DNA of 64,000 bases from an uncultured Spirochaetota bacterium (GTDB lineage Bacteria > Spirochaetota > Spirochaetia > SZUA-6 > Fen-1364), in NCBI GenBank assembly GCA_963745235.1, contig CAVUXE010000075.1, forward strand, positions 30,283 through 94,282. The letters run 5' to 3'. A program made the translations under genes and the position numbers. The notes beneath the pieces were generated by a model. That model did no database searches, was not told where the DNA came from, and saw nothing but the letters and a program-made list of their open reading frames with translations. Numbering within the stretch: the stretch's first letter is position 1; each line of letters starts with the position of its first letter. Positions 1 through 64,000 of this stretch are shown here, piece by piece.

Positions 1-203
1 CCAACGCCATCTCGGCCCACCACGCCCAGCGAGGCTGGACTGCCCGCCATGTCTCGAAACTTTACCTGCGCATCCGCTCTCGCAAAGGATCCTCGGTTGC
101 CATCGGTGCCGTGGCCCGACATCTTGCAGAGTCGACATTTTGGGTACTGACAAAAAATGAGCCGTATCGAGAATCCTCGAAGGTCTCACCGAGCCAGGGG
201 TGA
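1..203 (+). mobile_element. IS110-family transposase/recombinase, C-terminal end (truncated by window start)
   Basis: Frame from nt 3 reads NAISAHHAQRGWTARHVSKLYLRIRSRKGSSVAIGAVARHLAESTFWVLTKNEPYRESSKVSPSQG*; the 'LY.R...RKG...AI.AVARHLA....W.L....PY' pattern is typical of IS110/IS116/IS902 C-termini. Confidence 0.8.
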
Positions 204-378
204 GCACGGACCTAACATGTGTCCTTGCGGTACGCGATTTGATTGTGACACCCCTGCTGAAGGTGATCATGCCCCAATGACGGCGCATAGATGTTTCCGG
301 TAGGACGGGCTCAGTTGATGTAGGGACAGGAGGAGAAAGAAACTGGATTATCTTCAGACGCGAACGCTGTTATAGATG
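204..378 (+). ncRNA. IS110/IS1111 right-end non-coding region, putative bridge/seek RNA
   Basis: ~175 nt non-coding after transposase stop; CCTAACAT (211-218) is the reverse complement of ATGTTAGG (376-383) and ATAGATGTT (287-295) is identical to 372-380. Confidence 0.55.
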
Positions 379-690
379 TTAGGCAGTCGATCCTCGTCTT
401 GCCGAGCGTCTCGACCCGGAGAGTGAAGCTCCTCGCGCCGAATCCCTCCAGAAGCCCTGCTGGGTTTCCCCCCGGCCGCCTGCGATGCTGCGTCGAGATT
501 TGCTCAACAGTGAGCGAAAGCGCGGCGATCGCGAAAGCAGTATGCCCTCGAGGTCGGCATCATCCGCCGGGGCGACAATCACTGCCACAGCCCGACCGTT
601 GCGGGTGATTACGACCGGGCCGGAGGTCTCGGCCTCCAGCAAGTACGCGCTGAACTTGGCCTTGATCTCGGCCAGAGAAGCAACAGTCAT
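379..690 (-). CDS. Phd/YefM-family antitoxin
   Basis: MTVASLAEIKAKFSAYL...GPVVITRNGRAVAV Phd motif; start overlaps upstream toxin stop. Confidence 0.85.
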   Translation of the reverse strand: MTVASLAEIKAKFSAYLLEAETSGPVVITRNGRAVAVIVAPADDADLEGILLSRSPRFRSLLSKSRRSIAGGRGETQQGFWRDSARGASLSGSRRSARRGSTA

Positions 691-1009
691 GGTACGAACT
701 CCTTGCCGGCAATGAAAAGCCGAGCGTGGTCTTTGACCCCTATTGCCAGAATCCAGACCTGCCGGGATTCCGCCTCGACCTCGTAGAAGACACGAAATCG
801 ACTGTCGGGGCCACAGCGTAACTCCCAGGTAGCACCGTAGGGGCCAGGAGACCGCTCCAGCGGCTTGCGGTTGGAGTTTCCTGCCGCGGCGCGAAAGACA
901 GTTGTTCCTTGACGGTCTCCCGCAACAGGCGCAGGTATCTCCGGTCTATGGCGTTGATGTGCGCATGGACTTCGGGAGCGTAGGCAAGAGATCGAGTACG
1001 TCCAGCCAC
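687..1009 (-). CDS. RelE/ParE-family toxin (frameshift near 875)
   Basis: N-part MAGRTRSLAYAPEV... (740..1009 ORF) joins C-part NRKPL...WELRCGPDSRFRVFYEV...VWILAIG (687..1046 ORF); RelE-like pattern. Confidence 0.75.
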
Positions 1010-1010
1010 A

Positions 1011-1046
1011 GACTATAATTATAGTCAGACAGCATTCCGGTATCAA
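1011..1046 (-). promoter_or_regulatory. sigma70 promoter with overlapping perfect palindrome (TA operator)
   Basis: Minus strand TTGATA-17nt-TATAAT (1046-1018); perfect 16-bp palindrome GACTATAATTATAGTC at 1011-1026. Confidence 0.75.
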
Positions 1047-1306
1047 TTGACACCGGGCCCCATGGTCAAGGATCGGAGCGTTGCGTAAGGTACGCCACTA
1101 TGGCAGCGGACAGCGACCGCATCCATTCGGGCATAGTACGGTCAGACCCCCACGCCCGGGAACCTATGCCATAGAGGACTCAGAGCCGCTGTTGGGCCAC
1201 CCATGAACCTGCTGACGGCCGCCTTAACGATTCGTATGCCCCACTCCACGTGCAGTGCTCCGCCAAGAGTTTTCTGACACACCCATCTCAACCTCAGCAT
1301 GCTTCC

Positions 1307-1723
1307 TCACGTTTTCTCTCTTGCCAGAACTTCGACGAAACCATCCGGATTGACTATCCGCACTCCTTCACATTTTCCAATTGAGAGCAAATGATGGTCT
1401 CCTGATACAAGGTAATCAACATTCGCTTCTATCGCGCAATCCAAGAACATATTGTCTTCCGGATCATCCTTGACTAATCCACGATGTTTCCGCGGTTCAA
1501 CCCATTCTGCAATAGCAATCATTTCGGAAATGATCGCCTGAACCGTTTGAGGGCCAAATCCAAACTTCGGTCTATGAAGAACTGCGCCAAGTTCCGCGAT
1601 CGTCGGACCGGATATGCAGATTCTTATTGTCCCCCCGACGGCGGCTTCGAGAATTTGGCGAGGCTTGCCTCCAAAAAGAACGGCCGACAGCACTACATTT
1701 GTGTCTAGAACAACTTTGATCAT
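1307..1723 (-). CDS. PIN-domain (VapC-like) toxin
   Basis: VVLDTNV, DDPEDNMFLDCA, YLVSGDHHLL PIN motifs. Confidence 0.9.
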   Translation of the reverse strand: MIKVVLDTNVVLSAVLFGGKPRQILEAAVGGTIRICISGPTIAELGAVLHRPKFGFGPQTVQAIISEMIAIAEWVEPRKHRGLVKDDPEDNMFLDCAIEANVDYLVSGDHHLLSIGKCEGVRIVNPDGFVEVLAREKT

Positions 1724-1963
1724 TTACTTTTGTTTTTCTTTTCTGTAGTTGGCTATTTCCTTTTCGATGTCAGCTTCCGTCAGCCGATTCGCCCGGGCAA
1801 GTTTGGTACCTGCCTGAAAGATCTGATTCCATCTGCGCTTCCGCTCGATGTAGCTCCGGGCAGCTTCGCGAATAAGCTCTGACCGCGATCTCGACTCCTC
1901 TTGCGCTACCTCATCTATTTGCTTGAGCAAATCCCTGGTAAAGGAAATGTTGACAGTACTCAT
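1724..1963 (-). CDS. Ribbon-helix-helix (CopG) antitoxin
   Basis: STVNISF...LLKQIDEVA...SRSELIREAARSY; GAGGTG RBS; directly upstream of PIN gene. Confidence 0.85.
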   Translation of the reverse strand: MSTVNISFTRDLLKQIDEVAQEESRSRSELIREAARSYIERKRRWNQIFQAGTKLARANRLTEADIEKEIANYRKEKQK

Positions 1964-1981
1964 GATCACACCTCAAATGAA

Positions 1982-2011
1982 AGCGTGCATACAAACTTTG
2001 TACATTGTCAA
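1982..2011 (-). promoter_or_regulatory. Promoter/operator of second TA module
   Basis: Minus strand TTGACA at 2011-2006; inverted repeat TACAAA-C-TTTGTA at 1990-2002; -10 is weak. Confidence 0.5.
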
Positions 2012-2086
2012 GGGACCTCACAGCGACGTCAACCGCAACGACTTGACATGTCCAATCAGGATTGTCAGCCAGGCCACGCGAGGCGG

Positions 2087-2503
2087 TCAGTCGGTCCGAT
2101 CTTTCTTGTTCTTCAAGATCTCCCAGAACTGCCTTGGCGGTACTATCGAAATTTCTGCATGCCGCTCCAGGATCAGCAGGTCCTCGTCTCCTGTGATGAT
2201 GTAGTCCGCCTTTGACTCTTCGGCGAGGGCCAGGACATGGTCATCTGACGGATCCCTCGACACACGCCTTGATAGACGTTTTGTCTCTTGGACGGACGCG
2301 TGGTTCGTGAGATAGTCGATTGCGCCGTCGACGAGGGCCGGTGGCACCTTCAACTTGTTCTGGAGGGCACCCGCGACTTCTCTCAAGATTTCGTCACTGA
2401 GCACGATCTCATGCTGGTCAATACATACCTCGAGGAGGGCATGGCATAGCCCCTGGGTTGCGAACGCCGCTATGATGACATTCGCATCCAGTACAAGTCT
2501 CAT
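2087..2503 (-). CDS. PIN-domain (VapC-like) toxin
   Basis: LVLDANV, RDPSDDHVLALA, YIITGDEDLL PIN motifs. Confidence 0.9.
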   Translation of the reverse strand: MRLVLDANVIIAAFATQGLCHALLEVCIDQHEIVLSDEILREVAGALQNKLKVPPALVDGAIDYLTNHASVQETKRLSRRVSRDPSDDHVLALAEESKADYIITGDEDLLILERHAEISIVPPRQFWEILKNKKDRTD

Positions 2504-2718
2504 GAAATGCTTTTGAACACATCCTCATCCGTCAGAATCCCCTGCGCTTCGGCGAACGGAAGGATGGTGTTGCGCAACTTTCTGAAGTTGTAGATCGACA
2601 CGTATCGCTGAATCGACTCGCGTACCAGATCGCTTACGGGCTTTGCTTCTGAATCGCTTATCTCCTGCAACTCTTTGCGGAGATCATCGGGAATACGGAC
2701 GGTCAGGGCCCGTTTCAT
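2500..2718 (-). CDS. Ribbon-helix-helix antitoxin
   Basis: LTVRIPDDLRKEL...SDLVRESIQRY; ATGA overlap with PIN gene. Confidence 0.85.
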   Translation of the reverse strand: MKRALTVRIPDDLRKELQEISDSEAKPVSDLVRESIQRYVSIYNFRKLRNTILPFAEAQGILTDEDVFKSIS

Positions 2719-2732
2719 AGTTTCACCTCGTG

Positions 2733-2765
2733 CTACAACGTACTACAACGTAGTACGTTGGTCAA
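2733..2765 (-). promoter_or_regulatory. Promoter/operator of third TA module
   Basis: Minus strand TTGACC-17nt-TACGTT; direct repeat CTACAACGTA x2 (2733-2752) and inverted repeat CAACGTA-G-TACGTTG (2746-2760). Confidence 0.65.
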
Positions 2766-2883
2766 TGTGCCTCCATCAAGGGCGATTGACATAACACAGA
2801 TTTATTCCTGTTTTATCCCGGGTTAATGGAATCTGCTTCCCTTCGCTGCGAGATTATGATTTGCAGAAAGGGAACACGGCAGC

Positions 2884-3870
2884 ATGTCCATCAACGGGAG
2901 CGTCTTCGCCCCCATCGCCCTGCTTGCATATAACCGCCCGGCACATCTCGAAAGATGCCTCGCCAGTCTGCGACTGAACCCGGAGTGCGCCCGGACCGTC
3001 CTCTACTGCTACTTGGACGGTCCCCGCTGCTCTGAAGACGCCCGCATGGTTGAACAGGTCCGAGGGATTGCCCGAGCAGCCACCGGGTTTCGCGCAGTGA
3101 ACATTGTCGAGAGAGACTGCAACTGGGGCCTTTCCAGAAACGTCATAGGCGGCGTCACCCAGGTCCTTGCGCACCACGAGAAGGTCATTGTCGTGGAGGA
3201 TGACCTGGAGGTGTCCTCGACGTTCCTGCGCTACATGAACGAAGCGCTGAGCTTCTATGCATCATCTCCGGAGGTTTTCAGCGTCAGCGCATACAACTAC
3301 CCGAAGAAGCTGTTCTCCGTTCCAAAGGGCTATCCCTTCGACGCGTTCTTCGTTCAACGGCACATGTGCTGGGGGTGGGGGACCTGGCGGGACAGGTGGC
3401 AAAGGGCGGACTGGCAGGTCCGTGATTACGACTCGCTGAGCAGGAGCGAATCGTGGCAGCGCTCTTTCCGCGAGGGCGGAGTGGATCTTCCGGGCATGCT
3501 GGATGCGCAGGTCCATGGTCAAGTCGATTCATGGGCCATCCGGTGGACGCATGCTCATTTCACCCACCATGCGGTCTGTCTTGTCCCGGTGGAATCTTTC
3601 GTCAACAACATGGGTGCGGACGGCTCCGGGGTCCACATGAAGCGCTCCAACCGCTATTTCCACCCGACGTTGAACAACAGGGAGGAGCTGCGGCTCCCCT
3701 CCCTCGTGTACGTGGACCCGTTCATCGCCCGAATGTACAAGACAGTGGAAAGGAGAAGCCTTGCTTTCCGAGCGGTGCGCAAGGTCTCACGGATGGTCCT
3801 GGGCGTCGGAAGCCCAGGCACCTTGAGCGCGGCGCTGAATCAGAACAGGGCCAGTACGTCCCGCGGGTGA
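2884..3870 (+). CDS. Glycosyltransferase, GT-A fold (family 2-like)
   Basis: PIALLAYNRPAH, VIVVEDD, CWGWGTW motifs. Confidence 0.8.
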   Translation: MSINGSVFAPIALLAYNRPAHLERCLASLRLNPECARTVLYCYLDGPRCSEDARMVEQVRGIARAATGFRAVNIVERDCNWGLSRNVIGGVTQVLAHHEKVIVVEDDLEVSSTFLRYMNEALSFYASSPEVFSVSAYNYPKKLFSVPKGYPFDAFFVQRHMCWGWGTWRDRWQRADWQVRDYDSLSRSESWQRSFREGGVDLPGMLDAQVHGQVDSWAIRWTHAHFTHHAVCLVPVESFVNNMGADGSGVHMKRSNRYFHPTLNNREELRLPSLVYVDPFIARMYKTVERRSLAFRAVRKVSRMVLGVGSPGTLSAALNQNRASTSRG

Positions 3871-4493
3871 GCCGCAAGGACGCGGGCGCCCGCCTCCCGG
3901 AGCTCCCCTTCCGGGCGAAACCCCCACAGCGCGCCAACAGGGAACATCCCGGCCGCCACGGCCGTCTGCATGTCCGTGTTCGTGTCACCAAGGTAGAGGA
4001 AGGCAGCGGGCGCCACCCCGACACTTTCGCTGATTGCCAGGGCCGCTGCCGGATCCGGCTTTCTCGGCATTCCAGGCTGCGCGCCCTGAGCCGGGCTGAA
4101 GCGCCATCTGCCAAAAAAATGCCGCGCAATCTCCTTCACAAACGAGTCCGGCTTGTTGGAAAGAATCGTAAGGAGTGTGCCCTTTTCCGTGAGGCCGTCC
4201 AGGAGCTCAAGTATCCCCGGGTACGGATGGCTTTTGACCTTCCAGCGCAGCCCGTACTGGTCCCTCATTCCCAGGACGCATGCCCTGACTTCCTCCGGGT
4301 CCTCGCTCAGCGCTGGGGGCAAAGCCCTGCGGGCAAGCACCTCCATCCCGTCTCCAACAAAGTACCTGTACTCCACAACGGGGTGCGTGGGATGACCTCG
4401 AGAAGCGAGTACCGCATTCATGGAGTCCGCCAGGTCCTCAAGCGTGTCCAGGAGAGTGCCGTCCAGGTCGAAAAGCACAGCCGTGTATGTCAT
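3840..4493 (-). CDS. HAD-family hydrolase (phosphoglycolate phosphatase-like)
   Basis: FDLDGTLLDT, LSNK, KPDP, GDTNTD motifs. Confidence 0.9.
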   Translation of the reverse strand: MTYTAVLFDLDGTLLDTLEDLADSMNAVLASRGHPTHPVVEYRYFVGDGMEVLARRALPPALSEDPEEVRACVLGMRDQYGLRWKVKSHPYPGILELLDGLTEKGTLLTILSNKPDSFVKEIARHFFGRWRFSPAQGAQPGMPRKPDPAAALAISESVGVAPAAFLYLGDTNTDMQTAVAAGMFPVGALWGFRPEGELREAGARVLAAHPRDVLALF

Positions 4494-4571
4494 GGTCGAT
4501 TGCGGAGTATAGCGGAATTCCGGCGGATTGCCATACAGGCGAATTGACATGCGGCGGACCTAACCTGCACT

Positions 4572-5636
4572 ATGCATGCCGTTATGGAAAAACAGAAAAC
4601 CGTGCTGGAGAGTGAGATTGGAGAGCAGCCTGAAGCGCTTGCTCGGACTTTGGATTCATGCGGACCGGCAGTGGAGAAGCTCTGCGCGGAGATAAAGCGC
4701 AAGGACATCTCCTACGTAATGATTGCCGCTCGGGGAAGCTCGGACAACGCCGGGACCTACGCGAAGTACCTCTTTTCGTCCTTCAACGGCTGGCCTGTGG
4801 TCCAGAGCACGCCGTCTCTCTATACCTTCTATCACACGCCGCCGCGCCTGAAAAACGCGCTTGTGGTTGGGATATCGCAGTCCGGGCAGTCCGAGGACAT
4901 TGTGGAGGTCATGGCGGACGCGCGCAGACAGGGCGCCTTGAGCGTATCCATTACAGCGGATGCATCCTCCCCCCTTGCCAGGACCTCGGACCACGTTCTC
5001 CTTCTGCAAAGCGGCGCTGAGAAGGCGGTTGCCGCAACAAAGACCTTCACGTGCTCTCTCGCCCTCCTTGCAAGCCTCTCGGCAACCCTGCACGGGGATA
5101 AGAGCAGGGTTACCGCCATGAAGGGGCTTCCGCAGCACGCGGCAAGAACGCTTGAGACTGCCGCGGGAGCTGCAGCGGCCAAGGCGGAACGCTACCGGTA
5201 CATGGACCGGTGCGTCGTCATAGGGAGGGGATTTTCATACGGAATTGCGCTGGAAATTGCCCTCAAGCTCAAGGAGCTGACATACGTCACGGCAGATCCT
5301 TACTCCTCCGCGGATTTCCTCCACGGCCCCATGGCAATGGTGGAGCCCGGGTTCCCGGTGATCCTCGTGGCTCCCAGCGGAATCCTGCTCCCGCACATGA
5401 AGGAGTTCGCTTCCCAGCTTGCCCACAGGGGGGCCGAGGTGCTTGCCATCAGCGACTCCCCGGAGATCCTCAATTTCGGCCACACGCGTCTTCCCCTGCC
5501 GGAAGGCCTCCCCGAATGGCTGGCTCCGATAGTGGCCGTGATTCCCGGGCAGCTCCTGGGGCTCCACCTGGCGCTTGCCAAGGGCTTTGACCCGGACGCG
5601 CCGCGGGGGCTGAAGAAGGTCACCGTGACCAGGTGA
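4572..5636 (+). CDS. Double SIS-domain protein (GlmS isomerase-domain-like / glucosamine-6-P deaminase type)
   Basis: ARGSSDNA, ISQSG, EKAVAATKTF, ALKLKE, C-terminal PDAPRGLKKVT; no glutaminase domain. Confidence 0.85.
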   Translation: MHAVMEKQKTVLESEIGEQPEALARTLDSCGPAVEKLCAEIKRKDISYVMIAARGSSDNAGTYAKYLFSSFNGWPVVQSTPSLYTFYHTPPRLKNALVVGISQSGQSEDIVEVMADARRQGALSVSITADASSPLARTSDHVLLLQSGAEKAVAATKTFTCSLALLASLSATLHGDKSRVTAMKGLPQHAARTLETAAGAAAAKAERYRYMDRCVVIGRGFSYGIALEIALKLKELTYVTADPYSSADFLHGPMAMVEPGFPVILVAPSGILLPHMKEFASQLAHRGAEVLAISDSPEILNFGHTRLPLPEGLPEWLAPIVAVIPGQLLGLHLALAKGFDPDAPRGLKKVTVTR

Positions 5637-6383
5637 TCAGCTCTTGCTGACTTTCTTGACGTAAAAGAACAGGATTCCGCCCTGCGCTTCGAAGGAAAGC
5701 TCCCAGGACCCCGGATCGAAGACGGCAAGGATCTTCTTCATCGCATCCGGCGCTATGGGGTTCTCGCTGAGAATCTCCTCAGGCGGCGTCTGCACGAAGA
5801 CCGTCCCGAAGACGCTTCCGTCCTTCTTCAGGGTGCGCAGCATCTCTTCAGCGGCTTTGGAGGGATTGGGGAAAACGTTGAAAGCCATCAGGGCAAGGCA
5901 GACGTCCACGCAGGTGTCGGGAAGCGGAATACGCTCCGCGTCAATGTTCCACAGCGCGGCGTTGAGGTTGTCACCCAGGAGGCTCTTGGCGTGGCCCAGC
6001 ATTTCAAGGGAGATGTCCATCCCCAGGTAGATGGAGGTCTGGGGAAGAAAAGACACAACCGGAAAAGAAGTTCCGCATCCGACATCCAGGATGACCTTGC
6101 CCCCTGCCGTGCTCATGAACGCCTCCAGCTTGGCGGTGTAAACGTTCCAGGGGCAGGAAAGGCTCTCCACGAGCCTCACGATGGCGTTGTCATAGGTGCC
6201 TGAGACCGAATCAAATGTGGTCTGGACGATCTTCTGTGTATCTGTCAGGGGAAGGGATGTGAGGAAGTCGACAATTCCATTTTTCAACGGGTACACCCTG
6301 CCGCACTTGGAGCAGGTAAAAGAATCTCCGTTGCGGGCCAGGTTCTCCCTGCAGCTCGGGCAGAAGGGCGAGGAGAGTTGCAT
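5637..6383 (-). CDS. Class I SAM-dependent methyltransferase with N-terminal Zn-ribbon
   Basis: CPSC...CSKC then ILDVGCGT motif. Confidence 0.8.
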   Translation of the reverse strand: MQLSSPFCPSCRENLARNGDSFTCSKCGRVYPLKNGIVDFLTSLPLTDTQKIVQTTFDSVSGTYDNAIVRLVESLSCPWNVYTAKLEAFMSTAGGKVILDVGCGTSFPVVSFLPQTSIYLGMDISLEMLGHAKSLLGDNLNAALWNIDAERIPLPDTCVDVCLALMAFNVFPNPSKAAEEMLRTLKKDGSVFGTVFVQTPPEEILSENPIAPDAMKKILAVFDPGSWELSFEAQGGILFFYVKKVSKS

Positions 6384-6499
6384 GAAGATGATTCTATGGC
6401 AACAGGTTGTCGTCTGTCAAACACTATCCTGGCAGTTTCGCCGCTTCTGAAAGCTGTTACGGCTCCATACCGAGTTCATACCGATTGTAGAGGCACGAT

Positions 6500-8495
6500 T
6501 TGAGCGATTTTTCCCGTTTCCTGAACGAAAAGCAGTCCGAGGCGGTGCATTGGATGAACGGCCCGGTCCTTATCCTGGCCGGCGCAGGCTCGGGCAAGAC
6601 CAGGGTCATCACGTATCGCATCGCCCACCTTCTGACCAAAGGCGTCCCACAGTCTGAGATCCTTGCGGTGACTTTCACGAACAAGGCAGCCCGGGAGATG
6701 GCGCAAAGGATTCGGGCCCTCGTTCCCCGGAAGCTTGCCCGGCTCACCGTCAGCACTTTCCACTCCCTGGGGGCGCTCATTCTGCGGGAAAGGGCTTCGA
6801 TTCTCGGCTACAGGCCCAATTTCACGATCTACGACTCCCAGGACCAGGCAAGCCTGATCAAGGAGACGGGCCGCGAGTTGGGATTGAAAGGGGATTCCCT
6901 GGACCTTGCTGAAGCTGCCAGGGTCATTTCCCTGGTGAAAAACGGAAGGGCCGGGTGGACGGATGCGAACAAGCATCTGAAGAAGCTCTACGGCGAGTAC
7001 CAGAAGAACCTCAAGCTCTACAACGCAGTGGACTTCGATGATCTCATCATGCTTCCCGTTCAGCTCCTCGCGGAGTCCAAGGAGACCAGGGCCCACTACA
7101 CGTCCCGGTTTCGCTTTGTCCTTGTGGACGAGTTCCAGGACACCTCGGGCAACCAGTACGACATGATGCGTTTGCTCGTTGGGGAAGAGAGGAACGTGTG
7201 TGTCGTGGGTGATGACGACCAGTCCATCTATTCCTGGCGTGGGGCAAGCTTCGAGAATATCAAGAGGTTCGAATCTGACTTCCCGGGCGTCCACGAGATC
7301 AAGCTGGAGCAGAATTACAGGTCCACCGGCACCATTTTGCGGGCCGCGAATGCCCTGATCTCCCGCAATTCCAACCGCAAGCCAAAGGAGCTGTGGACGG
7401 GGCTCCCGACGGGGGATCCGATAGAGGTTTTTGCCGCGGAGAACGAGCTTGAAGAGGCGGAGTACATCTCTTCGAAGATCAGGACGCTGATGATCCGTGA
7501 TTCACTGCGCTTCCAGGACTTTGGCGTCCTTTTGCGGGCAAACCATCTCACCCGGGCGCTGGAGGAAACATTCCGCAAGGAGAACCTTCCTTATTCGGTT
7601 TCCGGGGGAATGAGCTTCTTCGAGCGCCAGGAAGTCCGGGACATGCTTGCCTATCTCAAGCTCATTGCAAACCATGACGACGATACGAGCTTCCTGAGGA
7701 TCGTCAACACGCCTCGCCGCGGCATCGGGAGGAAGCTCCTGGAGCACATCGCGGCCTACTCTGCTGAGCACCACTGCTCGCTTTTCAGCGCGCTCTCCAC
7801 GCTGGCCGGGCAGAGGGAGACCGCGCTGGACGACAAGTCCGGGGCCGCCGCCGGGGAGTTCGCGGAGCTGGTGGGCAGGTTCCGCTCGAAGCTTGTCGGG
7901 GGCGGAAAGATAGCGCAGGGCGTGCGGGAGCTGGTGGAGGAGATAGACTACTGGGGGCACCTGGTTTCGGAGAACCGGGACGCTCGAGGACAAGGATGTC
8001 GTGAAGTGGAAGTTCGCGAACGTGGAGTCCCTGATCGGCTCTCTTGCGGATTTCGAGGAGGACCCTGACAACCACCGCCCGAGCCTGTACGACTACCTTG
8101 CCCGAGTCACCCTGGCAAGCAGGGATGACCTGGATGACAAGGAGGAGGAAGGCAGGGTCAGCCTGATGACCATCCATTCAGCAAAAGGGCTGGAGTTTCC
8201 CGTCGTCTTCATTGCCGGAGTCGAAAAAGACATCATTCCGCACGCGCGCTCCGTAGAGGAGGCGGAAACCAACCTCGAGGAGGAGAGGCGGCTTTTCTAT
8301 GTCGCCCTCACACGCGCCGAGCGCAGGCTGTACCTGACCTGGTGCTCGTCCCGCAGGCGAATGGGAAAGCCGTCGGAGGCATTCCCCTCCCCGTTTCTTG
8401 ACGAGCTGCCGCCGGATTGCCTGGAGATGCACGCGCCGGATGAAAGCTTCACTCCGGACTTTGCCGCCGCGTGGAAGAAGATCGCAAAGGAGTAG
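6500..8495 (+). CDS. uvrD: UvrD/PcrA/Rep helicase (frameshift near 7985)
   Basis: AGAGSGKT, VDEFQD, GDDDQSIY, QNYRST, then MTIHSAKGLEF and EERRLFYVA in next frame. Confidence 0.9.
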
Positions 8496-8503
8496 GAAAA
8501 ACG

Positions 8504-8527
8504 AAAGGCGCCCTCTCGGGCGCCTTT
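8504..8527. terminator. Hairpin terminator between convergent genes
   Basis: AAAGGCGCCC-TCTC-GGGCGCCTTT, A-run upstream on + strand gives a U-tail on - strand. Confidence 0.75.
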
Positions 8528-8553
8528 GCGTTGTGTGCCATTCCGTGCGGTTC

Positions 8554-9429
8554 TTACATGTACGCTCGCAGCAGATGACTGCGTGAAGGGTGCTGGAGCC
8601 TCTTGATGGCCTTCTTCTCGATCTGGCGGATGCGCTCCTTGGTCAGCTTGTACATGCTGCCGATCTCCTTCAGCGACATCGGCCTCTTTCCATTCAATCC
8701 GAAGCGGTACTGGATGATCTCCGACTCCTTCTGGGAGAGGGATGTCAGGACGTTGTTTATGTCCCGGCGAAGCGAGCTTTCTATCACCACGTCATCCGGG
8801 GTGATGTGGTTCTTGTCTTCAACGAAATCTCCAAGGAGAGACGAGTCCTTCTCCGAATACACGGGCGTGTCCAGCGAGATGAGCTCACGGGAGATGTTCA
8901 GCAGGTCCGAAACGTGCTCCCGGTCGATCTCCAGCTTCTTGGCGATCATGTCGGTCTCCGACACGAGGAACTGCTCACCCTGGAGGTCCTTGCGCACTTT
9001 CTCGATCTGCACCAGCTCGTTGGCCCTGTTCAGGGGCAGGCGGATCATCCGGGATTTCTCGCAGATTGCCTTCAGGATGGCCTGTCGGATCCACCACACC
9101 GCGTACGAGATGAAGTGGTAGCCCTTCTCGACGTCAAACCGCTCGATTGCGTTCATGAGCCCGATGTTGCCCTCGCTGATCAGGTCCGCGAGGGGGAGAC
9201 CCTGGTTCTGATATTTCTTTGCGACGTTGACCACGAATCGGAGGTTGGCCCTGATGAGCTTCTCTTTGGCCAGCTGGTCCGCCTTGGCGGCCCGGCGGGC
9301 AAGCTTCTCTTCTTCCTCACGAGTCAGCAGAGGTATCTTGTTGATCTCCTTGAGGTAGAGGGAAAGGATATTCTCATCTGCCCTGGATGTTTTCTTCTCT
9401 TTCTCTATTGAACTGACTGCAGTGCTCAT
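8554..9429 (-). CDS. RNA polymerase sigma factor, RpoD/RpoS family lacking region 1.1
   Basis: YLKEI, NLRFVVNVAKKY, YAVWWIRQAI, KERIRQIE; GAGGTG RBS. Confidence 0.9.
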   Translation of the reverse strand: MSTAVSSIEKEKKTSRADENILSLYLKEINKIPLLTREEEEKLARRAAKADQLAKEKLIRANLRFVVNVAKKYQNQGLPLADLISEGNIGLMNAIERFDVEKGYHFISYAVWWIRQAILKAICEKSRMIRLPLNRANELVQIEKVRKDLQGEQFLVSETDMIAKKLEIDREHVSDLLNISRELISLDTPVYSEKDSSLLGDFVEDKNHITPDDVVIESSLRRDINNVLTSLSQKESEIIQYRFGLNGKRPMSLKEIGSMYKLTKERIRQIEKKAIKRLQHPSRSHLLRAYM

Positions 9430-9452
9430 ATTCACCTCTTGCCCCTATTTGA

Positions 9453-9468
9453 AGCAAGGACCATGCCA
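9453..9468 (-). promoter_or_regulatory. sigma54 (-24/-12) promoter for the sigma factor gene
   Basis: Minus strand TGGCATGGTCCTTGCT matches TGGCAC-N5-TTGCW with correct spacing, 24 nt upstream of ATG. Confidence 0.8.
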
Positions 9469-9599
9469 AGGGATTCCCGGGGAGGTAATCCAAGATGTTT
9501 GGTGATAACGAGTTAGAAGTCGCTACTTTTCAGATCTGTTATGGAATCCTAACAATGGGTCAATATGACACAAATCCTGCGATAACAGAATATTATGAA

Positions 9600-10281
9600 T
9601 CAAAATATACCAGTCAGAAGCTCCTCGTTTGCGGGGGTGCGCCCGCAGCACAAAGCGAAAGGCAACCCGGAGCCGCAAAGGCACCGCTCCTCCAGCTCCA
9701 CCTTCTTTCGGGTCTGGAAGTTCACACCGATGACCTGGGAATCCTGCCGTCGCCTCGGGCACCCCCGCCCCTGGAAAAACGATGCTGACCTTGCGGAAAT
9801 AACTGAGCTTGTCGCATGACGACCTGCCCCGCAGATCCTCCGAGCTCAGCAGCGCAACCCAGTGGTCATGGATCAGGTCGCTGATCATGTCCTTTTCAGC
9901 CATGGTGGAGAAGGTTCTCTTGTTCTTCCCCATCAGGTAGCGAGCCGTCTGGATGGAAGAGAACGCCTGCCAGTCATCCTCCAGGGCGTTCGCCTTGCGC
10001 TCCATGCCGTAGGAGTTCGTGAGACGGGCCAGCATCTTCCGCGTGTGGCCCCTCTTGTTCAGCCGCTGGCAGGAAATCCAGCTCTTGATGGCTGACTGGG
10101 AGAAGCCCATGCGCCTGAGGGCAACGCCCGAGAAAAGGCAGATCCGGTAGAGCTCCCGGGAGCGCGACGCCGGGCACTTCTCCATTGCCACTTGAAGAAA
10201 ATGAATGGCCTGGGCTGGTTGGTGGCGCGCAAGCGAGCCCAGCCCCTTGTCAAAGTACATGCTCCACGGCGAAATAGGCAT
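9600..10281 (-). CDS. Hypothetical TPR-like protein with C-terminal SEC-C motif (frameshift near 9750; start uncertain)
   Basis: Helical TPR-like N-part; alternative frame ends ...ERCLCGSGLPFALCCGRTP...GIF*. Confidence 0.6.
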
Positions 10282-10451
10282 CCCAATCGAAGGTACTCCA
10301 TGCCGTTTCTGAAGACAAGTATTTCAACGCGGACAACACCGCGAACAAATCCTTGACGCTCACGGGGAGCGTTGGGTATATTCCTCTCAAAATCACTGTC
10401 ACCCAGTGTGAGATTCGCGGCATCACAACTATTAAGGGAGGACGACTGAAA

Positions 10452-10718
10452 ATGAAGGTCATGCCACTCGGAGATCGTATTCTGGTCAAAATGGTGGAGA
10501 TGGAGACCAAGACGGCTGGGGGGATCCTGATTCCGCAGACTGCCCAGGAAAAGACCCAGGAAGGGATCGTAATTGCGGTCGGAGATGATGAAAGCATCAA
10601 GGTGAAAGCCAAGGACCGGGTCATCTACGACAAGTACGCGGGGACGACAATCAAGATCTCCGGGGAAGAGCAGCTCATCCTCAAGGCTGCTGACATCCTG
10701 GCCAAGGTGGAATCGTAG
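10452..10718 (+). CDS. groES: Co-chaperonin GroES
   Basis: PLGDRILVK, KTAGGILIP, DKYAGT. Confidence 0.95.
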   Translation: MKVMPLGDRILVKMVEMETKTAGGILIPQTAQEKTQEGIVIAVGDDESIKVKAKDRVIYDKYAGTTIKISGEEQLILKAADILAKVES

Positions 10719-10727
10719 AGGCAGGGC

Positions 10728-13303
10728 TCACGAAGCTTCGGGGGAGGAAGGCGCGGAAGCGTACTCCTCCCCTTTTTTTTCTCCAAAGAACTCCGCCACC
10801 GCCCCCTGCACTGCCTCCGAGCCGTCGATCACCCGGGCCGTACGGGGGAGGCTTTCAAGAAAGACGGCCCCGTAGCTCCTGGTGACGATCCGGGAGTCCA
10901 GGATCAGGACTACTCCCCTGTCCGAGTGCCTCCTCATGAGCCTGCCGAACCCCTGGCGGAGGCGCACCACCGCGTCCGGCAGGGAAAGCTCTCCGAAGGG
11001 GTTGCCGCCCTTCTGCTCAATGGCGGCCATGCGCGCTTTGAGGACGGGCTCAGTGGGGACCCGGAAGGGAAGCCTGCACAGGATCACCATCTCCAGGGTT
11101 TCCCCGGGCGCATCCACTCCCTCCCAGAATGAGTCAGTCGCAAAAAGGACGCTGGAACGCTCCGCGCGGAAAGCGTCCAGCAGACGGGAGCGCTCGTCGT
11201 CCCCCTGTTTCAGAGCTCTTATTCCGCGCGAAGCGAGCAGGGGTTGCACTTCCGCGAAGGTTTCTCGAAGCAGGGAATACGAGGTGAAGAGCACAAGACC
11301 GGCGCCACCGCTTGATCCCAGTGCCCGCGCAATAAAACCGGAAAGAAACGGCTTGTAGCGCGGGGAATCCGGAGGGGGGGCATCCGTGGGCACGCCGAGA
11401 AGCACGTTTTCCCTGTAATTGAACGGCGACGGAAAGGTCTGGAAAAGCGGTTCCCTTTCCACGGACCTGTCGAGGCCTATCCTCCCGGCCCAGAAGGAGA
11501 AGCTGCCGGACACGGTGAGAGTGGCGGAGGTAAAAACCGCAGTCCTGATGGGCTCGAATACGGCCTCTTTCATGAGGGGGCCGATGTCCAGGGGAGTGAC
11601 AACGAATCGTACGCTTTCCCCCTTGATTGTCTCCAGCCAGAAAATGTCGTTCCTGCCCCGGTTCCGCCAGCCGAAACCTGTCGCACAGGTCCGCGATCCC
11701 GGAAGAGCCTGGCAAGCTGCACCTTGCAGTCCCAGACGATGTTCTGGGTCTCCTGGGGCGGGTTCTTCTCGCTGACCTTCTCCAACAGCTCGTCGAACAG
11801 CTCACCCAGCCGCCGAATGGACCCTGCAAGCGCCGCCAGGGAAGGGCCAACCCTGTCGATGAATCCAGCCAGGCTGGAGGAGTCCAGGAGGAGAGCCGTT
11901 TCATCTCCCATGAGCTCCAGGCACACGGTATCCAGCTCCTGCGCTTCTTCCCTGATGTCGTCCACGAGCCGCGGCGCTTTGCCGGTGAGCGCGTTGCGTC
12001 CCAGCAGGCGGGAAAGTGCCGCTATGTGTCCCCGCACCCTGCCGCGCCCGCTGCCGGCCTCTCCGCCTGCCTGTGCGTCCCCGCCTCCGCGGGCTCCCCG
12101 GGCGTCCCCGCCTCCGCGGGCTCCGCGGGTGCCTCCAACGCGGCGGTGAAGCCTGCCCAGGAACCTCTGCAGCGCAAACCGGGAGAAGCTCTGGGAAAAA
12201 AAGGAGGTGGCTGCCTTCTCGATGTTGTGCGCTTCATCGAAGACCACCCGGCGAAACGGAGGAAGCACCGCCGGGTCATCGAAACCCGAGCCCGCCAGGC
12301 GAAAGGCAAGGTCTGAGAACAGGAGATGGTGGTTGGCAACCAGGACCTGGGCGGATGATGCCTCCCGACGGGCCTTCAGCACAAAGCACCCTTCCCGGTG
12401 GCTGCACCGCAGCCCGAGGCAGGCGTCCGCCTCCGAGCACACGCGGGACCAGCTTTCCTCCGAAGGGAAGAAGGAAAGGTCTGTCCTGCTCCCCGTTTCA
12501 GTGGTCCGGGCCCACTCCCTGATGGCCAGGATCTCCGGGTCCTGCTCCTCGAAAAGGCTCAATTCGTCCAGCGCCTCGTTCAGGCGATGGAGGCACAGGT
12601 AGTTCCTGCGGCCTTTCACGAGCACCACCTTGGGGTCCTCACCGAGGATCCGTTTGACGAGCGGGATGTCCTTGTCCATGAGCTGCTGCTGAAGGTTGAT
12701 GGTGTTGGTGGACACGACCACGCGTTCCTTGTTCCTGAGCGCCCACGAGATGGCCGGCAGAAGGTAGGCCAGCGACTTGCCCACACCCGTCCCGGCCTCT
12801 GCCGCGCACAGCTCGTCGCCGTTGAACGACTTGCAGACGAGGCGCAGCATGGCGATCTGGCTCTCTCTCTCCTCGTACAGGGGGTACAGGCGGCTCAAGG
12901 TGCCGCCCGGCGCAAGGTGCGCCGGCGAGCTGCTCCTCATCAAGGGGCGTCCTTTGATGAAGCTCCACGGGCTCCGCCACCACGTAGACGGAGTCCAGGG
13001 AGTTGTCAACGATGTAGAAGCCGATGCCCTGGTTTCCCGAGCCGCGCGGCCACGGCGAGGTCCGCGCTGCTGGGCCGCAGCCCGCCCGAAGGGTGGTTGT
13101 GGATGATGACGTCCCCGCCTCCAGATGTGCGGGGCCAGCACCGGGACTGCCTCCTCGTTGCCGCGCGCGCCCACCGTGACGGCCTCCACCCGGCCGTCCT
13201 CCCCCACCCTGCCGACAAGGAACACTTCGTTGCCGTCAGCATCCGCAATTGCTTCGCGGATCTCCTCCACCACGCGGGGGGTGAGCCGCTGGTCAGCTTT
13301 CAC
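10728..13303 (-). CDS. dinG: DinG/YoaA-family helicase with N-terminal JAB/MPN domain (several frameshifts)
   Basis: EAGTGVGKS, KGRRNYLC, DEAH, FTSATL, FWEGVD, QGFGRL; N-terminal IIHNHPSG..PS.AD in a shifted frame. Confidence 0.85.
12075..12128. repeat. 27-bp tandem repeat (2 copies) inside dinG encoding RGARGGGDA
   Basis: GCGTCCCCGCCTCCGCGGGCTCC(C/G)CGG at 12075 and 12102, one mismatch. Confidence 0.85.
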
Positions 13304-14126
13304 CGCTCCCGCCTCCTGGCCCGGCGGCCTGCAGCCTCTCGATTGTGCCGGCCAGGAGCGCGGCGAACCTCGGTTCCGCCTCCTTCCCCGCGCGGATGAC
13401 TTCCGCGTGGTCCAGGGGCTGGTCCATGATGCCCGCGGCCATGTTCGTGACGCAGGAGATCCCCAGCACTCTCATCCCCAGGTAGCCGGCGGCAATCACC
13501 TCCGGCACGGTGGACATCCCCACCAGGTCAACGCCGATGGCCGACAACATCCGTATCTCCGCCGGCGTCTCGTACGAAGGCCCCGCGAAGGCGGCGTACA
13601 CCCCCTCCTGCAAGGGCACGGCGGAGGCGGACCTGGCCAGCGCGCGGAGCTCCGGGGTGTAGACCGAGCTCATGTCTGGAAACCGGGGACCAAGGTCGGG
13701 ATTCGGGCCGCGCAGCGGATTCACTCCCTGGAGGTTGACGTGGTCCTTGATGAGGACAAGCTCCCCGGGGAAAAAGACCTGTTCACCCCGCCGGCGGCGT
13801 TCGTGACGATGAGAGTTCGCACCCCCAGCCGGGCAAGGAGAAACACGGGCAGGACGACGTCGTCCATGGAGTGGCCTTCGTAGTAGTGGATGCGGCCCGC
13901 CATGACCGCCACGCGTTTTCCCACCTTGAAGAGCCCTGCATGTCCGAAAACCGTGGGTTTCGGGAGACCACGAATGGAGCTGAACGGCACGGTGTCACCG
14001 GCCACGGTCCCGGCGAATGCGCCGAGGCCTGAGCCAAGGATGACCCCGACTCCGGGCCCGACTCTCGGTGCCGGCCGCCAGCGACTGCCACGCCGCTTCA
14101 AGCCGTGCCGCAAAATCAGCATTCAC
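13293..14126 (-). CDS. punA: Purine nucleoside phosphorylase (frameshifts)
   Basis: ILGSGLG, GHAG, GRIHYYEG, TNAAGG, GPSYETPAE, VGMSTVPE; AAGGAGG RBS before GTG. Confidence 0.9.
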
Positions 14127-14139
14127 AGAGAACCTCCTT

Positions 14140-15115
14140 CTACTCCAGTGAGCGCAGCAGCTCGTCAGGACTTCGATAGAAACCCGCACCCGCCACGCGG
14201 CCCGCCTTCTGCGCAACCCGCCAGTTCCAGACAAGGCGTTGTCCCGCGGAAGATGCGATCTCCACCAGCCGTCGGTTCAGGTGGGCCGCCTCGGTCTGCC
14301 GGCCCCTCAGGCAGGCCTGGAGAACGCTGTTGTACGCCCGATCCGGGCAGGTCCCGGGTGACGTCAAACGATGATGGCTTTTTCTCCAGTCTGCCAAGCA
14401 GCTCGCTCGGATCCATGAGGGGAAGCGCCGCCAGGGCAAGGCCCGCCTTTTCCATGGTCAGAAAACCCTCCCGGAGCAGTTCCTTCGCAAGCTCTCTCCC
14501 CGCGGGCACGGCAAGGAATGCCGGGAGCGTGAGATTGCAGAGCGCCACGGGCAGGAAGAGAAGCTGGTAGAGAAAAAAGGAGCTCATGAACGGGAGGGCG
14601 TCCTCAACCTCCAGGACCTTGAAGCCATAGGCGCCGAGCGCCCCGAAGAGTCTTTGACAGTCGGGATGGCTTTCCACCAGCAGCGTGGACTCTGAGGCCG
14701 AAAGCTCCACGTCCCCTTCCTGCAGCTTCACCGCGGAGGTCAAAGTCAGGCCCAGGCGCGTCCGCTCCGGTGGCAGGGCGAGACGTTGGACCTCCGCCGG
14801 ATCGCAATTGAAAAGGAACACCGGTCCCTCACCGGCGGTCACGCGCGTGAAGTCCGGCCGCCGCATGGCACGAAGGTGATGCCTGCCCAGCGTGACGAGG
14901 CAGGCGTCAGCGCCCGTCTTCCCGGTGGCGGAGCCGCTGCGTTGGTAACGCAGGCCGTCCACCGCGAGCCACCCTGCCGGGTGGCTGATGCGAACAGGCC
15001 GGGTGGGCTGCGCGGGTGTGCCGCGGCCGACAAGAGTCACCTCATGTCCGCACATCTGCAGGAGGCCGCCCAGCATCGTTCCTATGGCTCCGGGTCCGAG
15101 GACGGAAACTTGCAT
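14140..15115 (-). CDS. Ketopantoate reductase (PanE/ApbA)-like protein (frameshift near 14340)
   Basis: VLGPGAIG Rossmann motif; C-terminal NSVLQACLRGRQTEAAHLN resembles PanE SMxQD...TE...NG. Confidence 0.65.
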
Positions 15116-15204
15116 GATCGTGAGGCGGATTATATCAATCTGCCAACGTTGACAGAAGCTCGCCAAAAATGGTAGCTGTCGACAATTACGGAGCACACGA
15201 GCGC

Positions 15205-16548
15205 ATGATCGTTCTCAAGTTCGGCGGAACTTCCGTGCAGAACGCGGAGATGATGGACACAGACCCTCAAGATCGCGCGAGAGCCAGATCGAGCGCGGGC
15301 CGGTCCTCGTCTCCTCCGCCATGTCCAAGGTGACGGACCAGCTCCAGGAGATCGCAAAGCTCCTGGGCGGCGGGAAGGAAGCGGAGGCGGAAGCAATCCT
15401 CTGCGCCATCAAGGAGCGGCACCTTGCGTGCGCCCGCGCTTTCCTCACGCAGAAGAACCTCGACGCCTGCTGAATCGGACATCGCTGCCGTGGTGGGCGA
15501 GCTGCGCGCATTCATCAAGGCGCTGTCCATGCTGAAGGAATGGTCAAAGCGCAGCAACGACGCCGTCTTGTCCTTCGGGGAGCGGCTGTCCACCATCATC
15601 CTCCTTCACCGGGCGCGAGAGACGGGAATGACGGCCACGCTGTACGATTCTCGCGAGCTGGTGAAAACGGATGACACCTTCACCTCCGCCGCGCCCATCG
15701 AGGACCTGACGAACAAGCTCATCAGCTCCCGCGTGGAAGCCGCGCCGGGGGTGCTGTGCATCCTCCAGGGGTTCATCGGCTCCACCACCAGCGGCGCCAC
15801 CACCACCCTGGGCCGCGGGCGGGTCGGATTACACGGCAACCATCGTGGGCGCGGCCCTGCGCGCGGAGGAGGTCCAGATCTGGACGGACGTGACCGGGAT
15901 CATGACCTCGGATCCCCGGATCGTGAAGAACGCCCGGACCATCCCGCAGATCAGCTACCGGGAGGCGGCGGAGCTGGCCTACTTCGGCGCCAAGGTGATC
16001 CACCCCTCCACCATCCAGCCCGCCGTCAACCTCGGGATTCCCGTCTGGGTGAAGAACACGTTCCGACCCGAGGACCAGGGCACGAAGATCATCCCCAGCC
16101 CCGCAGGCAACGGCCTGAAGGCCATCGCCTGCAAGAAGGGCATCACGCTCGTGAACATCAACTCCTCCCGCATGCTGTTTGCCTACGGCTTCCTGCGGCG
16201 GATCTTCGAGATATTCGAGAAGTACCAGACACCCGTCGACCTGATCACCACCTCGGAGGTTTCCGTGTCGGTGACCATCGACAACCCGGCGGCGGTGAAC
16301 AACATCGCCCGAGACCTCTCGGAGATCGGGACGGTAGGGGTGGAGTCGGACAAGGCCATCATCTGCCTGGTCGGCTGGACCTGTGGAAGGATACCGCCTT
16401 CCTGGCCCGGGTGTTCGGATGCATCAAGAAGACGCCCTTGCGCATCATCTCCCTGGGCGCATCCGACATCAACCTTTCCCTCGTGGTGGCGGCCGAGGAT
16501 ACGGAGGACTCGGTGAGGAGGCTGCACACCGAGTTCTTCGAGGGCTGA
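15205..16548 (+). CDS. lysC: Aspartate kinase (multiple frameshifts)
   Basis: MIVLKFGGTSV, SFGERLS, TTLGRGGSDY, WTDV.G..T.DPR, EAAELAYFGAKV, ACT-like C-terminus. Confidence 0.9.
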
Positions 16549-16558
16549 TCGGGAGCCC

Positions 16559-17406
16559 ATGGAGATCGAGTTCCTGAAGATGCAGGGATGCGGGGACGAC
16601 TCGATCATCCTGAGAGCCGCGCAGCTGCCCCCGGGCGCGGATTCCCTGCTGCCGGACCTTGCGCCGCTGATCCTGGACAGAAGCTTCGGGGTGGGAGGAA
16701 ATGCCCTGCTTCTCATGGGGCAGTCGGAGGACGGGGCGCTCGCCGGTCCGCGGCTTCGACCAGCAGGGGGACGAGCCGCCGCTCTCCTGTCACGCCGTGC
16801 GGTGCCTGGCCCGCTATGCCACCGACTCCGGGGCGGCGTCGGGAGATGCCTTTGTCATCCACACTCCGGACGGGCGCATCCACGTCCAGATCATAGACAG
16901 CAGCAATGTGCGGGTCGACATGGGCATGCCCATGAGCAGCGAGACGCAGGCGGAGATCAGGGAAAGCCCGGATGGTTCGTTCACCCGGAAGTCTCCTGGT
17001 TGACGGACGCAGCCTCTCCTACACGCCCATCTCCCTGGGCAGATCGTACGCCATGTTCTTCGTTCCCAGCCTCGCGTTTCCGCTCAACAAGACCGCGCGT
17101 CGCATCTCCGAGCAGCCGGATTTTCCCGCGGGGACGGGGATCACCTTCATCAAGGTCTACAGCCGTGACGAAGTCCGCCTTCGCGTCTGGGAGGGCGGGG
17201 AGGAAAGCGATGAATGCGCCTGCGCCGCGGCGGCGCTCGTGGCATCAGTTGTGAATGGGTTCACGGATCGGGAGGTTTTCATCCACCTCAAGGGCGGAGA
17301 CGTCTTTCTCCAGTGGGAAGAGTCGGACAACCACCTGTGGCTCACGGGACCCGCGGGGTATGTCTTCACCGGGACATACGATTACGAGCCCCTTGAAAAA
17401 GAGTAG
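16559..17406 (+). CDS. dapF: Diaminopimelate epimerase-like (frameshifts)
   Basis: FLKMQGCGDD, DRSFGVGG, VRVDMG.P, RVWEG, LTGPA; follows lysC. Confidence 0.75.
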
Positions 17407-17409
17407 CAG

Positions 17410-17838
17410 GTGGACGGATTCATAGATCGCCTCGCGGAGCTCCTGAAGTCGCTTTTCGGAAGCGAGGAACGAAGCACCGCCTCCCAGCGCCCCATCGATC
17501 CTGATGTCCAGGCCGCGTGGGAAGAGCTGGATGAGTACATGCGGACCGGGTCTTCGGGCGCGCGCGGCCGTTCCACCTCAGGCGGCTCCGCGGGCGCGGG
17601 CGGCGCGCACGGTGGGGCAACGTCTCCACGACGCGTGGACGAATCCCTCCGCAAGGACTACGCAAACCTTGAAGTCCCCTTCGGGGCCAGCGCGGAAGAG
17701 GTGCGCGCGTCGTACAAGCGACTGATGCTCAAGTACCACCCGGATAAGTACCCGGGAGACTCCGAGAAGCAGAAGCTCGCCCTGGAGATCGCAAAAAAGA
17801 TCAATCAATCCTTCGAGCGGATCAGGACATCGAGTTGA
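17410..17838 (+). CDS. J-domain protein
   Basis: C-terminal YKRLMLKYHPDK (HPD motif). Confidence 0.8.
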   Translation: MDGFIDRLAELLKSLFGSEERSTASQRPIDPDVQAAWEELDEYMRTGSSGARGRSTSGGSAGAGGAHGGATSPRRVDESLRKDYANLEVPFGASAEEVRASYKRLMLKYHPDKYPGDSEKQKLALEIAKKINQSFERIRTSS

Positions 17839-17872
17839 CACCATCCTGTTTCCCTCGTATCCTTCGCGGGAA

Positions 17873-18973
17873 ATGGAAATGGTAGTTGCGCTTACAGGCG
17901 CAGGGGTGCTTGCCCTCGTCGTCAGCACCATTGTCACGCCCATCGTGATCCGAATCTCGCACAGGCGGCAGTGGTTCGACATGCCAAACGAAAGGAAAAT
18001 TCACACAAGCCCCGTCCCTCGCCTCGGCGGGATAGGGATGTTCATAGCTTTCATCGTCTCAGCGCTGGTTGTTCCAATCCTTCTGCCCCTTGTCTCCCCC
18101 GGTCCCTGGCGGCCGCTCTACGGGGTGAACTTCATCCCGGTCTTCTTCGGCTTTGCGCTGATCCATGCCCTCGGGCTGCTTGACGACTTCCATAACCTCA
18201 ACGCTCTCCTGAAGTTCGTCCTGCAGATTGCCGCTGCGGCGCTGGTGACGCTGGGCGGTTTCACGGTTTCCGTGGTGAACATCCCCTCCGTCGGCGCGGT
18301 TTCCCTGGGGATCTTCGCCTGGCCCGTGACCATCTTCTGGATCATCGCCATCACGAATGCGGTGAATCTGGTTGACGGATTGGACGGTCTGGCGGGGGGC
18401 ATCTCGGGCATCGCGGCGCTCGCAATGGGAGTCTTTGCCTTCATGCTGTGGTCAGGCACCCCCGCGTTGATGGCGTTTGCCTTGCTGGGGGCAATCCTCG
18501 GTTTCATGCTCTTCAACTATCCCCCGGCGCGTATCTTCATGGGGGACTCCGGCGCGCTTTTCCTGGGGTTCACGCTCGCCGTCATTCCGCTGCTGCGGGG
18601 CCCGGGATCTACCTCCCTGGGAGACCTGCTTGCGCCGGCAACCGTGCTTGCCCTTCCCATCCTGGATGTCGTGGCGGCAATCGTGCGCCGAGTCAGGGAA
18701 AAGCTGCCGATCTACTCACCCGACAAGGAACATATCCACCACAAGCTTCTCTCCCTGGGCCTCAAGGACACGACAATTCTTCCCATCGTCTATGCGTTCT
18801 GCGTGTATGTCGCCGGGGCCAGCGTGGTGTCCATCTTTCTCCCTCGGGGGCAGGCGCTCATTCTCTTCGGCTGCGTGTGGGCCACCGCCATCACTGCGTA
18901 CGGCGTGCTCACCGGCCTCACGCAGAAACGCAAGACGATGCGGGAGGCAAGGCTGCGGGGAAGGCCCACGTAA
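17873..18973 (+). CDS. MraY/WecA-family undecaprenyl-phosphate sugar-1-phosphate transferase
   Basis: RKIH..PVPRLGG, GLLDD, NAVNLVDGLDG, IFMGDSG, HIHH; multi-TM. Confidence 0.9.
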   Translation: MEMVVALTGAGVLALVVSTIVTPIVIRISHRRQWFDMPNERKIHTSPVPRLGGIGMFIAFIVSALVVPILLPLVSPGPWRPLYGVNFIPVFFGFALIHALGLLDDFHNLNALLKFVLQIAAAALVTLGGFTVSVVNIPSVGAVSLGIFAWPVTIFWIIAITNAVNLVDGLDGLAGGISGIAALAMGVFAFMLWSGTPALMAFALLGAILGFMLFNYPPARIFMGDSGALFLGFTLAVIPLLRGPGSTSLGDLLAPATVLALPILDVVAAIVRRVREKLPIYSPDKEHIHHKLLSLGLKDTTILPIVYAFCVYVAGASVVSIFLPRGQALILFGCVWATAITAYGVLTGLTQKRKTMREARLRGRPT

Positions 18974-19030
18974 AGGGCCTCAAACCACGGTCGGCAGCGG
19001 GGAGCCAGCGCGAAGGGTCCGGCGCCCTCC

Positions 19031-20761
19031 TCAGGGTTCTTCTTCAACAGGGTCCAGCTCTTCCAGCTCCGTTGCCTCCCCTGAGCCCGCCTGGCCCATG
19101 AGCTTTTCATCCGCCCCCGGAAGCTCCTCAATGGCATCTGTTCCCTGCACGCGCCCGGGAACAGGCGGCCTGATGTCGATCTCCACGGGTGGTCTCTCCG
19201 AGGCCTCCCGCTCCTGGTTGCCGACCTCCGTCTCTCCGACTGCAGGCAGGTCCTCGGTGCGCTCAGGGCCGCTGGGGAGCCGCGTCACAATGGAGGCCAC
19301 CTGTTCGACCTCTTCTTCCAGTGACTTGTTGGCGGCCGCGATTGCCTGGGTGCGCTTGACGGTGTCCGCGCCGAGCTCAAGGGCCTGCGTCAGCGCGGAT
19401 TCCGTGCGGCCCGCCCCCGCCGCCGCGGTCTCCGCGAGGCTCGTTATGGACTTCAGGGCCTCCGACACGCCCGTGAGATCCCGACGCAGGGACTCAATGG
19501 TCTGAAACGAATCCCTTGCATCCGCCGCGATGCGGCGCACAGCGTCCAGCATGATCTGCGCAAGGTCGGCAATCTCGGAGGCTGAGCGCGCGCTGCGGTC
19601 CGCCAGCTTTCTCACCTGCTGGGCAACGACGGTGAACCCGCGGCCCGCCTCCCCTGCCCTCGCCGCTTCTATGGAAGCGTTGAGGGAAAGGAGCTCCGTC
19701 TGGTCCGCGACATCGCCAATCAGCGCAACAACTTCCTCGATCCGGGAGGTGCGCTCCTCCAGCAGGCTGGTCGCGTCGATGGCGCGCTGGATGGTTTCCA
19801 GCGAAGCCTCCACGGCCATCCCACCCGCGCGCGCGGCCGCGAGGCTGCCGTCCGCCTTCCTGGCCACGTCTCGCACGGACTGCGAGACATCCGCGAGGCC
19901 GCGGCTTGCGTCTTTGACAATCTGCGTCTGGCCCGCAAAGGACTCCTGCACTCGAGCGGCGTTCTTTGCGACGGACGGGAAATCCACGACTATCCTTCCC
20001 GCCGCCGACCGCAGGCGAGCCGCAAGCGCCTCCAGGGAGCCGAGCTTCCTGAGCTGCGCGGCCAGCGCTCCGATCTCCCCGTTTTCCGTCACGTCGAGGG
20101 CGTCAACTGCTTCACCCTGGCCGAGACTGCCGCTGAACTCGATGAGCCGCAGCAGGTCGCGGCGAATGGAGAAAAGAGCCCAGAAGATGAAGCCGAACAG
20201 GGAGACCGCTCCGAGAAGGGCAAACGAGCCAAAGAGGATGGAAAGCGTCCTCTCCATGCCGGCCCTGGCTTGGTCCAGCCCCGCCCGGATCAGGGCAAAG
20301 TCAGAGAGCACCTTTTCGGTGGCCAGGCCGAAGGAGGCCATGGCTGTGCCGTCACCCGCGCCGTTTGCTGCCGCGGCCGCGGCGGCCTGCAGCGCGGCCG
20401 ACCACGGTGTCCGGACGGCCTCCTGCAGGCTTGCCGCATCTTCCTTGAGCTTCCCCGGATACAGGATGGACCCCGTCATGGAGGAAACCGTTGTCTTCAC
20501 CAGTGTGTCGATTTCCCGCGCGGAGTCGGCAATCCGGCTCACGCGTTGCCCCTTCGAGGCAGAGTCCGCTCCAGCGGCGAGCACCGCGAGGCTGACTGAG
20601 ACGGCGTTCAATTCCTGTACCGCGCGCGAAAGAGCGCCGGCATCCTTGTCCACCAGGTTGTCCGTCGCTGCCCTTGCGGCGAAGCAGACACCCAGGAGGG
20701 CAAGCGTGACTACCAGGAGCACGATTGCGCCGGCCAGCCTCCGCATGATCGACTGCTTCAT
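19031..20761 (-). CDS. Methyl-accepting chemotaxis protein
   Basis: Two TM segments, HAMP-like, [27 protein letters not shown] signalling motif. Confidence 0.9.
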
Positions 20762-20786
20762 GGCGTCAACACTCGCTTGAGTCCTT

Positions 20787-22133
20787 TCATAGTCCGTACT
20801 CCTCGATCTTGCGATGAAGAGTCTTCCGCCCAATGCCGAGGATTTCCGCGGTCCGGCTCTTGTTGCCGCCCTCCCTGCCCAGGGTGGTGCGGATCACTTC
20901 CTTTTCCACGTCCGCAAGCGTGGACCCGACAGGCACGCGAAGGTAGTCGTCCGCCCCCGTGTCCCCGCGCACGTTGGGCGGGAGGTCTTCCAGCGTGATC
21001 ATGGAGCCCTTGCAGAGCACCACCGCGCTCTCCAGGGAGTTGCGCAGCTGCCTGACATTCCCGGGCCACGAGTAGTTGTACAGGGCCAGCCTCGCCTTGG
21101 GGTCAATGCCTTCGATGTTCTTCCCGTTTTCCTGGCTGAACTCCTTGAGAAACGATGCGGCCAGGAGAGGGATATCCTCTTTGCGCTCCCGCAGCGGCGG
21201 GATGTGGATGTTGACCACGTTGAGCCTGTAGTAGAGGTCCTCCCGGAAGGAGCCGCCGGCTATTGCCGCCTTGAGGTCCCTGTTGGTGGCGGCAATCACG
21301 CGGACGTCCACCTCGATTGTCTCCTCCCCGCCGACCCGCTCGAACTTCTTGTCCTCCAGGACGCGCAGGAGCTTGATCTGCACGTTCTGGTTGATCTCCC
21401 CGATCTCATCCAGAAACAGGGTGCCCATGTGCGCCAGCTCGAACCTGCCCCTCTTTCTCATGATGGCGCCGGTAAAAGCCCCCTTCTCGTGCCCGAACAG
21501 CTCGCTTTCCAGCAGCGTCTCGGAGAGGGCCGCGCAGTGGACCTTGATGAACGGCTTGTCCTTTCGCGGAGAGTTGTAGTGAAGGGCCTCGGCAATCATC
21601 TCTTTCCCCGAGCCGCTCTCCCCCGTGATGAGCACGGAGGACCGCGAGGGGGCCACTTGCCGGACCATCTCGAAGACCTGCTTCATCTCCGCGCTCTTGC
21701 CGATGATGCTGGCGAACTGGCTCCTGCGCTCCAGCTCCTCCTGCATGGCGCGGTTCTGCAGGGCGAGCTCCCGGTTTCCCAGCGCGCGCTTTGCCATGAG
21801 GGAAAGGCGGTCCAGGTTCACCGGCTTCGTCAGGAAGTCATAGGCTCCGTCATGCATTGCCTGCACGGCGGACTCTATGGTGCCGTGACCGGTGAGGATG
21901 ATCACGGGCACGGTGGGGAATTGCGAGGAGATGTTTCGCAGGAGGTCCTCTCCCGACATGTGCGGCATCTTGAGGTCAGTGATCACGAGGTCAATGTCCC
22001 CCTTGCTGACCGCGTCCCAGGCTTCCTTTCCATCCGCGGCAAGGACGACGTCGTAGCCGTCCAGCGCCAGCGCTTCCCGCAGCCCCTCGCGGATGTTCTT
22101 TTCATCGTCAGCAACGAGGATGGTGAGCTTCAT
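20787..22133 (-). CDS. sigma54-dependent response regulator (NtrC/AtoC/Rrp2-like)
   Basis: REC (ITDLKMP), [27 protein letters not shown], Fis-type HTH. Confidence 0.95.
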
Positions 22134-23296
22134 TGCGCCTCTCCCTTGTAGTCGATGAGGATCTTCTCCTTCTGGGGCACCGGCAGGGAGATGGTGACGG
22201 TGGTCCCTTCCCCCTCGCGGGAAGTCACCGAGATGTCGCCAAAGTGCTCCTTCACGATCTTGAACACGATGGTCAGCCCGAGCCCGGTGCCGAACGCCTT
22301 CGTGGTGAAGTACGGCTCGAAGATCTTGTCCATGATGGACTCGGGAATGCCGATGCCCGTGTCTGAGATCCGCACGAGGGCCTCGTTTCCCGAGCGGCGG
22401 GTCTCAATGCGAAGGACCCCTCCGTCAGGCATGGCAGCCACGGCATTCTTGATGAGGTTCAGAAGAGCCTGCTTGATGAACCGCGAGTCGATGCGCAGGA
22501 TGGGAACGGCCGCGGAGAGGCTGGACTCCACCTTCACCCCGGCCTGGTCAAGCTCCGGGCGGACGAACTCCAGGAGCTCGCCCATGACAGCGTTGATGTC
22601 GCCGTCCTCCAGGTGCGTGTCCATGGGTTTCACGGCAAAGAGGAAGTCAACGACAATGCGGTTGAGCCTGTCCACCTCCTCCCCGATCACCGCCAGGTGC
22701 TGCGCAATATCCTTCTGGTCGATGCACTCCCTGCCCGCGATCTTTTTCTGGATCAGCTGGAGATGGATCCCCATGGACCCCAGGGGGTTCTTGATCTCGT
22801 GAGCCACCCCGGCGGCCAGCGTGGTGAGAGATGCCAGGCTCTCCGCCCGGCGCAGCCTCGCCTCCTTGGAACGCTTCTCCGTCACGTCCTCGATGTGCAC
22901 CACGTTGCCCTGGACCGTTCCCTCGCTGACCAGGGGCAGGATGCTCACGGAAACGATGCGGGGGGAGCCGTTTCCCAGGGTGAACTCCCGGTCGGAAACC
23001 TTCTCCTGGCCGCTCAGCTTCGCGGAAAAGAACTCCGACAGGTCCCTGTCCGCAAGGCTCTCCCACAACGGCCTGTTGGCCAGGTCATCCCCCTCGAAGG
23101 GGAAGAGCCTTTCCGCCGCCTTGTTGTGAAGCATGAGTCGATGGTCCCGGTCGGTGACGACAATCCCGTCCGTCATGGAATCCAGCAGCATGCCCAGAAG
23201 GTCGTTTTCCTCCGAGACCCTCACGATGAGGGCGCGAATCTGGGCTGTATCCATCTTGCCCAGCCTGTCGAGCGCCTTCTGGATGAACTTCCTCAT
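22130..23296 (-). CDS. PAS-domain sensor histidine kinase (Hk2-like)
   Basis: PAS, AHEIKNP, NLIKNA, DTGIG, FTTK, GTGLGL; no TM segments. Confidence 0.92.
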   Translation of the reverse strand: MRKFIQKALDRLGKMDTAQIRALIVRVSEENDLLGMLLDSMTDGIVVTDRDHRLMLHNKAAERLFPFEGDDLANRPLWESLADRDLSEFFSAKLSGQEKVSDREFTLGNGSPRIVSVSILPLVSEGTVQGNVVHIEDVTEKRSKEARLRRAESLASLTTLAAGVAHEIKNPLGSMGIHLQLIQKKIAGRECIDQKDIAQHLAVIGEEVDRLNRIVVDFLFAVKPMDTHLEDGDINAVMGELLEFVRPELDQAGVKVESSLSAAVPILRIDSRFIKQALLNLIKNAVAAMPDGGVLRIETRRSGNEALVRISDTGIGIPESIMDKIFEPYFTTKAFGTGLGLTIVFKIVKEHFGDISVTSREGEGTTVTISLPVPQKEKILIDYKGEAQ

Positions 23297-24529
23297 GAGA
23301 GGGCCTCCATCCCGAGGGCAGCTTCCCTCATGCGCAGGTACAGGGCCTCCAGCGCGGTTACCGGGCTCATGTTGTACGTCTCTATCCGCATGAGGCTCTC
23401 CCGGATGGCGCTGATCCACTCCTCCAGTGTCTCCAGGGCAACAGTCCCGCCCCGAAGGGGATCCTGGAGCCGCAGCGTCAACTCCTCCAGGAATGATACA
23501 ACGGCCTCTTTCTGGTTTCTTTCCCGCGCGGAGCGGCGATCCGACGGCAGGAGGTCCGCGAGCTCAGCCAGCACATCGCTGTCCTGGTCCGCCGCGCTCA
23601 TCACGGCGTCCATGAAACGGCGCGACAGCTGCCCCAGCTTTTCGGGGTTGATCTCCTTCCAGGCCAGGAAGAAAGCGCGGAGGCCCTCGAAATGCCCTGC
23701 CTCTTCACGGAAGATCCTCACAAGGACGTCCGACTCCAGGGCGGGGGTCCTCTGCTCGAACTGGTACGGACGGAGGCGGGAGAGAATTGTCGGGATGATG
23801 GCCGCTCGCCGCGTGGAAAGGGCAATCAGGTGCACCGCGGCCGGAGGCTCCTCCAGGAGCTTCAGGAGCGCGTTACGGGCGGAATCCTGCATCCGGTCCA
23901 CGTTCTCGAGGATTGCAACCTTCTTCGAATCTCCGGCGGTGACATGGGCCCAGGAGGAGAGGCGGCGGATCTGGCCGATGGAGATGCTTTCCCCGCGTCC
24001 CAGGCTCGCAAGCTGCGCGCTGGCGGCAATGATGTCTTCCAGGAGACCGGACAACTTCTTCTGGGCCGGAAGCTCCTGCCCCGGGCTGAGCTGAAGTAGC
24101 ATCTCCTCGAATGCCGGCCACTTTTTCCTGCGCCGCCTTCACGCGGGACTCCTCCGCGTCCCACACCACCGTGTCGAACCTGCGCGTGAGCTTGCGCACC
24201 GAGCGGAGGAAGAGGTACTGGGACGGCGGCTTTCGATTGCGAAGGAGGGAGTCCGCGCACGCCGCTATCTCCACGTCCCAATAGCGTGACCCCAGCATGA
24301 CCGTGTAGGGATGGGAAAGTTCCTTCTGGCTTCGGCAGGAGCTGCACTCGCAGGACCATTCCCCCGTTCCCAGCCGGCAGGTGAGCACGCGTGCCGCCTC
24401 CAGGGCGGCTGAAAGCTTGCCGCCGTAGGACGGCCCGAAGAACAGCGTGGACCGGGGGAAACTTCCCCGTGCCAGCTCGGCGCGAAGAGTATCAACGGTG
24501 CCCTGCTGCCCAATGATGTTCTCGAACAT
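23293..24529 (-). CDS. holB: DNA polymerase III delta'-like clamp loader subunit (frameshift near 24105)
   Basis: FENIIGQ, CECSSC Zn motif, NALLKLLEEPP, PTILSR. Confidence 0.75.
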
Positions 24530-25674
24530 CAGGAGATCCTCACCAGGATCAGGCGGGCAATGTCAGAAGCGGGATTTCCCTTGCTCATGGCATGCGCCCG
24601 CGCGCCCATCCGGGACAGCTCTTGCGGATCCCCTATGAGCGAATCAAGAAGAGAAAGGAATGACTCCGGTGTCGCCTCTTCCTCTTTCAGCACCACCGCG
24701 GCCCCGGCCCGGAAAAAGACCTGGGCATTGCGAAGCTGGTCTCCCCTGCTTCCCGAAGCGGGGAGCGGGATCAGCACCATCGGCTTGCCAAGAGCGGCCA
24801 GCTCTGAGAGCGTGTTCGCGCCGGAACGACAGACAACGAGATCCGCGGCGGCCATGATGTCCGCAAGCTCTTCCCCGATGAACGGCGCGGTGAAGTAGCG
24901 GGGGATTCCGGAGGGCGTGAAGTCCTTCTCCCCGGTCTGGTGGGCGATAAAGCACGTCCGTGAGAGCTTCGACACGACAGCGGAAACGAGTGAGTTGATG
25001 AAGGAAGACCCGAGGCTGCCGCCGGTGACAAAGACCAGCGGCGTGTGGGGATCACACCCCAGAAAAGCGCGCCCACGCGCGCCGTTTCCCGTTCGCAGGG
25101 CGCCGCGCACCGGGTTGCCCGTCACGACTGCCTTTTCGCGGTAGCGCGCAGGGAGAAAGCCGACAGTGTCAGGGAAAGAGACGAATACCTTTTCGCAGAA
25201 ACGCAGGTTGATCCTGGTGGCCAGACCAGGATCGAAATCCGATTCGTGCGTAAATGACGGGATCCCCAACAGGCGCGCCGCCACCACCGGCGGCACGCTC
25301 ACGAACCCTCCCTTGGAGAAGAGCAGCGCCGGGCGCTCTCTGCGGAGGATCCTGAGGGAGGCAAAGACACCGGCAAGCACGCGCACAACGTCCGTGACGT
25401 TCCGCAGGGAAAGATAGCGCCGGAGCTTTCCCGCGGGGATGCCGCGGAAATCTATCCCCGCCTGCCGCACAAGCCTCCCCTCCACTCCGCCGGCGGAGCC
25501 TATCCAGAGGACCCGGCAGCCAAGCTGCTCGGCAACAGCGATGCCCGGGAACACGTGCCCTGCCGTGCCTCCGCCCGTGATGGCCACGACGGGCACCTCA
25601 CGGGCCGCCACGGTGGAGACCGTGACGTGTGCGGCGGTCCCGACAGCTTTGAAGCTTGCCTGACCTGTGCCCAT
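24529..25674 (-). CDS. murG: UDP-GlcNAc:lipid I transferase (start uncertain)
   Basis: GGGTAGHVFP, KGGFV, TGNPVR, GGSLG, RSGA, DQLRNA. Confidence 0.93.
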   Translation of the reverse strand: MGTGQASFKAVGTAAHVTVSTVAAREVPVVAITGGGTAGHVFPGIAVAEQLGCRVLWIGSAGGVEGRLVRQAGIDFRGIPAGKLRRYLSLRNVTDVVRVLAGVFASLRILRRERPALLFSKGGFVSVPPVVAARLLGIPSFTHESDFDPGLATRINLRFCEKVFVSFPDTVGFLPARYREKAVVTGNPVRGALRTGNGARGRAFLGCDPHTPLVFVTGGSLGSSFINSLVSAVVSKLSRTCFIAHQTGEKDFTPSGIPRYFTAPFIGEELADIMAAADLVVCRSGANTLSELAALGKPMVLIPLPASGSRGDQLRNAQVFFRAGAAVVLKEEEATPESFLSLLDSLIGDPQELSRMGARAHAMSKGNPASDIARLILVRIS

Positions 25675-25693
25675 AGTGTAGTTTGACCTTACC

Positions 25694-26473
25694 ATGAAGC
25701 TCGTGCTGCTAGCAATCCAGATGCTCATCTTTCTCTCACCGCTTGGCGCGCAGGACCCCCTGGAGCGCTATTTCCCTGCGGCCTCACTGGACAAGCTGCG
25801 CGCCGGGAAGACCCTTTCCGCGAGCGTCCCTGCTGACTGGGGCCTGTCCCTGCTTCCTTCGATTGCCTCCGGGGAATCGATTTCGGCAGATCTCAAGACC
25901 CGCCAGCCGAGCATTGGCGTGGAGATCAGCAGCATCATCGCAGGGCTTCCTCGGCAGATGGACACGAGGGAAGGGTGGCTGCTGCTCTACAACAGCCTGC
26001 ATGCCGTGAGCACCATGAAGGGGATCCCCTACTATTCGTTCTCCCGAGGGACCAACCGCGTCCTGTTCACCGAGTCCTACGTCGTGGACTCAACAAGCAG
26101 GAAGGAGCGGGTGGCGGATTCCACCTTCAGCGAGATACCCGTGGAGGATCTTATCTACACGTTCCAGGAGGACGGCACGTTCGGGAAGAACGTCTACGAA
26201 GAGAGCTTTTCCTTCCGGGACGATCACCTCCTGGTGAGCATCCGCAACATGACGACTATTTCCTTCCTCTTCCTGCCCCTCATTCAGCCCGGAGACCTGG
26301 TGAGCCGGATTGCCCTCATTCCCAACGGCAAGGACGTCGCTTTCTACGGGGTGTCGTATCTATCCACGTCGTTTCCGATGGGTGACCGCCACAGCAGGGA
26401 AGAATCGCTGAAGAACCGGCTGACGGCAATGGCGAACTGGCTGAAAGGCCGGCTGGACGGCGGGGCGCAGTAA
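25694..26473 (+). CDS. Exported hypothetical protein
   Basis: 259 aa ORF with signal peptide (LSPLGA|Q), typical codon usage. Confidence 0.65.
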   Translation: MKLVLLAIQMLIFLSPLGAQDPLERYFPAASLDKLRAGKTLSASVPADWGLSLLPSIASGESISADLKTRQPSIGVEISSIIAGLPRQMDTREGWLLLYNSLHAVSTMKGIPYYSFSRGTNRVLFTESYVVDSTSRKERVADSTFSEIPVEDLIYTFQEDGTFGKNVYEESFSFRDDHLLVSIRNMTTISFLFLPLIQPGDLVSRIALIPNGKDVAFYGVSYLSTSFPMGDRHSREESLKNRLTAMANWLKGRLDGGAQ

Positions 26474-26477
26474 CGGG

Positions 26478-27509
26478 TCAGGCCGACATGATCCTGTTGC
26501 GTCCTGCCTGCTTGGCCCGGTACATCGCCTGGTCAGTCCGCTGGATCCAGGCTTCCTGGCTTTCGCCGGGGCGGTAGCAGGAGACGCCAATGGAGACTGT
26601 CACGTGGAAGCCGTCACCGGAGCACGTGAACACGGCCTCCTCCATGTCGCGCCTGAACCTCTCGCTGATCCCCAGGGCCTGCGCTTCCGTGGTGTTTGAC
26701 AGGATGATGAAGAACTCTTCTCCGCCGTAGCGTCCGGCGTAGTCGTACTTTCGAAGACCCCGGGAAAGACGGGTGCCGATCTCGCTGATGACCCTGTCCC
26801 CGCACGGGTGGCCGTAATTGTCATTGATGCCCTTGAAGGAATCCATGTCCATCATCAGCCCTGCCAGCGGCGCCTGGAGCCGAAGGGAGCGCTCCATCTC
26901 GATTGCCAGGCGCGTGAAGAGGCTCCGGCGGTTGAGGAGCCCGGAAAGGGCGTCATACGCCGCAATCTGCTCCAGCTCCTTGTTGGCCGTCTCGAGCTCC
27001 TCGTTCAGCTTGCGGATCTTGTCGTAGGCATCCTTGAGGCTCTGGTTCTGGTCAAGGACAAGGGATGACAACCTTTCCTCCTCAGCGACGGCTATCCTGT
27101 AGAACTCTCTTTCCTTGAGAAGGGTCGCCTGGCTCTGCCACCTGCTCTGCGCCGCCCGGATGCGGGCGCGAAGCTCCCGCTCGTCAATCGGCTTGCGGAT
27201 GAAATCATCCGGGCCGGACTCGAAGGTGCCCAGCAGGTCCGCCCCGTCCCCCTTGCTGGAAAGCAGGATGAGCTGCAGGGGCTGGCTGCGGTGAAGGCCC
27301 CGGATGATCCTGGCAAAAGTGGGCAGGTCATCATGAGGCATCCCCGCGGCCAGCAGCACGACGTGGATCTCCCTTTCAGAAATGGTGCGTATTGCTTCCT
27401 CTCCGCTCTCCGCGAGGAAGAGCAGGTACGCATCGTTTCGAAGGGATCGATCGATCTGCGCAAGATCTTCCGCGTCGTCATCCACGATGAGCACGTTCGT
27501 GGCAGGCAT
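26478..27509 (-). CDS. REC-coiled-coil-GGDEF diguanylate cyclase
   Basis: VLIVDDD receiver, DALSGLLNRR, DSFKGIND.YGH..GD, RKYD I-site, RYGGEEF. Confidence 0.9.
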   Translation of the reverse strand: MPATNVLIVDDDAEDLAQIDRSLRNDAYLLFLAESGEEAIRTISEREIHVVLLAAGMPHDDLPTFARIIRGLHRSQPLQLILLSSKGDGADLLGTFESGPDDFIRKPIDERELRARIRAAQSRWQSQATLLKEREFYRIAVAEEERLSSLVLDQNQSLKDAYDKIRKLNEELETANKELEQIAAYDALSGLLNRRSLFTRLAIEMERSLRLQAPLAGLMMDMDSFKGINDNYGHPCGDRVISEIGTRLSRGLRKYDYAGRYGGEEFFIILSNTTEAQALGISERFRRDMEEAVFTCSGDGFHVTVSIGVSCYRPGESQEAWIQRTDQAMYRAKQAGRNRIMSA

Positions 27510-27553
27510 ATGGTGCAGGCAAGGATAGGGAAAAACCGGCTTCTGGTCAACGT

Positions 27554-28879
27554 TCAGGGCATGGCGAGCAGGCGCAGCGCATCCTGCAGGAGCCCGGTGG
27601 CCAGCCCCACAACCAGGCCGAACCACCCCGCGTACCGCAGGAAACGGACGCGCGCGGAAGCAAAGAGCTCACCACCGGACTCTGCCGCAAAGCGCGACGA
27701 GGTCGCGCGAAGAAAGCCGTCAATCTTCTCTTTCCTGGCGGGATCTACCCCGAGCAGGCGGCCGACCGGGAGGGAGGCGTTGTCGCGGAGAAAACCCGCC
27801 GCGGTTCCGGCAATCTTTTCCGACAGGGAAGCGGCGGTCTCCGGCCGGGACAGCCACGAAAGGAGGCTGTTTGCAAGGGAGTCAGAAAGCTCTGTGTCGC
27901 TCAGCCCGGCCCGCTGCCGCAGGAAGGCCCCAACGGTCTGCCCACCCCCGCTCAGGAACGCTTCCAATGAACGGTAGGCGTTCTCCCGCGGCGCCGGCTC
28001 GGCAAGCTTCCGCAATTGTCCGTCGACAAGCTCCGCGATCAGCCGCGCGGTCTCCTCGCGTGACCCGGGGCCGCCCCGCCAGTCCCTGATGGCCAGGAGG
28101 ATGCTGTCCTGCATGGCTCTCTGCTGGGTCGGGTCACGCATGATGCGCTCCAGCGCCTGCAGCGTCTCCTGGACAATGGCCGGCATCTGTTCGTCTATGC
28201 GCCTGTCGAACTGCCCCGCGCTCAGGAGCAGCCGCTGCATGACGTTGAGCTTCTCCAATATGCGCGGAAGAAGCTCCCTGCCCCGCGCGGCAATGGTGTC
28301 CCGCATCTCAGCTGATTCCAGCCACTCGATGAGCCTCTCCACCACCCCGGGGAGCAGTTTCCCCAGCGGGGCGGAAATGTTCGTCAGTGTTTCGTCAGAA
28401 ATGAACGGCCCGGCGTGTTCCGCGGTGAGCGCGCTGACCGCCAGGGCAACTGCTTTCCTGTTCTTCTCCGTTGCGAGGCCCGGGAGGACCCGTTGAATAA
28501 GGAAGGGTTTCGCGTTGATCCTGGAAAGAAAATCCTGCATCGAAAGAGCACACAGGGAGGTGACGGCCTCAGACACGGCCTGCCTCAGGTCGTGCAGGAA
28601 ACGGGGCGTCAGGACAAGCCCTCGGATGGCTCCTTCAACTGACGCGCGAATCACCCCGGTCATGGTCCGCGGGGCGTCGGGAAAAAGCTCGGCCAGGGGC
28701 TTCTCAAGAAGGCTGGCCGTGAGAAGCGGTACCGAAGATGCAGCGCTTCGCAACAGACCATCGGCGAGACCTCGGGCGGAAAGGCGCGCCGCAAGTCTCC
28801 CCGCTGCAAGACCAATCAGCCCCCCGGCGAGCGGAGGAGCCGCCCAGGAAAGGGCAGCAAGGACGGTCCCGGCGGTCAT
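27554..28879 (-). CDS. DUF445-like membrane-anchored helical protein
   Basis: N-terminal PPLAGGLIG and C-terminal GWFGLVVGLATGLLQ TM segments flanking a long helical region. Confidence 0.6.
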   Translation of the reverse strand: MTAGTVLAALSWAAPPLAGGLIGLAAGRLAARLSARGLADGLLRSAASSVPLLTASLLEKPLAELFPDAPRTMTGVIRASVEGAIRGLVLTPRFLHDLRQAVSEAVTSLCALSMQDFLSRINAKPFLIQRVLPGLATEKNRKAVALAVSALTAEHAGPFISDETLTNISAPLGKLLPGVVERLIEWLESAEMRDTIAARGRELLPRILEKLNVMQRLLLSAGQFDRRIDEQMPAIVQETLQALERIMRDPTQQRAMQDSILLAIRDWRGGPGSREETARLIAELVDGQLRKLAEPAPRENAYRSLEAFLSGGGQTVGAFLRQRAGLSDTELSDSLANSLLSWLSRPETAASLSEKIAGTAAGFLRDNASLPVGRLLGVDPARKEKIDGFLRATSSRFAAESGGELFASARVRFLRYAGWFGLVVGLATGLLQDALRLLAMP

Positions 28880-29274
28880 TTCAAAGAGGCGGCAAACGCG
28901 TCGGCTTTGGCCCGGCTATCGAATATGCTGATGTACGAGCCAAAGACCCAGCCCTTGAGCCCCTCGTAGTTCACGCGGTACCAGAAGGACGTGTCGTTCT
29001 CCACCGTGTCCTGCTTGTCCGACTTGCTGATGACCTCCACTACGGAGCCCATGCGGATGTGGGCAAGGACGGTGGCCTGGCCGGTGGCCTGGTCACGCAC
29101 CCTGAGCAGCGGAGACTTCACCACCGCCCACGTCGAGCGGATGCTCAGAACAGGAGTGGGAGGGAGGCTGACGCGCTCCGCGCCCGAAGACCGGCCGCAC
29201 GAGGCAGCGGCCAGCGCCGCCGCGCACAGCGCAGCGATCCGCATGAGCTCCCCGAAGCGCACCCTGTTCCGCAT
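28876..29274 (-). CDS. SH3 (SH3b) domain lipoprotein
   Basis: LAAASC lipobox-like; LRVR...WYRVNYEGLKGWVFGSY. Confidence 0.75.
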   Translation of the reverse strand: MRNRVRFGELMRIAALCAAALAAASCGRSSGAERVSLPPTPVLSIRSTWAVVKSPLLRVRDQATGQATVLAHIRMGSVVEVISKSDKQDTVENDTSFWYRVNYEGLKGWVFGSYISIFDSRAKADAFAASLK

Positions 29275-29312
29275 TGGTTTTTCGGGCGCCTGAGACCTAT
29301 ATTCTGCTGAGG

Positions 29313-29894
29313 ATGGGAGGCCGTTCCCTTTCACGAGGAGCAGTATTCATCATTTTTCTGGCATGGACAACTGGGATTGCTTCGGCCTTCTCCATCGGTT
29401 TGACGGGAGATGCCGCCTTCCAGGTGGTCAGCGGCCAGGGTTTCGGCCCCAAGGAGCAGGGCGGTGGGGGCGCTGAGGTGTCCTTGTCATTCCCCATACT
29501 CAGGTGGCTCAGCGTCGGGACGTTCTTCGGTCTCTCCGAGACGTTGCCGTCGGACACCACGGGCGGGTTCGTCTACCGCGGGTACGGCACCGGCGCGCTG
29601 GGCGCGTGCGTGGAGGCGCACGGCTCGATTGGACAGTGGCGTAACGCCGGTACCCTCGATGCCGGAGGCAGACTGGGCGTGGCCGCGGACTGGTCCGCGT
29701 ACCAGTACACCAGCCTGTTTTTCTTCTACCCGGAAACGCTGGTGGAAGGCTTTCTGGGCTTCCGCTTCGCCGGGCTTCCTTCGCTGCAGCTTCGGCTTGC
29801 CCTGCCGTTCAGGGTTCAGCTCCGGCGGGATCTGGATTACTCCGTGTCCGCGGCAATCGGGCTCGGCGCGGTCTACACATTCGGCGGTGCCTGA
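29313..29894 (+). CDS. Exported hypothetical protein, small beta-barrel-like
   Basis: Signal peptide, alternating hydrophobic strands, C-terminal GLGAVYTF. Confidence 0.55.
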   Translation: MGGRSLSRGAVFIIFLAWTTGIASAFSIGLTGDAAFQVVSGQGFGPKEQGGGGAEVSLSFPILRWLSVGTFFGLSETLPSDTTGGFVYRGYGTGALGACVEAHGSIGQWRNAGTLDAGGRLGVAADWSAYQYTSLFFFYPETLVEGFLGFRFAGLPSLQLRLALPFRVQLRRDLDYSVSAAIGLGAVYTFGGA

Positions 29895-30915
29895 ATGAGA
29901 CGATTCTTCCCCGCAATTGCTTCCCTGGGCGCCGCGCTGGGCGCTTCCCTGGGCGCCGCGCTGCTCACCTCCTGCTCGCTCACGCTATGGAACTATTCGA
30001 ACATCGCCCCGAAGCACTACGCCCTCGTGTACGGGGTGGCAATGTACGAGTCCACGGCGTCGGTCGGGGTGCCTCCCAATCTCAACTTCCCGGGCTCTGA
30101 CGCGCAATCCGTGGCAGCAATGCTGACGGCGGAGGGCTACCTGGTAAAGAGCAGATGGGTGGACGCGGCCGGCAACGAGTGGGTGGACGGTGTAGAAGGG
30201 CCGAATATCGCAACCAATATGACGAATGCTCCGACAAGAGCGAACCTGATTGCGGACCTGGCCGCGCTGGGAAGTCAGGTCGGATCAAACGACCTCTTCG
30301 TCTTCTACTTCTCCGGCCATGGGATGCAGGTGACAGGCACGCCGCCAGTTGAATACATCGTGCCCGAGGGTGGCGTCAGCGGCGGATATGGGATACCTGC
30401 GAACTCTGTCTCGGACACAGAGCTCGGGTCTTTCCTCGGGCCGATCTCCACGAAGCGAAAAGTCGTCATTCTCGACTCCTGCAACTCGGGAGGATTCATC
30501 GGAAGCAGCCTCGAAGCAGATTCCATTCCGGCTGCTTCCCTCGGCAACTCGGGAGGCATTTCGGTCCAGGCTCTCGCGCAGGCCCTCGACAACTACCTCA
30601 GCTTCAGCGCATCCTCCGGCGGGCTCTCCCCCTATGGTGGCGCCATGGTCCTTTCGGCGGCCGGGAGGGACGAGTCGTGCTATGAAGACGCGCCGGGAGG
30701 CCCATTCCTGCACGGCATCGTGACCTACTACCTGTTGCAGGCGCCATGGTCCGCGGACTTCAATCATGACGGCCACGTGACAGTCGGTGAAGCCTTCTCC
30801 CTGGTCAAGGCGGCAATCGATCAGGACTGGAATGGAAACGCCGGCGTCCAGGCCGCCGGTGAAACATTTCGAGCCACGGATCTCCGGCGGCCCGATAGAC
30901 TTCGTCCTTTGGTAG
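29895..30915 (+). CDS. Caspase-family (peptidase C14) lipoprotein (frameshift near 30868)
   Basis: LLTSC lipobox, YALVYGV..Y, FYFSGHG, ILDSCNSG dyad; corrected C-terminus FEPRISGGPIDFVLW*. Confidence 0.8.
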
Positions 30916-30929
30916 ACTCGGTTGCAAGC

Positions 30930-32922
30930 TCAGGTGGGCGACATTTCCTTGACTTTCCTGATCTCGTCCCGGACGACGGCGGCCCGCTCGAACTCGAGGT
31001 TCTTGGCGAGCTCGAACATCTCCTCCTCCAGCGCCCGGATGAGGGCCTTTTTCTCCTTCGGCACGAGCACGTTGTAGCTGCGGCTGAGCACGTCGATGGT
31101 GAGCTCTTCCGTCCGCCGCTTCTCTTCCCGCTTGCGCACGAGGATGTCCTGGATGGACTTGGAGATGGTCTTCGGGGTGATCCCGTTTTCCGTGTTGTAG
31201 CGCTCCTGGATGACGCGCCGGCGCCGGGTCTCGTCTATGGCGAGCCGCATCGCGTCCGAGGTTCTGTCCGCATACATGATCACGCGGCCGTTGACGTTGC
31301 GCGCCGCGCGGCCGATTGTCTGAATCAGCGAGGTCGCGGACCTCAGGAAGCCGATCTTGTCCGCGTCCAGGATTGCAATCAGGGAAACCTCCGGCAGGTC
31401 CAGGCCCTCCCGAAGGAGGTTGATCCCCACCAGGACGTCGAATGTTCCGGCGCGCAGGTCCCGGAGAATCTCCACGCGCTCGATGGTCTCGATCTCTGAG
31501 TGAAGGTAGCGGACTTTCAGGCCCAGCTCGCTCAGGTAGTCGGTGAGGTCCTCAGCCATCCGCTTGGTGAGCGTGGTCACGAGGGTCCGTTCTCCCTGCG
31601 CCACCTGGGACTTGATCTGCGCGTAAAGGTCCTCCATCTGCCCTTCCGTCGGCCGCACCTCCACCGTCGGGTCAAGCAGCCCGGTGGGACGGATGACCTG
31701 CTCAGCGGTCTGCCGCGCCTTGGCGGCTTCCTCCTCCCCCGGAGTGGCGGAGACATAGATGACCTTGTCCAGCATGGTCTCGAACTCGTTGTAGTGCAGG
31801 GGCCTGTTGTCCAGCGCGGAGGGGAGCCGAAACCCGTATTTCACGAGGGAAAGCTTGCGGGCCCGGTCTCCCTCGAACATGCCCCGAACCTGGGGAAGCG
31901 TCACGTGGGACTCATCGATGAAGGCCAGGAACTTCTGGGGGAAGAAGTCCAGGAGAACGGCAGGCCTCTCCCCTTCCTTCCTTCCGCTCAAGTGCCGCGA
32001 ATAGTTCTCGATCCCCGAGCAGTACCCCATCTGCTCCAGCATCTCCAGGTCGTATTCCGTGCGCGTCTTGATGCGCTCCGCCTCCAGGAGCTTGCCCTCC
32101 TCCGAGAACTGGCGTAACCTGGCCGCAAGCTCGTCCCGGATGAGCCCCAGCGCGTTTCTGCAGGCGCTCCTGCGGCATCACGAAGTACTTGGCGGGATAG
32201 ACCGTGACGAACTCCAGGTCCTCAACGGTCGCGCCGGAGAGAGGGTCTATCCGCCTGATCCGCTCGATCTCGTCTCCGAAGAACTCAACACGCACCGCCT
32301 CTCTCGAGTACGAAGGGAATATCTCCAGCACGTCGCCCCGGACGCGGAAGCGCGACCTCTCGAACACGGCGTCGTTTCTCTCGTACTGAAGCGATACAAG
32401 ACGATGCATGAGGTCCCGCATGTCCTCCGTTTCGCCCTTCTTCAGCTCGATGCGCATCTCCCGGTAGTCCTCCGGGTTCCCCAGGCCGTAGATGCAGGAC
32501 ACCGTGGCGACAACAATGACGTCCCGCCGCTCCATCAGAGACGTGGTGGCGGACAGCCGCATCCGCTCGATCTCCTGGTTGATGGAGGCGTCCTTCTCGA
32601 TGTACAGGTCCTTGCCCGGCACGTATGCTTCGGGCTGGTAGTAGTCGTAATAGGAGACGAAATACTCAACGGCGTTGCCGGGAAAGAAGTCCGTGAACTC
32701 CCGATACAACTGGGCGGCGAGCGTCTTGTTGTGGGAAAGCACGAGAGTTGGAAGCTGCGCTTCCTCGATGATCTTCGCCATGGTGTACGTCTTGCCTGAA
32801 CCGGTGACCCCCTTGAGGGTCTGGAACCTGTGGCCGGCCGAAAGCCCCTGCGCAAGCCTCGTGATTGCAGCGCCCTGGTCTCCCGCGGGCTCAAACGGAG
32901 ATTCGACGTGAAGCCTGGGCAT
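30930..32922 (-). CDS. uvrB: Excinuclease ABC subunit B (frameshift near 32150)
   Basis: [36 protein letters not shown]. Confidence 0.97.
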
Positions 32923-32933
32923 GCACTGACTCG

Positions 32934-34133
32934 CTACTGTCCGGGCGCCGGAGCCTGCACAAGCTTGACGCGGAGCGTTCTTTCCTGCCCGCTGCGGATC
33001 ACCTTTACTTCAACGGTCTCTCCCGGCTTCGTGCTTTCCAGAGCGTTCAGGTAGTCGGAGTACGTCGCAACGGGGATTCCGTTGAGGGCGGTGATGATGT
33101 CACCGCCGGGGTAGAAGGTGGCCCTTCCACCGCTCACGCCGCGGCTCGTGTCCCCGCCGCGCAGTCCCGACTGCCTGGCCGTGGGCCCGACGGTATTCAC
33201 GAGAATCCCCTTGTCCACGGGCAGGCGGAAGTAATTGACCAGGGCAGGGAAAAGCTGGACCGGGTCGATGTCGATCCACCCGCGTCTCACGGCGCCGTAG
33301 CGGATCAGCTCCTCCGCGACCCGGCGCGCGGTGTTCACGGGGATGGCAAAGCCGATCCCCGCCGAGGCGCCGGAGGGCGACTTGATTGCGGAGTTGATGC
33401 CGACGAGCTCCCCGCGAGAGTTCAGCAGAGGTCCTCCCGAATTGCCCGGATTGATTGCCGCATCTGTCTGGATTGTCTCACGGATCAGGTACCCGTCCTC
33501 TGTCTGCAGGGGCCGCGCAAGGCCGGAGACGACTCCCCTGGTCAGGGTCCGGTCCAGACCAAAAGGGTTCCCGATGGCCAGCACTTTCTGGCCGACGCGC
33601 AGCGTGGCGGAATTACCGAAGGGCACCGTGGTGAGGGTCTTGCCGTGAGGATCGAACTGGACCACGGCAAGGTCGTTCTCCGGGTCAGATCCCGGCGATC
33701 TTCCCCACCACCTCGGTCCCGTCAGCCAGGGTTATGCTGATCTTGTCCGCCCCTTTGATGACATGGTAGTTGGTGAGCACATGGCCTTGCTGGTCGATGA
33801 TCACTCCCGAGCCCGTTCCCTCCTGGGGAACCGCCTCGTAGAACCAGGTGTACTGCATGGTCACGGTGGTGATGTAGACAACCGCTTTGTTGGTCCTGTC
33901 GTAGATTTCAATGTTGTTGGTCTCATCCTCCAGGAGGCCGCCAGAACGGGAGGAAGAGCTGGAGAATTGCACCGGCGTGACCGGCAAAGGAGCGGCCGGG
34001 GGTCCGAGAGGCATGGTCGGATCCGGGCACCAGGAAGGATGACGAACGCGGTGAAGAAGCCGCCAATCACCAACGCGAACAGGGCCGTCACGGCGCAGAT
34101 GACCGCTACCTGTCTCCTGCCATACAGCTTCAT
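32934..34133 (-). CDS. htrA: HtrA/DegP-family serine protease with PDZ (frameshifts)
   Basis: [30 protein letters not shown]-terminus. Confidence 0.9.
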
Positions 34134-34178
34134 TTCTCTCCCCTCTCAGCCTCATAATACCAGAATCAGTGTTGGGCA

Positions 34179-34250
34179 GGCAACGAGCTGAGGGACAGAG
34201 GCCGCGGCTCAGGCGGCAACGAGCGGAGGGACAGAGGCCGCAGGTCAGGC
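34179..34250. repeat. 36-bp tandem repeat (2 copies, 3 mismatches)
   Basis: GGCAACGAGC(T/G)GAGGGACAGAGGCCGC(GGC/AGG)TCAGGC at 34179 and 34215. Confidence 0.8.
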
Positions 34251-35815
34251 AGACAAGCGGGTCCAGAAGTAGTCACTGTCCCCGTAGCGCCTGTGGCGTA
34301 CGGCTTCCGTGAGATGGCACTCCTGGATGTCCGGCTCGACCATCCATGTCCGCAATGGTGCGCGCCATCCGAAGCACCGAGTGGAAGGCCCGCGATGAAA
34401 TGGCGTGCGCCTCCGCCGCCTTTGTCAGCGCTGCGGCGCATTTCCCTTCCAGAGGGCAGAACCTGTCTATCATGCCCGGGAGGTATGCGCGCATTGCGGG
34501 AAAAGGGGAGCCCCTGGTAGCGTTCCCTCTGGATCCTGATTGCCCGGGCCACGGTGTCCTGTGAGCGCTTCGCTGCATCAGGGCTGGGAGGCTCGCACAT
34601 TTCGGCAGGCCGAACGGGAGAGAGCGGGACGCGCATGTCGATTCGATCCAGGAGCGCTCCGCCGACCCGTCTCCAGTATCTCTGGATCTCCACTTCAGTG
34701 CAGCGGCAGACGTGATTGTCCCGGCCCATGTTGCCGCACGGGCACGGGTTGAACGCCAGGACGAGCTGACAGCTCGCCGGGTAGCGAACAGTGGAACCGG
34801 CACGCGCAATGCAGACCCATCCATCTTCAATCGGCTCCCGCAGGCTCTGCAGGAGGCTCATCCCGAACTCCGGCGCTTCGTCCAGAAACAGGACGCCGTG
34901 GTGGGCCAGCGAGACCTCCCCTGGGCGAAGGAGCCTTCCGCCTCCGATGATTCCTTCATTGGACGCGGTGTGGTGGGGCATGCGGAAGGGTGGGCGCGTG
35001 ATCAACCCCTCCCCCGGAGGAAGCACTCCCGCAACGGAATGGATGCGGGTCACGACAAGGGCCTCCTCACGCGTGAGCCGCGGCAAAAGCCATGGCAGCA
35101 GGCGGGCGGACATTGTCTTTCCACTTCCCGGGGGGCCGAACAGGAGCAGGTGATGCCTGCCTGCCGCTGCGATCTCGAGAGCGCGCTTGAGATTGTCATG
35201 CCCCCTGATGTCCGCCAGGCTTCCCGCCAGGACTCTTTCCTCACGTGATTCCGAAGCCTCTCCCGGCAGGCGGAAAGAGTCCGCGGTGGACTCATCCGGA
35301 GCGCCTGCCGCGTCAAACGCAATGGCGGCCTCCCTGAGAGAATTGATCCCTCTGACGCGCCCCTTGCCGAGGACGCGCGCTTCCTGGAGGTTTTCCCGGG
35401 GCACGAGAAAGCTCGTGAATCCAGCTTCCAGCCCCGTACCGACGGCCGAAAGCACTCCGTTCACGGGGCGTACGCCCCCGCCAAGCTTGAGCTCCCCGAG
35501 CACCATGGTTCCAGCCATGCGGTCCTGCCCCATCTGGCCGGACGCCGCCAGGATGCCCAGGGCAATGGGAAGATCGAAGGAAGCCCCTTCTTTCCTTACG
35601 CCGGCCGGAGCAAGGGAGATGAGAATCCGATCAGCCGGGAACGTGAATCCGCTGTTGCGGATTGCAACCCGTACCCTCTCCTTTGACTCCCGCACGGCCC
35701 CGTCCGGCAGGCCGACGATGTCTATCCCCGGCAACCCTCTGCGTATGTCCACCTCCACCAGCACCAGTTCCCCTTCCAGCCCGATGGGGGCATGGCTGGA
35801 GACGACCGCGAGCAT
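34245..35815 (-). CDS. comM: YifB/ComM Mg-chelatase-like AAA+ ATPase (frameshifts near 3' end)
   Basis: VGLPD.AVRES.ERV, GPPGSGKT, PFR.PHH, GVLFLDE, NPCPCG; corrected end HLTEAVRHRRYGDSDYFWTRLSA*. Confidence 0.9.
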
Positions 35816-35885
35816 GGCACCTCCCGTCTCTTCTCGACAATCAGATCAACGGGGTGTTGTGTGTTGGTGATTGCGGGGGGGCGCC

Positions 35886-36341
35886 CTAACGGCGGCCCAG
35901 CTCCATGGACAGCTCCACCAGGTGATGGCATCTCTCATTCATCTGGTTGCCGGCGTGTCCTTCGACCCATGACCACGTGATGGGACGGCCCCTCGCAAGC
36001 TCCCACAGGGCCGACCAGAGGTCGATGTTCTTCACGGGCTTGTTGGCGCTGGTGCGCCATGAGTTTCGCTCCCAGGCGTGGATCCACTCAGTGATGCCTT
36101 TCTGCACGTACTGGGAATCCGTGGTGAGGGTCGTCAGCAGCGACTTCCATTCCGAATGAGCAGCAAGCTCCCGAAGGGCCTCGCGAACGGCCGTGAGCTC
36201 CATCCTGTTGTTCGTGGTCTGCGGATCGAACCCTGATCTTTCGATGGTCTGATCTCCCGCCTTCAGAACGAAGGCCCACCCTCCGGGACCGGGGTTGCCC
36301 TGGCAGCCGCCGTCCGTCCAGATTTCTATTGCCGGGCTCAA
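35886..36341 (-). CDS. rnhA: Ribonuclease HI
   Basis: WTDGGC.GNPGPGG, TTNNRMEL, TDSQY, WVEGHAG. Confidence 0.95.
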   Translation of the reverse strand: MSPAIEIWTDGGCQGNPGPGGWAFVLKAGDQTIERSGFDPQTTNNRMELTAVREALRELAAHSEWKSLLTTLTTDSQYVQKGITEWIHAWERNSWRTSANKPVKNIDLWSALWELARGRPITWSWVEGHAGNQMNERCHHLVELSMELGRR

Positions 36342-37364
36342 TCGTTTCCCTGCCTGCGGGCAACGAGCGGGCGGGGGGGAATCAAGCGAAAGATCTTCTT
36401 GCCCTCATACGTGCCGACGGGTACGCACAGGGCCTTGAGCTTCTGCGGGACGAGGTCCATGGCCTTCGCGGAGATGAAGAACTGCGCGGGGCGGGTGTAC
36501 TTCTTTCCGAGGTGGAACACCGAGTTCAGGCTGTCGGAAATGATCTCTCCCGTATCTCGGACACGGTACACGGTGGTCCCCGTGGACAGCGCAAGATGGA
36601 AGGAAATATGCCCGGGAAGGGGGGATTCCTCCACGTCGTAGAAGACCCGTGAGAGGAGAAGGCGCAGGCCGCATACGGGAGCGGAGCTGGCGCCGTTCTT
36701 CAGCGGGAAAAGCACAAGCCCGCCGAATTGAGACCACATCCACGTCCGGCCGCCGTGCTGGGAAGCCATCCTCTCCACGAAGGAACGGAAAGTCTCCATG
36801 GCGCCCGTGAGATTGTCCGGTTCATGCCGCTTCTTGAGCTCCTCCGAGCTGTCCACTTCGATGTAGAGGATGGCGAACGGATACTCCCTCCCGGGCACTA
36901 TCCGCTGCCACCCGTCCGCGGATGCCTCCGGGCCCGTTGGCCCTGGAGGTTCGGATGAAGCGGTCTCATCGACGTCCTGCTCCGCGGCATCTCCGTCCGC
37001 GTAGGTGAGAACCTGCGAGATCCGCTTCGCATTCAGCCGGCCCCCGGCCATCTTCCTGCCCAGGTAGTCCACCGCGCCGGCGTGGAAAAGCGAGGCGACA
37101 TCAGCCACCGTGCCCGCCGGATCCACCACCCCGAAAAGAAGTCCGGGATTTTCCGGGATGCAATGCAAGGATCTCCTGCCGCTCTGCCGGACCCAGCCCT
37201 GCCAGCTCCAGGTAGACGAGCGTGCCGCTCTGCAGAGTGGCTATCATTGCGGGGAGGTCCCTGATGGGATACGTCTCGACGGAAAGACCCTTGGTGACTC
37301 TCCCTTTTGCCGCTTTTTTCCTGCGGTTTTTCCCGAACAGCAGGATCCTCATTTCCGCGGCCAC
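36338..37364 (-). CDS. Degenerate receiver + class III nucleotide cyclase-like protein (frameshift near 37170)
   Basis: REC-like AGAVDYL; cyclase-fold pattern ILYIEV...HGGRTW.W...GGLVLF...LSTG...ISDSLNSVFHL. Confidence 0.55.
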
Positions 37365-38278
37365 TCCAGGGAATAGCGGTAGATGCTGCTGTTGTCCGGG
37401 CCGCTCACAGGAACGAACAGAGGTGCCAGCTTGCTGCCGAGGTCCGTGAACACACCGGGGGAGACCGTGAGGCTGTCAGGCTTCGTATAGCGCGACTCCA
37501 GCAGCTCGACCCTGCGGATGGTGTCCCCCTCAGACTCCTTGGCGGAGGCCAGGAACTTGCACGGACCCGCGTGGACCGCGAGTCGGGCGCTCACGGGCTC
37601 CGGCAAAGCGCTCCCCAGCAGGTTGAAGAGGAAGAGCTCGTGGACGATTTCCATGCCGCAGAGGGTTGCCTGGATGGTCTTGTCAATGAAGTAGAAGGCG
37701 GCAAGTGCCCCATCCCCCTCCCAGGTCCATATCCTGCCGTCCCGTTTTTCCACGAGCCGGGTGACGAGGTCCCGCACAGCCGTGTACGTGGAGTCGATGA
37801 GGCTTCGCGGATACCGGCGGACGAGGTCGGAGTTGCCCACGATGTCTATGCGAAGAAGGGCGAGCTCGTATGAACGTCCCTCCCGCAGGGTGCCCCACCC
37901 CATGGTCCGCGTGCGGCCGCCCCGCGCCTGCTCGACAAAGACCCCCTTCTCGGTGCTGTAGGCAAAGCCCTGCCCCTGGATCTCCGCGATGATCCGTGAC
38001 AGGAGCGGAATTCTGACCTCCCTCCCCATGTCCCCGTGCTGGTCGACTTCCAGGAGAGACTCGATGAGCTTCAGGAAGTAGTTCTCTTTGATGAAGTCCC
38101 GAAGGATTTGCTTCGCTGCGTCGACGCGCGGGATTTGAATGCTCTCGGGAAACCCTGAGCGCGCATAGATGTCGTAGTCCGGAATCACCTTGCGGGCCAC
38201 TTTCTCCATGAGATCCACTGTCATTGACTGGGAGAGCGCCTGGACAAAGAGGGTCGCCAGGCGGGTCTGGATCTTCAC
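37349..38278 (-). CDS. Class III adenylate/guanylate cyclase-like protein with N-terminal helical domain
   Basis: LRIDIVGNS and WEGDGALAAF metal-binding Asp motifs, RLAVHAG. Confidence 0.7.
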   Translation of the reverse strand: MKIQTRLATLFVQALSQSMTVDLMEKVARKVIPDYDIYARSGFPESIQIPRVDAAKQILRDFIKENYFLKLIESLLEVDQHGDMGREVRIPLLSRIIAEIQGQGFAYSTEKGVFVEQARGGRTRTMGWGTLREGRSYELALLRIDIVGNSDLVRRYPRSLIDSTYTAVRDLVTRLVEKRDGRIWTWEGDGALAAFYFIDKTIQATLCGMEIVHELFLFNLLGSALPEPVSARLAVHAGPCKFLASAKESEGDTIRRVELLESRYTKPDSLTVSPGVFTDLGSKLAPLFVPVSGPDNSSIYRYSLEWPRK

Positions 38279-38456
38279 GGCGCCAGACCCGCCCGGTCGA
38301 AGGCAGCGCGCTGACGAGTCGGCCGGCCCCTGCGGTCGACAAGCGCTGGATGACGGGCAGGGTCGTTCAACAGCACAGCGTCCAGCGCACCCATGCAGAT
38401 AATTCTATGTATCAGCCTTGCTCGGGTCAAGGCGCGGGCGCCGGGAACCTTTGCGG

Positions 38457-38485
38457 TTGACAGCTCAAATGACGACTGCTATAGT
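38457..38485 (+). promoter_or_regulatory. sigma70 promoter of tRNA gene
   Basis: TTGACA-17nt-TATAGT. Confidence 0.8.
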
Positions 38486-38507
38486 CCCGTTCGTCGTTTT
38501 CAGTCAT

Positions 38508-38580
38508 GGCGGCGTAGCTCAGATGGTAGAGCATGCGGCTCATATCCGCAGTGTCAAGGGTTCGAGTCCCCTCGCCGCTA
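38508..38580 (+). tRNA. tRNA with CAT anticodon, probably elongator tRNA-Met (no encoded CCA)
   Basis: GGCGGCG/CGCCGCT acceptor stem, TAGCTCAG..GG D-arm, TGCGG-CTCATAT-CCGCA anticodon arm, GTTCGAGTC T-loop. Confidence 0.93.
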
Positions 38581-38613
38581 AGAGGCCCGCCCCGCGGCGA
38601 GGCCTTTCTTTTT
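38581..38613 (+). terminator. Rho-independent terminator after tRNA
   Basis: AGGCC...GGCCT hairpin followed by TTCTTTT. Confidence 0.6.
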
Positions 38614-38621
38614 CCCAGAGG

Positions 38622-38885
38622 TCAGCGAACAGAGTACCTCTCATGCGTGGCAAGATGCATCCGGAGCTTCTCCAGGTCTTCCACCTTGCCTTTCACGATC
38701 ACGCAGGGGAGCTGACGCGAATGGACGTCAGTGAGCTCTATCGCGCGCGGTACTTTGACGGCAGCCAGCGCCTTGTTCAGATCGCTGCGGATGCTCAGGA
38801 GATCCGACCCGTAGCACAGGAAATAGAATCCCTTTGCGTCTCGACCCATCGCCGAGAATTGTCTTGGCTGGTTCACTGGCTTCAT
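38622..38885 (-). CDS. Small hypothetical protein
   Basis: 87 aa ORF MKPVNQPRQF...HERYSVR with genome-like codon usage. Confidence 0.5.
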   Translation of the reverse strand: MKPVNQPRQFSAMGRDAKGFYFLCYGSDLLSIRSDLNKALAAVKVPRAIELTDVHSRQLPCVIVKGKVEDLEKLRMHLATHERYSVR

Positions 38886-39043
38886 TTTCCACCGTTTTGC
38901 ATAAAGTTCGCCTGCCAGGAGCCGCCCTCGCATGGCAATTGCCACGGCTACGCTGAGGAGGGCTGCGTGCATCTATGCGTAGATGTCATAATACCACACG
39001 TGGTGCATATTTCAAGCCGGGCGGAAGGAGAGAGAGACCTGCG

Positions 39044-39169
39044 GTGAAGATTGTCAGTTGTGCCATCGCGCTGCTTGGCCTGGTGGTGTTTCTCACCTTC
39101 GCAACGTATCCCGTGGACACGGCCGTGGCGACCCTGCTCAAGAGGATTCGCGCCAGGATCAGGAGATGA
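39044..39169 (+). CDS. Putative small membrane protein
   Basis: GTG start after AAGGAG-rich stretch; one hydrophobic helix followed by basic tail (KRIRARIRR). Confidence 0.35.
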   Translation: MKIVSCAIALLGLVVFLTFATYPVDTAVATLLKRIRARIRR

Positions 39170-39176
39170 CTCTCAT

Positions 39177-40974
39177 TCACTGAGAGCGCAGACGCACTGT
39201 GAAGACGGTGCCGGACCCCGGCCTGCTCTCGAACTCTATGGTGCCTCCATGCTCATCGAGGATGTTGCGGCAAATGGAAAGGCCGAGCCCCGTGTTCGTT
39301 CGGCTGAGCTTTGTCGTGAAGAAAGGGTCGAAAACCCGGACACCCAGGTCTTCGGGGATCCCGCACCCGTCGTCCCTGAGGCGAACCTCCACCCAGCCGT
39401 CCGACACCTGACGCGCTTCAATCCCGATCCTGCCTCCGCTCAGCACCGCATCCACCGCGTTTGAGGCCAGGTTCAGCACCACCTGGGTGAGCCTGTTCGC
39501 GTCCCCCAGGACCGCGAGCGGCCCCGGGGGAAGGTCCAGGTCCACGGAGGCGGCCTTCTCCCGAAAGGCATGCTGCAGAAGAATGACCGCGTTCTCGATG
39601 ACCTCCCGTACGTCAACCACGCTCTTCGGCGCGCCGGCGACCCGAGAGAAGGAAAGGAGACTCGTAACGATCTCCGAGATGCGCGAAATTTCGCGTTCAA
39701 TACGCGTCAGCCGCTCCTCGATCTCAGGGTCCGCGACGCGTCCGCGAATGACCTCCAGGTAGTTCTGAATGGCAAACAGGGGGTTGTTCATCTCATGGGC
39801 CACGCCAACCGCCAGCTGGGCAACGGTGGATACCTTGGCGTTCTCCACCACGAAATCGTCCATATACCTGGCCAATGAGACATCCTCAATGACAAGGAGC
39901 GACCCGGCCCCGTCCAGTGACCGCACAGGAGCAGCGGCTATGGAAACGGTCTTGCCGGTGCGCAGCTTCAGCTCGGGCAGCCGCACCGGTTCACCGCTTG
40001 TGAAACTTCCGGCAACCTCTTCCCCCTTCTCCACCAGGGTCGAGAGGATCTCCGGGAAAGGTCGACCCACCTCGCCGCCGTCGAGGCTGCACAGCTCGTG
40101 GGCCGCAAGGTTGTAGAGCTGGATCCCATCCCGTTCGTCCAGAAGCACCACCCCCACGGGAAAGATCTGGATCACGTTCTGCAGGTCACGCTTGAGCCGC
40201 TGCAGGGGAGTATCGCTTCGAACCGTCTGCAGCTCGTCGAGGCTGAACGAATAGGTCAGCTCATGGAGACGAAACCTGTCCAGGCCCTTGGTCTCCATGG
40301 TGAGCCGACGGTGGCCGGCCCGCAGCACCGTGACCCTGTCGCGACAGCCGGAGAATCTCATCCATGTCGTGGCTGATGTAGATGATGCCGCAGCCCGCCT
40401 CCCGCAGGTCCAGGACTGTTCGATAGACGACCTTCATCTCGACCGGAGTGAGCTTGTTGGAAAGCTCATCCAGGATGAGCACCTTCGGACTGCGGGCAAG
40501 CGCGCGGGCAAGCTCCACCATGTGCTGGTGGGCCGGCTTCAACTTGGACAGGGGAACCCGCAGATCGAAGCGGCATTCCAGGGACAGGAGTATCTGAGAG
40601 GCCTGGCTTTCCATGGCGCGATGATCCAGGCGCCGAAGTCCACGGCGGATCATGCGGCCCGTGAAGATGTTCTCCACCGCATTCAGATGAGGAATGATGG
40701 ACAGGTCCTGGTAGACGATCCCGATCCCCTGCTCCAGCGAGCTCCTGGGTGTGAAGGTGTCCACCCTTCGGCCCTCGAAGAATATCGACCCGTCGCTTAC
40801 CGTGGCGGCGCCGCTCAGCACCTTGACCAGCGTGGATTTGCCCGCCCGATGTTCCCCGACCAGGGAGTGAATCTCCCCCGCGTACAGGTCGAAATCCACT
40901 CCGTCCAGGGCGGTCACGGTCCCGTAGGCCACATGGATATTGCGGAGCTCCAGGAGCTTGCCCTGGTCAGCCAT
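39177..40974 (-). CDS. Sugar-ABC ATPase domain - PAS-like - histidine kinase fusion (single frameshift near 40342)
   Basis: GEHRAGKST, IVYQ, ILDE, ISHDMDE then in next frame DRVTVLRAG...PVGVVLLD...AHEMNNP...NLASNA...DDGCG...FTTK...GLGL. Confidence 0.8.
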
Positions 40975-42289
40975 CCCCCGCTCCCATACCGAGCTTTTTC
41001 ATGCGGTTGTAGAGTGTCTTGCGGTCGATGTGGAGAATCCGGGCCGCTTCGCTCTTGGAGCCTCCCGCCCGGGTAATGGCTTCTTCGATGATCTGGCGCG
41101 CGGACGCGGCGAAGCGGTCAGACAGCTCAACGCCGGACCCTCCGTCGGCTCCGCGGTACTGCGGAGAGAGGTGAGACATCTGAATGGCGCCTCCCTCGCA
41201 GAAGATGACCGCCCGCTCGATGAGGTTCCGCAGCTCCCTCACGTTCCCCGGCCATCGGTGAGCCAGGAGCGTGGCGACGACCTCCCGGGAAAGCGAGAGG
41301 CCGGTCCGCCCGTATGCGCGCCCGTACTGGTTGAGGAAGTGCTCGGCAAGCGGGAGGATGTCACCGGGACGATCCCGCAGGGCGGGAATGCGGACCTCGA
41401 CGACGGCAAGGCGGTAGTAGAGCTCGTCCCGGAACCTCCCGCCGCGAATGGCCGCCTCGATGTCACGGTTGGTTGCCGCAACGACCCGGCAGTCGCTGTG
41501 GATGATGTCGACGCCGCCAAGCCGCGTGAAGCTTTTTTCCTGGAGGACGCGGAGCATCTTTGCCTGCGTGGAGAGGCTCATCTCCCCGATCTCATCCAGG
41601 AAGATCGTCCCGCCGTCAGCCACCTCCAGCAGCCCCGGCTTTCTCTCCCGCGCGTCGGTGAACGCCCCCCGCTCGTGGCCGAACATCTCGCTCTCCAGCA
41701 GAGTGTCCGGCATTGCGGCGCAATTGACCTCCACAAAGGAGCGGGTCCGCCGGCCGCTTGCCCTGTGGACCATCCGGGCGGCCAGCTCCTTGCCGGTTCC
41801 GGTCTCCCCGCGGATGAGGATGTGAGCGTCTGTCGGGGCAGCGCGCTCCAGGAGCGTGAGGGCCTCGCGCATGAGCGCGTCAACCGTCACGATGCCCTCG
41901 TCCTCGGGCATGTCCGCGCGCGGAGGTTTCTCCGCAAGAATGCGCTGGATCTGGGACAACAAGGCGGAGGACTTGATGGGCTTCGTAAAGACGTCCGCTG
42001 CTCCGTACTTCATGGCTGCGACGGCGGTGTCCACCGTCGCGAAGCCCGTGATGATCACCACCGGCAGATCCGGGAGCCGTGACTTGATGGACTGGAGGAG
42101 CTCGATGCCTCCTATGCCGGGCATGCGAAGATCCACGAGGGCGAGCGCCGTGGTCTTCGGGTTGATGGTGGACAGCGCGCTGACAGGATCCGTCACCACG
42201 ACGACGTCATACCCTTTGCCCAGGAGCAGGTCCGAGAGAGAGTCGCACACGGCCGGGTCGTCATCGACAATGAGTATCTGGTGTCTCAC
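40967..42289 (-). CDS. sigma54-dependent response regulator (NtrC family)
   Basis: ILIVDDD, LVDLRMP, GETGTGKE, GAFTDA, LDEIGE, WPGNVREL, HTH; stop overlaps start of fusion kinase. Confidence 0.93.
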   Translation of the reverse strand: MRHQILIVDDDPAVCDSLSDLLLGKGYDVVVVTDPVSALSTINPKTTALALVDLRMPGIGGIELLQSIKSRLPDLPVVIITGFATVDTAVAAMKYGAADVFTKPIKSSALLSQIQRILAEKPPRADMPEDEGIVTVDALMREALTLLERAAPTDAHILIRGETGTGKELAARMVHRASGRRTRSFVEVNCAAMPDTLLESEMFGHERGAFTDARERKPGLLEVADGGTIFLDEIGEMSLSTQAKMLRVLQEKSFTRLGGVDIIHSDCRVVAATNRDIEAAIRGGRFRDELYYRLAVVEVRIPALRDRPGDILPLAEHFLNQYGRAYGRTGLSLSREVVATLLAHRWPGNVRELRNLIERAVIFCEGGAIQMSHLSPQYRGADGGSGVELSDRFAASARQIIEEAITRAGGSKSEAARILHIDRKTLYNRMKKLGMGAGDG

Positions 42290-42327
42290 CTGTCCAGTAT
42301 AAACCATAGGTTTCGCTTCCGCAGGGA

Positions 42328-42426
42328 TGGGGAGAAGTCTCCCCAGGTGGGGCGGCCGAGGGGGAAAATGCGCCTCAGCGCGCGCAGCCGGCGCGCCGCG
42401 GATTCGAGCGGGGAGATCCTCCGCCA
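42328..42426. promoter_or_regulatory. Putative upstream activator sites for the sigma54 activator
   Basis: Perfect inverted repeat TGGGGAGA-AG-TCTCCCCA (42328-42345) plus two degenerate copies near 42360 and 42409. Confidence 0.55.
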
Positions 42427-42493
42427 CGCTGCAATTCCTTGCCGAGAAAGCAGATTTCGTGGACCGCTCCATGACTGTGAACCGTCGCGAGCT

Positions 42494-42509
42494 TGGCACA
42501 GTCCGTGCT
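42494..42509 (+). promoter_or_regulatory. sigma54 promoter of sugar ABC operon
   Basis: TGGCACAGTCCGTGCT: invariant GG and GC at correct spacing, one mismatch to consensus. Confidence 0.7.
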
Positions 42510-42579
42510 TCTTGTATGCGATTGCCCATGATACAATTGTCCGTCTCCCCGCAGCGAACCTTGAAAAACAGCCGAAAGG

Positions 42580-43602
42580 ATGGCAATCGTGGATAACATT
42601 CCCAGGGGCGCTCAGCCCGTCCCGGTCAACCCCGTGACGGCAGCCGCGCGTCGAGCGCTCGCCAATCGGGAGGTGGGAGTCTTTCTTGCCTTCCTGTTCC
42701 TCGTCATCGTGATGAGCTTTGCCAGCCAGTATTTCCTGAAGCCGCTGAACATCTTCAACGTCCTTCGCGGCATGTCGACCATCTCCATCATGTGCGTCGG
42801 GGTCACCATGGTCATCATCACGGGCGGGATAGACCTCTCTGTCGGGTCCCTTCTCGCCGTGACCGGGATGTTCACGGCTCGCCTGATGTACTCCGGGTTG
42901 TATCCGTGGCTCTGTGTCGCTCTTGGTTTCGCCCTCGGGCTCGGCCTCGGAATGCTCAACGGCTTCATCATCACGAAGGTGCGGGTGAACGCTTTCATCA
43001 CCACCCTCGGCATGATGAGCATTGGCCGCGGCCTCACCTACCTCATAGCCACCGGCGTGCAGGGCACGGTTGCTTCCAACATCCCCATGCGGGACCCCGC
43101 GGTGAACTTCATCGGGGACGGCTACCTTGGCGCGGTCCCCTTCCCGATCATCGAGATGCTGGTCCTGGTCGGTGTATTCACTTGGTTTCTCCGCAACACT
43201 GTTCTCGGCAGACAGATCTACGCCGTGGGTTCCAACGAGGAAGCGGCCCGGCTCTCGGGGGTGAACGTGAACCGCGTGAAGCTCTTCACGTACACGGCAA
43301 CAGGCGTTCTGTGCGCGCTGGCCGGCATCATGAGCGGCGGGCTCCTTGCCACCGCCGCGACGAACGCGGGAGAAGGCAACGAGCTGGACGTGATTGCAGC
43401 GGTTGTCATTGGCGGGGCGAGCCTCTCCGGTGGAGTCGGCACGATCATCGGGGCCATATTCGGCGCGGCCATCATGGCGATCCTGCGCAACGCCTTTGTT
43501 CTGCTCCATTTGCCGGCATTCCTGCAGACGGTGTCCATCGGGGTCGTGATCATTCTGGCCGTGGCCTCGGACAACCTGCGGCGGCGTCCCGGCCAGCTCT
43601 AG
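42580..43602 (+). CDS. Sugar ABC transporter permease (RbsC family)
   Basis: GGIDLSVG, FITTLG, GRQIYAVGSNEEAARLSG, ELDVIAAVVIGG. Confidence 0.93.
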   Translation: MAIVDNIPRGAQPVPVNPVTAAARRALANREVGVFLAFLFLVIVMSFASQYFLKPLNIFNVLRGMSTISIMCVGVTMVIITGGIDLSVGSLLAVTGMFTARLMYSGLYPWLCVALGFALGLGLGMLNGFIITKVRVNAFITTLGMMSIGRGLTYLIATGVQGTVASNIPMRDPAVNFIGDGYLGAVPFPIIEMLVLVGVFTWFLRNTVLGRQIYAVGSNEEAARLSGVNVNRVKLFTYTATGVLCALAGIMSGGLLATAATNAGEGNELDVIAAVVIGGASLSGGVGTIIGAIFGAAIMAILRNAFVLLHLPAFLQTVSIGVVIILAVASDNLRRRPGQL

Positions 43603-43690
43603 CGCGGTACCCCGCCTAGCGCGGTCGTATGGGCTTCAGGGCCGGACGTTGTCCGGCTTCGAGAAAAGTTTCGTGAGAAGGAGACAGAGC

Positions 43691-44731
43691 ATGAGCATGA
43701 CGCGAAAGGCCGTGATCCTCGTCTGCGCGCTGACCCTTGTCGGGCTGGCTGCGTGGGCGGGAGGGGCCCCGGAGAAAAAGCAATTGCCGCCGGGACCTGC
43801 TTTCGACAGCGCGACAACGGCAACCGATGAAGGGACCGTGAAGCCTGTGGCGCAGAAGTCCCCCAAGCCCATCAAGATTGCCGTCCTGGGTCTGGAGAAC
43901 AACCCGTTCTGGATCCCCGTGAAAGAGGGGACCATGAAGGCGGCTGAGGAGCTGGCGCCCCTGAACTGCAAGGTTGACTGGATCAACGCGGGAGCGCAGC
44001 ACACCACGGATGTTTTCAGCAAGGCGGTGGAGGCGGCAATGGCGGAAGGCTATGACGCCATCGCCACGGTGGCTGGAGATTCCGGCCTGGTTCCGTACAT
44101 CAACAAGGCAGTAGACGCCGGCATCCCCGTCGGCACTTTCAACTCTGAGACGGCCACGGCCAACAAGAGGCTCTTCTTCGTCGGAGCGGACCTCTACCAG
44201 CAGGGGCTCACCGCTGGCAAGAACATGGTCCAGGTCCTCGGCGGCAAGGGAAAAGTGGCGGTCATCACCGGCTTCTTCTCCGTGGAGGCGCACGAGCTTC
44301 GCCGCAAGGGCTTCGAAGATGAGGTGGCCAAGGAGGCCCCGGGAATCACCATCGTGGGCCGCGTGGAGAACAAGGACAAGGCGGACACGGCGTACAGCCA
44401 GGCGCAGGACTTCATGACAGCGAACCCCGACCTCAACGCGATCTACGTGACGGCGGGAGGCCCCTTCGGGGCGGCCAAGGCTGTCCAGGACGCGGGCAAG
44501 GCCGGCCAGGTCAAGATCATCTGCTATGACTTCGTCGATGAGACAATGCAGTTCGTCAAGTCCGGCGTGATCACCGGGACCCTCGGACAGGATCCGTTTG
44601 CCCAGGGCCATGATCCGGCTATCCGCCTGTACAACTACCTCGTCGGCGGGGTCATCCCCCCGGCGGGCAGGCTTCTCACTCGCGCAGACTTCGTCACCAA
44701 GGACAACATTTCCCAGTTCTACAAGCAGTAA
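43691..44731 (+). CDS. Sugar ABC transporter substrate-binding protein (RbsB family)
   Basis: Signal peptide ending WAGG, NPFW, RRKGF, QDPF.QG. Confidence 0.9.
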   Translation: MSMTRKAVILVCALTLVGLAAWAGGAPEKKQLPPGPAFDSATTATDEGTVKPVAQKSPKPIKIAVLGLENNPFWIPVKEGTMKAAEELAPLNCKVDWINAGAQHTTDVFSKAVEAAMAEGYDAIATVAGDSGLVPYINKAVDAGIPVGTFNSETATANKRLFFVGADLYQQGLTAGKNMVQVLGGKGKVAVITGFFSVEAHELRRKGFEDEVAKEAPGITIVGRVENKDKADTAYSQAQDFMTANPDLNAIYVTAGGPFGAAKAVQDAGKAGQVKIICYDFVDETMQFVKSGVITGTLGQDPFAQGHDPAIRLYNYLVGGVIPPAGRLLTRADFVTKDNISQFYKQ

Positions 44732-44743
44732 GGAACACATCCC

Positions 44744-44776
44744 GGAGGGCCGTCGGCGGATGCCGTCGGCCCCTCC
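44744..44776 (+). terminator. Intergenic GC-rich hairpin after binding-protein gene
   Basis: GGAGGGCCG.CGGC / GCCG.CGGCCCCTCC imperfect stem; no U-tract. Confidence 0.5.
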
Positions 44777-44798
44777 CCGGGATTGCAACGGGGGACGC

Positions 44799-46304
44799 AT
44801 GCAATCCAACGCAGACATGCCCATGCTGACCGTTCGGGACCTGGCCAGGAGCTTTGGTGGCCTGAAGGCCCTTGCCGGCGTCTCCCTGGAGGTGCGGCGG
44901 GGAGAAGTCCACGCAGTGGTCGGAGAAAACGGGGCCGGAAAATCCACCCTGATGAAAATCCTCGGAGGCATCATCCCCCGGGACGCGGGCCGCACGGAGC
45001 TCGAGGGGAAGGAAGTTTCCTTCGACTCCCCGCATGAGGCCATCTCTGCCGGAATTGCAGTGATCCACCAGGAGCTTTCCGTGCTGCCCACCATGAGCGT
45101 CATGGAAAATCTCTACATGGGCCGCATGCCAACCCGAAGCGGCAGGATCCGCTGGAAAGATATGGAGGAGCGCAGCCGCACCGCCCTTGCCGAAGTCGGC
45201 CTGGACATCGACCCCCGCACCCTCATGAGCAACCTGTCAATCTCGCACCGCCAGCTCGTCGAGATCGCCAAGGCCCTGTCCATCAATGCCCGGCTCATCA
45301 TCATGGATGAGCCGAACTCCTCCCTGAGTGAGACGGAAACGGAGCGGCTCTTTGCCGTCATCGACTCCCTCAAGAGCCGCGGCGTTTCCGTCATTTACGT
45401 GTCCCACAAGATCGACGAGGTGTTGAGGATCTCGGATCGCATCACCGTTCTTCGTGACGGCGCCCTGGTGGGCACGGTGGATCGCGCCGGGGCCACTGCC
45501 GGCGCGGTGATCAAGATGATGGTCGGCCGCGAGCTGACCCGGGAGTACGTTCCTCACGGGGAGTCCGGGCAGACCATCCTCAGCGTTCGAGGGCTCACGG
45601 GTGATGGCTTTTCGAACGTTTCCTTCGACCTGCGCAGGGGGGAGATCCTGTGCTTTGCCGGGCTGGTGGGAGCGGGGCGCAGCGAAGTATGGCGCACCAT
45701 TTTCGGCGCCCAGCGCCGGCATTCTGGAGAGGTGCTTCTGGACGGGCGAACCGTCTCCTTTGCCTCTCCCCATCATGCCATCGGCGCCGGCATGGCCATG
45801 GTCCCCGAGGACCGAAAGAAGCTCTCCCTGTTCATGGACCAGCCGGTGTGGTTCAACATGGCGCTGGCGGGGCTGCCGGCGATGAAGCGGGGGATTGCCA
45901 TTGACCGGGGGCGCATGGGGAAAATCGTCTGGGGCTTTGTGAGCAGCCTGGCAATCAAGCTGCGATCCACCGACGAGCCGGTGCGAAACCTTTCCGGAGG
46001 CAACCAGCAGAAGACCGTGCTCGCCCGCTGGCTCGCGCTGTCGCCCAAGGTGCTCATCCTGGATGAGCCCACCCACGGGGTGGATGTGGGCGCGAAATCC
46101 GAGGTGTACGAGCTGATCCGCCGGCTGGCGAGCTCCGGAATCGCCATTGCCCTGATCTCTTCCGAGCTTCCCGAGGTGATTGCCATGGCAGACCGTGTCG
46201 TGGTGATGCACGAAGGCCGCGTTACGGGGATCCTCGGCAGGGCCGACATCGACGAGCATCGGGTCATGGCGCACGCCACTGGCAGCGAGATGACCTCAGG
46301 CTGA
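44799..46304 (+). CDS. Sugar ABC transporter ATP-binding protein (RbsA/MglA, two NBDs)
   Basis: GENGAGKST, MDEP, SHK, LSGGNQQK, DEPTHGVDVGAK. Confidence 0.95.
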   Translation: MQSNADMPMLTVRDLARSFGGLKALAGVSLEVRRGEVHAVVGENGAGKSTLMKILGGIIPRDAGRTELEGKEVSFDSPHEAISAGIAVIHQELSVLPTMSVMENLYMGRMPTRSGRIRWKDMEERSRTALAEVGLDIDPRTLMSNLSISHRQLVEIAKALSINARLIIMDEPNSSLSETETERLFAVIDSLKSRGVSVIYVSHKIDEVLRISDRITVLRDGALVGTVDRAGATAGAVIKMMVGRELTREYVPHGESGQTILSVRGLTGDGFSNVSFDLRRGEILCFAGLVGAGRSEVWRTIFGAQRRHSGEVLLDGRTVSFASPHHAIGAGMAMVPEDRKKLSLFMDQPVWFNMALAGLPAMKRGIAIDRGRMGKIVWGFVSSLAIKLRSTDEPVRNLSGGNQQKTVLARWLALSPKVLILDEPTHGVDVGAKSEVYELIRRLASSGIAIALISSELPEVIAMADRVVVMHEGRVTGILGRADIDEHRVMAHATGSEMTSG

Positions 46305-46393
46305 TGACGCAAGGTGCCCGGGGGATGTAGGCGATTTCTCCACACGACAGTATAATGCCGCAACCCGCATTACTGCTGTTGGAGGGAGATCAC

Positions 46394-47206
46394 ATGCCGG
46401 AAGGTCCGAAGTATCACATCATGTTCCGTACCACGGAGGGCGTCCGCGGAGTGCCCCGTCCATTCGGGTTGGACATGCGAACGGTGATCAAGGTTTGCTT
46501 CCTGAGCCTGCATGAGGCGGTGAAACCGTTCCCTCACGCAATCCATGTGCTGGGGGACAGGCTTTCAGAGGACCTGAAGACCTTCTTCCAGCGCCTTGCG
46601 GATCGGGACGCGGCAGTCAAGATCCACCTGGAGGACTGCGACAGCGGCGAATCCATCCGGCAATCTCTTTCACTGGCGCTGGCAGTTCCTGACGGGGACT
46701 GGGTGTACTTCCTCGAAGACGATTATCTGCATCGACCGGAGGCATTTGTCTGGATCGATGAGCTGGTCAGAAACAAGGCGGAGGTGCTCCGCTTTGAACC
46801 GGGCCGCTGGTTCATGAAGCGCCTGTTCCGCAACGCCAACGAGGCACCGCTCATCATCCATCCGGCCGACTATCCCGACCGCTACCACCCGATCAAGCGC
46901 CAGTTCAGCCTGCTGTACATCACTCGTCTCAACCACTGGCGGCAGATCAGCAGCACGACGCACACCTTCATGGCGGAAGCCGGCACTATCCGTCGATACG
47001 AGAAAGTCATTCGTCGGTCCTCGAAACCCCCCCGGGACTTTTACCTCAGCCGTCACATGTACAGCCACATCTTCTTCCGGGGACGGGGCCTGTGCCTTTC
47101 CCCGATCCCGGGCGTGGCGACTCACATGACCGAAGGCGTGATGACCCCGCTGGTGGATTGGGAAAGCCTGCTTCGAGAGACGCTCGCAAAGGTCAAAGAG
47201 CTCTAA
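46394..47206 (+). CDS. Glycosyltransferase-like hypothetical protein (GT-A type)
   Basis: VYFLEDDYLH acidic motif, SPIPGVATH. Confidence 0.55.
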   Translation: MPEGPKYHIMFRTTEGVRGVPRPFGLDMRTVIKVCFLSLHEAVKPFPHAIHVLGDRLSEDLKTFFQRLADRDAAVKIHLEDCDSGESIRQSLSLALAVPDGDWVYFLEDDYLHRPEAFVWIDELVRNKAEVLRFEPGRWFMKRLFRNANEAPLIIHPADYPDRYHPIKRQFSLLYITRLNHWRQISSTTHTFMAEAGTIRRYEKVIRRSSKPPRDFYLSRHMYSHIFFRGRGLCLSPIPGVATHMTEGVMTPLVDWESLLRETLAKVKEL

Positions 47207-47221
47207 TGCTTCGGTTTCCCC

Positions 47222-48085
47222 TCACGCCAGCGCCTCTTCCAGTGCCTTCCTCATGACGTCCTTGTTCGGCGTGAGCCCGGTCCACATGGTGATGTTCAAA
47301 GCTGCCTGGTTGATCAACATCTGCATGCCGCTCTGCCAGCGCAACCCCCGGCTGTCGGCCTCCCGCAGAAAGGGAGTGAACGCCGGGTTGGGGATGACAT
47401 CCTGGACATACACGTTCCTGCCGATCGTGTCATAGTCGATGTTCGGCTTGTCGTTGACGTTCGGGTAGAGGCCGATGGAGGTAGCGTTGACAAGGATGTC
47501 GGTCCTGGCCGGGACCTTGAACGTGTCCACCCAGGGAACATAGTCGACCTGGACATTGGCGTTCTTCGCGAGGGTCTTCACCAGCGCCTCACCCAAGGCT
47601 GCATCTTTGGGGATATTCACGATGGTCAGGTGCCGGGCGCCGGCCAGGGACAATTCCACGCAGATGGCCCGCGCGGCACCGCCGGCGCCAAGCACCACGA
47701 CATTCTTCCCCTTTGCTTCCACCCCCGCGCTTTCAAGGGCGATCATGAAGCCCTTGCCATCGGTATTCTCGCCGGTCAGGATCCCATTGTCGTTGATGAT
47801 GGTATTGACCGCGCCTATCTGTTGGGCGCTGGGCGACAGCTTATCGATGAATTTCAACACCTCGATCTTGTGTGGAATCGTGCAATTGATGCCCCGGAAC
47901 TTCATTGCCTTGAGGCCGAGTATCGCGTCGCCGAGCCTGCCTGGATCCACATCGATGGTCAGAAAATGCCAGTGCTGCAGCCCCAGGTCGCGAAACGCAG
48001 CTTCCTGGATGACCACGCCCGGGTTTTCGGCCGCAGGATGCCCGAACACGCCCACCAGGTTGTCCAGATAATTCTGCTCTTTCAT
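47222..48085 (-). CDS. Shikimate dehydrogenase-family oxidoreductase
   Basis: NCTIPHK, GAVNT, ENTDG, GAGGAARA, VNATSIG, MLINQA. Confidence 0.85.
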   Translation of the reverse strand: MKEQNYLDNLVGVFGHPAAENPGVVIQEAAFRDLGLQHWHFLTIDVDPGRLGDAILGLKAMKFRGINCTIPHKIEVLKFIDKLSPSAQQIGAVNTIINDNGILTGENTDGKGFMIALESAGVEAKGKNVVVLGAGGAARAICVELSLAGARHLTIVNIPKDAALGEALVKTLAKNANVQVDYVPWVDTFKVPARTDILVNATSIGLYPNVNDKPNIDYDTIGRNVYVQDVIPNPAFTPFLREADSRGLRWQSGMQMLINQAALNITMWTGLTPNKDVMRKALEEALA

Positions 48086-49917
48086 GCCTCACTCCAGTTG
48101 TTTGCGAAGTACACGGCGCCCACCGCCTGGGCGAACTGAGCGACGGTCAGCTCTGGATGCCGCTCCAACTGTTTCATGAGCGACGTGTTCGCCATGCCGG
48201 TCCCGGCCACGACCAGGGAAATGCCGGGATCGACGCTCCGCGCTCCCTCCACCAGCAAGTCGAAACAGGTCTGGTTCTTCACGAGGCGCCCGAACAGGAA
48301 CCGCTTGTCCGTGCCGGGCGCAAGGATGCGCCGCGTCTCGAGCAGCGTCACCGCCAGGGACTTGCCGATCTCACGCCAGATCTTGTAGTTGGTCTGGTCC
48401 CTCTCCCGGTCAGGGAGCCTCATCATGTGCTCCAGGAACGGCTTCCTCTGATCAACAGACCCGGTCGGGACATACCAGCCTTCCTGCGTGCCCTCCGCGC
48501 GCTGCTCGACATATCCCCTTTCAACCAGCTCATGGAACAGGTCGGGGCGTTCGGTGGGGAAGTACTTGAGGGCAAGGCGGAATATGCCGCTCTGGCTGCA
48601 GTACTTCTGCAGCGTCCCCGGCAGGCCCGTGTTGAAATTGTTGACGCTGCGCACGTCGTCGGCGCCATAGGCGCGCTCCGGCCAGCTGCCAAGGTCAATG
48701 ATGAAGTTGTAGACCTCCAGCGGGATGTCCGGGATGACCCCCGTCTCCGTCACCCAGCCGGTGCCGAGCTCCGTCCCGAGCGTATGGGCGAAGACCCCCT
48801 TGGCGACGTCGGCGGCGTCAAGCGAGGCGGCAATCTCCACCGCCGCGGTGAACGAGGCCATGGGCCCGTCGTTGATTATCCGGACCGCGCCGCCGGGCCG
48901 CACCCACGCCTGCAGGCGGATATCCAGGTCGGTGAGCTCAGCGAGATCCGATTCGTAGTCGATGGCAGGGTTGCTGCGGATACCGCGGGTCTTGTAGACC
49001 TCTCCTCCGACAATCTTGTTCTTCACCACGACATCCGGGAAACAGAGCCCGATTCCATCAAAGCGCGGCTCCTCATGGAGCCCCTCGGCCTCGAGGCTGG
49101 ACAGCACCTGAGACATCTCCGTGTCCCCCACGCCACCATGCAGGGCATGCGCCACGCGCCCAAGCAATTCCCGTCTCCGTCCGTCTCTCTCCGGCATGCG
49201 ATGAAGCCACAACCGGGCCTGGAGCAGCCGGACGATCAGGCAGATGGGATCAACCAATTGCCGCGAGCGCAGGAAGCCGGCTGGGAACCAGTCGTATTCC
49301 ACGCAATCGATCAGGCGGCCGTCATCCACAAGGACGGCCTTGATGTCGGTTCCCCCCACGTCAACGCCAAGGAGCGCCTTGTTCGAGAGGTGCTCCGTCC
49401 GACTCCTGAAAGAGTTGACGACATCCACTTGCGGATTTGGAGGCCGATGCTCCAGCGGCGCCTGCCCGAAATCGCCGAATCGGAAGGAAAATGCCGCGCC
49501 GGAGGGAATCATCACGTTGATCATACGCTCGATGACATTCACCGCCCGGCCGTAGCCGCAACGCGACGAACGCCTCATGCCGAGCCCGAAGACCGAGGGA
49601 AGCCTCCTGACCGCTTCGGCGAGTGAGGCCCGCGCGGGGTCGAAGTAGACCGTCATGAGCTTTCCGCCGAGAGCGGAGAGGATGTTGTAGATCTCCGCAT
49701 GGATGTAGCTTTCGACGAAGCCCCGTTCCGCGGCGCCCATGGCGTCGAGGCGAGGCACCCTCATGTCAAAGCGCCGGGATCCGGTTCCATCCAGGAGCTC
49801 CACGACGCAGGCCAAGCGCTCACTCGCTTCGTCCGCCAGGCTCCCGAACAGGGAGTGCAGGTCGGTGATGTAAACGCTTTGACCCGCCTTCGCTGCCTCC
49901 ATGAGCTCCCCGGTCAC
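48082..49917 (-). CDS. Large ROK/hexokinase-fold protein, copy 1 (putative sugar kinase)
   Basis: GVDVGGTDIK, IINDG, TLGTELGTG; ~180 aa N-terminal extension. Confidence 0.65.
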   Translation of the reverse strand: MTGELMEAAKAGQSVYITDLHSLFGSLADEASERLACVVELLDGTGSRRFDMRVPRLDAMGAAERGFVESYIHAEIYNILSALGGKLMTVYFDPARASLAEAVRRLPSVFGLGMRRSSRCGYGRAVNVIERMINVMIPSGAAFSFRFGDFGQAPLEHRPPNPQVDVVNSFRSRTEHLSNKALLGVDVGGTDIKAVLVDDGRLIDCVEYDWFPAGFLRSRQLVDPICLIVRLLQARLWLHRMPERDGRRRELLGRVAHALHGGVGDTEMSQVLSSLEAEGLHEEPRFDGIGLCFPDVVVKNKIVGGEVYKTRGIRSNPAIDYESDLAELTDLDIRLQAWVRPGGAVRIINDGPMASFTAAVEIAASLDAADVAKGVFAHTLGTELGTGWVTETGVIPDIPLEVYNFIIDLGSWPERAYGADDVRSVNNFNTGLPGTLQKYCSQSGIFRLALKYFPTERPDLFHELVERGYVEQRAEGTQEGWYVPTGSVDQRKPFLEHMMRLPDRERDQTNYKIWREIGKSLAVTLLETRRILAPGTDKRFLFGRLVKNQTCFDLLVEGARSVDPGISLVVAGTGMANTSLMKQLERHPELTVAQFAQAVGAVYFANNWSEA

Positions 49918-49918
49918 A

Positions 49919-50857
49919 CTACCTCCCGGCGGTGTTGGAGCGCTTGTGCTCCCTGACCACGGACAAACCCTCGGACTCCAGGATTTTCTGGAGCGCCGCG
50001 ATTTCGCTCTCCGACAAGGGCGCCATTCCGTCGAAGAACTCCGTGCTCCTGTTCATCAGCTCGTACTTGTTCATGGCAAGCGGATTGAAGTTCAGCAGCT
50101 CGACGCTTCCAGCAGCGTTTTCCTCCCCGATGAATCGCGCCAATGCCCCGATGTTCGATTCCGTCGCGGTTATCCGGGGTATCAGGGGAATCCGCGTCAG
50201 GAGCTGCACGCCACTGCGCGCCAGCCTGGCGTAGTTGCGCCAGATCTGCTCATTCGGGCTGTGGGTATATTCCCGGTGCAGCGCGCTGTCCGCCAGCTTG
50301 AGGTCGACAATGAACAGATCGGTCCAGGGGATGAATCGCTCGACAATCTCGTAGTCGCCGAAAAGGCAGGTCTCAATGGCCGTATGGACCTCCTCCTTCT
50401 TGCAGAGACCGAGCAGCTCGATGGCGAACTCATGCTGGACCAGGGGATCTCCGCCCGAAATGGTGATCCCGCCGCCGGACTGGCGATAAAACTCGACGTC
50501 TCGCAGCAGCGTTTCCGCGGCGGCCGCAGCGGAAATCATCTTCCCATCAAAGGACAGGGCTGTCGTCGGGCAGGCGGCCACGCAGGCGCCGCATGACGTG
50601 CAACTGGCCCTGTTGATCCGGACGAACGGATGGTTCTCCTCGTCATAGCGCAACGCGCCGTACGGACAGCTGGACGCGCACAAGCGGCACTGGATGCACT
50701 GCTTTTCCAGGTACCACAGGCTGATGCGGGCTTCCAATCCCTCCGGGTTCTGGCACCAGGCGCACCGAAGGCCGCAGCCCTTCAGGAAAAGGGTGGAGCG
50801 GATGCCGTATCCGTCGTGCAGGGTGAAACGCTTGATGTCGATGATGGCCCCGTCCAT
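49919..50857 (-). CDS. Glycyl-radical enzyme activase, copy 1
   Basis: [25 protein letters not shown], two CxxCxxCxxxC ferredoxin motifs, GGITISGG. Confidence 0.93.
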   Translation of the reverse strand: MDGAIIDIKRFTLHDGYGIRSTLFLKGCGLRCAWCQNPEGLEARISLWYLEKQCIQCRLCASSCPYGALRYDEENHPFVRINRASCTSCGACVAACPTTALSFDGKMISAAAAAETLLRDVEFYRQSGGGITISGGDPLVQHEFAIELLGLCKKEEVHTAIETCLFGDYEIVERFIPWTDLFIVDLKLADSALHREYTHSPNEQIWRNYARLARSGVQLLTRIPLIPRITATESNIGALARFIGEENAAGSVELLNFNPLAMNKYELMNRSTEFFDGMAPLSESEIAALQKILESEGLSVVREHKRSNTAGR

Positions 50858-53211
50858 CAGGTGTCCCCATAGCTCGTGCGCGCTATTATCTCGTCCTGCA
50901 GATCGTTCGCCAGCTCGGTGAAGTATGCGGTGTAGCCGGCCACCCGGACGGTCAAGCCCCGCCAGGCCTCCGGATGGCACTTTGCCGCAAGCAGGTCCTC
51001 CTTGCGGATCACGTTGAACTGGACGTGGTTGATCCGCAGCCTGACGAAAGTCCGCAGGAGGCTCGCGAACTTTGCGATTCCCTCCTCCGTCCTGAAGAAC
51101 TCGGGAAGGAATTTCATGTTGAGCAGCGTGCCGTTGCTTCCGTCCCCCGAATGGATCTTCGACACCGAGCGAAGAAGCGCCGTCGGGCCGGTCCTGTCCC
51201 GGCCGTACATCGCGGACATGCCTCCGTCCGCCAGCGGGTCCCTCGCCTTCCGCCCGTCCAGAGAAGCGCCGACATTCTGCCCCATGGGCACGTGGGCGGA
51301 CACGGTGTAGAGGCCGGCATGGTAGGGGCCCCCGCGCGCATTCGTGTATCCGGCCATCTTCCCGGCGAAATAGCCGACCCACCTGGCCGGGATCTCGTCC
51401 ACCCAATCCACGTCGTTGCCGTATTTCGGGACCTTGTTGATGAGATACTGTCGCAGCGCCTCATTGCCTGCGTAGTCGCTTCGGATGGCGGCAAGAGCGT
51501 CCTCAGCCGTCAAGGTGTGGTCGACATAGATGCATTGCTTTATTGCAGCGAGGCAATCCGCGACGTTGGCCGGCTGGATGGCCTGTATCCCGGACAGGTT
51601 GTAGCGTGCTCCGCCCGCCGTCACGTCGAGGCCCTTCTCCGCGCAGCCTTCAATCACCGCCGAAAGGAACGGGGATGGAAGCACCTCCGCGTGCAGCCTC
51701 TCAACCGTGTCGCAGGCCTTGATCATGCGCTCGATGAAATGGTCCATCTGCGCGCGGAAAGCGGTCTCCAACTCTTCGTAGCTCTTGTAGTCGGCGAGCG
51801 AGCCGAGATCCAGCCCCATGCGCTTCCCGCTCAACAGGCACCTGCCGTTGTTGATGGTGAGCTCCAGGGCCTTGACCATGTTGAACATGGCCGCGTCGCT
51901 CCAGCCCAGGGCGTTTCCGTGCGTCGTCAGCTCGACGCAACCGACGATCGCGTAGTCAAGCGCGTCCTGGCGAGATATGCCCCGTGCCAATAGGGCGGGA
52001 ATGATGCTTTCGTCGTTGAACACTTGCGGCATCCCGGACCCCAGGCCGATGACCCGGGCGCACTCCCGGACAAACTCTTCCGAGGACTTCTCCGAGAGGC
52101 GGGCCGACAGGTTGGGCTGCGGAAGTCCTATGTGGGCTTGCGCCTCGAGGAACAGGTAGGACAGCTCGTTCGACGCGTCTTCACCCTTTTCGTCGAGGCC
52201 GCCAATGGCGACGTTGAAGCCGATAGGGAAGCCAGCGAAATATTTCGCGCTGTTGGAGTTGCGGAGATAGACGATCTGGTTGAACTTGAGCCAGAGCGCT
52301 TCAACGATCTCCAGCGCGGCCGTCCTGTCCAGGGTCCCTTTCTCCAGGTCGGCCTTGTAATACCTGGAGAGATACTGGTCCGCCCGCCCTGGAGAGAACG
52401 AAGAGGCGTTGGATTCCGCATGCAGGAGCACGAACAGGAACCAGAGGGACTGCACGGCCTCGCGGAAGGTGGATGGCGGCTCGACCGACAGCTTCAGGCA
52501 GATGCGTGCTATCTCTTCCAGATTCGCCCTGTTTTCGGGGGAAGCCTCATCCGCGGCCATCCGGCGGGCGAGGGAGGCGTATCGTCCCATGAAGTCCAGG
52601 GCGCCTTCGAGTGCAATCGCCATGCCGCGGTAGAAATCCCGGGATGCCGGCGCCGCCCGCCCCGCCCTCTCCAACACGTCGTCACGGATGGCGCGGGGCC
52701 CCCGGGACAGCCAGTCCCTCGAGCTCGGGCATATGTGGCCTTGCGAGTGGTCGGTCTGGTTGATTTTCGCCACCGTGCCGATGGCGGTCAGCTCGTCGCC
52801 GAGAGCGGCCTTTACCCTGTCCTCCAGCGACTTTCCTTTCCAGAAAGGCAGAATCTCGAGGCGGAACTTCTCGACATCCTCCGAACGCACCTCGAACTTG
52901 TCCTGCGGACGTTCGGGCAGGCCCTCGATCTCGGCATCCACCCAGGAGATTCCTGCCTCGGGTGAGACGACGCCCGCACGGACTCCTGCCGTGCGGTTTC
53001 CGACGATCAGCTCCAGCGGGTCTATGCATATCTCTATTCGCCGCAGAGTCTCCGCGAGAGACTCTGCGCGCTGGATGTTTCGAGGCTTGTCCGGGTTGGC
53101 CTTGTAATACTCAGTGACGATCACGGCTTGCTCGATCGAAAGGAAGCGCGGCTCATCGAGCATCCGCTGTTTCAGCGCAGAAATTCTCCCCGTGCTTGCA
53201 AGCCCGCCCAT
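50857..53211 (-). CDS. Glycyl radical enzyme, PflD-like, copy 1
   Basis: [35 protein letters not shown]. Confidence 0.92.
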   Translation of the reverse strand: MGGLASTGRISALKQRMLDEPRFLSIEQAVIVTEYYKANPDKPRNIQRAESLAETLRRIEICIDPLELIVGNRTAGVRAGVVSPEAGISWVDAEIEGLPERPQDKFEVRSEDVEKFRLEILPFWKGKSLEDRVKAALGDELTAIGTVAKINQTDHSQGHICPSSRDWLSRGPRAIRDDVLERAGRAAPASRDFYRGMAIALEGALDFMGRYASLARRMAADEASPENRANLEEIARICLKLSVEPPSTFREAVQSLWFLFVLLHAESNASSFSPGRADQYLSRYYKADLEKGTLDRTAALEIVEALWLKFNQIVYLRNSNSAKYFAGFPIGFNVAIGGLDEKGEDASNELSYLFLEAQAHIGLPQPNLSARLSEKSSEEFVRECARVIGLGSGMPQVFNDESIIPALLARGISRQDALDYAIVGCVELTTHGNALGWSDAAMFNMVKALELTINNGRCLLSGKRMGLDLGSLADYKSYEELETAFRAQMDHFIERMIKACDTVERLHAEVLPSPFLSAVIEGCAEKGLDVTAGGARYNLSGIQAIQPANVADCLAAIKQCIYVDHTLTAEDALAAIRSDYAGNEALRQYLINKVPKYGNDVDWVDEIPARWVGYFAGKMAGYTNARGGPYHAGLYTVSAHVPMGQNVGASLDGRKARDPLADGGMSAMYGRDRTGPTALLRSVSKIHSGDGSNGTLLNMKFLPEFFRTEEGIAKFASLLRTFVRLRINHVQFNVIRKEDLLAAKCHPEAWRGLTVRVAGYTAYFTELANDLQDEIIARTSYGDT

Positions 53212-53218
53212 CGTCGTG

Positions 53219-54208
53219 TCACACAAACTCACGCCTGCGCTTCTGCGCGAAGCAGTCAAGCCAGATGATCGCTACAATGACCAGACCCTTCAACAGTACC
53301 TGGTAGTAGGACCGGATGGCGAGCATGTTCATGACATTATCGAGCATGCCGAACACGAGCAGGCCGAGGCCGGACTGCGGGATCCCTCCGATACCGCCCG
53401 CAAAGGAGGTTCCCCCGACAACGACGCCGCAGTTCACCACGAGCGCGGTCAGGTCCCCGTAGATGGATGAGCCCGTATTCAACTTGGAAGAGAGAAGCAT
53501 TCCCGCCAGGCCGGCGGCGCCCCCGCTGATCACGAAGGCGATCCACTTCGTTCGGATGACCGGGATGCCCGAGTAGCGCGCCACCTCGTAGTCCCCGCCG
53601 ATGGCGTACAGGTTGCGGCCGAACTGGGTGTAGCGCATGAGCCAGAAGGCCAGGGCGAAGCAGACCACCGTGATCATCACGAGGTTGGGCACCCCGTGGA
53701 AATCCCCGTTCCCGATCATCATGAAGGCGGGATTCTTGGCGGGCACCGGATGGGCGTCGGTGAGCTGCTGGGCCACGCCGGTGAGCAGCAGGCCCATGCC
53801 GAGGGTGATGATGAACGGCTCCGTCTTCTGGTGGACGGAGAGGAATCCGTTCACGAAGCCGACCACCACGCCGAAGATCACGGCGGCGGCGATGGCAAGC
53901 TCCATGGGCATCACGTCCTGGAGCTTGATGGACAGGATGCCAGAGACCACGAGGATCCCCCCGATGGAAAGGTCGCAGCCGCCCGCAATGATGGTGAGCG
54001 TGACCCCGAAGGAGAGGATGAGAAGGATCGACGTGGAGTTGAGCATGTCGAGGAGGTTGTAGGCGGTGTAGAAATGTCTGGGGGAGAAGAGCATCACGGC
54101 CAGCATCACGATGATGGCGACGAATGCCTTCTGCCTCATGACGAACGAGTATGCCCTCGCGCCGACTCCGTTTCCCGTCACCCTCACCCCGATTGCGTTG
54201 CCTGCCAT
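53219..54208 (-). CDS. Sugar ABC transporter permease
   Basis: GGCDLSIG, PFIITLG, FGRNLYAIGG...ARYSG. Confidence 0.9.
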   Translation of the reverse strand: MAGNAIGVRVTGNGVGARAYSFVMRQKAFVAIIVMLAVMLFSPRHFYTAYNLLDMLNSTSILLILSFGVTLTIIAGGCDLSIGGILVVSGILSIKLQDVMPMELAIAAAVIFGVVVGFVNGFLSVHQKTEPFIITLGMGLLLTGVAQQLTDAHPVPAKNPAFMMIGNGDFHGVPNLVMITVVCFALAFWLMRYTQFGRNLYAIGGDYEVARYSGIPVIRTKWIAFVISGGAAGLAGMLLSSKLNTGSSIYGDLTALVVNCGVVVGGTSFAGGIGGIPQSGLGLLVFGMLDNVMNMLAIRSYYQVLLKGLVIVAIIWLDCFAQKRRREFV

Positions 54209-54219
54209 GGCCGTACCTC

Positions 54220-55212
54220 CTACACCTGCTTGCGGTTGTCGAGCCAGATCGCGAGGATCAGGATTGCGCCCTTGGTGACCACCTGCAGGTAGGTCGAGAC
54301 ACCGAGAAGGTCCAGGCAATTGGACATGAGGATGACAAGGAGCACGCCCATCACGGTGCGCAGGACGCTGCCCTTGCCGCCTTTCAGCGTCGTGCCGCCG
54401 ACGACCACCGAAAGGATGGCGTTGGTTTCGTAGCCCGCGCCGATGACGGGCGCGGCCGTGGTGATCCGGGAGAACAGGACGATGGCCCCAACCCCCGTCA
54501 TCAGGCCGCAGACCACGTAGATCACGAAAATGCTCCGCAATATCCGGATGCCGCTGAGGCGCGCGGCCGTCTTGTTGCCTCCCGTGAGGCTGATGGCCCG
54601 CCCTTCCGTCGTTTTGGTCTGGAAGATCCAAAGGAGCAGCAGCACGACAAGGAAAATCACGAACGAGACCGAGAACGGGCCCACGCTTCCGGCGCCGATC
54701 GACTCGAACATCGACTTGCTCGTCTTGATGTCCCAGAAGTGCATCGTCATGCCCCCGCTGTACAGCAGGGCAAGGGCCGAAAACACGGTGCTCATGCCGA
54801 AGGTGAGGAACAGCGCTTCGGCCTGGGTGAGAGCGCCCGAGGTCAGGATGGCGGCGGCGTTGAGCGCCCCGCATGCGGCCCCGATTACCATGCCGGTGAG
54901 GAGAGCGGGTATCTGCCCCAACGGTCCGATCAGGGAGATGGTGACCACGGCGACGAGGTTTATGATGCCGGCCACCGAGAGGTCGATGAAGCCGCCGATG
55001 ATGACGAAGGTCATGCCGAGTGAGACCATCATGAGAGGCCCGAACTGGCGCATGATGTTGGTCAGGTTCCGCGGATTGAGGAACTTGGGCTCCACGATCG
55101 CCGTGATGGTGACCAGCGCCGCGATCATCACCAGGACCAGGTAGTCCCGGAAGAAGGCCTGCGCGGCCCTTGCCACCCGGTTTCGCCCCATGTGCATCGC
55201 AATTTCTGCCAT
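54220..55212 (-). CDS. Sugar ABC transporter permease
   Basis: GFIDLSV, GGNKTAARLSG, YETNAILSVVVGG. Confidence 0.9.
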   Translation of the reverse strand: MAEIAMHMGRNRVARAAQAFFRDYLVLVMIAALVTITAIVEPKFLNPRNLTNIMRQFGPLMMVSLGMTFVIIGGFIDLSVAGIINLVAVVTISLIGPLGQIPALLTGMVIGAACGALNAAAILTSGALTQAEALFLTFGMSTVFSALALLYSGGMTMHFWDIKTSKSMFESIGAGSVGPFSVSFVIFLVVLLLLWIFQTKTTEGRAISLTGGNKTAARLSGIRILRSIFVIYVVCGLMTGVGAIVLFSRITTAAPVIGAGYETNAILSVVVGGTTLKGGKGSVLRTVMGVLLVILMSNCLDLLGVSTYLQVVTKGAILILAIWLDNRKQV

Positions 55213-55214
55213 GG

Positions 55215-56720
55215 CTATGCGGCGCCTCCCTCGAGGCCCAGCGCGGCCTTCATGATTTCGTCCACCGGGGTCTTCTCAGGGTAGAACTCCCCGGTGACCC
55301 GTCCCTCGAATATCGTCAGCACGCGGTTTGCCATGTTGAGCACCTCGGGAAGCTCCGAGGAGATGAGGATGATCGATCCTCCCGCCTCGACGATCCTTTT
55401 CATGAGGAGGTAGATCTCGTACTTGGCGCCGACGTCGATGCCCCGGGTCGGCTCGTCCATGATGAAGATCTGCGGCGAGATCTCCAGCCATCGCCCGACA
55501 ATGACTTTCTGCTGGTTGCCGCCGGAGAGGTTGTTCACGGCAACCCGGGTCGAGGGCGTCTTGATGGACAGGGCCTGGACCTGTCGCGCTCCGATGCCCT
55601 TCTCCACCGATCTGCGGATGAAGCCGAGCCGGCTGAACTTCCGGATGCTCCCCATGGAGATATTCGATTCAACGGAAAAGGGCAGGATGAGACCCTGGAG
55701 CTTGCGGTCTTCCGGGATCAGCCCGATGCCGAAATCCTTGGCATGCTTGGGGTTGCGAATGGTCGCGGGCTTGCCGCCCAGGAGGACCTCGTGTCCGCGT
55801 GCCTTGTCAGCGCCGTAGATGGCCCGGACGATCTCGGTGCGGCCCGCGCCGACCAGGCCGACAAGGCCCAGGATCTCGCCCTTGTGAAGCTTGAACGAGA
55901 TGTCGTGGAGCTTGTGGGTTTTGATGGAACGGACCTCCATCACGACCTCGCCCACGCTGTGAGGGCGGGGGGGATACTCGTTCTCTATGGTGCGGCCGAC
56001 CATCTTGGAGATCAGCTCGTTGCGCGTGAACTCGGCCACGGCCTTGGTGTCCACCACCCGTCCGTCCCGCATCACGCTCACCACGTCGCAAAACTGGAAG
56101 ATCTCGTCGAGCTTGTGGCTGATGTAGATGATCGAGATCCCCTTCTCCTTGAGCTGGCGGATGATTGTGACCAGCTCGGCCATCTCTTCCGCGGTGAGGC
56201 TCGAGCTCGGCTCGTCCATGATGATGAGCTTGGAGCTGAAGGAGAGCGCCTTGACGATCTCCACCATCTGCTTCTCCGACACGGAAAGCTCGGATACCAG
56301 CCTCGTGGTGGGCACCTTGCTGCCGATGCTGTCCAGGAGCTCCCGCGCCTTTGCGTGGGTGCCGCGCATGCCCTTCATTTCCTTGAACCGGCCGAGGAAG
56401 ACGTTCTCCCCGACGCTCATCGTGTTGACGAGGTTGAGCTCCTGGTAGATGATCGCCAGCCCGCTCTGCATGGACTGGTGCGGGGTGGTGTGCTCGACGC
56501 GCGCGCCGTCGAACTCGATCGTGCCGCTGTCCTTCTGGTAGACGCCGGACAGGATCTTCATCAACGTCGACTTGCCCGCGCCGTTTTCGCCGACGATGCC
56601 ATGCACCGTGCCGCGCCGGACGTCGATCGAGACCTTGTCCAGGGCTTTGACTCCGGGAAAGGACTTGCTCACGTCCCTGATGGACAAGATGACCTCAGAG
56701 CCGGCTGCTTCCATGGCCAC
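55215..56720 (-). CDS. Sugar ABC transporter ATP-binding protein (two NBDs)
   Basis: GENGAGKST, LSGGNQQK, DEPTRGIDVGAK. Confidence 0.95.
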   Translation of the reverse strand: MAMEAAGSEVILSIRDVSKSFPGVKALDKVSIDVRRGTVHGIVGENGAGKSTLMKILSGVYQKDSGTIEFDGARVEHTTPHQSMQSGLAIIYQELNLVNTMSVGENVFLGRFKEMKGMRGTHAKARELLDSIGSKVPTTRLVSELSVSEKQMVEIVKALSFSSKLIIMDEPSSSLTAEEMAELVTIIRQLKEKGISIIYISHKLDEIFQFCDVVSVMRDGRVVDTKAVAEFTRNELISKMVGRTIENEYPPRPHSVGEVVMEVRSIKTHKLHDISFKLHKGEILGLVGLVGAGRTEIVRAIYGADKARGHEVLLGGKPATIRNPKHAKDFGIGLIPEDRKLQGLILPFSVESNISMGSIRKFSRLGFIRRSVEKGIGARQVQALSIKTPSTRVAVNNLSGGNQQKVIVGRWLEISPQIFIMDEPTRGIDVGAKYEIYLLMKRIVEAGGSIILISSELPEVLNMANRVLTIFEGRVTGEFYPEKTPVDEIMKAALGLEGGAA

Positions 56721-56745
56721 ATCCTTGAATGAAGGTTACAGGAAC

Positions 56746-56778
56746 AAGGCTCGTCCCGCCAGAGGCGGAACGAACCTT
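56746..56778 (-). terminator. Intergenic hairpin after binding-protein gene
   Basis: Minus strand AAGGTTCGTTCCGCC-TCT-GGCGGGACGAGCCTT stem with G-U pairs. Confidence 0.6.
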
Positions 56779-56797
56779 TCAGGCTATGCTGCGGATC

Positions 56798-57746
56798 CTA
56801 CCACTCGGGCGGATCGAAGCTCGCGATGGAGCTCTTGTCGACGACGAAAAGCGGGACGTAGTTGATCTGCTTGACCTTTTTGCCGGCCAGGACGTCTCTG
56901 GCGAGCCCGAGGTCCGTCTTGGTCATGAGCACGAAGTCCTGGGCGATGCTGACCGCCTGGTCGCCGCTCTGGACCTGGTAGTAGCCGGCGCGGTTGCCGT
57001 CCACTCCGACGATGTACAGGCCCGTGATGCCCGCGGCCTTGGCCGCCTGGATCACGCCGGTTGCTCCGTTGTCCCAATGGACGAACACGCCCTGGATATC
57101 GTTGCCGTACTTCACGATGTCATCTTCCATGATGGCCTGCGCCTGGTCGGTCGCCCACTGCTGGCAGGCCTTGTAGTCGAGGACCTGGATATTCGAACCC
57201 TTGATCCCCTGGGCGCCGTTGAATCCATCGTGTCGCTTGATCTGGGCGTCGTGACCCGCCTGGCCGCCGATCTCCACGATCTTGGCGCCGTTCGGGAAGT
57301 GCCTTCTTGAATGCCTGGGCAGCCTGTTGGCCTGCCATCGTGTCGTTGACCCCCGCGTAGAAGTCACGGTACTTCTGGTTCTCCGGCGCGAGGTCCGATG
57401 AGAACATGCCCACGATCATGCCAGCCGCCTTGGCCTTGATGATGGCGGGGACGATGGCGCTGATGTCGTTCGGGTTCAGGAAAATGACCTTGAACTTCTG
57501 CGCGATGCAGTTCGTCACGATCTGCGACTCGGCCTGGGTGTCGCCCTTCGCGTCGAAGGTGTACATGTCGAAGCCGTACTGCGACCCGAACTTCAGGAAC
57601 TGCTTCGACGAGAACGCCTGCGACTCGTTGGCCGCGTTCGAGATGACGAACGCTGCCTTCACCAGCTTGGCCTGGGCGCCGACGCCAAAGGCGATCGCGA
57701 CCAGCAGGACGAGTCCAACGATCAAGACTCTCTTCATTTTTGCCAT
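56798..57746 (-). CDS. Sugar ABC transporter substrate-binding protein (frameshift near 57305)
   Basis: Signal peptide MAKMKRVLIVGLVLL, GGAGG RBS, FDAKGD, KRHDGF, VGVDG. Confidence 0.85.
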
Positions 57747-57772
57747 AGCGCACCTCCTCTTGTGTGTATTAC

Positions 57773-57838
57773 ATGAAACACCTGAGTGTTTCATACGTAA
57801 CCCCAACTGATTATGCATGTTTCTTTAGTCCTTGGCAA
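57773..57838 (-). promoter_or_regulatory. sigma70 promoter and downstream palindromic operator for ABC-GRE operon
   Basis: Minus strand TTGCCA-17nt-CATAAT (57838-57810); perfect inverted repeat ATGAAACAC-CTGA-GTGTTTCAT (57773-57794). Confidence 0.6.
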
Positions 57839-58017
57839 GATATTTTTCATTCATAATCGAGCCTCCTCCATAATTGCGTACCATTTAAGTTATCCGGTCG
57901 GAGGTGAAACGGCCATAACTATCCAATAGGTGAACAAAAGTGAACCGAAACGCTGGCCGGCGACCTTTCTCCTTTTGAGCTGCCGTGGTAATCTGCGCTC
58001 GGTGAGAGGCCGGGCGC

Positions 58018-58822
58018 ATGCCGGATGAATCGATATCAACTTTTTTGGAAAGTCTCTGCTTTGACCACGCGATTGCAAAATGGTGCGAGCGATTCGACGG
58101 CCGGAGCAGCATTTGGAACTTTCAAAGACATTCACATCCATATTTCGAGCTCATCTTCTTCATCGAGGGAAAGGCAAAAATCGACGCCGGTCATGAATCC
58201 ATCGACATCTCCCTTTTCGACGTCGTTGTCTATCCGCCCGGCCTCTCCCACCAGGAGCACCTCGATATGGACATCCCGGCAGGAGATCATCTGCATTTGG
58301 GCCGATCTGGGCCCCTGTCCTGCGTTCGATCACGCCATCAAGCTCAAAGACCTGCGGGGCACCATGCGGGAGCTCTTCGAGATCATCTATCTCGAGTTCA
58401 CCGGAAATCGCGCCTTGGCGGACGACGTAATTGCCTCCTGCCTCAAGACTCTTTTCCTTCTGATCAGGCAGGGCTGCCGCGAGCCGTCCCAGGAGAACGA
58501 TTCGCAGGTCGAACGGTGTCTCAGCTATATCCATGAGCATTTCACGGGCGACTTCGGCATCGAGACGCTCGCGCAAACGATCTCAGTGAGCTCCTCGTAC
58601 CTCTTTCGCATCTTCAAGCGAAAGATGCGCGTGACGCCCATGCACTATCGCAACCTCGTCAGGATCGACAAGGCCAAGCTTCTCCTTCTCGATCGGCGCT
58701 TCACCGTGGAGGAAATCGCCGAGCATGTCGGCTTCGACGGCGCGAGATATTTCTCCCGCGTTTTCAAGAAGGAGACGGGCTTGTCTCCGAGCGAGTTCCG
58801 CAAGAAACAGCTCGCCGGTTGA
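58018..58822 (+). CDS. AraC-family transcriptional regulator with cupin domain (frameshift near 58275)
   Basis: HSHPYFEL cupin; SSSYLFRIFK, IAEHVGF...YFSRVFKK..G.SPSEFR. Confidence 0.9.
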
Positions 58823-58934
58823 TCGCGCTTCACTTTTCTTCACCTTCTTGTCAGTTTTCTGAGTTGTTTCCTGCCCCCGATCGTGGGATACGCTGTTGAA
58901 GAAGAATGCGAGATCTTCCAGGTAAGAGGATGAT

Positions 58935-61308
58935 ATGCGTGAGTACGTTGCAGAGATAGAGCGGCTTCCGTTGAGCGGGCGCATCGAGGCGCTCAAGCGC
59001 TCCATGCTGGCCGAGCCGCGGTTCCTTTCCATTGAGCAGGCGAGGATCATCACGCGGGTGTACCGCGAGACGGAGGGGGAGCCGGTCAACATCCGCAGAG
59101 CGCGATCACTCCGCGCCTGCCTGAGCGAGATGAAGATCCGGATAGACCCGGGAGAGCTCATTGTCGGCAACCGGACGGCCGGCGTCCGTGCCGGCGTGGT
59201 GTTCCCCGAGGCCGGCGTCTCGTGGGTGGACAAGGAAATAGAGCAGCTCCCGACGCGCGAGCAGGATCGGTTCAACGTGCGCCCGGAGGACATTCGGACC
59301 TTCCGTGACGAGATCCTCCCTTACTGGTCCGGTCGCACCCTCGAGGATGCCGTCAGGAGAGAGATCGGCGAGGAGGCCGACGCCATTTCGCGCGTCGTGA
59401 AGATCAACCAGAAGGATCACGCCCAGGGCCACATCTGCCCGGACACGGAGGCGTGGCTGCGCCTCGGACCGGCCGGACTGCAGCGGGAGGCGGAGGACCG
59501 GGCCCGCACACGGGGCGATCCAGACCGTTTCTACGAAGGCGTGATTCTCAGCCTGGACGGTGCCCGCACCTTCATGCGGCGGTACGCGGCACTGGCACGA
59601 GAGCTGGCGAGCGGGCCGGCGGAGACCGCCGGTGACGAGCTTACCAGCGTGGCGCACATCTGCGACGACCTGGCCGACCGTCCCCCGCGGACGTTCCGCG
59701 AAGCCCTTCAATCGGTCTGGTTCCTGTTCGTGATCCTCCACATGGAATCCAACGCTTCCTCCTTCTCCCCGGGCCGCATGGACCAGTACCTGTACCCGTA
59801 TTTCCGGGCCGACCTGGACTCGGGCGCGCTGGACCTGCCGGGCGCCCTGGAGCTGGTATCCGCGCTGTGGCTCAAGTTCAACCAGATCGTCTACCTGCGC
59901 AATTCGCACAGCGCAAAGTACTTCGCGGGATTCCCCATCGGCTTCAATGTCGCCCTGGGCGGCCAGGACGGCGCCGGCCGGGATGCGTCGAACGAGCTCT
60001 CCTTCCTTTTCCTCAGGGCCCAGGAGCTGATCGGCCTGTCCCAGCCCAATCTCTCCGCCAGGCTGTTCGAAGGCAGCCCCGACGACCTGCTCATGGCGTG
60101 TTCGCGGGTCATTGGAAAAGGAAGCGGAATGCCGCAGGTGTTCAACGACGAGGCGGTGATTCCGGCGCTGCGGGGGGTTGGCATCACCGAGGCCGACGCG
60201 CGCAACTATGCCATCGTCGGCTGCGTGGAGTTGACGACGCACGGGAACAACCTGGGCTGGAGCGACGCGGCCATGTTCAACCTCGTCAAGGCGCTCGAGC
60301 TGACGCTGACGGGCGGCTTCTGCCTCGTGGACCGCAAGCCCCTCGGGCTGAACCTCGGGACGCTTTCCGATTTCCGCACTTTCGAGCAGCTCGAAACGGC
60401 ATTCGCACGGCAGATCGAGCACTTCACCGAGCGCATGATCCGGTGCTGCGACATCGTGGACCGGATCCATGGCGAGCTGCTGCCCACTCCGTTTCTCTCA
60501 TCCGTCATCCGTGACTGCATCGACAAGGGGATCGACGTCACGCGCGGCGGAGCCCACTACAACCTTTCGGGGATCCAGGCCATCCAGCCGGCCAACGTCG
60601 CCGACAGCCTGGCCGCCCTCAAGAAGCTGGTGTACGACGAGAAGGCGGTGACCGCGGAGGCAGTGCTGCGGGGCCATGGAAACCGATTTCGACTCCGACC
60701 AGATACTCCGGCATCGCCTCGTGAACAAGGCGCCGAAGTATGGCAACGATGTGGAGTGGGTCGACGAGCTGGCGCACAAGTGGGTGAGGGTGTTCGCGGA
60801 GGGGCTGCGGAAGTACACGAACCGCAGGGGGGGGCGGTACCATACCGGTCTGTACACGGTCTCGGCGCACGTGCCCATGGGTCAGAACGTCGGCGCGACT
60901 CCTGACGGCCGGCGGGCGCGAACGCCGCTTGCCGACGGAGGGATGTCCGCGCTGTACGGGAGGGACATGAACGGACCCACCGCGGTGCTGAAATCAGTCG
61001 CTCGGGTCGATTCGAAGCTCGGCAGCAACGGAACCCTGTTGAACCTGAAATTCTCTCCCGAGATGTTTGCGGACGCGCGCGGATTGAAAGCCTTTTCCCA
61101 ATTCCTCCGCGGGTTCGTTCGCCTGAAGATCAGCCACGTGCAGTTCAATGTCCTGAACGAAGCGGACTTGAGGGCCGCGCGCGAGAACCCCGACCAGTAC
61201 CGGAACCTCACCGTGCGGGTCGCCGGATACACCGCCTACTATACCGAGCTGGCGGCTGACCTGCAGGAGGAGATCATCGCGCGCACGACTCATGCCTTGT
61301 CGTCATGA
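58935..61308 (+). CDS. Glycyl radical enzyme, PflD-like, copy 2 (frameshift near 60672)
   Basis: [35 protein letters not shown]. Confidence 0.9.
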
Positions 61309-62236
61309 CCACCGGCTGGGTGTTCGACTGCAAACGGTTCTCCATCCACGATGGGCAGGGCCTGCGGAGCACGCTTTTTCTCAAGGGATGCCCCCTGCGG
61401 TGCCCCTGGTGCCACAATCCGGAGGGCATGGTCCCCGGGCAGCGGCTGTTCCATAGCAGCCGCGAGGTGCATCGGCTGCGGAACGTGCCTCCACGCCTGT
61501 CCGGAGTCGGCGCTGTCCGCAGCCGATTCGGCCCGCGATGTCCGTATTGACGAGACGCGGTGCACCAAGTGCGGCAGATGCATAGACGCATGCCCGACCG
61601 GCGCAATGGCATTCGATGCGCGGGAGATGAGCTCGGAGCAGGCGATCGCCGAGCTGCTCCGCGACCAGACCTTCTTCGAGGTATCCTCGGGGGGAGTGAC
61701 GTTGAGCGGGGGCGAGCCGCTCCTGCAGCCTGAGTTTGCCATCGAAGTGCTCGATGGCTGCCGGCGGAGGGGAGTCAGGCACCGCCATCGAGACGTGTCT
61801 GGCCGCGCCGCTGCAGCACGTCGAGGCGATGGCTCGGGTGACGGATGAGGTGTTCGTCGATATCAAGCTCGCCGACGAGCGCCAGCACCGGGAATTGCTG
61901 GGGTGGCCCCTCGAACCCATACTCCGGAACCTCCAGTACCTGGTCCGTGTCCGCGCGAATGTCGTTGTGAGGATACCGCTCATTCCGGGATTCACGGCGA
62001 CTGAATCCAACCTGAAAGGAATAGGGCGAATTGTCGCCGGCCTTGAACGGCAGCCTCCCGTGGAGTTGTTGAACTTCAATCCCTTCGCGGAAGCGAAGTA
62101 CCGGCGCCTCGGGCGGACCTGGGCGTTTGCCGAGGGTTCACGGCGCTATTCGCCGCAGGAGCTGGCGGCGTTCAGGCAGGTGCTGCGGAGCGCCGGAGTG
62201 GAAAGGGTTTTGGATGAGCAGGAAGAGCCTGGTTGA
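61305..62236 (+). CDS. Glycyl-radical enzyme activase, copy 2 (frameshifts near 61460 and 61780)
   Basis: [21 protein letters not shown]...C and CTKCGRC...[10 protein letters not shown]. Confidence 0.88.
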
Positions 62237-64000
62237 ACGAATTGATTCCTTCCTTGAAGCCGCATCGAGCGGGCGGCCGGTGTACATCACCGATGTCAGC
62301 GACCTCCTGGATGGTCATCCCGATGCAGTCCCGGTCCGACTGAAGCTGCGCTCGGCAGACCGGCCGGAGGCCCGGGAGTTCACCCTTTTCCTGCCGCGGC
62401 CTGATGCTGCCAGCGCGGATCAGTCAGCGTTCATACGCAGATATCTGGAGGCGCGGGTCTATAACATCCTCTCGACCTACGGAGGCAGGTCGCTGACGTT
62501 CTACCGGCCCGCTGCTGAAAAGGGCATCACGGCCCTCTTGTCGACGCTCGACGACAGCTTCGGCATCGGCGTGGCCAAGAAACGCCGCCAGGGATACGGG
62601 CGATGCCTCAACGTTGCGGAACGGATGACCGACGCGCTGGACGGGGCGACAACGCCGACGGCGTCGTTCCGTTTCACTAATCGAGGATGTCGATCTTGCA
62701 CCGCCTTCGCCATCCCCGGCAGCGCCTTTCTCCGGGCCGCCGCTCAGCGCCAGGCTGAAAGAAATACCCGGCCGCCTGGCGGGAGCTTCGGCAATCGGGA
62801 TGGATATCGGAGGAACCGATATCAAGCTGATCGCGTGTGTCGACGAGCGCATCGTCGGATACAAGGAATACGATTGGTTCCCCGCCCGGTTCACGGAATC
62901 CCGTCAGCTCGTTGACCCCATCGTTCTCCTTGTACGGTGGGGGCGGGCGCGCGCCGCGGTAGAGCGCATCGCCTCGGCAGAGCGGCGCGCAGCCCTCTCG
63001 TCCCGTCTCGATTCGGTGGCACGTGCCGGGGCGCGCGAAGAGGAGATCAGGACTGCGGTGGAGAAGGTGGAAACGCACCTCGGTCCCGATCTGGCGGGGC
63101 TGGACGCCATCGGCATGTGTTTTCCCGATGTCGTGGTTCGAAACAAGATCGTGGGAGGCGAGGTGTACAAGACGAGGGGGATCAGAGGCAACCCCGCCAT
63201 CGACTTCGAATCCGATTTCGCCCAGATCACGAACCTCGACCGAGAGCTTTCAGCCTTCTGCCGCCCCGGGGGGAGGTTCAGGAATATCAACGACGGACCC
63301 ATGGCGGCATTCACGGCAGCGCTCGAGGGGGCTGTTTCGGGACAGCGGAATGCCGACGACGGGATCATCGCCTTTACACTGGGGACCGAGCTGGGCACGG
63401 GATGGATCGACCCGGCCGGACACCTGCCGGAGATCCCCCTCGAGGTCTACAACTACATCATCGATCTCGGCAGTCTCCCCGAGCGGGGATTCGGCGCGGA
63501 CGATCCGCGAAGCATCAACAACTTCAACACCGGGCTTGCCGGCACAGTTCAGAAGTACGTGTGCCAGAGCGGCGTCTTCCGTCTGGCGCTCAAGTATTTC
63601 AGCAAGAACAGGCCCGATCTGTATGACAAGGTCTTCAGGGATGGCTATCTTGCCCTGAAGGACGGGACGATATCCATTGCCGACCGAGCCCCGGGACATG
63701 CGAAAGCCATTGCTCGAGTTCCTCATGCGCCTTGCGGCAGGAGGGAGCGATGAAACGATCCGCGACGTCTTTCGGGAAATCGGCGAGTATCTTGCCGTGA
63801 CGTGTCGGGAAACGAAGCAGATACTCGGAATGCGCGTCATGCGTCCCGGTCCTGTTCGGTCGGGTCGTGAAGGACCCCGCGTGCATGGCACTCATCCGGG
63901 AGGGCGCCGCGCGCGTTTCCCCTGACCTCGTCATCGAGGTCGCTGACGACGACCTGGCGGCAACGGGCCTCATGCGTCAACTGCGCGATGATGGCCGCTA
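62214..64000 (+). CDS. Large ROK/hexokinase-fold protein, copy 2 (frameshifts; runs off window)
   Basis: VYITD, DIGGTDIK, EYDWFPA, CFPDVVV.NKIVGGEVYKTRGIR, INDGPMA, TLGTELGTG shared with copy 1. Confidence 0.65.

Follow-up and report, generated by a model that had tools for sequence, protein, structure and literature searches.

A predicted guide RNA in the right end of a relic IS1111-type insertion sequence beside toxin-antitoxin cassettes

The locus and its decayed insertion sequence

The window, the whole 64,000-nucleotide stretch of DNA analysed here, comes from an uncultured Spirochaetota bacterium (G000:C75:30283-94282, where G000 is the source genome and C75 the contig); positions in locus L001 are window positions plus 1500. 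Its first nucleotides belong to an insertion sequence that runs on upstream of the window start. The C-terminal end of an IS110/IS1111-type transposase frame occupies positions 1..203 of the plus strand, with its stop codon TGA at 201-203; the gene is interrupted further upstream, outside the window. The non-coding region between the stop (203) and the element's end (378) measures 175 nt, a longer region downstream of the transposase being a mark of IS1111 elements; in intact relatives the left end lies about 85-90 nt from the start codon. Beyond the element, a cassette-like toxin-antitoxin pair is encoded on the minus strand, comprising a Phd/YefM antitoxin (379..690; PhdYeFM, 44.5 bits) and, as its partner, a weak ParE-like frame (687..1046; ParE, 14.9 bits, below the cut-off).

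The transposase of the window's copy starts at L001 717 and is spread across three or more frames. One of 206 aa (L001:1083-1703) matches Pfam Transposase_20 with 67.3 bits, and the 73-aa N-terminal frame gave no domain match, leaving the C-terminal domain as the only one that scores. An intact relative (L017:1610-2668) carries both halves expected of the family in one protein, a DEDD (RuvC-like) N-terminal domain (PF01548, DEDD_Tnp_IS110; 48.8 bits) and a C-terminal Transposase_20 domain (PF02371; 62.8 bits), and matches NCBIfam NF033542, 'IS110 family RNA-guided transposase', at 195.3 bits (cut-off 140).

We read the defects of the window's copy from contigs of public runs aligned to L001:400-2300. 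A DNA contig of run X2 has 64 extra letters between L001 1083 and 1084, corresponding to a 64-nt deletion in the window's transposase, and a related RNA-library contig of run X18 is longer by 7 letters around L001 922-929. Both runs also include contigs whose match begins at L001 666 and extends to the right; ahead of it they have a complete left end together with the attC flank (..AACGATT-TG-ATAATATAACAGCGC..), so that the window's copy must lack its first ~26 nt, the left inverted repeat included. The breakpoint (L001 665/666) adjoins a DUF4258 toxin-like gene on the other strand, which has no start codon and whose Pfam match begins only at model position 7. The left end has been deleted together with the rest of the attC site and the start of this neighbouring gene. 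In alignments, CAGACG (355..360, plus strand) stands where relatives have a -35-like TTGACG or TTGACA, the hexamer being mutated in the window's copy. Judged by its sequence, this copy is a dead relic, unable to move: its transposase is frameshifted and internally deleted, its left end is lost and its -35-like hexamer is mutated. An earlier note on this DNA had described the RNA, the guides and the end of the element, all of which held, and had overlooked this defective state. Only one copy and one RNA of this kind are present in the assembled genome, which is 85.7% complete and of a type of assembly from which repeats are often left out; other IS110-family genes in the same genome are 30-45% identical.

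The boundary of the element was read from other copies. In ten Spirochaete-clade copies the right ends can be aligned as far as ...ATAGATG and, a few flank bases later, diverge fully. Copies of one lineage have flanks that diverge directly after TG, which puts the core dinucleotide TG (377..378, plus strand) at the very end of the element. Where an attC end next to an inserted copy is uninterrupted, it consists exactly of left flank, TG and right flank, reading CAGCGAGT-TG-TTAGGC at L032 and L033 and CAGCGAGA-TG-TTAGGC at L079. One TG is therefore common to target and element, and there is no target duplication. The earlier note had put the end near 375-380, a range that contains 378, and had held that copies ending elsewhere would speak against its reading; the copies that we compared share this end.

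Subterminal inverted repeats of about 11-13 bp are a further mark of IS1111 elements. The right one, ACGCTGTTATA, lies at 364..374 on the plus strand; it reads GCGCTGTTATA in relatives, and its left partner, TATAACAGCGC, is absent from the window's copy, which keeps the right repeat only. Spirochaete copies carry 11-bp repeats (TATAACAGCGC / GCGCTGTTATA), and those of Chloroflexota and Actinomycetota carry 14-bp repeats. Terminal extensions in IS1111 elements are 7 (or 6) bp on the left and 3 bp on the right, again with no target duplication. Here ATAA or ATCA lies beyond the left repeat and GA beyond the right, with one TG shared, lengths that hinge on how the TG is assigned and the repeats are delimited. 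The TTGAC(A/G) hexamer of relatives is 18 nt from the end and, in a circular form, would stand 17 nt before a GATAAT of the left end; we infer that a junction promoter, with TTGAC(A/G) facing GATAAT, may form in the circle.

A conserved structure with guide segments in its loops

The non-coding region folds into a structure that is conserved among copies. We aligned 29 copies over the first ~131 nt after the transposase end. RNAalifold returned four helices (P1 to P4), and 18 of their 24 pairs show compensatory changes. Addition of a fifth hairpin gave 25 pairs in five helices, in which 91.4% of cells are paired, compared with 34-40% in controls whose partners are shifted by 1-3 columns; changes on both sides occur in 111 cells, compared with at most 30 in the shifted controls. 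None of 500 shuffles attained the observed values. One G-U pair in P2 is invariant (29/29 sequences), as would suit a structure formed by RNA more than one formed by DNA. The window's copy has 2 non-standard pairs among the 25 in the model alignment, and a fold of its sequence on its own (185-320) was not significant (z = -1.14; 23 of 200 shuffles equally good).

A covariance model, R1, built from the same alignment delimits a seekRNA/bridge RNA gene at 186..315 on the plus strand, overlapping the last transposase codons; the score of 118.5 bits is for a sequence within the training set. R1 matches 48 of 60 related loci, many of them outside the training set, and gave no match in a Klebsiella IS110-family control (plasmid sequence H4). 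H4, which served as negative control and outgroup, proved to be an unrelated IS110-family copy that lies beside IS903B, and its identification as an ISKpn4-type element in an integron was rejected. A search of both strands of L001 against Rfam 15 (E<=10) gave no match, which leaves the RNA outside the curated families. RNA-library contigs of runs X18 and X19 cover related copies and one of X17 covers the junction in this strain; these contigs may derive from DNA or from read-through, and the stretches of L001:400-2300 that X17-X19 leave uncovered carry no weight either way.

The helices delimit two loops. A target-binding module (193..258, plus strand) is closed by P1, which pairs 193-201 with 250-258 and has changes on both sides in 9 of 9 pairs, and by P2, which pairs 205-208 with 244-247 and is 99% paired. 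Within the target loop, hairpin P3 (219..233, plus strand) is paired in 94% of cells, with compensatory changes in three of its four pairs; in the window's copy it survives through two G-U wobbles only. Hairpin P4 (271..284, plus strand) is paired in 96.6% of cells and has one broken pair in the window's copy. Support is weaker for P5 (CCGG/CGGG; 297..309, plus strand), which is paired in 79% of cells with no double changes and has one mismatch here, judged by eye. The earlier note had asked for a fold and a covariation analysis of this ~175-nt region; the outcome is a conserved structure with the sequence matches located in its loops.

The first of these matches lies on the 5' side of the target loop (209..218, plus strand). 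We confirmed that CCTAACAT at 211-218 is the reverse complement of ATGTTAGG at 376-383; it would pair with the top strand at A376, the core T377 and G378, and TTAGG at 379-383. Its assignment as a right-target guide, proposed in the earlier note, is borne out by its position on the 5' side of the internal loop and by its covariation with the right flank. Across 26 distinct guide/flank pairs, the core G and five flank bases are complementary at 6/6 positions in 16, at 5/6 in 8 and at no more than 4 in 2, and cross-pairings of guides with other flanks gave 6/6 in 16 of 586. Nine Spirochaete-clade copies have the 211-218 segment, and the 8-mer complement to the junction is exact in five, 7/8 in three and 5/8 in one. 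Genome G023 has two copies whose guides differ at one position and whose flanks differ at the corresponding one: CCTAAC goes with GTTAGG, and CATAAC with GTTATG.

The opposite side of the same loop (234..243, plus strand) holds a left-target guide, CGATT (235-239), followed by the core TG (240-241) and by AT (242-243), the first two bases of the element's left end. This segment was missing from the guide set of the earlier note, which had named 211-218 and 287-295, both upheld here. The left target flank is deleted at the window's own locus, and the match is read from relatives: left junctions read ..CGATT-TG-ATAATA.. in G023 and ..CGACA-TG-ATAATA.. in G018, each equal to the segment of its own RNA. 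The note had suggested checking the left flank and left end for further guide matches, and the left junctions of these intact relatives provide one. Among 16 distinct pairs, the five flank bases before TG agree at 5/5 positions in 5, at 4/5 in 8 and at no more than 3 in 3; cross-pairings reached 5/5 in 1 of 234. The layout is that of seekRNAs and bridge RNAs, in that the complement of the top strand (211-218) precedes that of the bottom strand (235-241), the two overlap on TG, and both lie in loops of a conserved secondary structure. Copies G001, G009, L052, L073 and L078 occupy sites that differ from their guide by one mismatch, and in G002, L067, L072 and L077 guide and site do not fit.

The second match lies in the donor loop, on its 3' side (285..295, plus strand). 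As the earlier note stated, ATAGATGTT is present at both 287-295 and 372-380. The internal copy comprises a left-donor guide, ATAGA (287-291), the core TG (292-293) and TT (294-295); the last two equal the first two flank bases, in a handshake-like manner. The reading as a left-donor guide held across copies, since the element's last seven bases are repeated exactly in the loop in 28 of 33. In 26 of these 28 the base after the repeat is also the first flank base, and in G018 ATAGGTGTT is found both internally and at the element end. On the 5' side of the donor loop (GAAGGTGATCAT; 259..270, plus strand), ATCA alone is complementary to the core and left end, judged by eye. We considered this side as a right-donor guide and rejected it: in six lineages inspected by eye TCA or ATCA is the sole constant part, and the remaining bases do not follow the left end. 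A search for a right-donor guide in these lineages yielded complementarity of 3-5 nt and no covariation.

These results suggest, with a probability of about 90%, that window positions 186-378 are the right-hand non-coding end of an IS1111-type insertion sequence and encode a guide RNA of the seekRNA/bridge RNA kind. The conserved structure and the covariation of guides with flanks bear out the description of 204-384 as an IS110/IS1111 right-end RNA. By analogy with published work on relatives, such an RNA would be produced, bound by the transposase and used to direct recombination.

The programmed target, its variants and other explanations

The sequence that follows the core identifies the kind of site that was entered. 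GTTAGGC, confirmed at 378-384, reads on the minus strand as GCCTAAC, the R'' (inverse core) box of an interrupted attC-like site, and overlaps the stop codon of the Phd antitoxin (379-381). An attC site is an imperfect palindrome of the form R''(RYYYAAC)-L''...L'-R'(GTTRRRY), 57-141 bp long and downstream of a cassette ORF. Targets of related copies have this form, and the window's own site keeps the R'' box only. When empty sites were reconstructed, 6 of 11 GTT-type copies folded as imperfect palindromes of 116-156 nt closed by GCCTAAC..GTTAGGC; the fold control was uninformative, as the non-attC classes, being without GTT, trivially never form an AAC/GTT closing pair. At L033 and L034 the cassette ORFs are opposite in strand to the transposase and each ends just before GCCTAAC, from which it follows that GTTAGGC is the complement of R'' and that the element lies antisense to the cassettes. 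Of the earlier note's reading, an attC-like GTTAGG target therefore stands, and GTTAGGC as the GTTRRRY 3' core gives way to the complement of the attC 5' box.

The genome of this bacterium contains a matching integron. An integrase on contig C9 scores 373 bits with TIGR02249 (cut-off 265), and a split one lies on C5. Eight attC sites of one family, which bear the sequence specified by the guides, are present: C9 carries five (240-251 kb), C55 two and C2 one. Each ends ..GACAACTGCAACGA(T/C)T-TG-TTA.. (also given as ..CAACTGCAACGA(T/C)T-TG-TTA..), and the site at C55:8126 equals the left guide (LT5), TG and TTAGG exactly. The sequence programmed by the RNA reads ..CGATT-TG-TTAGG.. or, in a longer form, ..CAACGATT-TG-TTAGGC.., and the left flank of the G023 and G018 copies is the same attC end as in the own-genome sites. 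On this comparison, the predicted programmed sequence is the R'' (5') end of attC sites of cassettes in this organism and its relatives. The attC-like target that the earlier note had proposed is thus corroborated both by the folding of related copies' sites and by the integrase and eight matching attC sites of the same genome.

An alternative is that the element and its RNA are as described and that the GTTAGGC site of the window is no integron attC site, being instead another palindromic repeat or a chance match at a gene end. The TIGR02249 search found no integron integrase on contig C75, so that the array next to an integrase that typifies an integron was not seen there; the window's site may be part of an integrase-less attC cluster or lie in a distant part of an array. 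A strict pattern-plus-fold scan for attC, itself crude, gave no match. A relaxed duplex scan of C75 gave 13 scattered matches, among which only C75:28855-28971 is convincing, and is too crude to judge whether an array is present; neither of these simple scans revealed a dense array. Half of the window's site is all that is left, and the uninterrupted attC-like site in that same interval (L001 73-189), the only further one found near the element, has an atypical far box (GTTACAA). Against these points, that neighbour shares a 16-nt end, CAACGAT-T/G-TGTTAGGC, which also terminates attC sites next to the integrase on this genome's contig C9 and forms the left flank of the G023 and G018 copies. 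Both flanking antitoxin stop codons overlap GCCTAAC, as cassette ORFs do before R'', and toxin-antitoxin pairs are typical integron cassette content. We therefore consider it unlikely that the site is something other than attC.

Two further explanations concern the matches themselves. They might be DNA-level features of the element's ends, such as subterminal repeats, sites bound by the transposase, or a terminator or hairpin downstream of its gene, and not RNA guides; the element does carry subterminal inverted repeats, the 9-nt direct repeat takes in the element end, and the window's copy folded on its own is not significant. However, 211-218 and 235-239 covary with DNA outside the element in at least nine target classes, which is unexpected for binding sites of a conserved protein, and the helices on either side of the loops that hold the guide segments have compensatory changes and include an invariant G-U pair. 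Published experiments on family members, in the passages of PMC11187229 that concern them, also show RNA, and we regard the DNA-level explanation as very improbable. Chance has a negligible likelihood in our judgment. The matches are short (8-9 nt), and GTTAGGC alone is unremarkable, with 1 match in the window and 2.65 expected. Yet among 5000 dinucleotide-preserving shuffles of 204-365 compared with the junction (366-390), a direct match of at least 9 arose in 33, an inverted match of at least 8 in 101 and both kinds together in none, and the segments covary in dozens of copies.

The guide-RNA reading draws on a broad set of copies. Among 61 genomes searched at the DNA level, namely that of the window and 60 relatives, 10 gave matches, G000 included, and a protein-based scan of one genome per species gave 59 loci at 44-80% transposase identity, in metagenome-assembled genomes titled Spirochaetota, Chloroflexota, Actinomycetota, Acidobacteriota, Aminicenantes and others. 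At least nine target classes occur across several phyla, each with its own matching guide. Retargeted lineages pair guide with flank as follows: GGATTTTC with GAAAATCC (L035), AATTTACAT with ATGTAAATT (L037), AGTATTAC with GTAATACT (L038), TTTCCCCATG with CATGGGGAAA (L044), CCTCGCATG with CATGCGAGG (L047), GAAGCCAT with ATGGCTTC (L051) and AGACACGTC with GACGTGTCT (L056). The earlier note had named insertion at sites unrelated to GTTAGG as evidence against its proposal, and the outcome of this test likewise supported it. In a tree of 30 transposases, from which L067 and L078 were left out as too short, each non-attC target class forms one clade, trivially so for single-copy classes. Copies that target attC fall into three supported subclades on an unresolved backbone that is compatible with a single attC origin, and the tree thus does not decide how often attC targeting arose.

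Proposed mechanism and relation to known systems

We propose that the RNA folds into a module whose internal loop would present two target guides. The 5' guide (211-218) would pair with the top strand of the core TG and the right target flank; the other (235-243), which equals the left target flank and TG in sequence, would pair with the bottom strand. A second loop would present a copy of the element's right end and TG (287-293) and, directly after it, two bases in agreement with the right target flank. Together with this RNA, the DEDD transposase would bring the element, in circular form, into alignment with the target, and strand exchange would take place at TG, with no target duplication. 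The element would thereby enter the R'' end of attC antisense to the cassette genes.

RNA-guided IS110/IS1111 recombinases are under development as programmable genome-insertion tools, and a natural series of retargeted guides therefore reveals which positions carry specificity. About 40 copies in at least nine target classes make a compact map of natural programmability for the less-studied IS1111 architecture, and register, core and handshake-like positions can be read from covariation alone in the collected set. The collected set also shows that cassette arrays of uncultured soil bacteria are struck at the same attC end as clinical integrons. For the window itself, it provides the annotation of a dead insertion sequence beside toxin-antitoxin cassettes.

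IS1111 elements that target attC, and their seekRNAs, have been known since 2024. What is new here, as far as sequence comparison can tell, is a transposase lineage with no match above 34% in the plasmid collection: the intact relative's transposase is at most 33.6% identical (tblastn) to any of the best 5000 plasmid records, and 23% identical to records annotated IS5075 or IS4321. More speculatively, and less probably than not, these elements could represent an uncatalogued deep IS1111-like branch of soil and peat phyla that acquired attC targeting independently of the ISPa21/ISPst6/ISKpn4 group through guide programming, with at least eight further retargetings. The left donor half might then be read through the long inverted repeat and not through an RNA guide, giving a hybrid of RNA-guided and protein- or repeat-guided recognition.

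Several mobile elements are known to be aimed at attC. Group IIC-attC introns are directed by base pairing to the attC 5' end on the antisense strand, according to excerpts of PMC3001079. The element described here resembles them in base pairing, attC end and strand, to the extent that those excerpts describe them. The introns differ in being ribozyme and reverse-transcriptase retroelements, without a DEDD transposase, a circle intermediate or guide loops.

The closest likeness in target is to the IS1111-attC group (ISPa21, ISPst6, ISKpn4, ISPa25). Passages of Siddiquee et al. (PMC11187229) report that in IS1111 elements the non-coding region downstream of the transposase gives rise to a seekRNA, that the top-strand match of this RNA lies 5' of its bottom-strand match with both overlapping in the target, and that ISKpn4, ISPst6 and ISPa25 target one end of attC. 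ISPa21 and ISPst6 insert near the attC 5' end, antisense to the cassettes, in the relevant text of PMC3001079. Like members of this group, the present element has a long non-coding right end after the transposase, subterminal inverted repeats and no target duplication, and a top-strand-complementary segment 5' of the bottom-strand one, overlapping at the insertion point. In these partial accounts it also shares with them the choice of one attC end, near the 5' end and antisense to the cassettes. In length, its structured region (about 130 nt, or about 150 nt when counted as far as the -35-like box) is comparable to the long seekRNAs of the group, for which a figure legend of bioRxiv 2024.04.26.591405 gives 151 nt in ISKpn4 and 148 nt in ISPst6. 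Published members of the group are 46-86% identical among themselves in the portion of PMC11187229 that treats them. By contrast, the transposase here belongs to a distant lineage, a distance gauged on plasmid records, with the named elements compared by description only, and its hosts are uncultured soil and peat bacteria.

In the section of Durrant et al. (PMC11208160) that covers them, 93% of IS1111 elements have a bridge RNA predicted in their right end, and the RNA described here fits both that account and the one in PMC11187229, as far as these texts go. It differs from the bridge RNA of IS621 and the IS110 group in being encoded downstream of the transposase and not upstream, and in having the reverse order of target-loop guides, with the right-target guide first. 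No right-donor guide is detectable here, the inverted repeats are long (11-14 bp) and the core is TG. The core of IS621 is CT, and handshake guides are part of the bridge RNA concept. Both kinds of RNA have two loops, one for the target and one for the donor, and both carry guides for both strands around a shared core dinucleotide. The guide matches found here also reach two bases past the core into the partner DNA, resembling the handshake guides of the IS621/IS110 group.

Integron and cassette-like genes around the element

The genome that holds the window, G000, contains an integron, with regions at C9:236427-251300, C5:7100-8500, C2:~900 and C55:5993-8140. An integron integrase is encoded on C9, and C5 carries another that is broken into two parts; a GTGTTAGGCGG site, identical on these two contigs, adjoins the integrase on each. 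The genome also has eight attC sites belonging to one sequence family.

Beside the element, toxin-antitoxin pairs follow one another on the minus strand (window 379-2718), comprising a Phd gene with a weak ParE-like frame (379-1046) and two PIN/RHH pairs (1307-1969 and 2087-2718). Upstream of this run lies a DUF4258 gene with a small partner, at positions 184-665 of L001, the locus around the element, in which positions are those of the window plus 1500. The toxin-antitoxin run and the DUF4258 pair are cassette-like gene content. Between the PIN/RHH pairs, no clear attC was found.

Variant forms of the locus in public sequencing runs

Contigs from X2, a sequencing run of one soil metagenome, carry three forms of the locus or element across L001 513-951. 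One has the same truncated junction between the DUF4258 gene and the element as G000, another is a near-identical copy, with 2 differences over 286 nt, whose left end is intact, and the third matches to L001 647, inside the DUF4258 gene, before continuing into sequence unlike the L001 locus. Several variants therefore coexist in one soil metagenome.

A single contig from the RNA library of run X19 fuses the right end of the element (...GCGCTGTTATAGA) directly to TGATTGTGACA.. at L001 1740 (window 240), which corresponds to the core and the 3' part of the left-target-guide DNA. One copy could have inserted into the guide-coding DNA of another, since the guide-coding DNA resembles the target's left half; alternatively, the contig could be a cDNA chimera. 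In the same run, the match of a contig from a related copy stops at L001 1704 (window 204), one base past the transposase stop, and the contig continues into sequencing-adapter sequence, a hint that the RNA has a defined end at this position.

Related elements in other genomes

At three related loci (L031 386-516, L067 2944-3073 and L043 1-34), the RNA occurs a second time, whole or as a fragment, near full elements within attC arrays, which suggests that insertions were tandem or nested, or that the extra copies have decayed. The elements of L030/L031 and L032/L033 are almost identical, with branch lengths of 0.02-0.05 in the transposase tree, yet the MAGs that contain them bear the titles Chloroflexia, Actinomycetota and Thermoleophilia; either the elements have recently moved from one phylum to another or the contigs were binned wrongly.

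In L035, L038, L056 and their relatives, the base complementary to the core G lies 2 nt rather than 3 before hairpin P3, and the target loop has CT instead of CA, as does the donor loop of L035 and L038. The guide register has moved by one in these lineages, and a U faces the core T.

What the first reader, a model, noticed from the sequence alone, without database searches (positions are those of the whole stretch)
39177..46304. Histidine kinase fused to a sugar-ABC ATPase domain: candidate transporter-docked flux sensor
Seen: ORF 40261..40974 is a single RbsA/MglA-type nucleotide-binding domain; its canonical end (ISHxxDExxxxxDRVTVLRxG) is split by one extra base near 40342, and the DRVTVLRAG half runs in frame into a PAS-like segment, HisKA (AHEMNNP) and HATPase. 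So the two ORFs are one ~600 aa NBD-PAS-HK protein without TM helices. The NBD is deviant (Walker A GEHRAGKST vs GENGAGKST; signature region LKPAHQH; DEL instead of DEP). It is translationally coupled to an NtrC-type activator, and divergent from a permease-binding protein-complete ATPase operon with a sigma54 promoter. Established: accessory sensing via transporters is known (BceAB-BceS, PstSCAB-PhoU-PhoR, MalK-MalT) but by separate polypeptides. Inference: the kinase docks on the RbsC-type permease through its own NBD and converts substrate-triggered conformational change into phosphorylation, inducing the transporter. I do not know a characterised example of this architecture.
Basis: partly seen in the sequence, partly recalled or inferred. 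Interest (0 to 1): 0.9.

Follow-up and report, generated by a model that had tools for sequence, protein, structure and literature searches.

The report
Sugar-ABC ATPase domain fused to histidine kinase
A soluble sensor kinase of a soil spirochaete carries, as its input module, one motor domain of a sugar ABC transporter; it belongs to a large uncharacterised family that always sits beside such a transporter, which it probably controls and may dock onto.

Summary
ORFs 40261..40974 and 39177..40361 (minus strand) are one 598-aa gene: ABC nucleotide-binding domain (NBD), PAS, HisKA, HATPase_c, with no membrane helix. The extra base at 40341/40342 is an error or minority variant of this assembly: contigs from 4 of 4 other sequencing runs lack it, and the database holds the intact protein.

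The fusion is not a one-off:
- 116 of 120 listed homologs carry all three Pfam domains.
- By my count, about 105 of the best 150 representatives at 50% identity are full-length fusions.
- The window's genome has three more intact copies.

In all 23 copies examined, an NtrC-type regulator gene lies directly upstream. A CUT2 (ribose-type) ABC operon lies beside it, in 21 of 23 with its own two-NBD ATPase. The NBD forms one clade next to the N-terminal NBD of CUT2 ATPases. It keeps the Walker A lysine, Q-loop, Walker B and H-loop, but has lost the LSGGQ signature.

The regulatory wiring (kinase to regulator to sigma-54 promoter to transporter operon) is well supported. Docking of the NBD on the permease is plausible but unproven: complex prediction gave only weak support (0.52, best control 0.00). 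Seven literature searches found no description of this architecture.

The parts
39177..40974 (-). One gene for a 598-aa soluble NBD-PAS-HisKA-HATPase_c histidine kinase. It is read as two ORFs in this assembly because of one surplus base.
   Evidence: P0002 is the intact protein. The AF2 model has mean pLDDT 79.8.
40251..40974 (-). NBD (residues 1-241), of the CUT2 N-terminal NBD type. Motifs: Walker A GEHRAGKS, Q-loop VYQ, degenerate signature LKPAHQH, Walker B LILDE, altered D-loop SNKLTP, H-loop ISH.
   Evidence: Pfam ABC_tran. NCBIfam best matches are N-terminal halves of CUT2 ATPases. Motif conservation. Trees. Block-mean pLDDT is 78-96 over residues 1-230 and 73 for 231-240.
40341..40342 (-). 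One surplus base (c or g of tcgcgac) that splits the gene. It is an assembly error or a minority variant.
   Evidence: read laying: contigs of runs X1, X3 and X5 leave out 40341, and X2 leaves out 40342. That is 4 of 4 runs from 4 studies. Either deletion restores Ser-Asp. P0002 confirms this.
39879..40250 (-). Low-confidence linker (residues 243-254) and PAS domain (about 256-364).
   Evidence: Pfam PAS_10, E 1.7e-05. AF2 secondary structure and pLDDT.
39177..39878 (-). Kinase core: DHp/HisKA with H-box AHEMNNPL (His393), then the HATPase_c catalytic domain and the stop codon.
   Evidence: Pfam HisKA 2.4e-12 and HATPase_c 1.2e-28. H393 is invariant in 107 sequences. Closest solved relatives are ThkA 3a0r and LOV-kinase chimeras.
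40967..42307 (-). NtrC-type response regulator (446 aa from the ATG at 42307): REC, sigma-54 AAA+ domain with a GAFTDA loop, and HTH_8. Its stop overlaps the kinase start by 8 nt.
   Evidence: Pfam. Start position. GAFTDA loop. An RR gene lies directly upstream of the kinase gene in 23 of 23 copies.
42494..42509 (+). Sigma-54-type -24/-12 promoter element TGGCACAGTCCGTGCT, facing the permease gene.
   Evidence: the only match in the window. Like elements lie 5-142 nt before the first possible start codon of the transporter operon at 12 further places in 11 loci. rpoN is present in the genome.
42580..43602 (+). CUT2 (RbsC-type) ABC permease, 340 aa.
   Evidence: Pfam BPD_transp_2, 1.3e-43. The best NCBIfam match is the ribose permease, below its cut-off.
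43649..44731 (+). Periplasmic sugar-binding protein (Peripla_BP_4). The likely start is at 43691. The substrate is unknown.
   Evidence: Pfam 5.1e-55. NCBIfam hits (RhaS, AlsB, rhizopine, RbsB) are all far below their cut-offs. Start position.
44799..46304 (+). The transporter's own two-NBD CUT2 ATPase (about 501 aa). N1 carries GENGAGKST and signature LSISHRQ. N2 carries GAGRSE and signature LSGGNQQK.
   Evidence: Pfam ABC_tran, two stretches. NCBIfam AraG/XylG/RbsA, E down to 4.8e-165, below their cut-offs. Motifs. Start position.

Best explanation
The locus encodes a two-component system that switches on the neighbouring sugar ABC importer. Its sensor kinase uses a transporter motor domain as its input.

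Shown:
- The kinase is an intact, soluble 598-aa protein: NBD, flexible linker, PAS, DHp, catalytic domain.
- The NBD descends from the N-terminal NBD of CUT2 (ribose-type) ATPases.
- Selection has kept its nucleotide-binding and catalytic residues: Walker A Lys, Q-loop Gln, Walker B Asp-Glu and H-loop His. The LSGGQ signature is gone.
- The gene always follows an NtrC-type regulator gene and always lies beside a CUT2 operon, often behind a sigma-54-type promoter.

Inferred:
- The kinase phosphorylates the regulator, which activates the sigma-54 promoter of the permease, binding-protein and ATPase operon.

Inferred, and the least certain step:
- The kinase dimer places its two NBDs on the coupling helices of a permease dimer, in place of the ATPase.
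- Binding of the loaded binding protein then closes the ATP-charged NBDs.
- That movement passes through the linker and PAS to the DHp helices and turns the kinase on.
- Because the dimer has no LSGGQ signature, it would hydrolyse ATP poorly. The complex would therefore act as a receptor rather than a pump.
For: The gene is intact in nature.
- 4 of 4 other assemblies lack the surplus base.
- P0002 is identical apart from the junction.

The family is real and large.
- 116 of 120 listed homologs carry PF00005, PF00512 and PF02518.
- By my count, about 105 of the best 150 representatives at 50% identity are single-stretch full-length matches of 550-642 aa. Three more fused forms were checked by Pfam.
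- The window's genome has 3 further intact copies.
- 10 of 300 other genomes sampled from the phylum have a full-length match.

The NBD is under constraint.
- G40, G45, K46, Q89 and D169 are invariant in 107 sequences that go down to 25% identity. E170, H202 and H42-R43-A44 are conserved in 90% or more.
- Terminal branch lengths resemble those of transporter N1 domains.

Origin.
- 20 kinase NBDs form one clade (support 95) on the N1 side of the N1/N2 split (99-100).
- N2, not N1, carries LSGGNQQK.

Gene neighbourhood.
- The RR gene is directly upstream in 23 of 23 copies.
- A CUT2 permease is present in 22 of 23 (one locus is cut by its contig end).
- A two-NBD ATPase is present in 21 of 23 (one locus has a single-NBD ATPase, one is cut by its contig end).
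- The gaps between genes hold Peripla_BP_4 binding proteins and sugar or polyol catabolic enzymes.

Regulatory output.
- A sigma-54 element sits in the window and at 12 further operon fronts.
- rpoN is present in the genome.

Substrate specificity.
- Four paralogs in one genome each sit beside their own transporter. Each therefore needs a substrate-specific input, which ATP sensing alone cannot give.

Docking.
- Complex prediction with the permease (residues 28-338, two copies) and the NBD (residues 1-240) gave weak support: score 0.52, best of 3 controls 0.00.
- Calibration: the mark was reached by 58 of 80 solved complexes and by 2 of 110 mismatched pairs. A passing score of 0.60 or under was seen in only 7 of those 80 solved complexes, and in both mismatched pairs that passed.
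- The three runs agree in at least 91% of contacts, and the partner's pLDDT is at least 77.
- I used my own alignments and a three-chain job, unlike the calibration.
- No CUT2 permease has a solved relative by sequence.
Against: - Every transporter beside such a kinase has its own ATPase (21 of 23 two-NBD, 1 single-NBD, 1 cut by the contig end). No locus shows the kinase NBD as the only motor, so nothing in the gene content requires docking.
- The complex score is in the band where, by the tool's own calibration, a pass is more often wrong than right unless the guess was already likely. General NBD-permease complexes are solved for other ABC families, so the model may be working from likeness.
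- The linker between NBD and PAS is predicted with low confidence (residues 243-254). No rigid path for signal transfer is visible.
- The PAS domain is the least conserved part. That would also fit a PAS that binds different cytoplasmic ligands in different paralogs, with no need for the permease.
- Kinase NBDs are barely more like the N1 of their own transporter than like N1 of other loci (31.2% against 30.1%; permutation p 0.017, and the loci are related, not independent).
- The genome holds dozens of CUT2 systems, so docking would need a specificity that I could not demonstrate.
- No expression or biochemical data exist for any member.
Confidence: 0.5

Rival explanations
1. The kinase never touches the membrane. 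The PAS domain binds the imported sugar or a metabolite of it. The NBD is a cytoplasmic nucleotide sensor or an ATP-driven dimerisation clamp. It gates the kinase by energy state, so the ATP-consuming importer is induced only when both substrate and ATP are present.
For: - The ATP-binding residues are conserved while the signature is lost. That suits binding without turnover.
- The PAS domain varies between paralogs, as a ligand pocket for different substrates would.
- All neighbouring transporters have their own ATPase.
- The NBD-PAS linker is flexible in the model.
- A P-loop nucleotide-binding input on a kinase has a precedent in KdpD (recalled, not tested here).
Against: - It does not explain why the input is always a CUT2 N1-type NBD with its whole helical subdomain kept (no large gaps against N1).
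- It does not explain why the family is found only beside CUT2 operons (23 of 23).
- Complex prediction with the permease scored 0.52 against 0.00 for controls (weak support).
Confidence: 0.3
2. The NBD contacts the transporter, but through its ATPase or as a competitor. One version: it pairs with the N2 half, which carries the LSGGQ that it lacks. Another version: it displaces the ATPase from the permease. Either way the protein mainly tunes transport or reads ATPase occupancy, rather than reading binding-protein docking.
For: - The kinase NBD keeps all N1 catalytic residues but lacks a signature. Only N2 of the neighbouring ATPase supplies LSGGNQQK.
- The kinase gene and the transporter always occur together.
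Against: - N1 and N2 of the ATPase are one polypeptide in 21 of 23 loci, which leaves N2 little freedom to pair in trans.
- No stand-alone N2-like gene was found in the loci. The gaps hold binding proteins and catabolic enzymes.
- No test of NBD-NBD pairing was run.
Confidence: 0.12
3. The split is real in this organism. The NBD and the PAS-kinase would then be two separate proteins, or a decaying pseudogene, or a gene that needs programmed frameshifting.
For: - The window sequence as given has the surplus base and two overlapping ORFs.
Against: - Contigs from 4 of 4 other runs in 4 studies lack the base and are otherwise near-identical.
- The intact 598-aa protein is on record.
- Other genes in the paralogous loci of the same genome are also split: the ATPase on C28, the ATPase on C9 and the regulator on C35. 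That points to indel errors in this assembly.
- 116 of 120 homologs are fused.
Confidence: 0.03

Closest known systems
SLC5/STAC histidine kinases (CbrA, CrbS, RpuS)
   Same: A module of a solute transporter is fused in one polypeptide to a histidine kinase, and the system controls uptake or use of a carbon source. I read this only from the abstracts shown in the search listings for PMC9100948 and PMC5715377.
   Different: - There, a whole membrane symporter domain is fused through a STAC domain.
- Here, only the soluble ATPase subunit of an ABC importer is fused, and the membrane part is a separate protein.
- The family here has no TM helix.
Transporter co-sensing by separate proteins: BceAB-BceS, PstSCAB-PhoU-PhoR, DctA-DcuS
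   Same: A kinase reads the state or flux of a transporter rather than the free ligand, and controls the transporter's own expression. For BceRSAB and DctA-DcuS I saw only the abstracts in the search listings (PMC3023708, PMC5703999). PhoU-PhoR is recalled.
   Different: - In those systems the kinase is a membrane protein, or works through an adaptor, and has no ABC domain.
- Here the putative contact surface is an NBD that belongs to the kinase itself.
- Contact with the permease is not shown.
CUT2 sugar ABC ATPases (RbsA, MglA, AraG, XylG, YtfR), N-terminal NBD
   Same: - They are the best family matches for residues 1-250.
- The kinase NBDs lie on the N1 side of the N1/N2 split.
- They share consensus Walker A, Walker B and H-loop motifs and a degenerate signature.
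   Different: - There is no second NBD, so no LSGGQ partner in cis.
- Family-specific changes: GEHRAGKS for GENGAGKS, and DE-L-x-KLTP for DEPTSAL.
- The domain is fused to PAS and a kinase core.
NtrB/AtoS-type soluble or PAS-containing kinases with NtrC-type regulators (AtoS-AtoC, ZraS-ZraR; solved ThkA 3a0r)
   Same: - The PAS, HisKA and HATPase_c part matches AtoS best, below its cut-off.
- The closest solved chain is ThkA.
- The partner is a REC, sigma-54 AAA+ and HTH_8 regulator.
   Different: None of these carries an ABC NBD. The input here is new.
Membrane HAMP-PAS kinase with NtrC-type regulator beside a CUT2-like operon (locus L054, a Spirochaetota MAG)
   Same: The same regulatory logic occurs in the same phylum: binding protein, two permeases and an ATPase, followed by a kinase and a sigma-54 activator.
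   Different: The kinase there has a HAMP domain and no NBD. The ATPase is a separate single-NBD protein.

Membership tests
ABC transporter nucleotide-binding domain (Pfam PF00005), CUT2 N-terminal type | Walker A GxxxxGK[ST] | tested here: met
   The motif is GEHRAGKS. G40, G45 and K46 are invariant in 107 sequences.
ABC transporter nucleotide-binding domain (Pfam PF00005), CUT2 N-terminal type | Q-loop glutamine | tested here: met
   Q89 is invariant in 107 sequences.
ABC transporter nucleotide-binding domain (Pfam PF00005), CUT2 N-terminal type | Signature (C-loop) LSGGQ | tested here: not met
   The window has LKPAHQH and the family consensus is LxxxxQ. The N1 of neighbouring CUT2 ATPases is also degenerate (LSVxQQQ). 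Only N2 has LSGGNQQK.
ABC transporter nucleotide-binding domain (Pfam PF00005), CUT2 N-terminal type | Walker B hhhhD followed by the catalytic Glu, and the H-loop His | tested here: met
   The motif is LILDE. D169 is invariant. E170 and H202 are conserved in 90% or more of sequences.
ABC transporter nucleotide-binding domain (Pfam PF00005), CUT2 N-terminal type | Works as the motor on a membrane permease (docks on the coupling helix) | tested here: inconclusive
   Complex prediction gave weak support: 0.52 against a best control of 0.00, with the calibration counts given in the For line. There is no biochemical test.
ABC transporter nucleotide-binding domain (Pfam PF00005), CUT2 N-terminal type | ATP binding and hydrolysis | not testable with these tools
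   Only motif conservation is available.
HisKA-class sensor histidine kinase | H-box with the phospho-acceptor His in a DHp helix | tested here: met
   The H-box is AHEMNNPL. A392, H393 and E394 are invariant. Pfam HisKA scores 2.4e-12. Helices 366-412 and 416-443 appear in the model.
HisKA-class sensor histidine kinase | GHKL catalytic domain with N, G1 and G2 boxes | tested here: met
   Pfam HATPase_c scores 1.2e-28. N501, N505, D534, G536, G538, G562 and G564 are invariant.
HisKA-class sensor histidine kinase | Autophosphorylation and transfer to the partner regulator | not testable with these tools
   Inferred from the overlapping genes and from the 23 of 23 pairing.
NtrC-family sigma-54-dependent two-component regulator | REC, sigma-54-interaction AAA+ domain and HTH_8 | tested here: met
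   Pfam scores are 9.9e-26, 3.8e-66 and 9.3e-11.
NtrC-family sigma-54-dependent two-component regulator | GAFTGA sigma-54 contact loop | tested here: inconclusive
   The window regulator has GAFTDA. Among the 23 cognate regulators: GAFTDA 8, GAFTNA 2, GAFTGA 5, GAYTGA 4, GSYTGA 4. The effect of Asp or Asn at position 5 is unknown to me.
NtrC-family sigma-54-dependent two-component regulator | A -24/-12 promoter at the target and rpoN in the genome | tested here: met
   TGGCACAGTCCGTGCT lies at 42494-42509. There are 12 further operon-front matches. The Sigma54_DBD match scores 3.6e-56.
SLC5/STAC transporter-fused kinases | SLC5 symporter domain and STAC domain N-terminal to the kinase | tested here: not met
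   There is no TM helix. Pfam finds only ABC_tran, PAS_10, HisKA and HATPase_c.

The most novel reading that the evidence does not exclude
A sub-population of CUT2 permease dimers carries the kinase dimer instead of the ATPase. This forms a non-pumping ABC 'receptor' made of binding protein, two permease copies and two kinase copies. The alternating-access movement of an ABC importer is then read out as histidine phosphorylation. The loss of LSGGQ turns the motor domain into an ATP-loaded, slow-turnover conformational switch. It would be the first ABC importer whose motor position is taken by a signalling enzyme, and a natural template for transporter-coupled biosensors.
Probability: 0.4. Interest if true: 0.85.

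Novelty: new variant of a known kind. Interest (0 to 1): 0.66.

Why it matters
Sensing through transporters is a recognised theme: Bce-type flux sensing, PhoU-PhoR, DctA-DcuS and the SLC5-fused kinases. In each case the contact is made by a membrane kinase, an adaptor or a whole fused transporter. Here the kinase owns a copy of the ABC motor domain.

That gives a simple, testable structural hypothesis for how a conformational cycle in the membrane could reach a soluble kinase.

The family is large (more than 100 clusters at 50% identity), is tightly tied to one transporter class, and appears never to have been studied. One genetic or biochemical study would therefore annotate hundreds of genes in spirochaetes of soil, peat, sediment and gut.

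If docking is true, ABC importers join the list of 'transceptors'. If it is false, an ABC NBD has been recruited as a soluble nucleotide-dependent input domain, which would also be new for histidine kinases.

A practical point also follows. The split gene in this assembly is an artefact, and several neighbouring paralogous loci show the same kind of break.

Tried and rejected
**Reading through the break.** Codes TCGC=S and CGAC=D shifted the frame at several other places and were useless. A script counted in-frame occurrences of every four-letter word near the site. CCAC=P, which is unique, gave read-through P0001 with about 10 wrong residues at the junction. From then on I used the database protein P0002 instead.

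**Programmed frameshift or pseudogene.** Rejected; see the fourth rival explanation.

**The search for related loci in genome contigs.** The two peptide patterns were generic for this kinase class. Only 6 of the 80 loci kept (L009-L014) were full-length fusions. L044 and L054 were not fusions. I used the genome search instead.

**A stand-alone N2-like partner gene.** I looked in the inter-gene gaps of 14 loci and ran Pfam on 10 of their ORFs. I found only binding proteins, dehydrogenases, GatZ/KbaZ and one ORF with no family.

**Cognate against non-cognate likeness of kinase NBD and transporter N1.**
- N1: 31.2% against 30.1%, p 0.017 by permutation over related loci.
- N2: 20.7% against 21.0%, p 0.75.
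- This is too small and too confounded to use.

**Solved relatives of the permease.** None at E 0.001 or better.

**Expression.** No RNA holder was listed for the stretch. Nothing can be said about expression.

**Organism names for cultured carriers.** The listing of cluster members gave none for 10 proteins.

**ESM Atlas.** It confirmed the protein's own cluster (62 members, Spirochaetota). It also gave leads at score 0.85 to Actinomycetota clusters with ABC_tran+HisKA+HATPase_c and ABC_tran+HisKA+GAF_2. I did not follow these up.

**Literature.** Seven searches and a term search inside PMC1183210 found no description of an ABC-NBD-fused kinase. The library does not hold most subscription journals, and I did not open supplements.

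**Closed or unused tools.** I did not use the look-up of encoding contigs, which was stated to be closed.

Full report
**What is in the sequence**

On the minus strand, ORF 40261..40974 (237 aa) is a single ABC nucleotide-binding domain (Pfam ABC_tran, E 4.5e-24). ORF 39177..40361 (394 aa) carries PAS_10, HisKA and HATPase_c. The first frame runs ...ISHDMDEILRLS and then into nonsense. The second frame resumes with DRVTVLRAG, the normal end of an ABC domain.

Upstream on the same strand lies an NtrC-type regulator (Response_reg, Sigma54_activat, HTH_8). Its likely start is at 42307, and its stop overlaps the kinase ATG by 8 nt.

Three genes are transcribed divergently:
- a BPD_transp_2 permease (42580..43602);
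- a Peripla_BP_4 binding protein (to 44731);
- a two-NBD ATPase (about 44799..46304).

Seventy nucleotides before the permease ATG lies TGGCACAGTCCGTGCT (42494-42509). It is the only match to a -24/-12 pattern in the window. On its own that match is not beyond chance, since 21 of 100 shuffles give one.

**The frameshift is an artefact**

I read the break through by reference to obtain a search query. The search returned a 598-aa database protein, P0002, that is identical to the window gene except that the junction reads ILRLSDRVTVLRAGH.

I then laid the contigs of four public runs from four studies on 39800-40900. All four lack one base at 40341 or 40342, and apart from that only one of them (X3) shows two other differing letters near a contig end. 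Each run gives one contig at depth 3.3-4.75, and one of them may be the source sample. Either deletion restores Ser-Asp.

In the same genome, the paralogous loci show similar breaks in other genes: the ATPase on C28, the ATPase on C9 and the regulator on C35. This assembly therefore seems prone to indel errors. The gene should be treated as intact.

**A large fused family**

- Of the 120 best homologs listed, 116 carry ABC_tran, HisKA and HATPase_c in about 600 aa. The other four are 450-501 aa, on contigs of 2.4-18.9 kb.
- In a library of representatives at 50% identity, 110 of the best 150 hits are single-stretch matches. By my count, 105 of these are 550-642 aa and span both the NBD and the kinase.
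- Of the 40 two-stretch hits, three are also fused kinases, 34 are ordinary CUT2 ATPases of about 500 aa, and three are proteins of 829-859 aa that Pfam shows to be ATPase-permease fusions.
- The window's genome has three more intact copies, at 43, 42 and 30% identity.
- In a sample of 300 other genomes of the phylum, 10 have a full-length match at E 1e-60 or better. At most four candidates per genome were scored, so this may be an undercount.
- Named records are Sphaerochaeta, Spirochaetaceae, Treponema-labelled and Spirochaetota MAGs, plus one candidate division KSB3 MAG.
- No NCBIfam model covers the fusion.
- The family is soluble. The window protein's maximum 19-residue hydropathy is 1.22, and 101 of 107 members stay below 1.6.

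**What kind of NBD it is**

The best family matches for residues 1-250 are the N-terminal halves of the CUT2 ATPases YtfR, RbsA, AraG, AlsA and XylG.

I built trees from 20 kinase NBDs and from 18 N1 and 15 N2 domains of the neighbouring ATPases. The kinase NBDs form one clade (support 95). That clade lies on the N1 side of a strongly supported N1/N2 split (99-100). FastTree and a quick IQ-TREE search agree. Neither was a careful search, and the root was set on N2.

| Motif | N1 | N2 | Kinase NBD |
|---|---|---|---|
| Walker A | GENGAGKST | GSGRTE | GEHRAGKS |
| Q-loop | IYQ | VPEDR | VYQ |
| Signature | LSVxQQQ | LSGGNQQK | LxxxxQ |
| Walker B region | DEPTSAL | DEPTRGID | LDExLxKLTP |
| H-loop | ISH | ISS | I(S/T)H |

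So the canonical ATPase has one consensus site, made of N1 catalytic residues plus the N2 signature, and one degenerate site. The kinase NBD keeps every N1 catalytic feature but has no signature partner in a homodimer.

Across 107 members down to 25% identity, G40, G45, K46, Q89 and D169 are invariant. E170, H202 and the family-specific H42-R43-A44 are conserved in 90% or more. The domain is therefore under selection for nucleotide handling and is not decaying.

**Structure**

AF2 with the 107-sequence alignment gives mean pLDDT 79.8 and pTM 0.45:
- a confident NBD (residues 1-241; block-mean pLDDT mostly 84-96, falling to 73-79 in three blocks);
- a low-confidence linker (243-254);
- a PAS fold (256-364);
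- two long DHp helices (366-443);
- the catalytic domain.

By Foldseek, the kinase half resembles LOV-kinase chimeras and ThkA. The NBD resembles LptB, a Thermotoga LivF-like protein and MalK.

**Neighbourhood**

I read 23 copies: the window, three paralogs, 12 loci from 10 other genomes, and six loci from the contig scan, one of which holds two systems. Three observations hold across them:
- The regulator gene abuts the 5' end of the kinase gene in 23 of 23.
- A CUT2 permease is within reach in 22 of 23; L009 ends at its contig edge.
- A two-NBD ATPase is present in 21 of 23. L104 has a single-NBD ATPase with an intact LSGGQ, and L009 is cut.

The gaps hold Peripla_BP_4 binding proteins and catabolic enzymes: aldehyde dehydrogenase, Zn-dependent dehydrogenase, shikimate/quinate dehydrogenase, GatZ/KbaZ and PfkB. 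No stand-alone N2-like gene appeared.

A strict -24/-12 pattern occurs at 13 places in 12 of the 21 other loci. Twelve of these places lie 5-142 nt before the first possible start codon of the first transporter-operon gene. The genome has rpoN.

The regulators carry GAFTGA or close variants. The window's regulator has GAFTDA, as do seven others.

**Mechanism**

The wiring follows from established two-component and sigma-54 biology together with the conserved gene order. The kinase phosphorylates the regulator, and the regulator activates the sigma-54 promoter of the transporter operon. I hold this at about 0.9.

What the NBD senses is inference.
- Four paralogs in one genome, each beside its own transporter, need substrate-specific inputs.
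- It could also come from the variable PAS domain binding a cytoplasmic ligand, with the NBD acting as a nucleotide-dependent clamp.

A complex prediction with two permease copies and one NBD gave weak support. The score was 0.52 and the best of three controls was 0.00. The runs agreed in at least 91% of contacts, and the partner's pLDDT was at least 77. The tool's calibration counts are quoted in the For line.

No CUT2 permease has a solved relative by sequence. NBD-permease complexes of other ABC families are solved, however, so likeness may explain the score.

Several points count against docking:
- Every neighbouring transporter has its own ATPase.
- The NBD-PAS linker looks flexible.
- Kinase NBDs are hardly closer to their own transporter's N1 than to others.

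I put docking at about 0.4-0.5, a soluble nucleotide and PAS sensor at about 0.3, and contact through the ATPase or competition with it at about 0.1.

**Comparison and novelty**

The nearest known idea is the SLC5/STAC kinases CbrA, CrbS and RpuS, in which a whole symporter is fused to a kinase. I saw only the abstracts in the search listings for PMC9100948 and PMC5715377. The other near idea is co-sensing by separate proteins (Bce, DctA-DcuS from listing abstracts; PhoU-PhoR recalled).

None of these uses an ABC motor domain as the kinase input. Seven full-text searches and one in-paper search found no description of such a protein. The library lacks most subscription journals.

Automatic annotations exist, such as 'AtoS', 'histidine kinase/ABC-type ... 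ATPase' and 'ATP-binding cassette domain-containing protein'. So the architecture is on record but uncharacterised.

I class it as a new variant of a known kind, namely transporter-linked two-component sensing. I score interest at 0.66. The family is big, the hypothesis is sharp and easy to test, and either outcome would be new for histidine kinases. Nothing about the docking mechanism is yet shown.

Noticed in passing
G000 contigs C28, C9 and C35 (loci L116:5631-7225, L117:2509-4129, L118:7397-9016): In the three paralogous loci of the window's genome, other genes are also split into two overlapping ORFs or two tblastn pieces: the CUT2 ATPase on C28, the ATPase on C9 and the NtrC-type regulator on C35. 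This suggests the assembly carries frequent single-base indel errors.
   Followed up: partly
L014:4962-11812: One Spirochaetota MAG contig holds two complete NBD-kinase and regulator pairs back to back and divergent. Each pair has its own CUT2 operon and its own sigma-54-type element (at 4770 and 15626).
   Followed up: partly
L104:3432-8784: In one locus the transporter beside the NBD-kinase has a single-NBD ATPase (265 aa, intact LSGGQ) instead of the usual two-NBD protein. It is followed by GatZ/KbaZ-like and PfkB genes, a tagatose-type pathway.
   Followed up: partly
L054:6695-14274: A Spirochaetota MAG has a CUT2-like operon (binding protein, two permeases, single-NBD ATPase) followed by a HAMP-PAS-HisKA kinase and an NtrC-type regulator. 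The logic is the same, with a conventional membrane sensor and no fused NBD.
   Followed up: partly
window 40967-42307 and the cognate regulators of 22 other copies: The sigma-54 contact loop reads GAFTDA in the window's regulator and in 7 others, and GAFTNA in 2. These are all partners of the window's kinase-NBD subfamily, where GAFTGA itself occurs in only 3. Partners of the second subfamily have GAFTGA, GAYTGA or GSYTGA. Loci with GAFTDA still carry strict -24/-12 elements.
   Followed up: partly
ESM Atlas clusters, not in the window: Feature search points, at lead level only (score 0.85), to Actinomycetota clusters of 826 and 852 aa with ABC_tran+HisKA+HATPase_c and ABC_tran+HisKA+GAF_2 (64 and 166 members). 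This may be a second, independent NBD-kinase fusion.
   Followed up: no
proteins P0328, P0343 and P0345, not in the window: These are natural single-chain fusions of a two-NBD CUT2 ATPase with its BPD_transp_2 permease (829-859 aa).
   Followed up: no
window 38507-38581 (+): A tRNA-Met gene (anticodon CAT) lies about 600 nt beyond the 3' end (stop codon) of the kinase gene.
   Followed up: yes
window 36338-37168 (-), 37349-38278 (-), 46355-47206 (+), 48082-49917 (-): Four sizeable ORFs (276, 309, 283 and 611 aa) flank the locus and have no Pfam family at the thresholds used.
   Followed up: partly
window 47222-48085 (-) and L110:12285-13238: A shikimate/quinate dehydrogenase-like gene lies convergent to the transporter operon in the window. 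In locus L110 a homologous gene is the first gene behind the sigma-54 element. This hints that some of these systems handle quinate- or shikimate-like or cyclitol substrates.
   Followed up: no
window 49919-51406 (-), 53219-57818 (-), 58935-60905 (+): The window also holds a radical-SAM/4Fe-4S protein, a second CUT2 transporter (two permease ORFs, a two-NBD ATPase and a Peripla_BP_4 ORF) and a pyruvate-formate-lyase-like glycyl radical enzyme.
   Followed up: partly
L013 (candidate division KSB3 MAG): A full-length NBD-kinase with regulator and CUT2 operon sits in a record that is not labelled as a spirochaete. This is either gene transfer or a binning or labelling problem.
   Followed up: no

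Follow-up and report, generated by a model that had tools for sequence, protein, structure and literature searches.

We propose that a gene module of an uncultured Spirochaetota bacterium encodes a PTS-independent form of the PflD branch, in which 1,5-anhydrofructose would be converted to 1,5-anhydromannitol, then to its 6-phosphate and finally to 1-deoxyfructose-6-phosphate; we consider this route likely, if far from certain. The module, at positions 47222..64000 of a 64,000-nt stretch of DNA (the window), contains glycyl radical enzymes (GREs) that the first-pass annotation had expected to act on a substrate unlike that of PflD. We came to the opposite view: PflD itself replaces the GRE in an orthologous operon, the kinase pocket is unchanged there, and the dehydrogenase argues for the manno configuration. 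Taken together, these observations make a PflD-like substrate likely; judging from the sequences, the GRE substrate probably does not differ from that of PflD.

Gene map and the two triplets

The left operon carries a monosaccharide-binding protein (SBP), an ATPase, two permeases, GRE_L, an activase, a kinase-like ORF (KIN_L) and an ORF of the shikimate dehydrogenase (SDH) family on the minus strand, and the right run carries AraC, GRE_R, an activase and a kinase-like ORF (KIN_R) on the plus strand (Table 1). All genes were found where the first-pass annotation had placed them, including the triplets that it described around a central AraC gene; AraC, however, opens the right-hand run and is not a separate central gene. 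The locus contains no aldolase, as had also been stated. Position 64000 is the contig end, and KIN_R is cut near residue 585 of 611. The motif of the candidate promoter was found at 2 sites, against 2.3 expected by chance; because this count is no higher than chance, position is the sole support for the candidate. The intact SBP ortholog from locus L002 matched ribose/polyol-type SBPs weakly (at most 78.5 bits), and the SBP matches gave no hint of the ligand.

Table 1. Features of the module, in window coordinates.
Feature	Position	Strand	Basis
SDH-family oxidoreductase, 5-ketofructose reductase type	47222..48085	-	Best PDB match 7cok
KIN_L, predicted ROK/hexokinase-fold sugar kinase, unnamed, 611 aa	48082..49917	-	Predicted fold and catalytic residues
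Left activase (GRE activating enzyme), intact; radical SAM type with a ferredoxin insert	49919..50857	-	TIGR02494; Pfam Radical_SAM, Fer4
GRE_L, intact glycyl radical enzyme	50857..53211 (open frame to 53259)	-	PDB, tree, motifs
ABC permease A	53219..54241	-	PF02653
ABC permease B	54220..55212	-	PF02653
ABC ATPase, two-domain monosaccharide (CUT2) type	55215..56720	-	PF00005 in two stretches
Monosaccharide-binding protein (SBP), frame-broken	56798..57746	-	PF13407 in two frames
Candidate sigma-70-like promoter, left operon	57810..57838	-	TTGCCA-17-CATAAT, 10/12
AraC-family regulator with cupin sensor domain	58018..58822	+	Cupin/AraC_binding, HTH_18 in two frames
GRE_R, GRE_L clade	58935..61308	+	62-63% to GRE_L
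Activase_R	61305..62236	+	Frame-broken
KIN_R, start approximate, cut by contig end	62238..64000	+	36-55% to KIN_L in four pieces

The two triplets share 62-63% (GRE) and 36-55% (kinase) identity; therefore, they are not a recent duplication. GRE_R was 92-96% identical to intact single-copy genes in genomes G302, G303 and G315, and the C-terminal part of AraC was 90-93% identical to G303 and G315. GRE_L was 83-85% identical to genes in loci L002, L005 and L007. The stop codon of permease A bounds the colinearity with both G315 and G303; that with G315 (93.6% nucleotide identity) starts at 53219. The permease A/GRE_L junction is bridged by independent contigs. Compared with G315, eight single-base insertions were present: in SBP (~57302), AraC (58274), GRE_R (60674), activase_R (61455 and 61775) and KIN_R (62677, 63683 and 63848). 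The extra base in SBP was absent from G315 and from contigs of runs X1, X3 and X4, and is probably an assembly error. The insertions in the right copy are typical of the window-genome assembly.

The twin modules were not supported as a designed feature of the locus: among 24 other family genomes, seven had one kinase copy and none had two, and the right copy agrees with the single-module arrangement of relatives. The second copy seems redundant, and an assembly join may account for it. The backbone would follow the G315/G303 order (SDH, permeases, ATPase and SBP, then AraC, GRE_R, activase and kinase), an L-type GRE-activase-kinase-SDH cassette would have replaced the SDH gene at the stop of permease A, and both triplets would perform one and the same job. 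We give somewhat less than an even chance to a contig that joins two strains through near-identical transporter genes, so that no cell has both triplets. The absence of two-copy genomes among the 24 agrees with such a join, as do the occurrence of each half alone in the genus, the clustering of the eight extra bases in the terminal 6.7 kb of this contig, with none in the coding DNA of 53.2-57.3 kb, and a genome contamination of 5.87%. However, identity to G315 stays at ~93-97% without a step across the transporter, SBP, spacer and AraC; frame breaks also fall within housekeeping genes, UvrD and UvrB among them; a codon model predicted ~3-5 breaks for every 10 kb across six contigs, including some false ones; and in each of two other assemblies, a pair of kinase loci is divided between separate contigs (L028 and L034; L002 and L004). 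The first-pass view of two co-regulated modules that serve two different sugars through one importer seems very unlikely to us. Identities of 62% (GRE) and 36-55% (kinase) leave room for such divergence, but lone triplets pair with nearly the same transporter (R-type in G315 and G303, L-type in G314), the two GREs carry the same key residues, as do the two kinases, and the second activity beside the module, where present, is usually YbiW. The duplication itself is of little importance.

The GRE clade and its operon in other genomes

GRE_L is of the eliminase/isomerase type (PF02901 and PF01228; TIGR01774, 761.7 bits against a cutoff of 678.2), and the activase adjoining it scored 198 bits with TIGR02494 (cutoff 174). 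Both GREs have the RVAGY glycine loop and a single-Cys CxE loop, and the motif GCVEL with one Cys, which the first-pass annotation had called eliminase-type, was read in both. A pyruvate formate-lyase was rejected because GCVE stands in place of the Cys-Cys loop, and TIGR01255 gave 147 bits against a cutoff of 994. The best PDB matches of GRE_L were PflD structures 8yjo and 8id0 (~620 bits), with 42% identity to PflD. Assignment as PflD itself was rejected by the NF007437 equivalog (734 bits, cutoff 1109) and by the FastTree tree, in which a 20-row GRE clade (support 100) is sister to and apart from a three-row PflD clade (100). P0244 and P0247 sit between the two clades (joint group support 89, or 98 with P0293). 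YbiW was likewise rejected as the identity of GRE_L (34-37% identity, other motifs, separate clade). On the sequence evidence, the GREs form an unnamed clade of their own, sister to PflD.

The catalytic Cys and Glu and most motif residues are common to the GREs and PflD. PflD residues N148, Q149, D151, Q154, H156, ESNASS, R311, S315, F319 and F322, as well as C419, E421, D433, Q523, Y617, T618, S620 and H622, were kept in 113-114 of the 114 homologs. The first-pass annotation gave the E. coli PflD motifs as DKGQGH and GCVELSIPG, exactly as the E. coli sequence reads. The GREs also differ from PflD at fixed positions: ten changes near the motifs (K152H, L267F, L309Y, T324I, Y326F, Y429L, L431W, H432S, G526Q and S616L) were present in 114/114 homologs. 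GRE_R agrees with GRE_L at the motif residues apart from minor differences, for example K in place of T154.

The left operon (ABC importer, GRE, activase, kinase and SDH-family enzyme) recurs across several phyla. We surveyed 60 loci; for 50 of them, the upstream DNA extends over 1.5 kb or more. In 39 of these 50, a GRE clade member and the kinase lay no more than 3.5 kb apart, and in 2 more a true PflD took its place; the kinase is thus conserved next to homologous GREs. A FrwC-like PTS EIIC was found in 0/60 loci, which together with the GRE-kinase linkage supports the earlier suggestion that ABC import plus a cytoplasmic kinase stands in place of a PTS.

Two betaproteobacterial loci (L019 and L049) have a true PflD in the GRE slot (69-70% identity with the E. 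coli protein; 1176 bits against 8yjo). Their other genes are orthologous to those of the window (SBP 60-65%, ATPase 72-73%, permeases 69-78%, kinase 62-63%, SDH 76-77% identity), and their kinase and SDH nest inside GRE-clade-linked groups (SH-like support 100 and 99). The swap counts as one event, observed at 2 loci whose available sequence includes the GRE. A GMC oxidoreductase arrived alongside PflD; therefore, a substrate shift at the swap is possible. An ortholog of YbiW, the gluco-configured counterpart of PflD (52-60% to E. coli), was present in 9/60 loci; YbiW also lies close to the module in G303, G314 and G331, and no ortholog was found in the window genome. In 4 betaproteobacterial loci, the operon is followed by YbiU homologs (43-45%).

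Kinase-like protein and dehydrogenase

KIN_L gave no Pfam match, PF00480 included, and no NCBIfam match at E <= 0.001; at least 1169 homologs were present among 8000 scored candidates. Its structure model (pLDDT 91.7) predicts a ROK/hexokinase fold: residues 176-611 matched ROK kinases with Z 16-21 (2hoe: Z 20.9, rmsd 3.2, 289 aligned; 2qm1: Foldseek E 7.8e-11) at 12-22% sequence identity in the structural alignments. The reported catalytic residues of NagK are D6, T10, N104, D105, T132 and E154 (bioRxiv 2021.09.30.462564). Motif counterparts (D186, T190, N349, D350, T382 and E401) were present in 114/114 KIN homologs; they were placed by motif, and the alignments span D186-T382 only. These residues cover the ROK roles of metal Asp, phosphate Thr, Asn-Asp catalytic base and sugar-binding Glu. 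An Asn occupies the position mapped to the ROK zinc His, and the family has no conserved Cys cluster. The L-type, R-type and PflD-linked copies share the same residues at twelve pocket positions; a gut kinase clade without such a GRE differs at five of them.

We consider it very unlikely that the kinase-like protein or the dehydrogenase has its role downstream of the GRE, for instance with 1-deoxyfructose-6-phosphate as the substrate, or that the kinase N-domain supplies a missing step. The gene order GRE-activase-kinase-SDH would suit such a role, and the kinase is linked to the GRE more tightly than the transporter is. In addition, N78, N127 and R131 are invariant in the N-terminal domain of ~175 aa, which is extra to ROK and matched no fold beyond a best Z of 4.7, and a distant kinase clade without a GRE lies beside sugar-phosphate-type ABC genes, an HAD phosphatase, lyxose isomerase and PfkB. 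Against this, all ROK catalytic residues are invariant, the core operon has no other kinase or PTS, and the gut clade differs in its pocket. The SDH gene is dispensable (present in 32/60 loci; G250 and G361 have merely AroE-level matches at 31%); it is therefore not an obligatory downstream step, and its absence from several carriers fits an upstream feeder step.

The SDH-family ORF matched 5-ketofructose reductase (KFR) 7cok best in the PDB (218.6 bits), above the listed shikimate dehydrogenases (at most 181.1 bits). Although TIGR00507 (AroE) gave 215.9 bits against a cutoff of 200.2, AroE was rejected because ENPG replaces HSxS and DVIPNP replaces DLIYNP; we take the Ser-x-Ser and Tyr of shikimate dehydrogenases to be carboxylate-binding. 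NPG was present in 33/34 close homologs and DVIPNP in 33/33 covering that site, and the ORF falls in the KFR subgroup by its nearest relative and its NP and DVIPNP motifs. Contig C58 carries a further, distinct homolog, which has HSLS and DLVY. The cofactor loop, NIPKD, is without the Arg of the NADPH-type loop, suggesting NADH. The SDH-related KFR of Tatumella yields D-fructose and, in the available text, attacked none of the other compounds tested, among which 1,5-anhydrofructose is not named (PMC7954740). 1,5-Anhydro-D-fructose is 5-ketofructopyranose less its anomeric OH, and D-mannitol renumbered from the opposite end agrees with fructose C3-C5, whereas glucitol does not. The 7cok match and this stereochemistry point to the manno configuration, and we predict a 1,5-anhydro-D-fructose reductase that forms 1,5-anhydro-D-mannitol.

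Proposed pathway and comparison with known systems

In the favored pathway, the CUT2 ABC transporter would import 1,5-anhydro-D-fructose and/or 1,5-anhydro-D-mannitol. 1,5-Anhydrofructose is starch-derived, a product of fungal and algal glucan lyases. The KFR-like enzyme would reduce its C2 ketone to give 1,5-anhydromannitol, probably with NADH, and the unnamed ROK-fold kinase would phosphorylate O6 with ATP. The activase would install the glycyl radical on the GRE, an oxygen-sensitive enzyme whose Cys426 would take H from C2 and whose Glu428 would deprotonate the C2-OH, as published for PflD; the C1-O ring bond would then break to give 1-deoxyfructose-6-phosphate. An enzyme encoded outside the locus would cleave this product, with divergent transaldolase-family proteins as the first candidates.

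An FSA-type aldolase was found in 0/60 loci, and none scored above the TIGR00875 cutoff in 10 carrier genomes. The window genome has three intact TAL-family proteins, all without the FSA tyrosine, and the complete genome G250, which carries GRE and kinase, gave no TAL/FSA-family match whatever. If the proposed route is true, the use of 1-deoxyfructose-6-phosphate without FSA becomes a concrete question. It is possible, though doubtful, that the GRE clade represents a new radical sugar-phosphate lyase and that either its product or the route that follows can do without FSA, within an undescribed anaerobic sugar pathway. If so, three enzymes would be unassigned: the GRE, the ROK-fold kinase with its unmatched N-domain, and the KFR-type reductase.

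It is unlikely, in our view, that a related phosphorylated pyranose (for example an epimer, a C-substituted anhydrohexitol or fructopyranose-1-phosphate) is opened or dehydrated instead. The fixed pocket differences from PflD would agree with another sugar, including K152H four residues before the conserved His; by spacing, IslA has a sulfonate-binding Arg at that position (PMC13450708). The missing FSA in the 60 loci and G250 agrees as well, and an AlsE-like 3-epimerase (3 loci), a GMC oxidoreductase (7), a Gfo/Idh/MocA enzyme (6) and a second ROK kinase (12) recur nearby. Conversion of fructopyranose-1-phosphate to 6-deoxy-5-ketofructose-1-phosphate, split by ordinary fructose-bisphosphate aldolase, would explain the missing FSA. 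However, fructose enters glycolysis without a radical step, which would be needless for it; the kinase pocket is the same as in PflD-linked copies, true PflD occurs in the same operon, and the epimerase, GMC and ROK genes lie mostly in a separate run, often beside YbiW, in the inspected loci.

In E. coli, PflD/PflC, the Frw PTS, PtsA, FsaB and GldA form the 1,5-anhydromannitol branch of anhydroglycolysis, according to two reports (PMC13450708, PMC12441222). PflD is the nearest solved GRE and has the CxE loop, ESNASS, YTVSAH and RVAGY in common with those of the window; the window locus differs by ABC import and a kinase instead of the PTS, an added KFR-type reductase, and no FSA or GldA. YbiW/YbiY with FsaA, YbiV and YbiU (the 1,5-anhydroglucitol branch of E. 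coli) represent the same chemistry class, but GRE_L is without the YbiW motifs. The predicted reductase resembles 5-ketofructose reductases (7COK; Tatumella TM-KFR) in the NP of the first substrate loop and DVIPNP, and differs in its anaerobic GRE context and a predicted substrate without the anomeric OH. KIN_L resembles NagK, NanK, Streptomyces glucokinase and polyphosphate glucomannokinase in its fold and in the catalytic Asp, Thr, Asn-Asp and Glu motifs; unlike them, it has GTELG in place of GTGIG, no zinc Cys/His motif and the extra N-domain. The proposed pathway would give a direct functional handle on this kinase family without a Pfam model, on the predicted 1,5-anhydrofructose reductase and on the unnamed GRE clade.

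The 1,5-anhydro-D-fructose reductase of Sinorhizobium morelense belongs to the Gfo/Idh/MocA family and not to the SDH family; if our prediction is true, the window enzyme would be a new 1,5-anhydrofructose reductase within the latter. The S. morelense pathway, as reported, also starts with 1,5-anhydrofructose to 1,5-anhydromannitol, but is aerobic and proceeds by C1 hydroxylation to mannose (PMC12441222). Anhydroglycolysis has been reported from PTS-using gut bacteria (PMC12441222); if the proposed route is true, anaerobes from peat, wetlands and sediments, spread over several phyla, run a version that relies on an ABC importer and a kinase and takes 1,5-anhydrofructose as its starting point.

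Glycyl radical enzymes and the PflD exchange

All genes that the first-pass annotation had listed were present at the locus, and the glycyl radical enzyme (GRE) motifs it quoted were correct, as was its PflD text when compared with E. coli PflD. Two PflD structures topped the solved matches of the left enzyme, GRE_L (approximately 620 bits; glycerol dehydratase, 551), and GRE_L scored under the PflD equivalog cutoff. All trees were built with FastTree (SH-like support, midpoint roots). Of the 98 rows in the GRE tree, 25 came from the loci, five from the window, its genome and E. coli, and 68 were full-length representatives drawn from the best 79 of 150 matches; GRE_L and the right enzyme, GRE_R, fell in one 20-row clade (support 100) neighbouring PflD. 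Of 119 homologs, 114 were 760 aa or longer; in these, the catalytic Cys, Glu and most motif residues were as in PflD, and ten positions were unlike PflD in 114 of 114. Given the score under the cutoff, the separate clade and the ten fixed differences, the window GRE is not PflD by membership, yet PflD is its nearest resemblance. The reaction and mechanism of PflD are given in PMC13450708.

Further GREs were noted. A third GRE of the window genome, on contig C84, was considered as a system member and set aside as unrelated; it has a long branch, approximately 30% identity to GRE_L, PflD and YbiW, a GCLE loop, RVTGY and its own activase. Homolog P0244 (46% to both PflD and GRE_L) branches between the two, and P0247 lies near the window's GRE clade. 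In genome G324, a GRE of 43–44% (locus L098) adjoins a Gfo/Idh/MocA-like gene, without the kinase of the window's system.

In two betaproteobacterial loci, L019 and L049, the operon order was kept and the accessory genes were 60–78% identical, the GRE was true PflD (69–70% to E. coli), its activase was of the PflC type, and a GMC gene had been inserted. Locus L022 contained the same activase and GMC gene, with its GRE beyond the contig. In trees that omit four rows (two duplicates and the two loci of the window itself), the kinase and dehydrogenase of the PflD loci nested within groups associated with GREs of the window's clade. PflD therefore displaced the window-clade GRE once, in place, with transporter and kinase feeding it as before. 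This exchange is the main reason for regarding the substrate as probably that of PflD, and it argues against the annotation's claim that the substrate differs. A YbiU homolog (Gig2-like, 43–45%) was found 3' of the betaproteobacterial operon in L019, L022, L023 and L049; in E. coli, YbiU is the uncharacterised member of the ybiW operon, and this neighbourhood links it to anhydro-sugar use.

Proposed feeder dehydrogenase, kinase and aldolase step

The shikimate-dehydrogenase-family enzyme (SDH) scored over the AroE cutoff, yet 5-ketofructose reductase (KFR) was its best solved relative. Both share replacements of the AroE-type Ser-x-Ser and Tyr, which we take to be the shikimate carboxylate binders. 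The C3–C5 configuration of fructose equals that of D-mannitol numbered from the other end and does not match D-glucitol; thus 1,5-anhydro-D-mannitol corresponds to fructopyranose, and 1,5-anhydro-D-fructose to 5-ketofructopyranose, each minus the anomeric OH. The SDH-related KFR of Tatumella yields D-fructose (PMC7954740), and a KFR-type SDH, if it acted on 1,5-anhydrofructose, would yield exactly the manno product needed by PflD. Fungal and red-algal glucan lyases produce 1,5-anhydrofructose (PMC12441222). The SDH was missing from some carriers, and in locus L046 two Gfo/Idh/MocA-type genes lie 3' of the kinase instead, as expected if SDH is the feeder step. Elsewhere, the window genome has another SDH-family gene that is KFR-like (47%), with the motifs AENP and DVIPNP, and a similar gene occurs in the same-genus genome G315.

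No family model matched the kinase, which has at least 1169 homologs. Its predicted structure (pLDDT 91.7) resembles ROK kinases over residues 176–611, and the metal, phosphate, base and sugar residues of NagK (roles from bioRxiv 10.1101/2021.09.30.462564) have counterparts in 114 of 114 kinase homologs. Twelve pocket positions were alike in L-type, R-type and PflD-linked kinases. By motif spacing, inferred rather than aligned, Asn404 and Gln437 fall at the places of NagK His157 and Asp187, positions that presumably bind the anomeric OH in ROK glucokinases; Asn404 and Gln437 there would suit a 1-deoxy sugar. The N-terminal domain (175 aa) folds confidently alone (pLDDT 89), with conserved AEIYN and GYGR motifs. 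A fold search with it gave a best Z of 4.7 and no Foldseek match at E ≤ 0.001, which is not proof of a new fold. ESM Atlas returned nothing but hypothetical-protein and ROK clusters, and a weak search among 7998 candidates gave no kinase that was longer through fusion.

A distant kinase clade (36–38%) without any GRE was observed in gut Oscillospiraceae, Lachnospiraceae and Clostridiales (L053–L061), next to a sugar-phosphate/iron-type ABC system, a two-component pair and a HAD phosphatase; four of these loci also have D-lyxose isomerase and PfkB. Eight gut kinase sequences differed at 5 of the 12 pocket positions, two of them to Arg. Since a GRE search in five genomes of this clade gave no match in four and only 30–32% in the fifth, the clade does something else, perhaps in a gut-bacterial pathway of its own that relates to mannose phosphate or fructose phosphate.

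Aldolases cleave 1-deoxyfructose-6-phosphate in the published PflD pathway. The window genome gave five TAL/FSA-family matches, two of which were halves of one broken gene. The tyrosine that we take to define fructose-6-phosphate-aldolase (FSA) types was absent from its three intact TAL/FSA-family proteins. G363, the PflD-carrying genome of L019, has an FSA-like gene with Gln/Tyr elsewhere in its genome. Complete genome G250 (2.8 Mb) contains GRE, activase and kinase, with no TAL/FSA-family match and no KFR-type SDH, and the TIGR00875 cutoff was reached in none of ten carrier genomes. Either the product is handled by another enzyme or it differs; the missing FSA thus keeps alive the reading in which the same logic serves another sugar or product, against which the PflD exchange favours 1-deoxyfructose-6-phosphate formed from 1,5-anhydromannitol-6-phosphate. 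In G250, the module (kinase-activase-GRE-AraC, with a different type of binding protein, SBP) adjoins what looks to us like an alpha-mannosidase cluster. A transaldolase near the L046 kinase was rejected as a pathway member, being part of another operon. A split transketolase, found with a TRAP transporter 3' of the L050 GRE, is a candidate route for a 1-deoxy-ketose phosphate.

Apparent twin modules and assembly quality

Contig C75, whose final 64 kb form the window, belongs to a draft genome of 5.85 Mb (completeness 85.7%, contamination 5.9%); the closest named relatives are uncultured Spirochaetia. The assembly is indel-prone: four genes elsewhere in the window are each frame-split, which shows indel errors to be genome-wide. 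The frame-break density calculation also flags overlapping gene junctions. In the left operon, SDH through ATPase were intact. Versus colinear G315, the window has eight single extra bases (SBP 1, AraC 1, GRE_R 1, activase_R 2, kinase_R 3). Contigs from three runs lacked the SBP base, and a related contig of run X3 lacked five of the right-hand insertions; we read the eight as probable assembly errors.

Near-identical pieces of the left operon were present in X1–X4, metagenomes labelled soil/peat from four studies. Four RNA runs contained only 0.05–0.07 of the window's words. G315 and G303 carry a single triplet: SDH, permeases, ATPase and SBP come first, followed by AraC, GRE_R, activase and kinase. 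In G314, a similar transporter runs straight into an L-type triplet. From 53219 to its end, the window matched G315 at 93.6%. Left of the permease A stop, SDH alone in G315 corresponds to an L002-type run of GRE_L-activase-kinase-SDH (nucleotide identity 78%) in the window. Bridging contigs, from X1, X2, X3 and locus L101, show that the permease A/GRE_L junction is real. L101, the one contig returned by a metagenome pattern scan at this junction, is a misassembly or else a recombinant in the ATPase; it is uninformative on the twin arrangement because it leaves the locus at 55571.

The chances are about even that the twin is an actual cassette insertion, though a redundant one; that the assembly joined two strains is a somewhat less likely alternative. 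Near-identical contigs of X1, X2 and X4 cover 46–57.5 kb, and their depth was mostly 0–2 across 58–64 kb, reaching 4.7 in one X2 bin, which fits strains without the right module, the uncovered part not being evidence. The long X3 pieces listed were approximately 91–93% identical, and among the contigs listed none bridges or contradicts the SBP-AraC-GRE_R join. Two kinase copies occurred in 0 of 24 other family genomes (one copy in 7), and this, with the single triplets of G315, G303 and G314, tells against a pair of modules acting on two substrates, which we consider improbable.

Coordinates of features in the window and elsewhere
Location	Strand	Feature	Observation
Window 6500-8495		UvrD	Frame-split, two frames
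Window 13293-14122		Nucleoside phosphorylase	Frame-split, two frames
Window 30930-32922		UvrB	Frame-split, two frames
Window 32934-34155		DegP-like protease	Frame-split, two frames
Window 39177-42586		Sigma-54 response regulator, ABC-ATPase-like sensor, histidine kinase	Frame breaks
Window 42580-46304		Monosaccharide ABC operon	Divergent from preceding entry
Window 46355-47206	+	Orphan ORF	Converges on SDH
Window 49378-49917	-	Kinase N-terminal domain	
G000:C59:10661-11494		Second KFR-like SDH-family gene	Window genome
G000:C84:85449-87434		Third GRE	Window genome
G250:C1:1294000-1314000		Module L064	Complete genome
L050:15525-17296		Split transketolase, TRAP transporter	
L101:3256-6051		Metagenome contig	Departs inside ATPase, runs on into different ABC operon
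L006, L014, L016, L019, L022, L023, L030, L036, L038, L040, L049		HbpS-like (PF03928)	

Distribution of the locus and relation to the published pathway

A kinase-seeded scan that took a single genome per species yielded 60 loci (flanks of at most 10 kb, many shorter) spanning Spirochaetota, Bacillota, Planctomycetota, Chloroflexota and Betaproteobacteria; because the loci are related, counting them does not count independent events. A window-clade GRE was found in 43 of the 60 (including L039, a partial 51% match 9.4 kb off) and true PflD in 2, whereas 9 gut-clostridial loci were without GRE and 6 showed none, with short upstream DNA. Accessory genes were SDH (32 loci), window-type SBP (25), a second ROK kinase (12), YbiW (9) and GMC oxidoreductase (7); within these flanks, FSA and FrwC-like PTS EIIC occurred in 0 of 60. 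Of 301 genomes in the window's phylum, 2 gave a kinase match, the window's own included; among 401 genomes around G369 and 301 around G363, the centre genome alone did, in a search that undercounts since it missed known carriers. Plasmids gave no kinase match.

An HbpS-like gene occurred in 11 of the 60 loci, in most immediately 3' of SDH. Near the module in L005, L031, L039, L093 and L094, often adjoining YbiW, lies a side cluster of Gfo/Idh/MocA oxidoreductase, AlsE-like 3-epimerase, ROK kinase, DeoR and, except in L093, GMC oxidoreductase; the cluster may interconvert anhydro-sugar epimers. Two window neighbours were rejected as parts of the system: the monosaccharide ABC operon, to whose genes G315 gives short cross-matches alone, and the orphan ORF, with no match across the 60 loci. 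This ORF had no Pfam match, and its Atlas neighbours are family-2 glycosyltransferase-like.

In the literature covered, none of the papers listed dealt with this operon, its kinase or the GRE clade; ABC/kinase variants may already appear in Ma et al. 2024 (JACS) or its supplement. The duplication contributes little; the system holds three enzymes without assigned function and one unexplained step. The system is real: a widespread, if patchy, variant of a pathway published in 2024.
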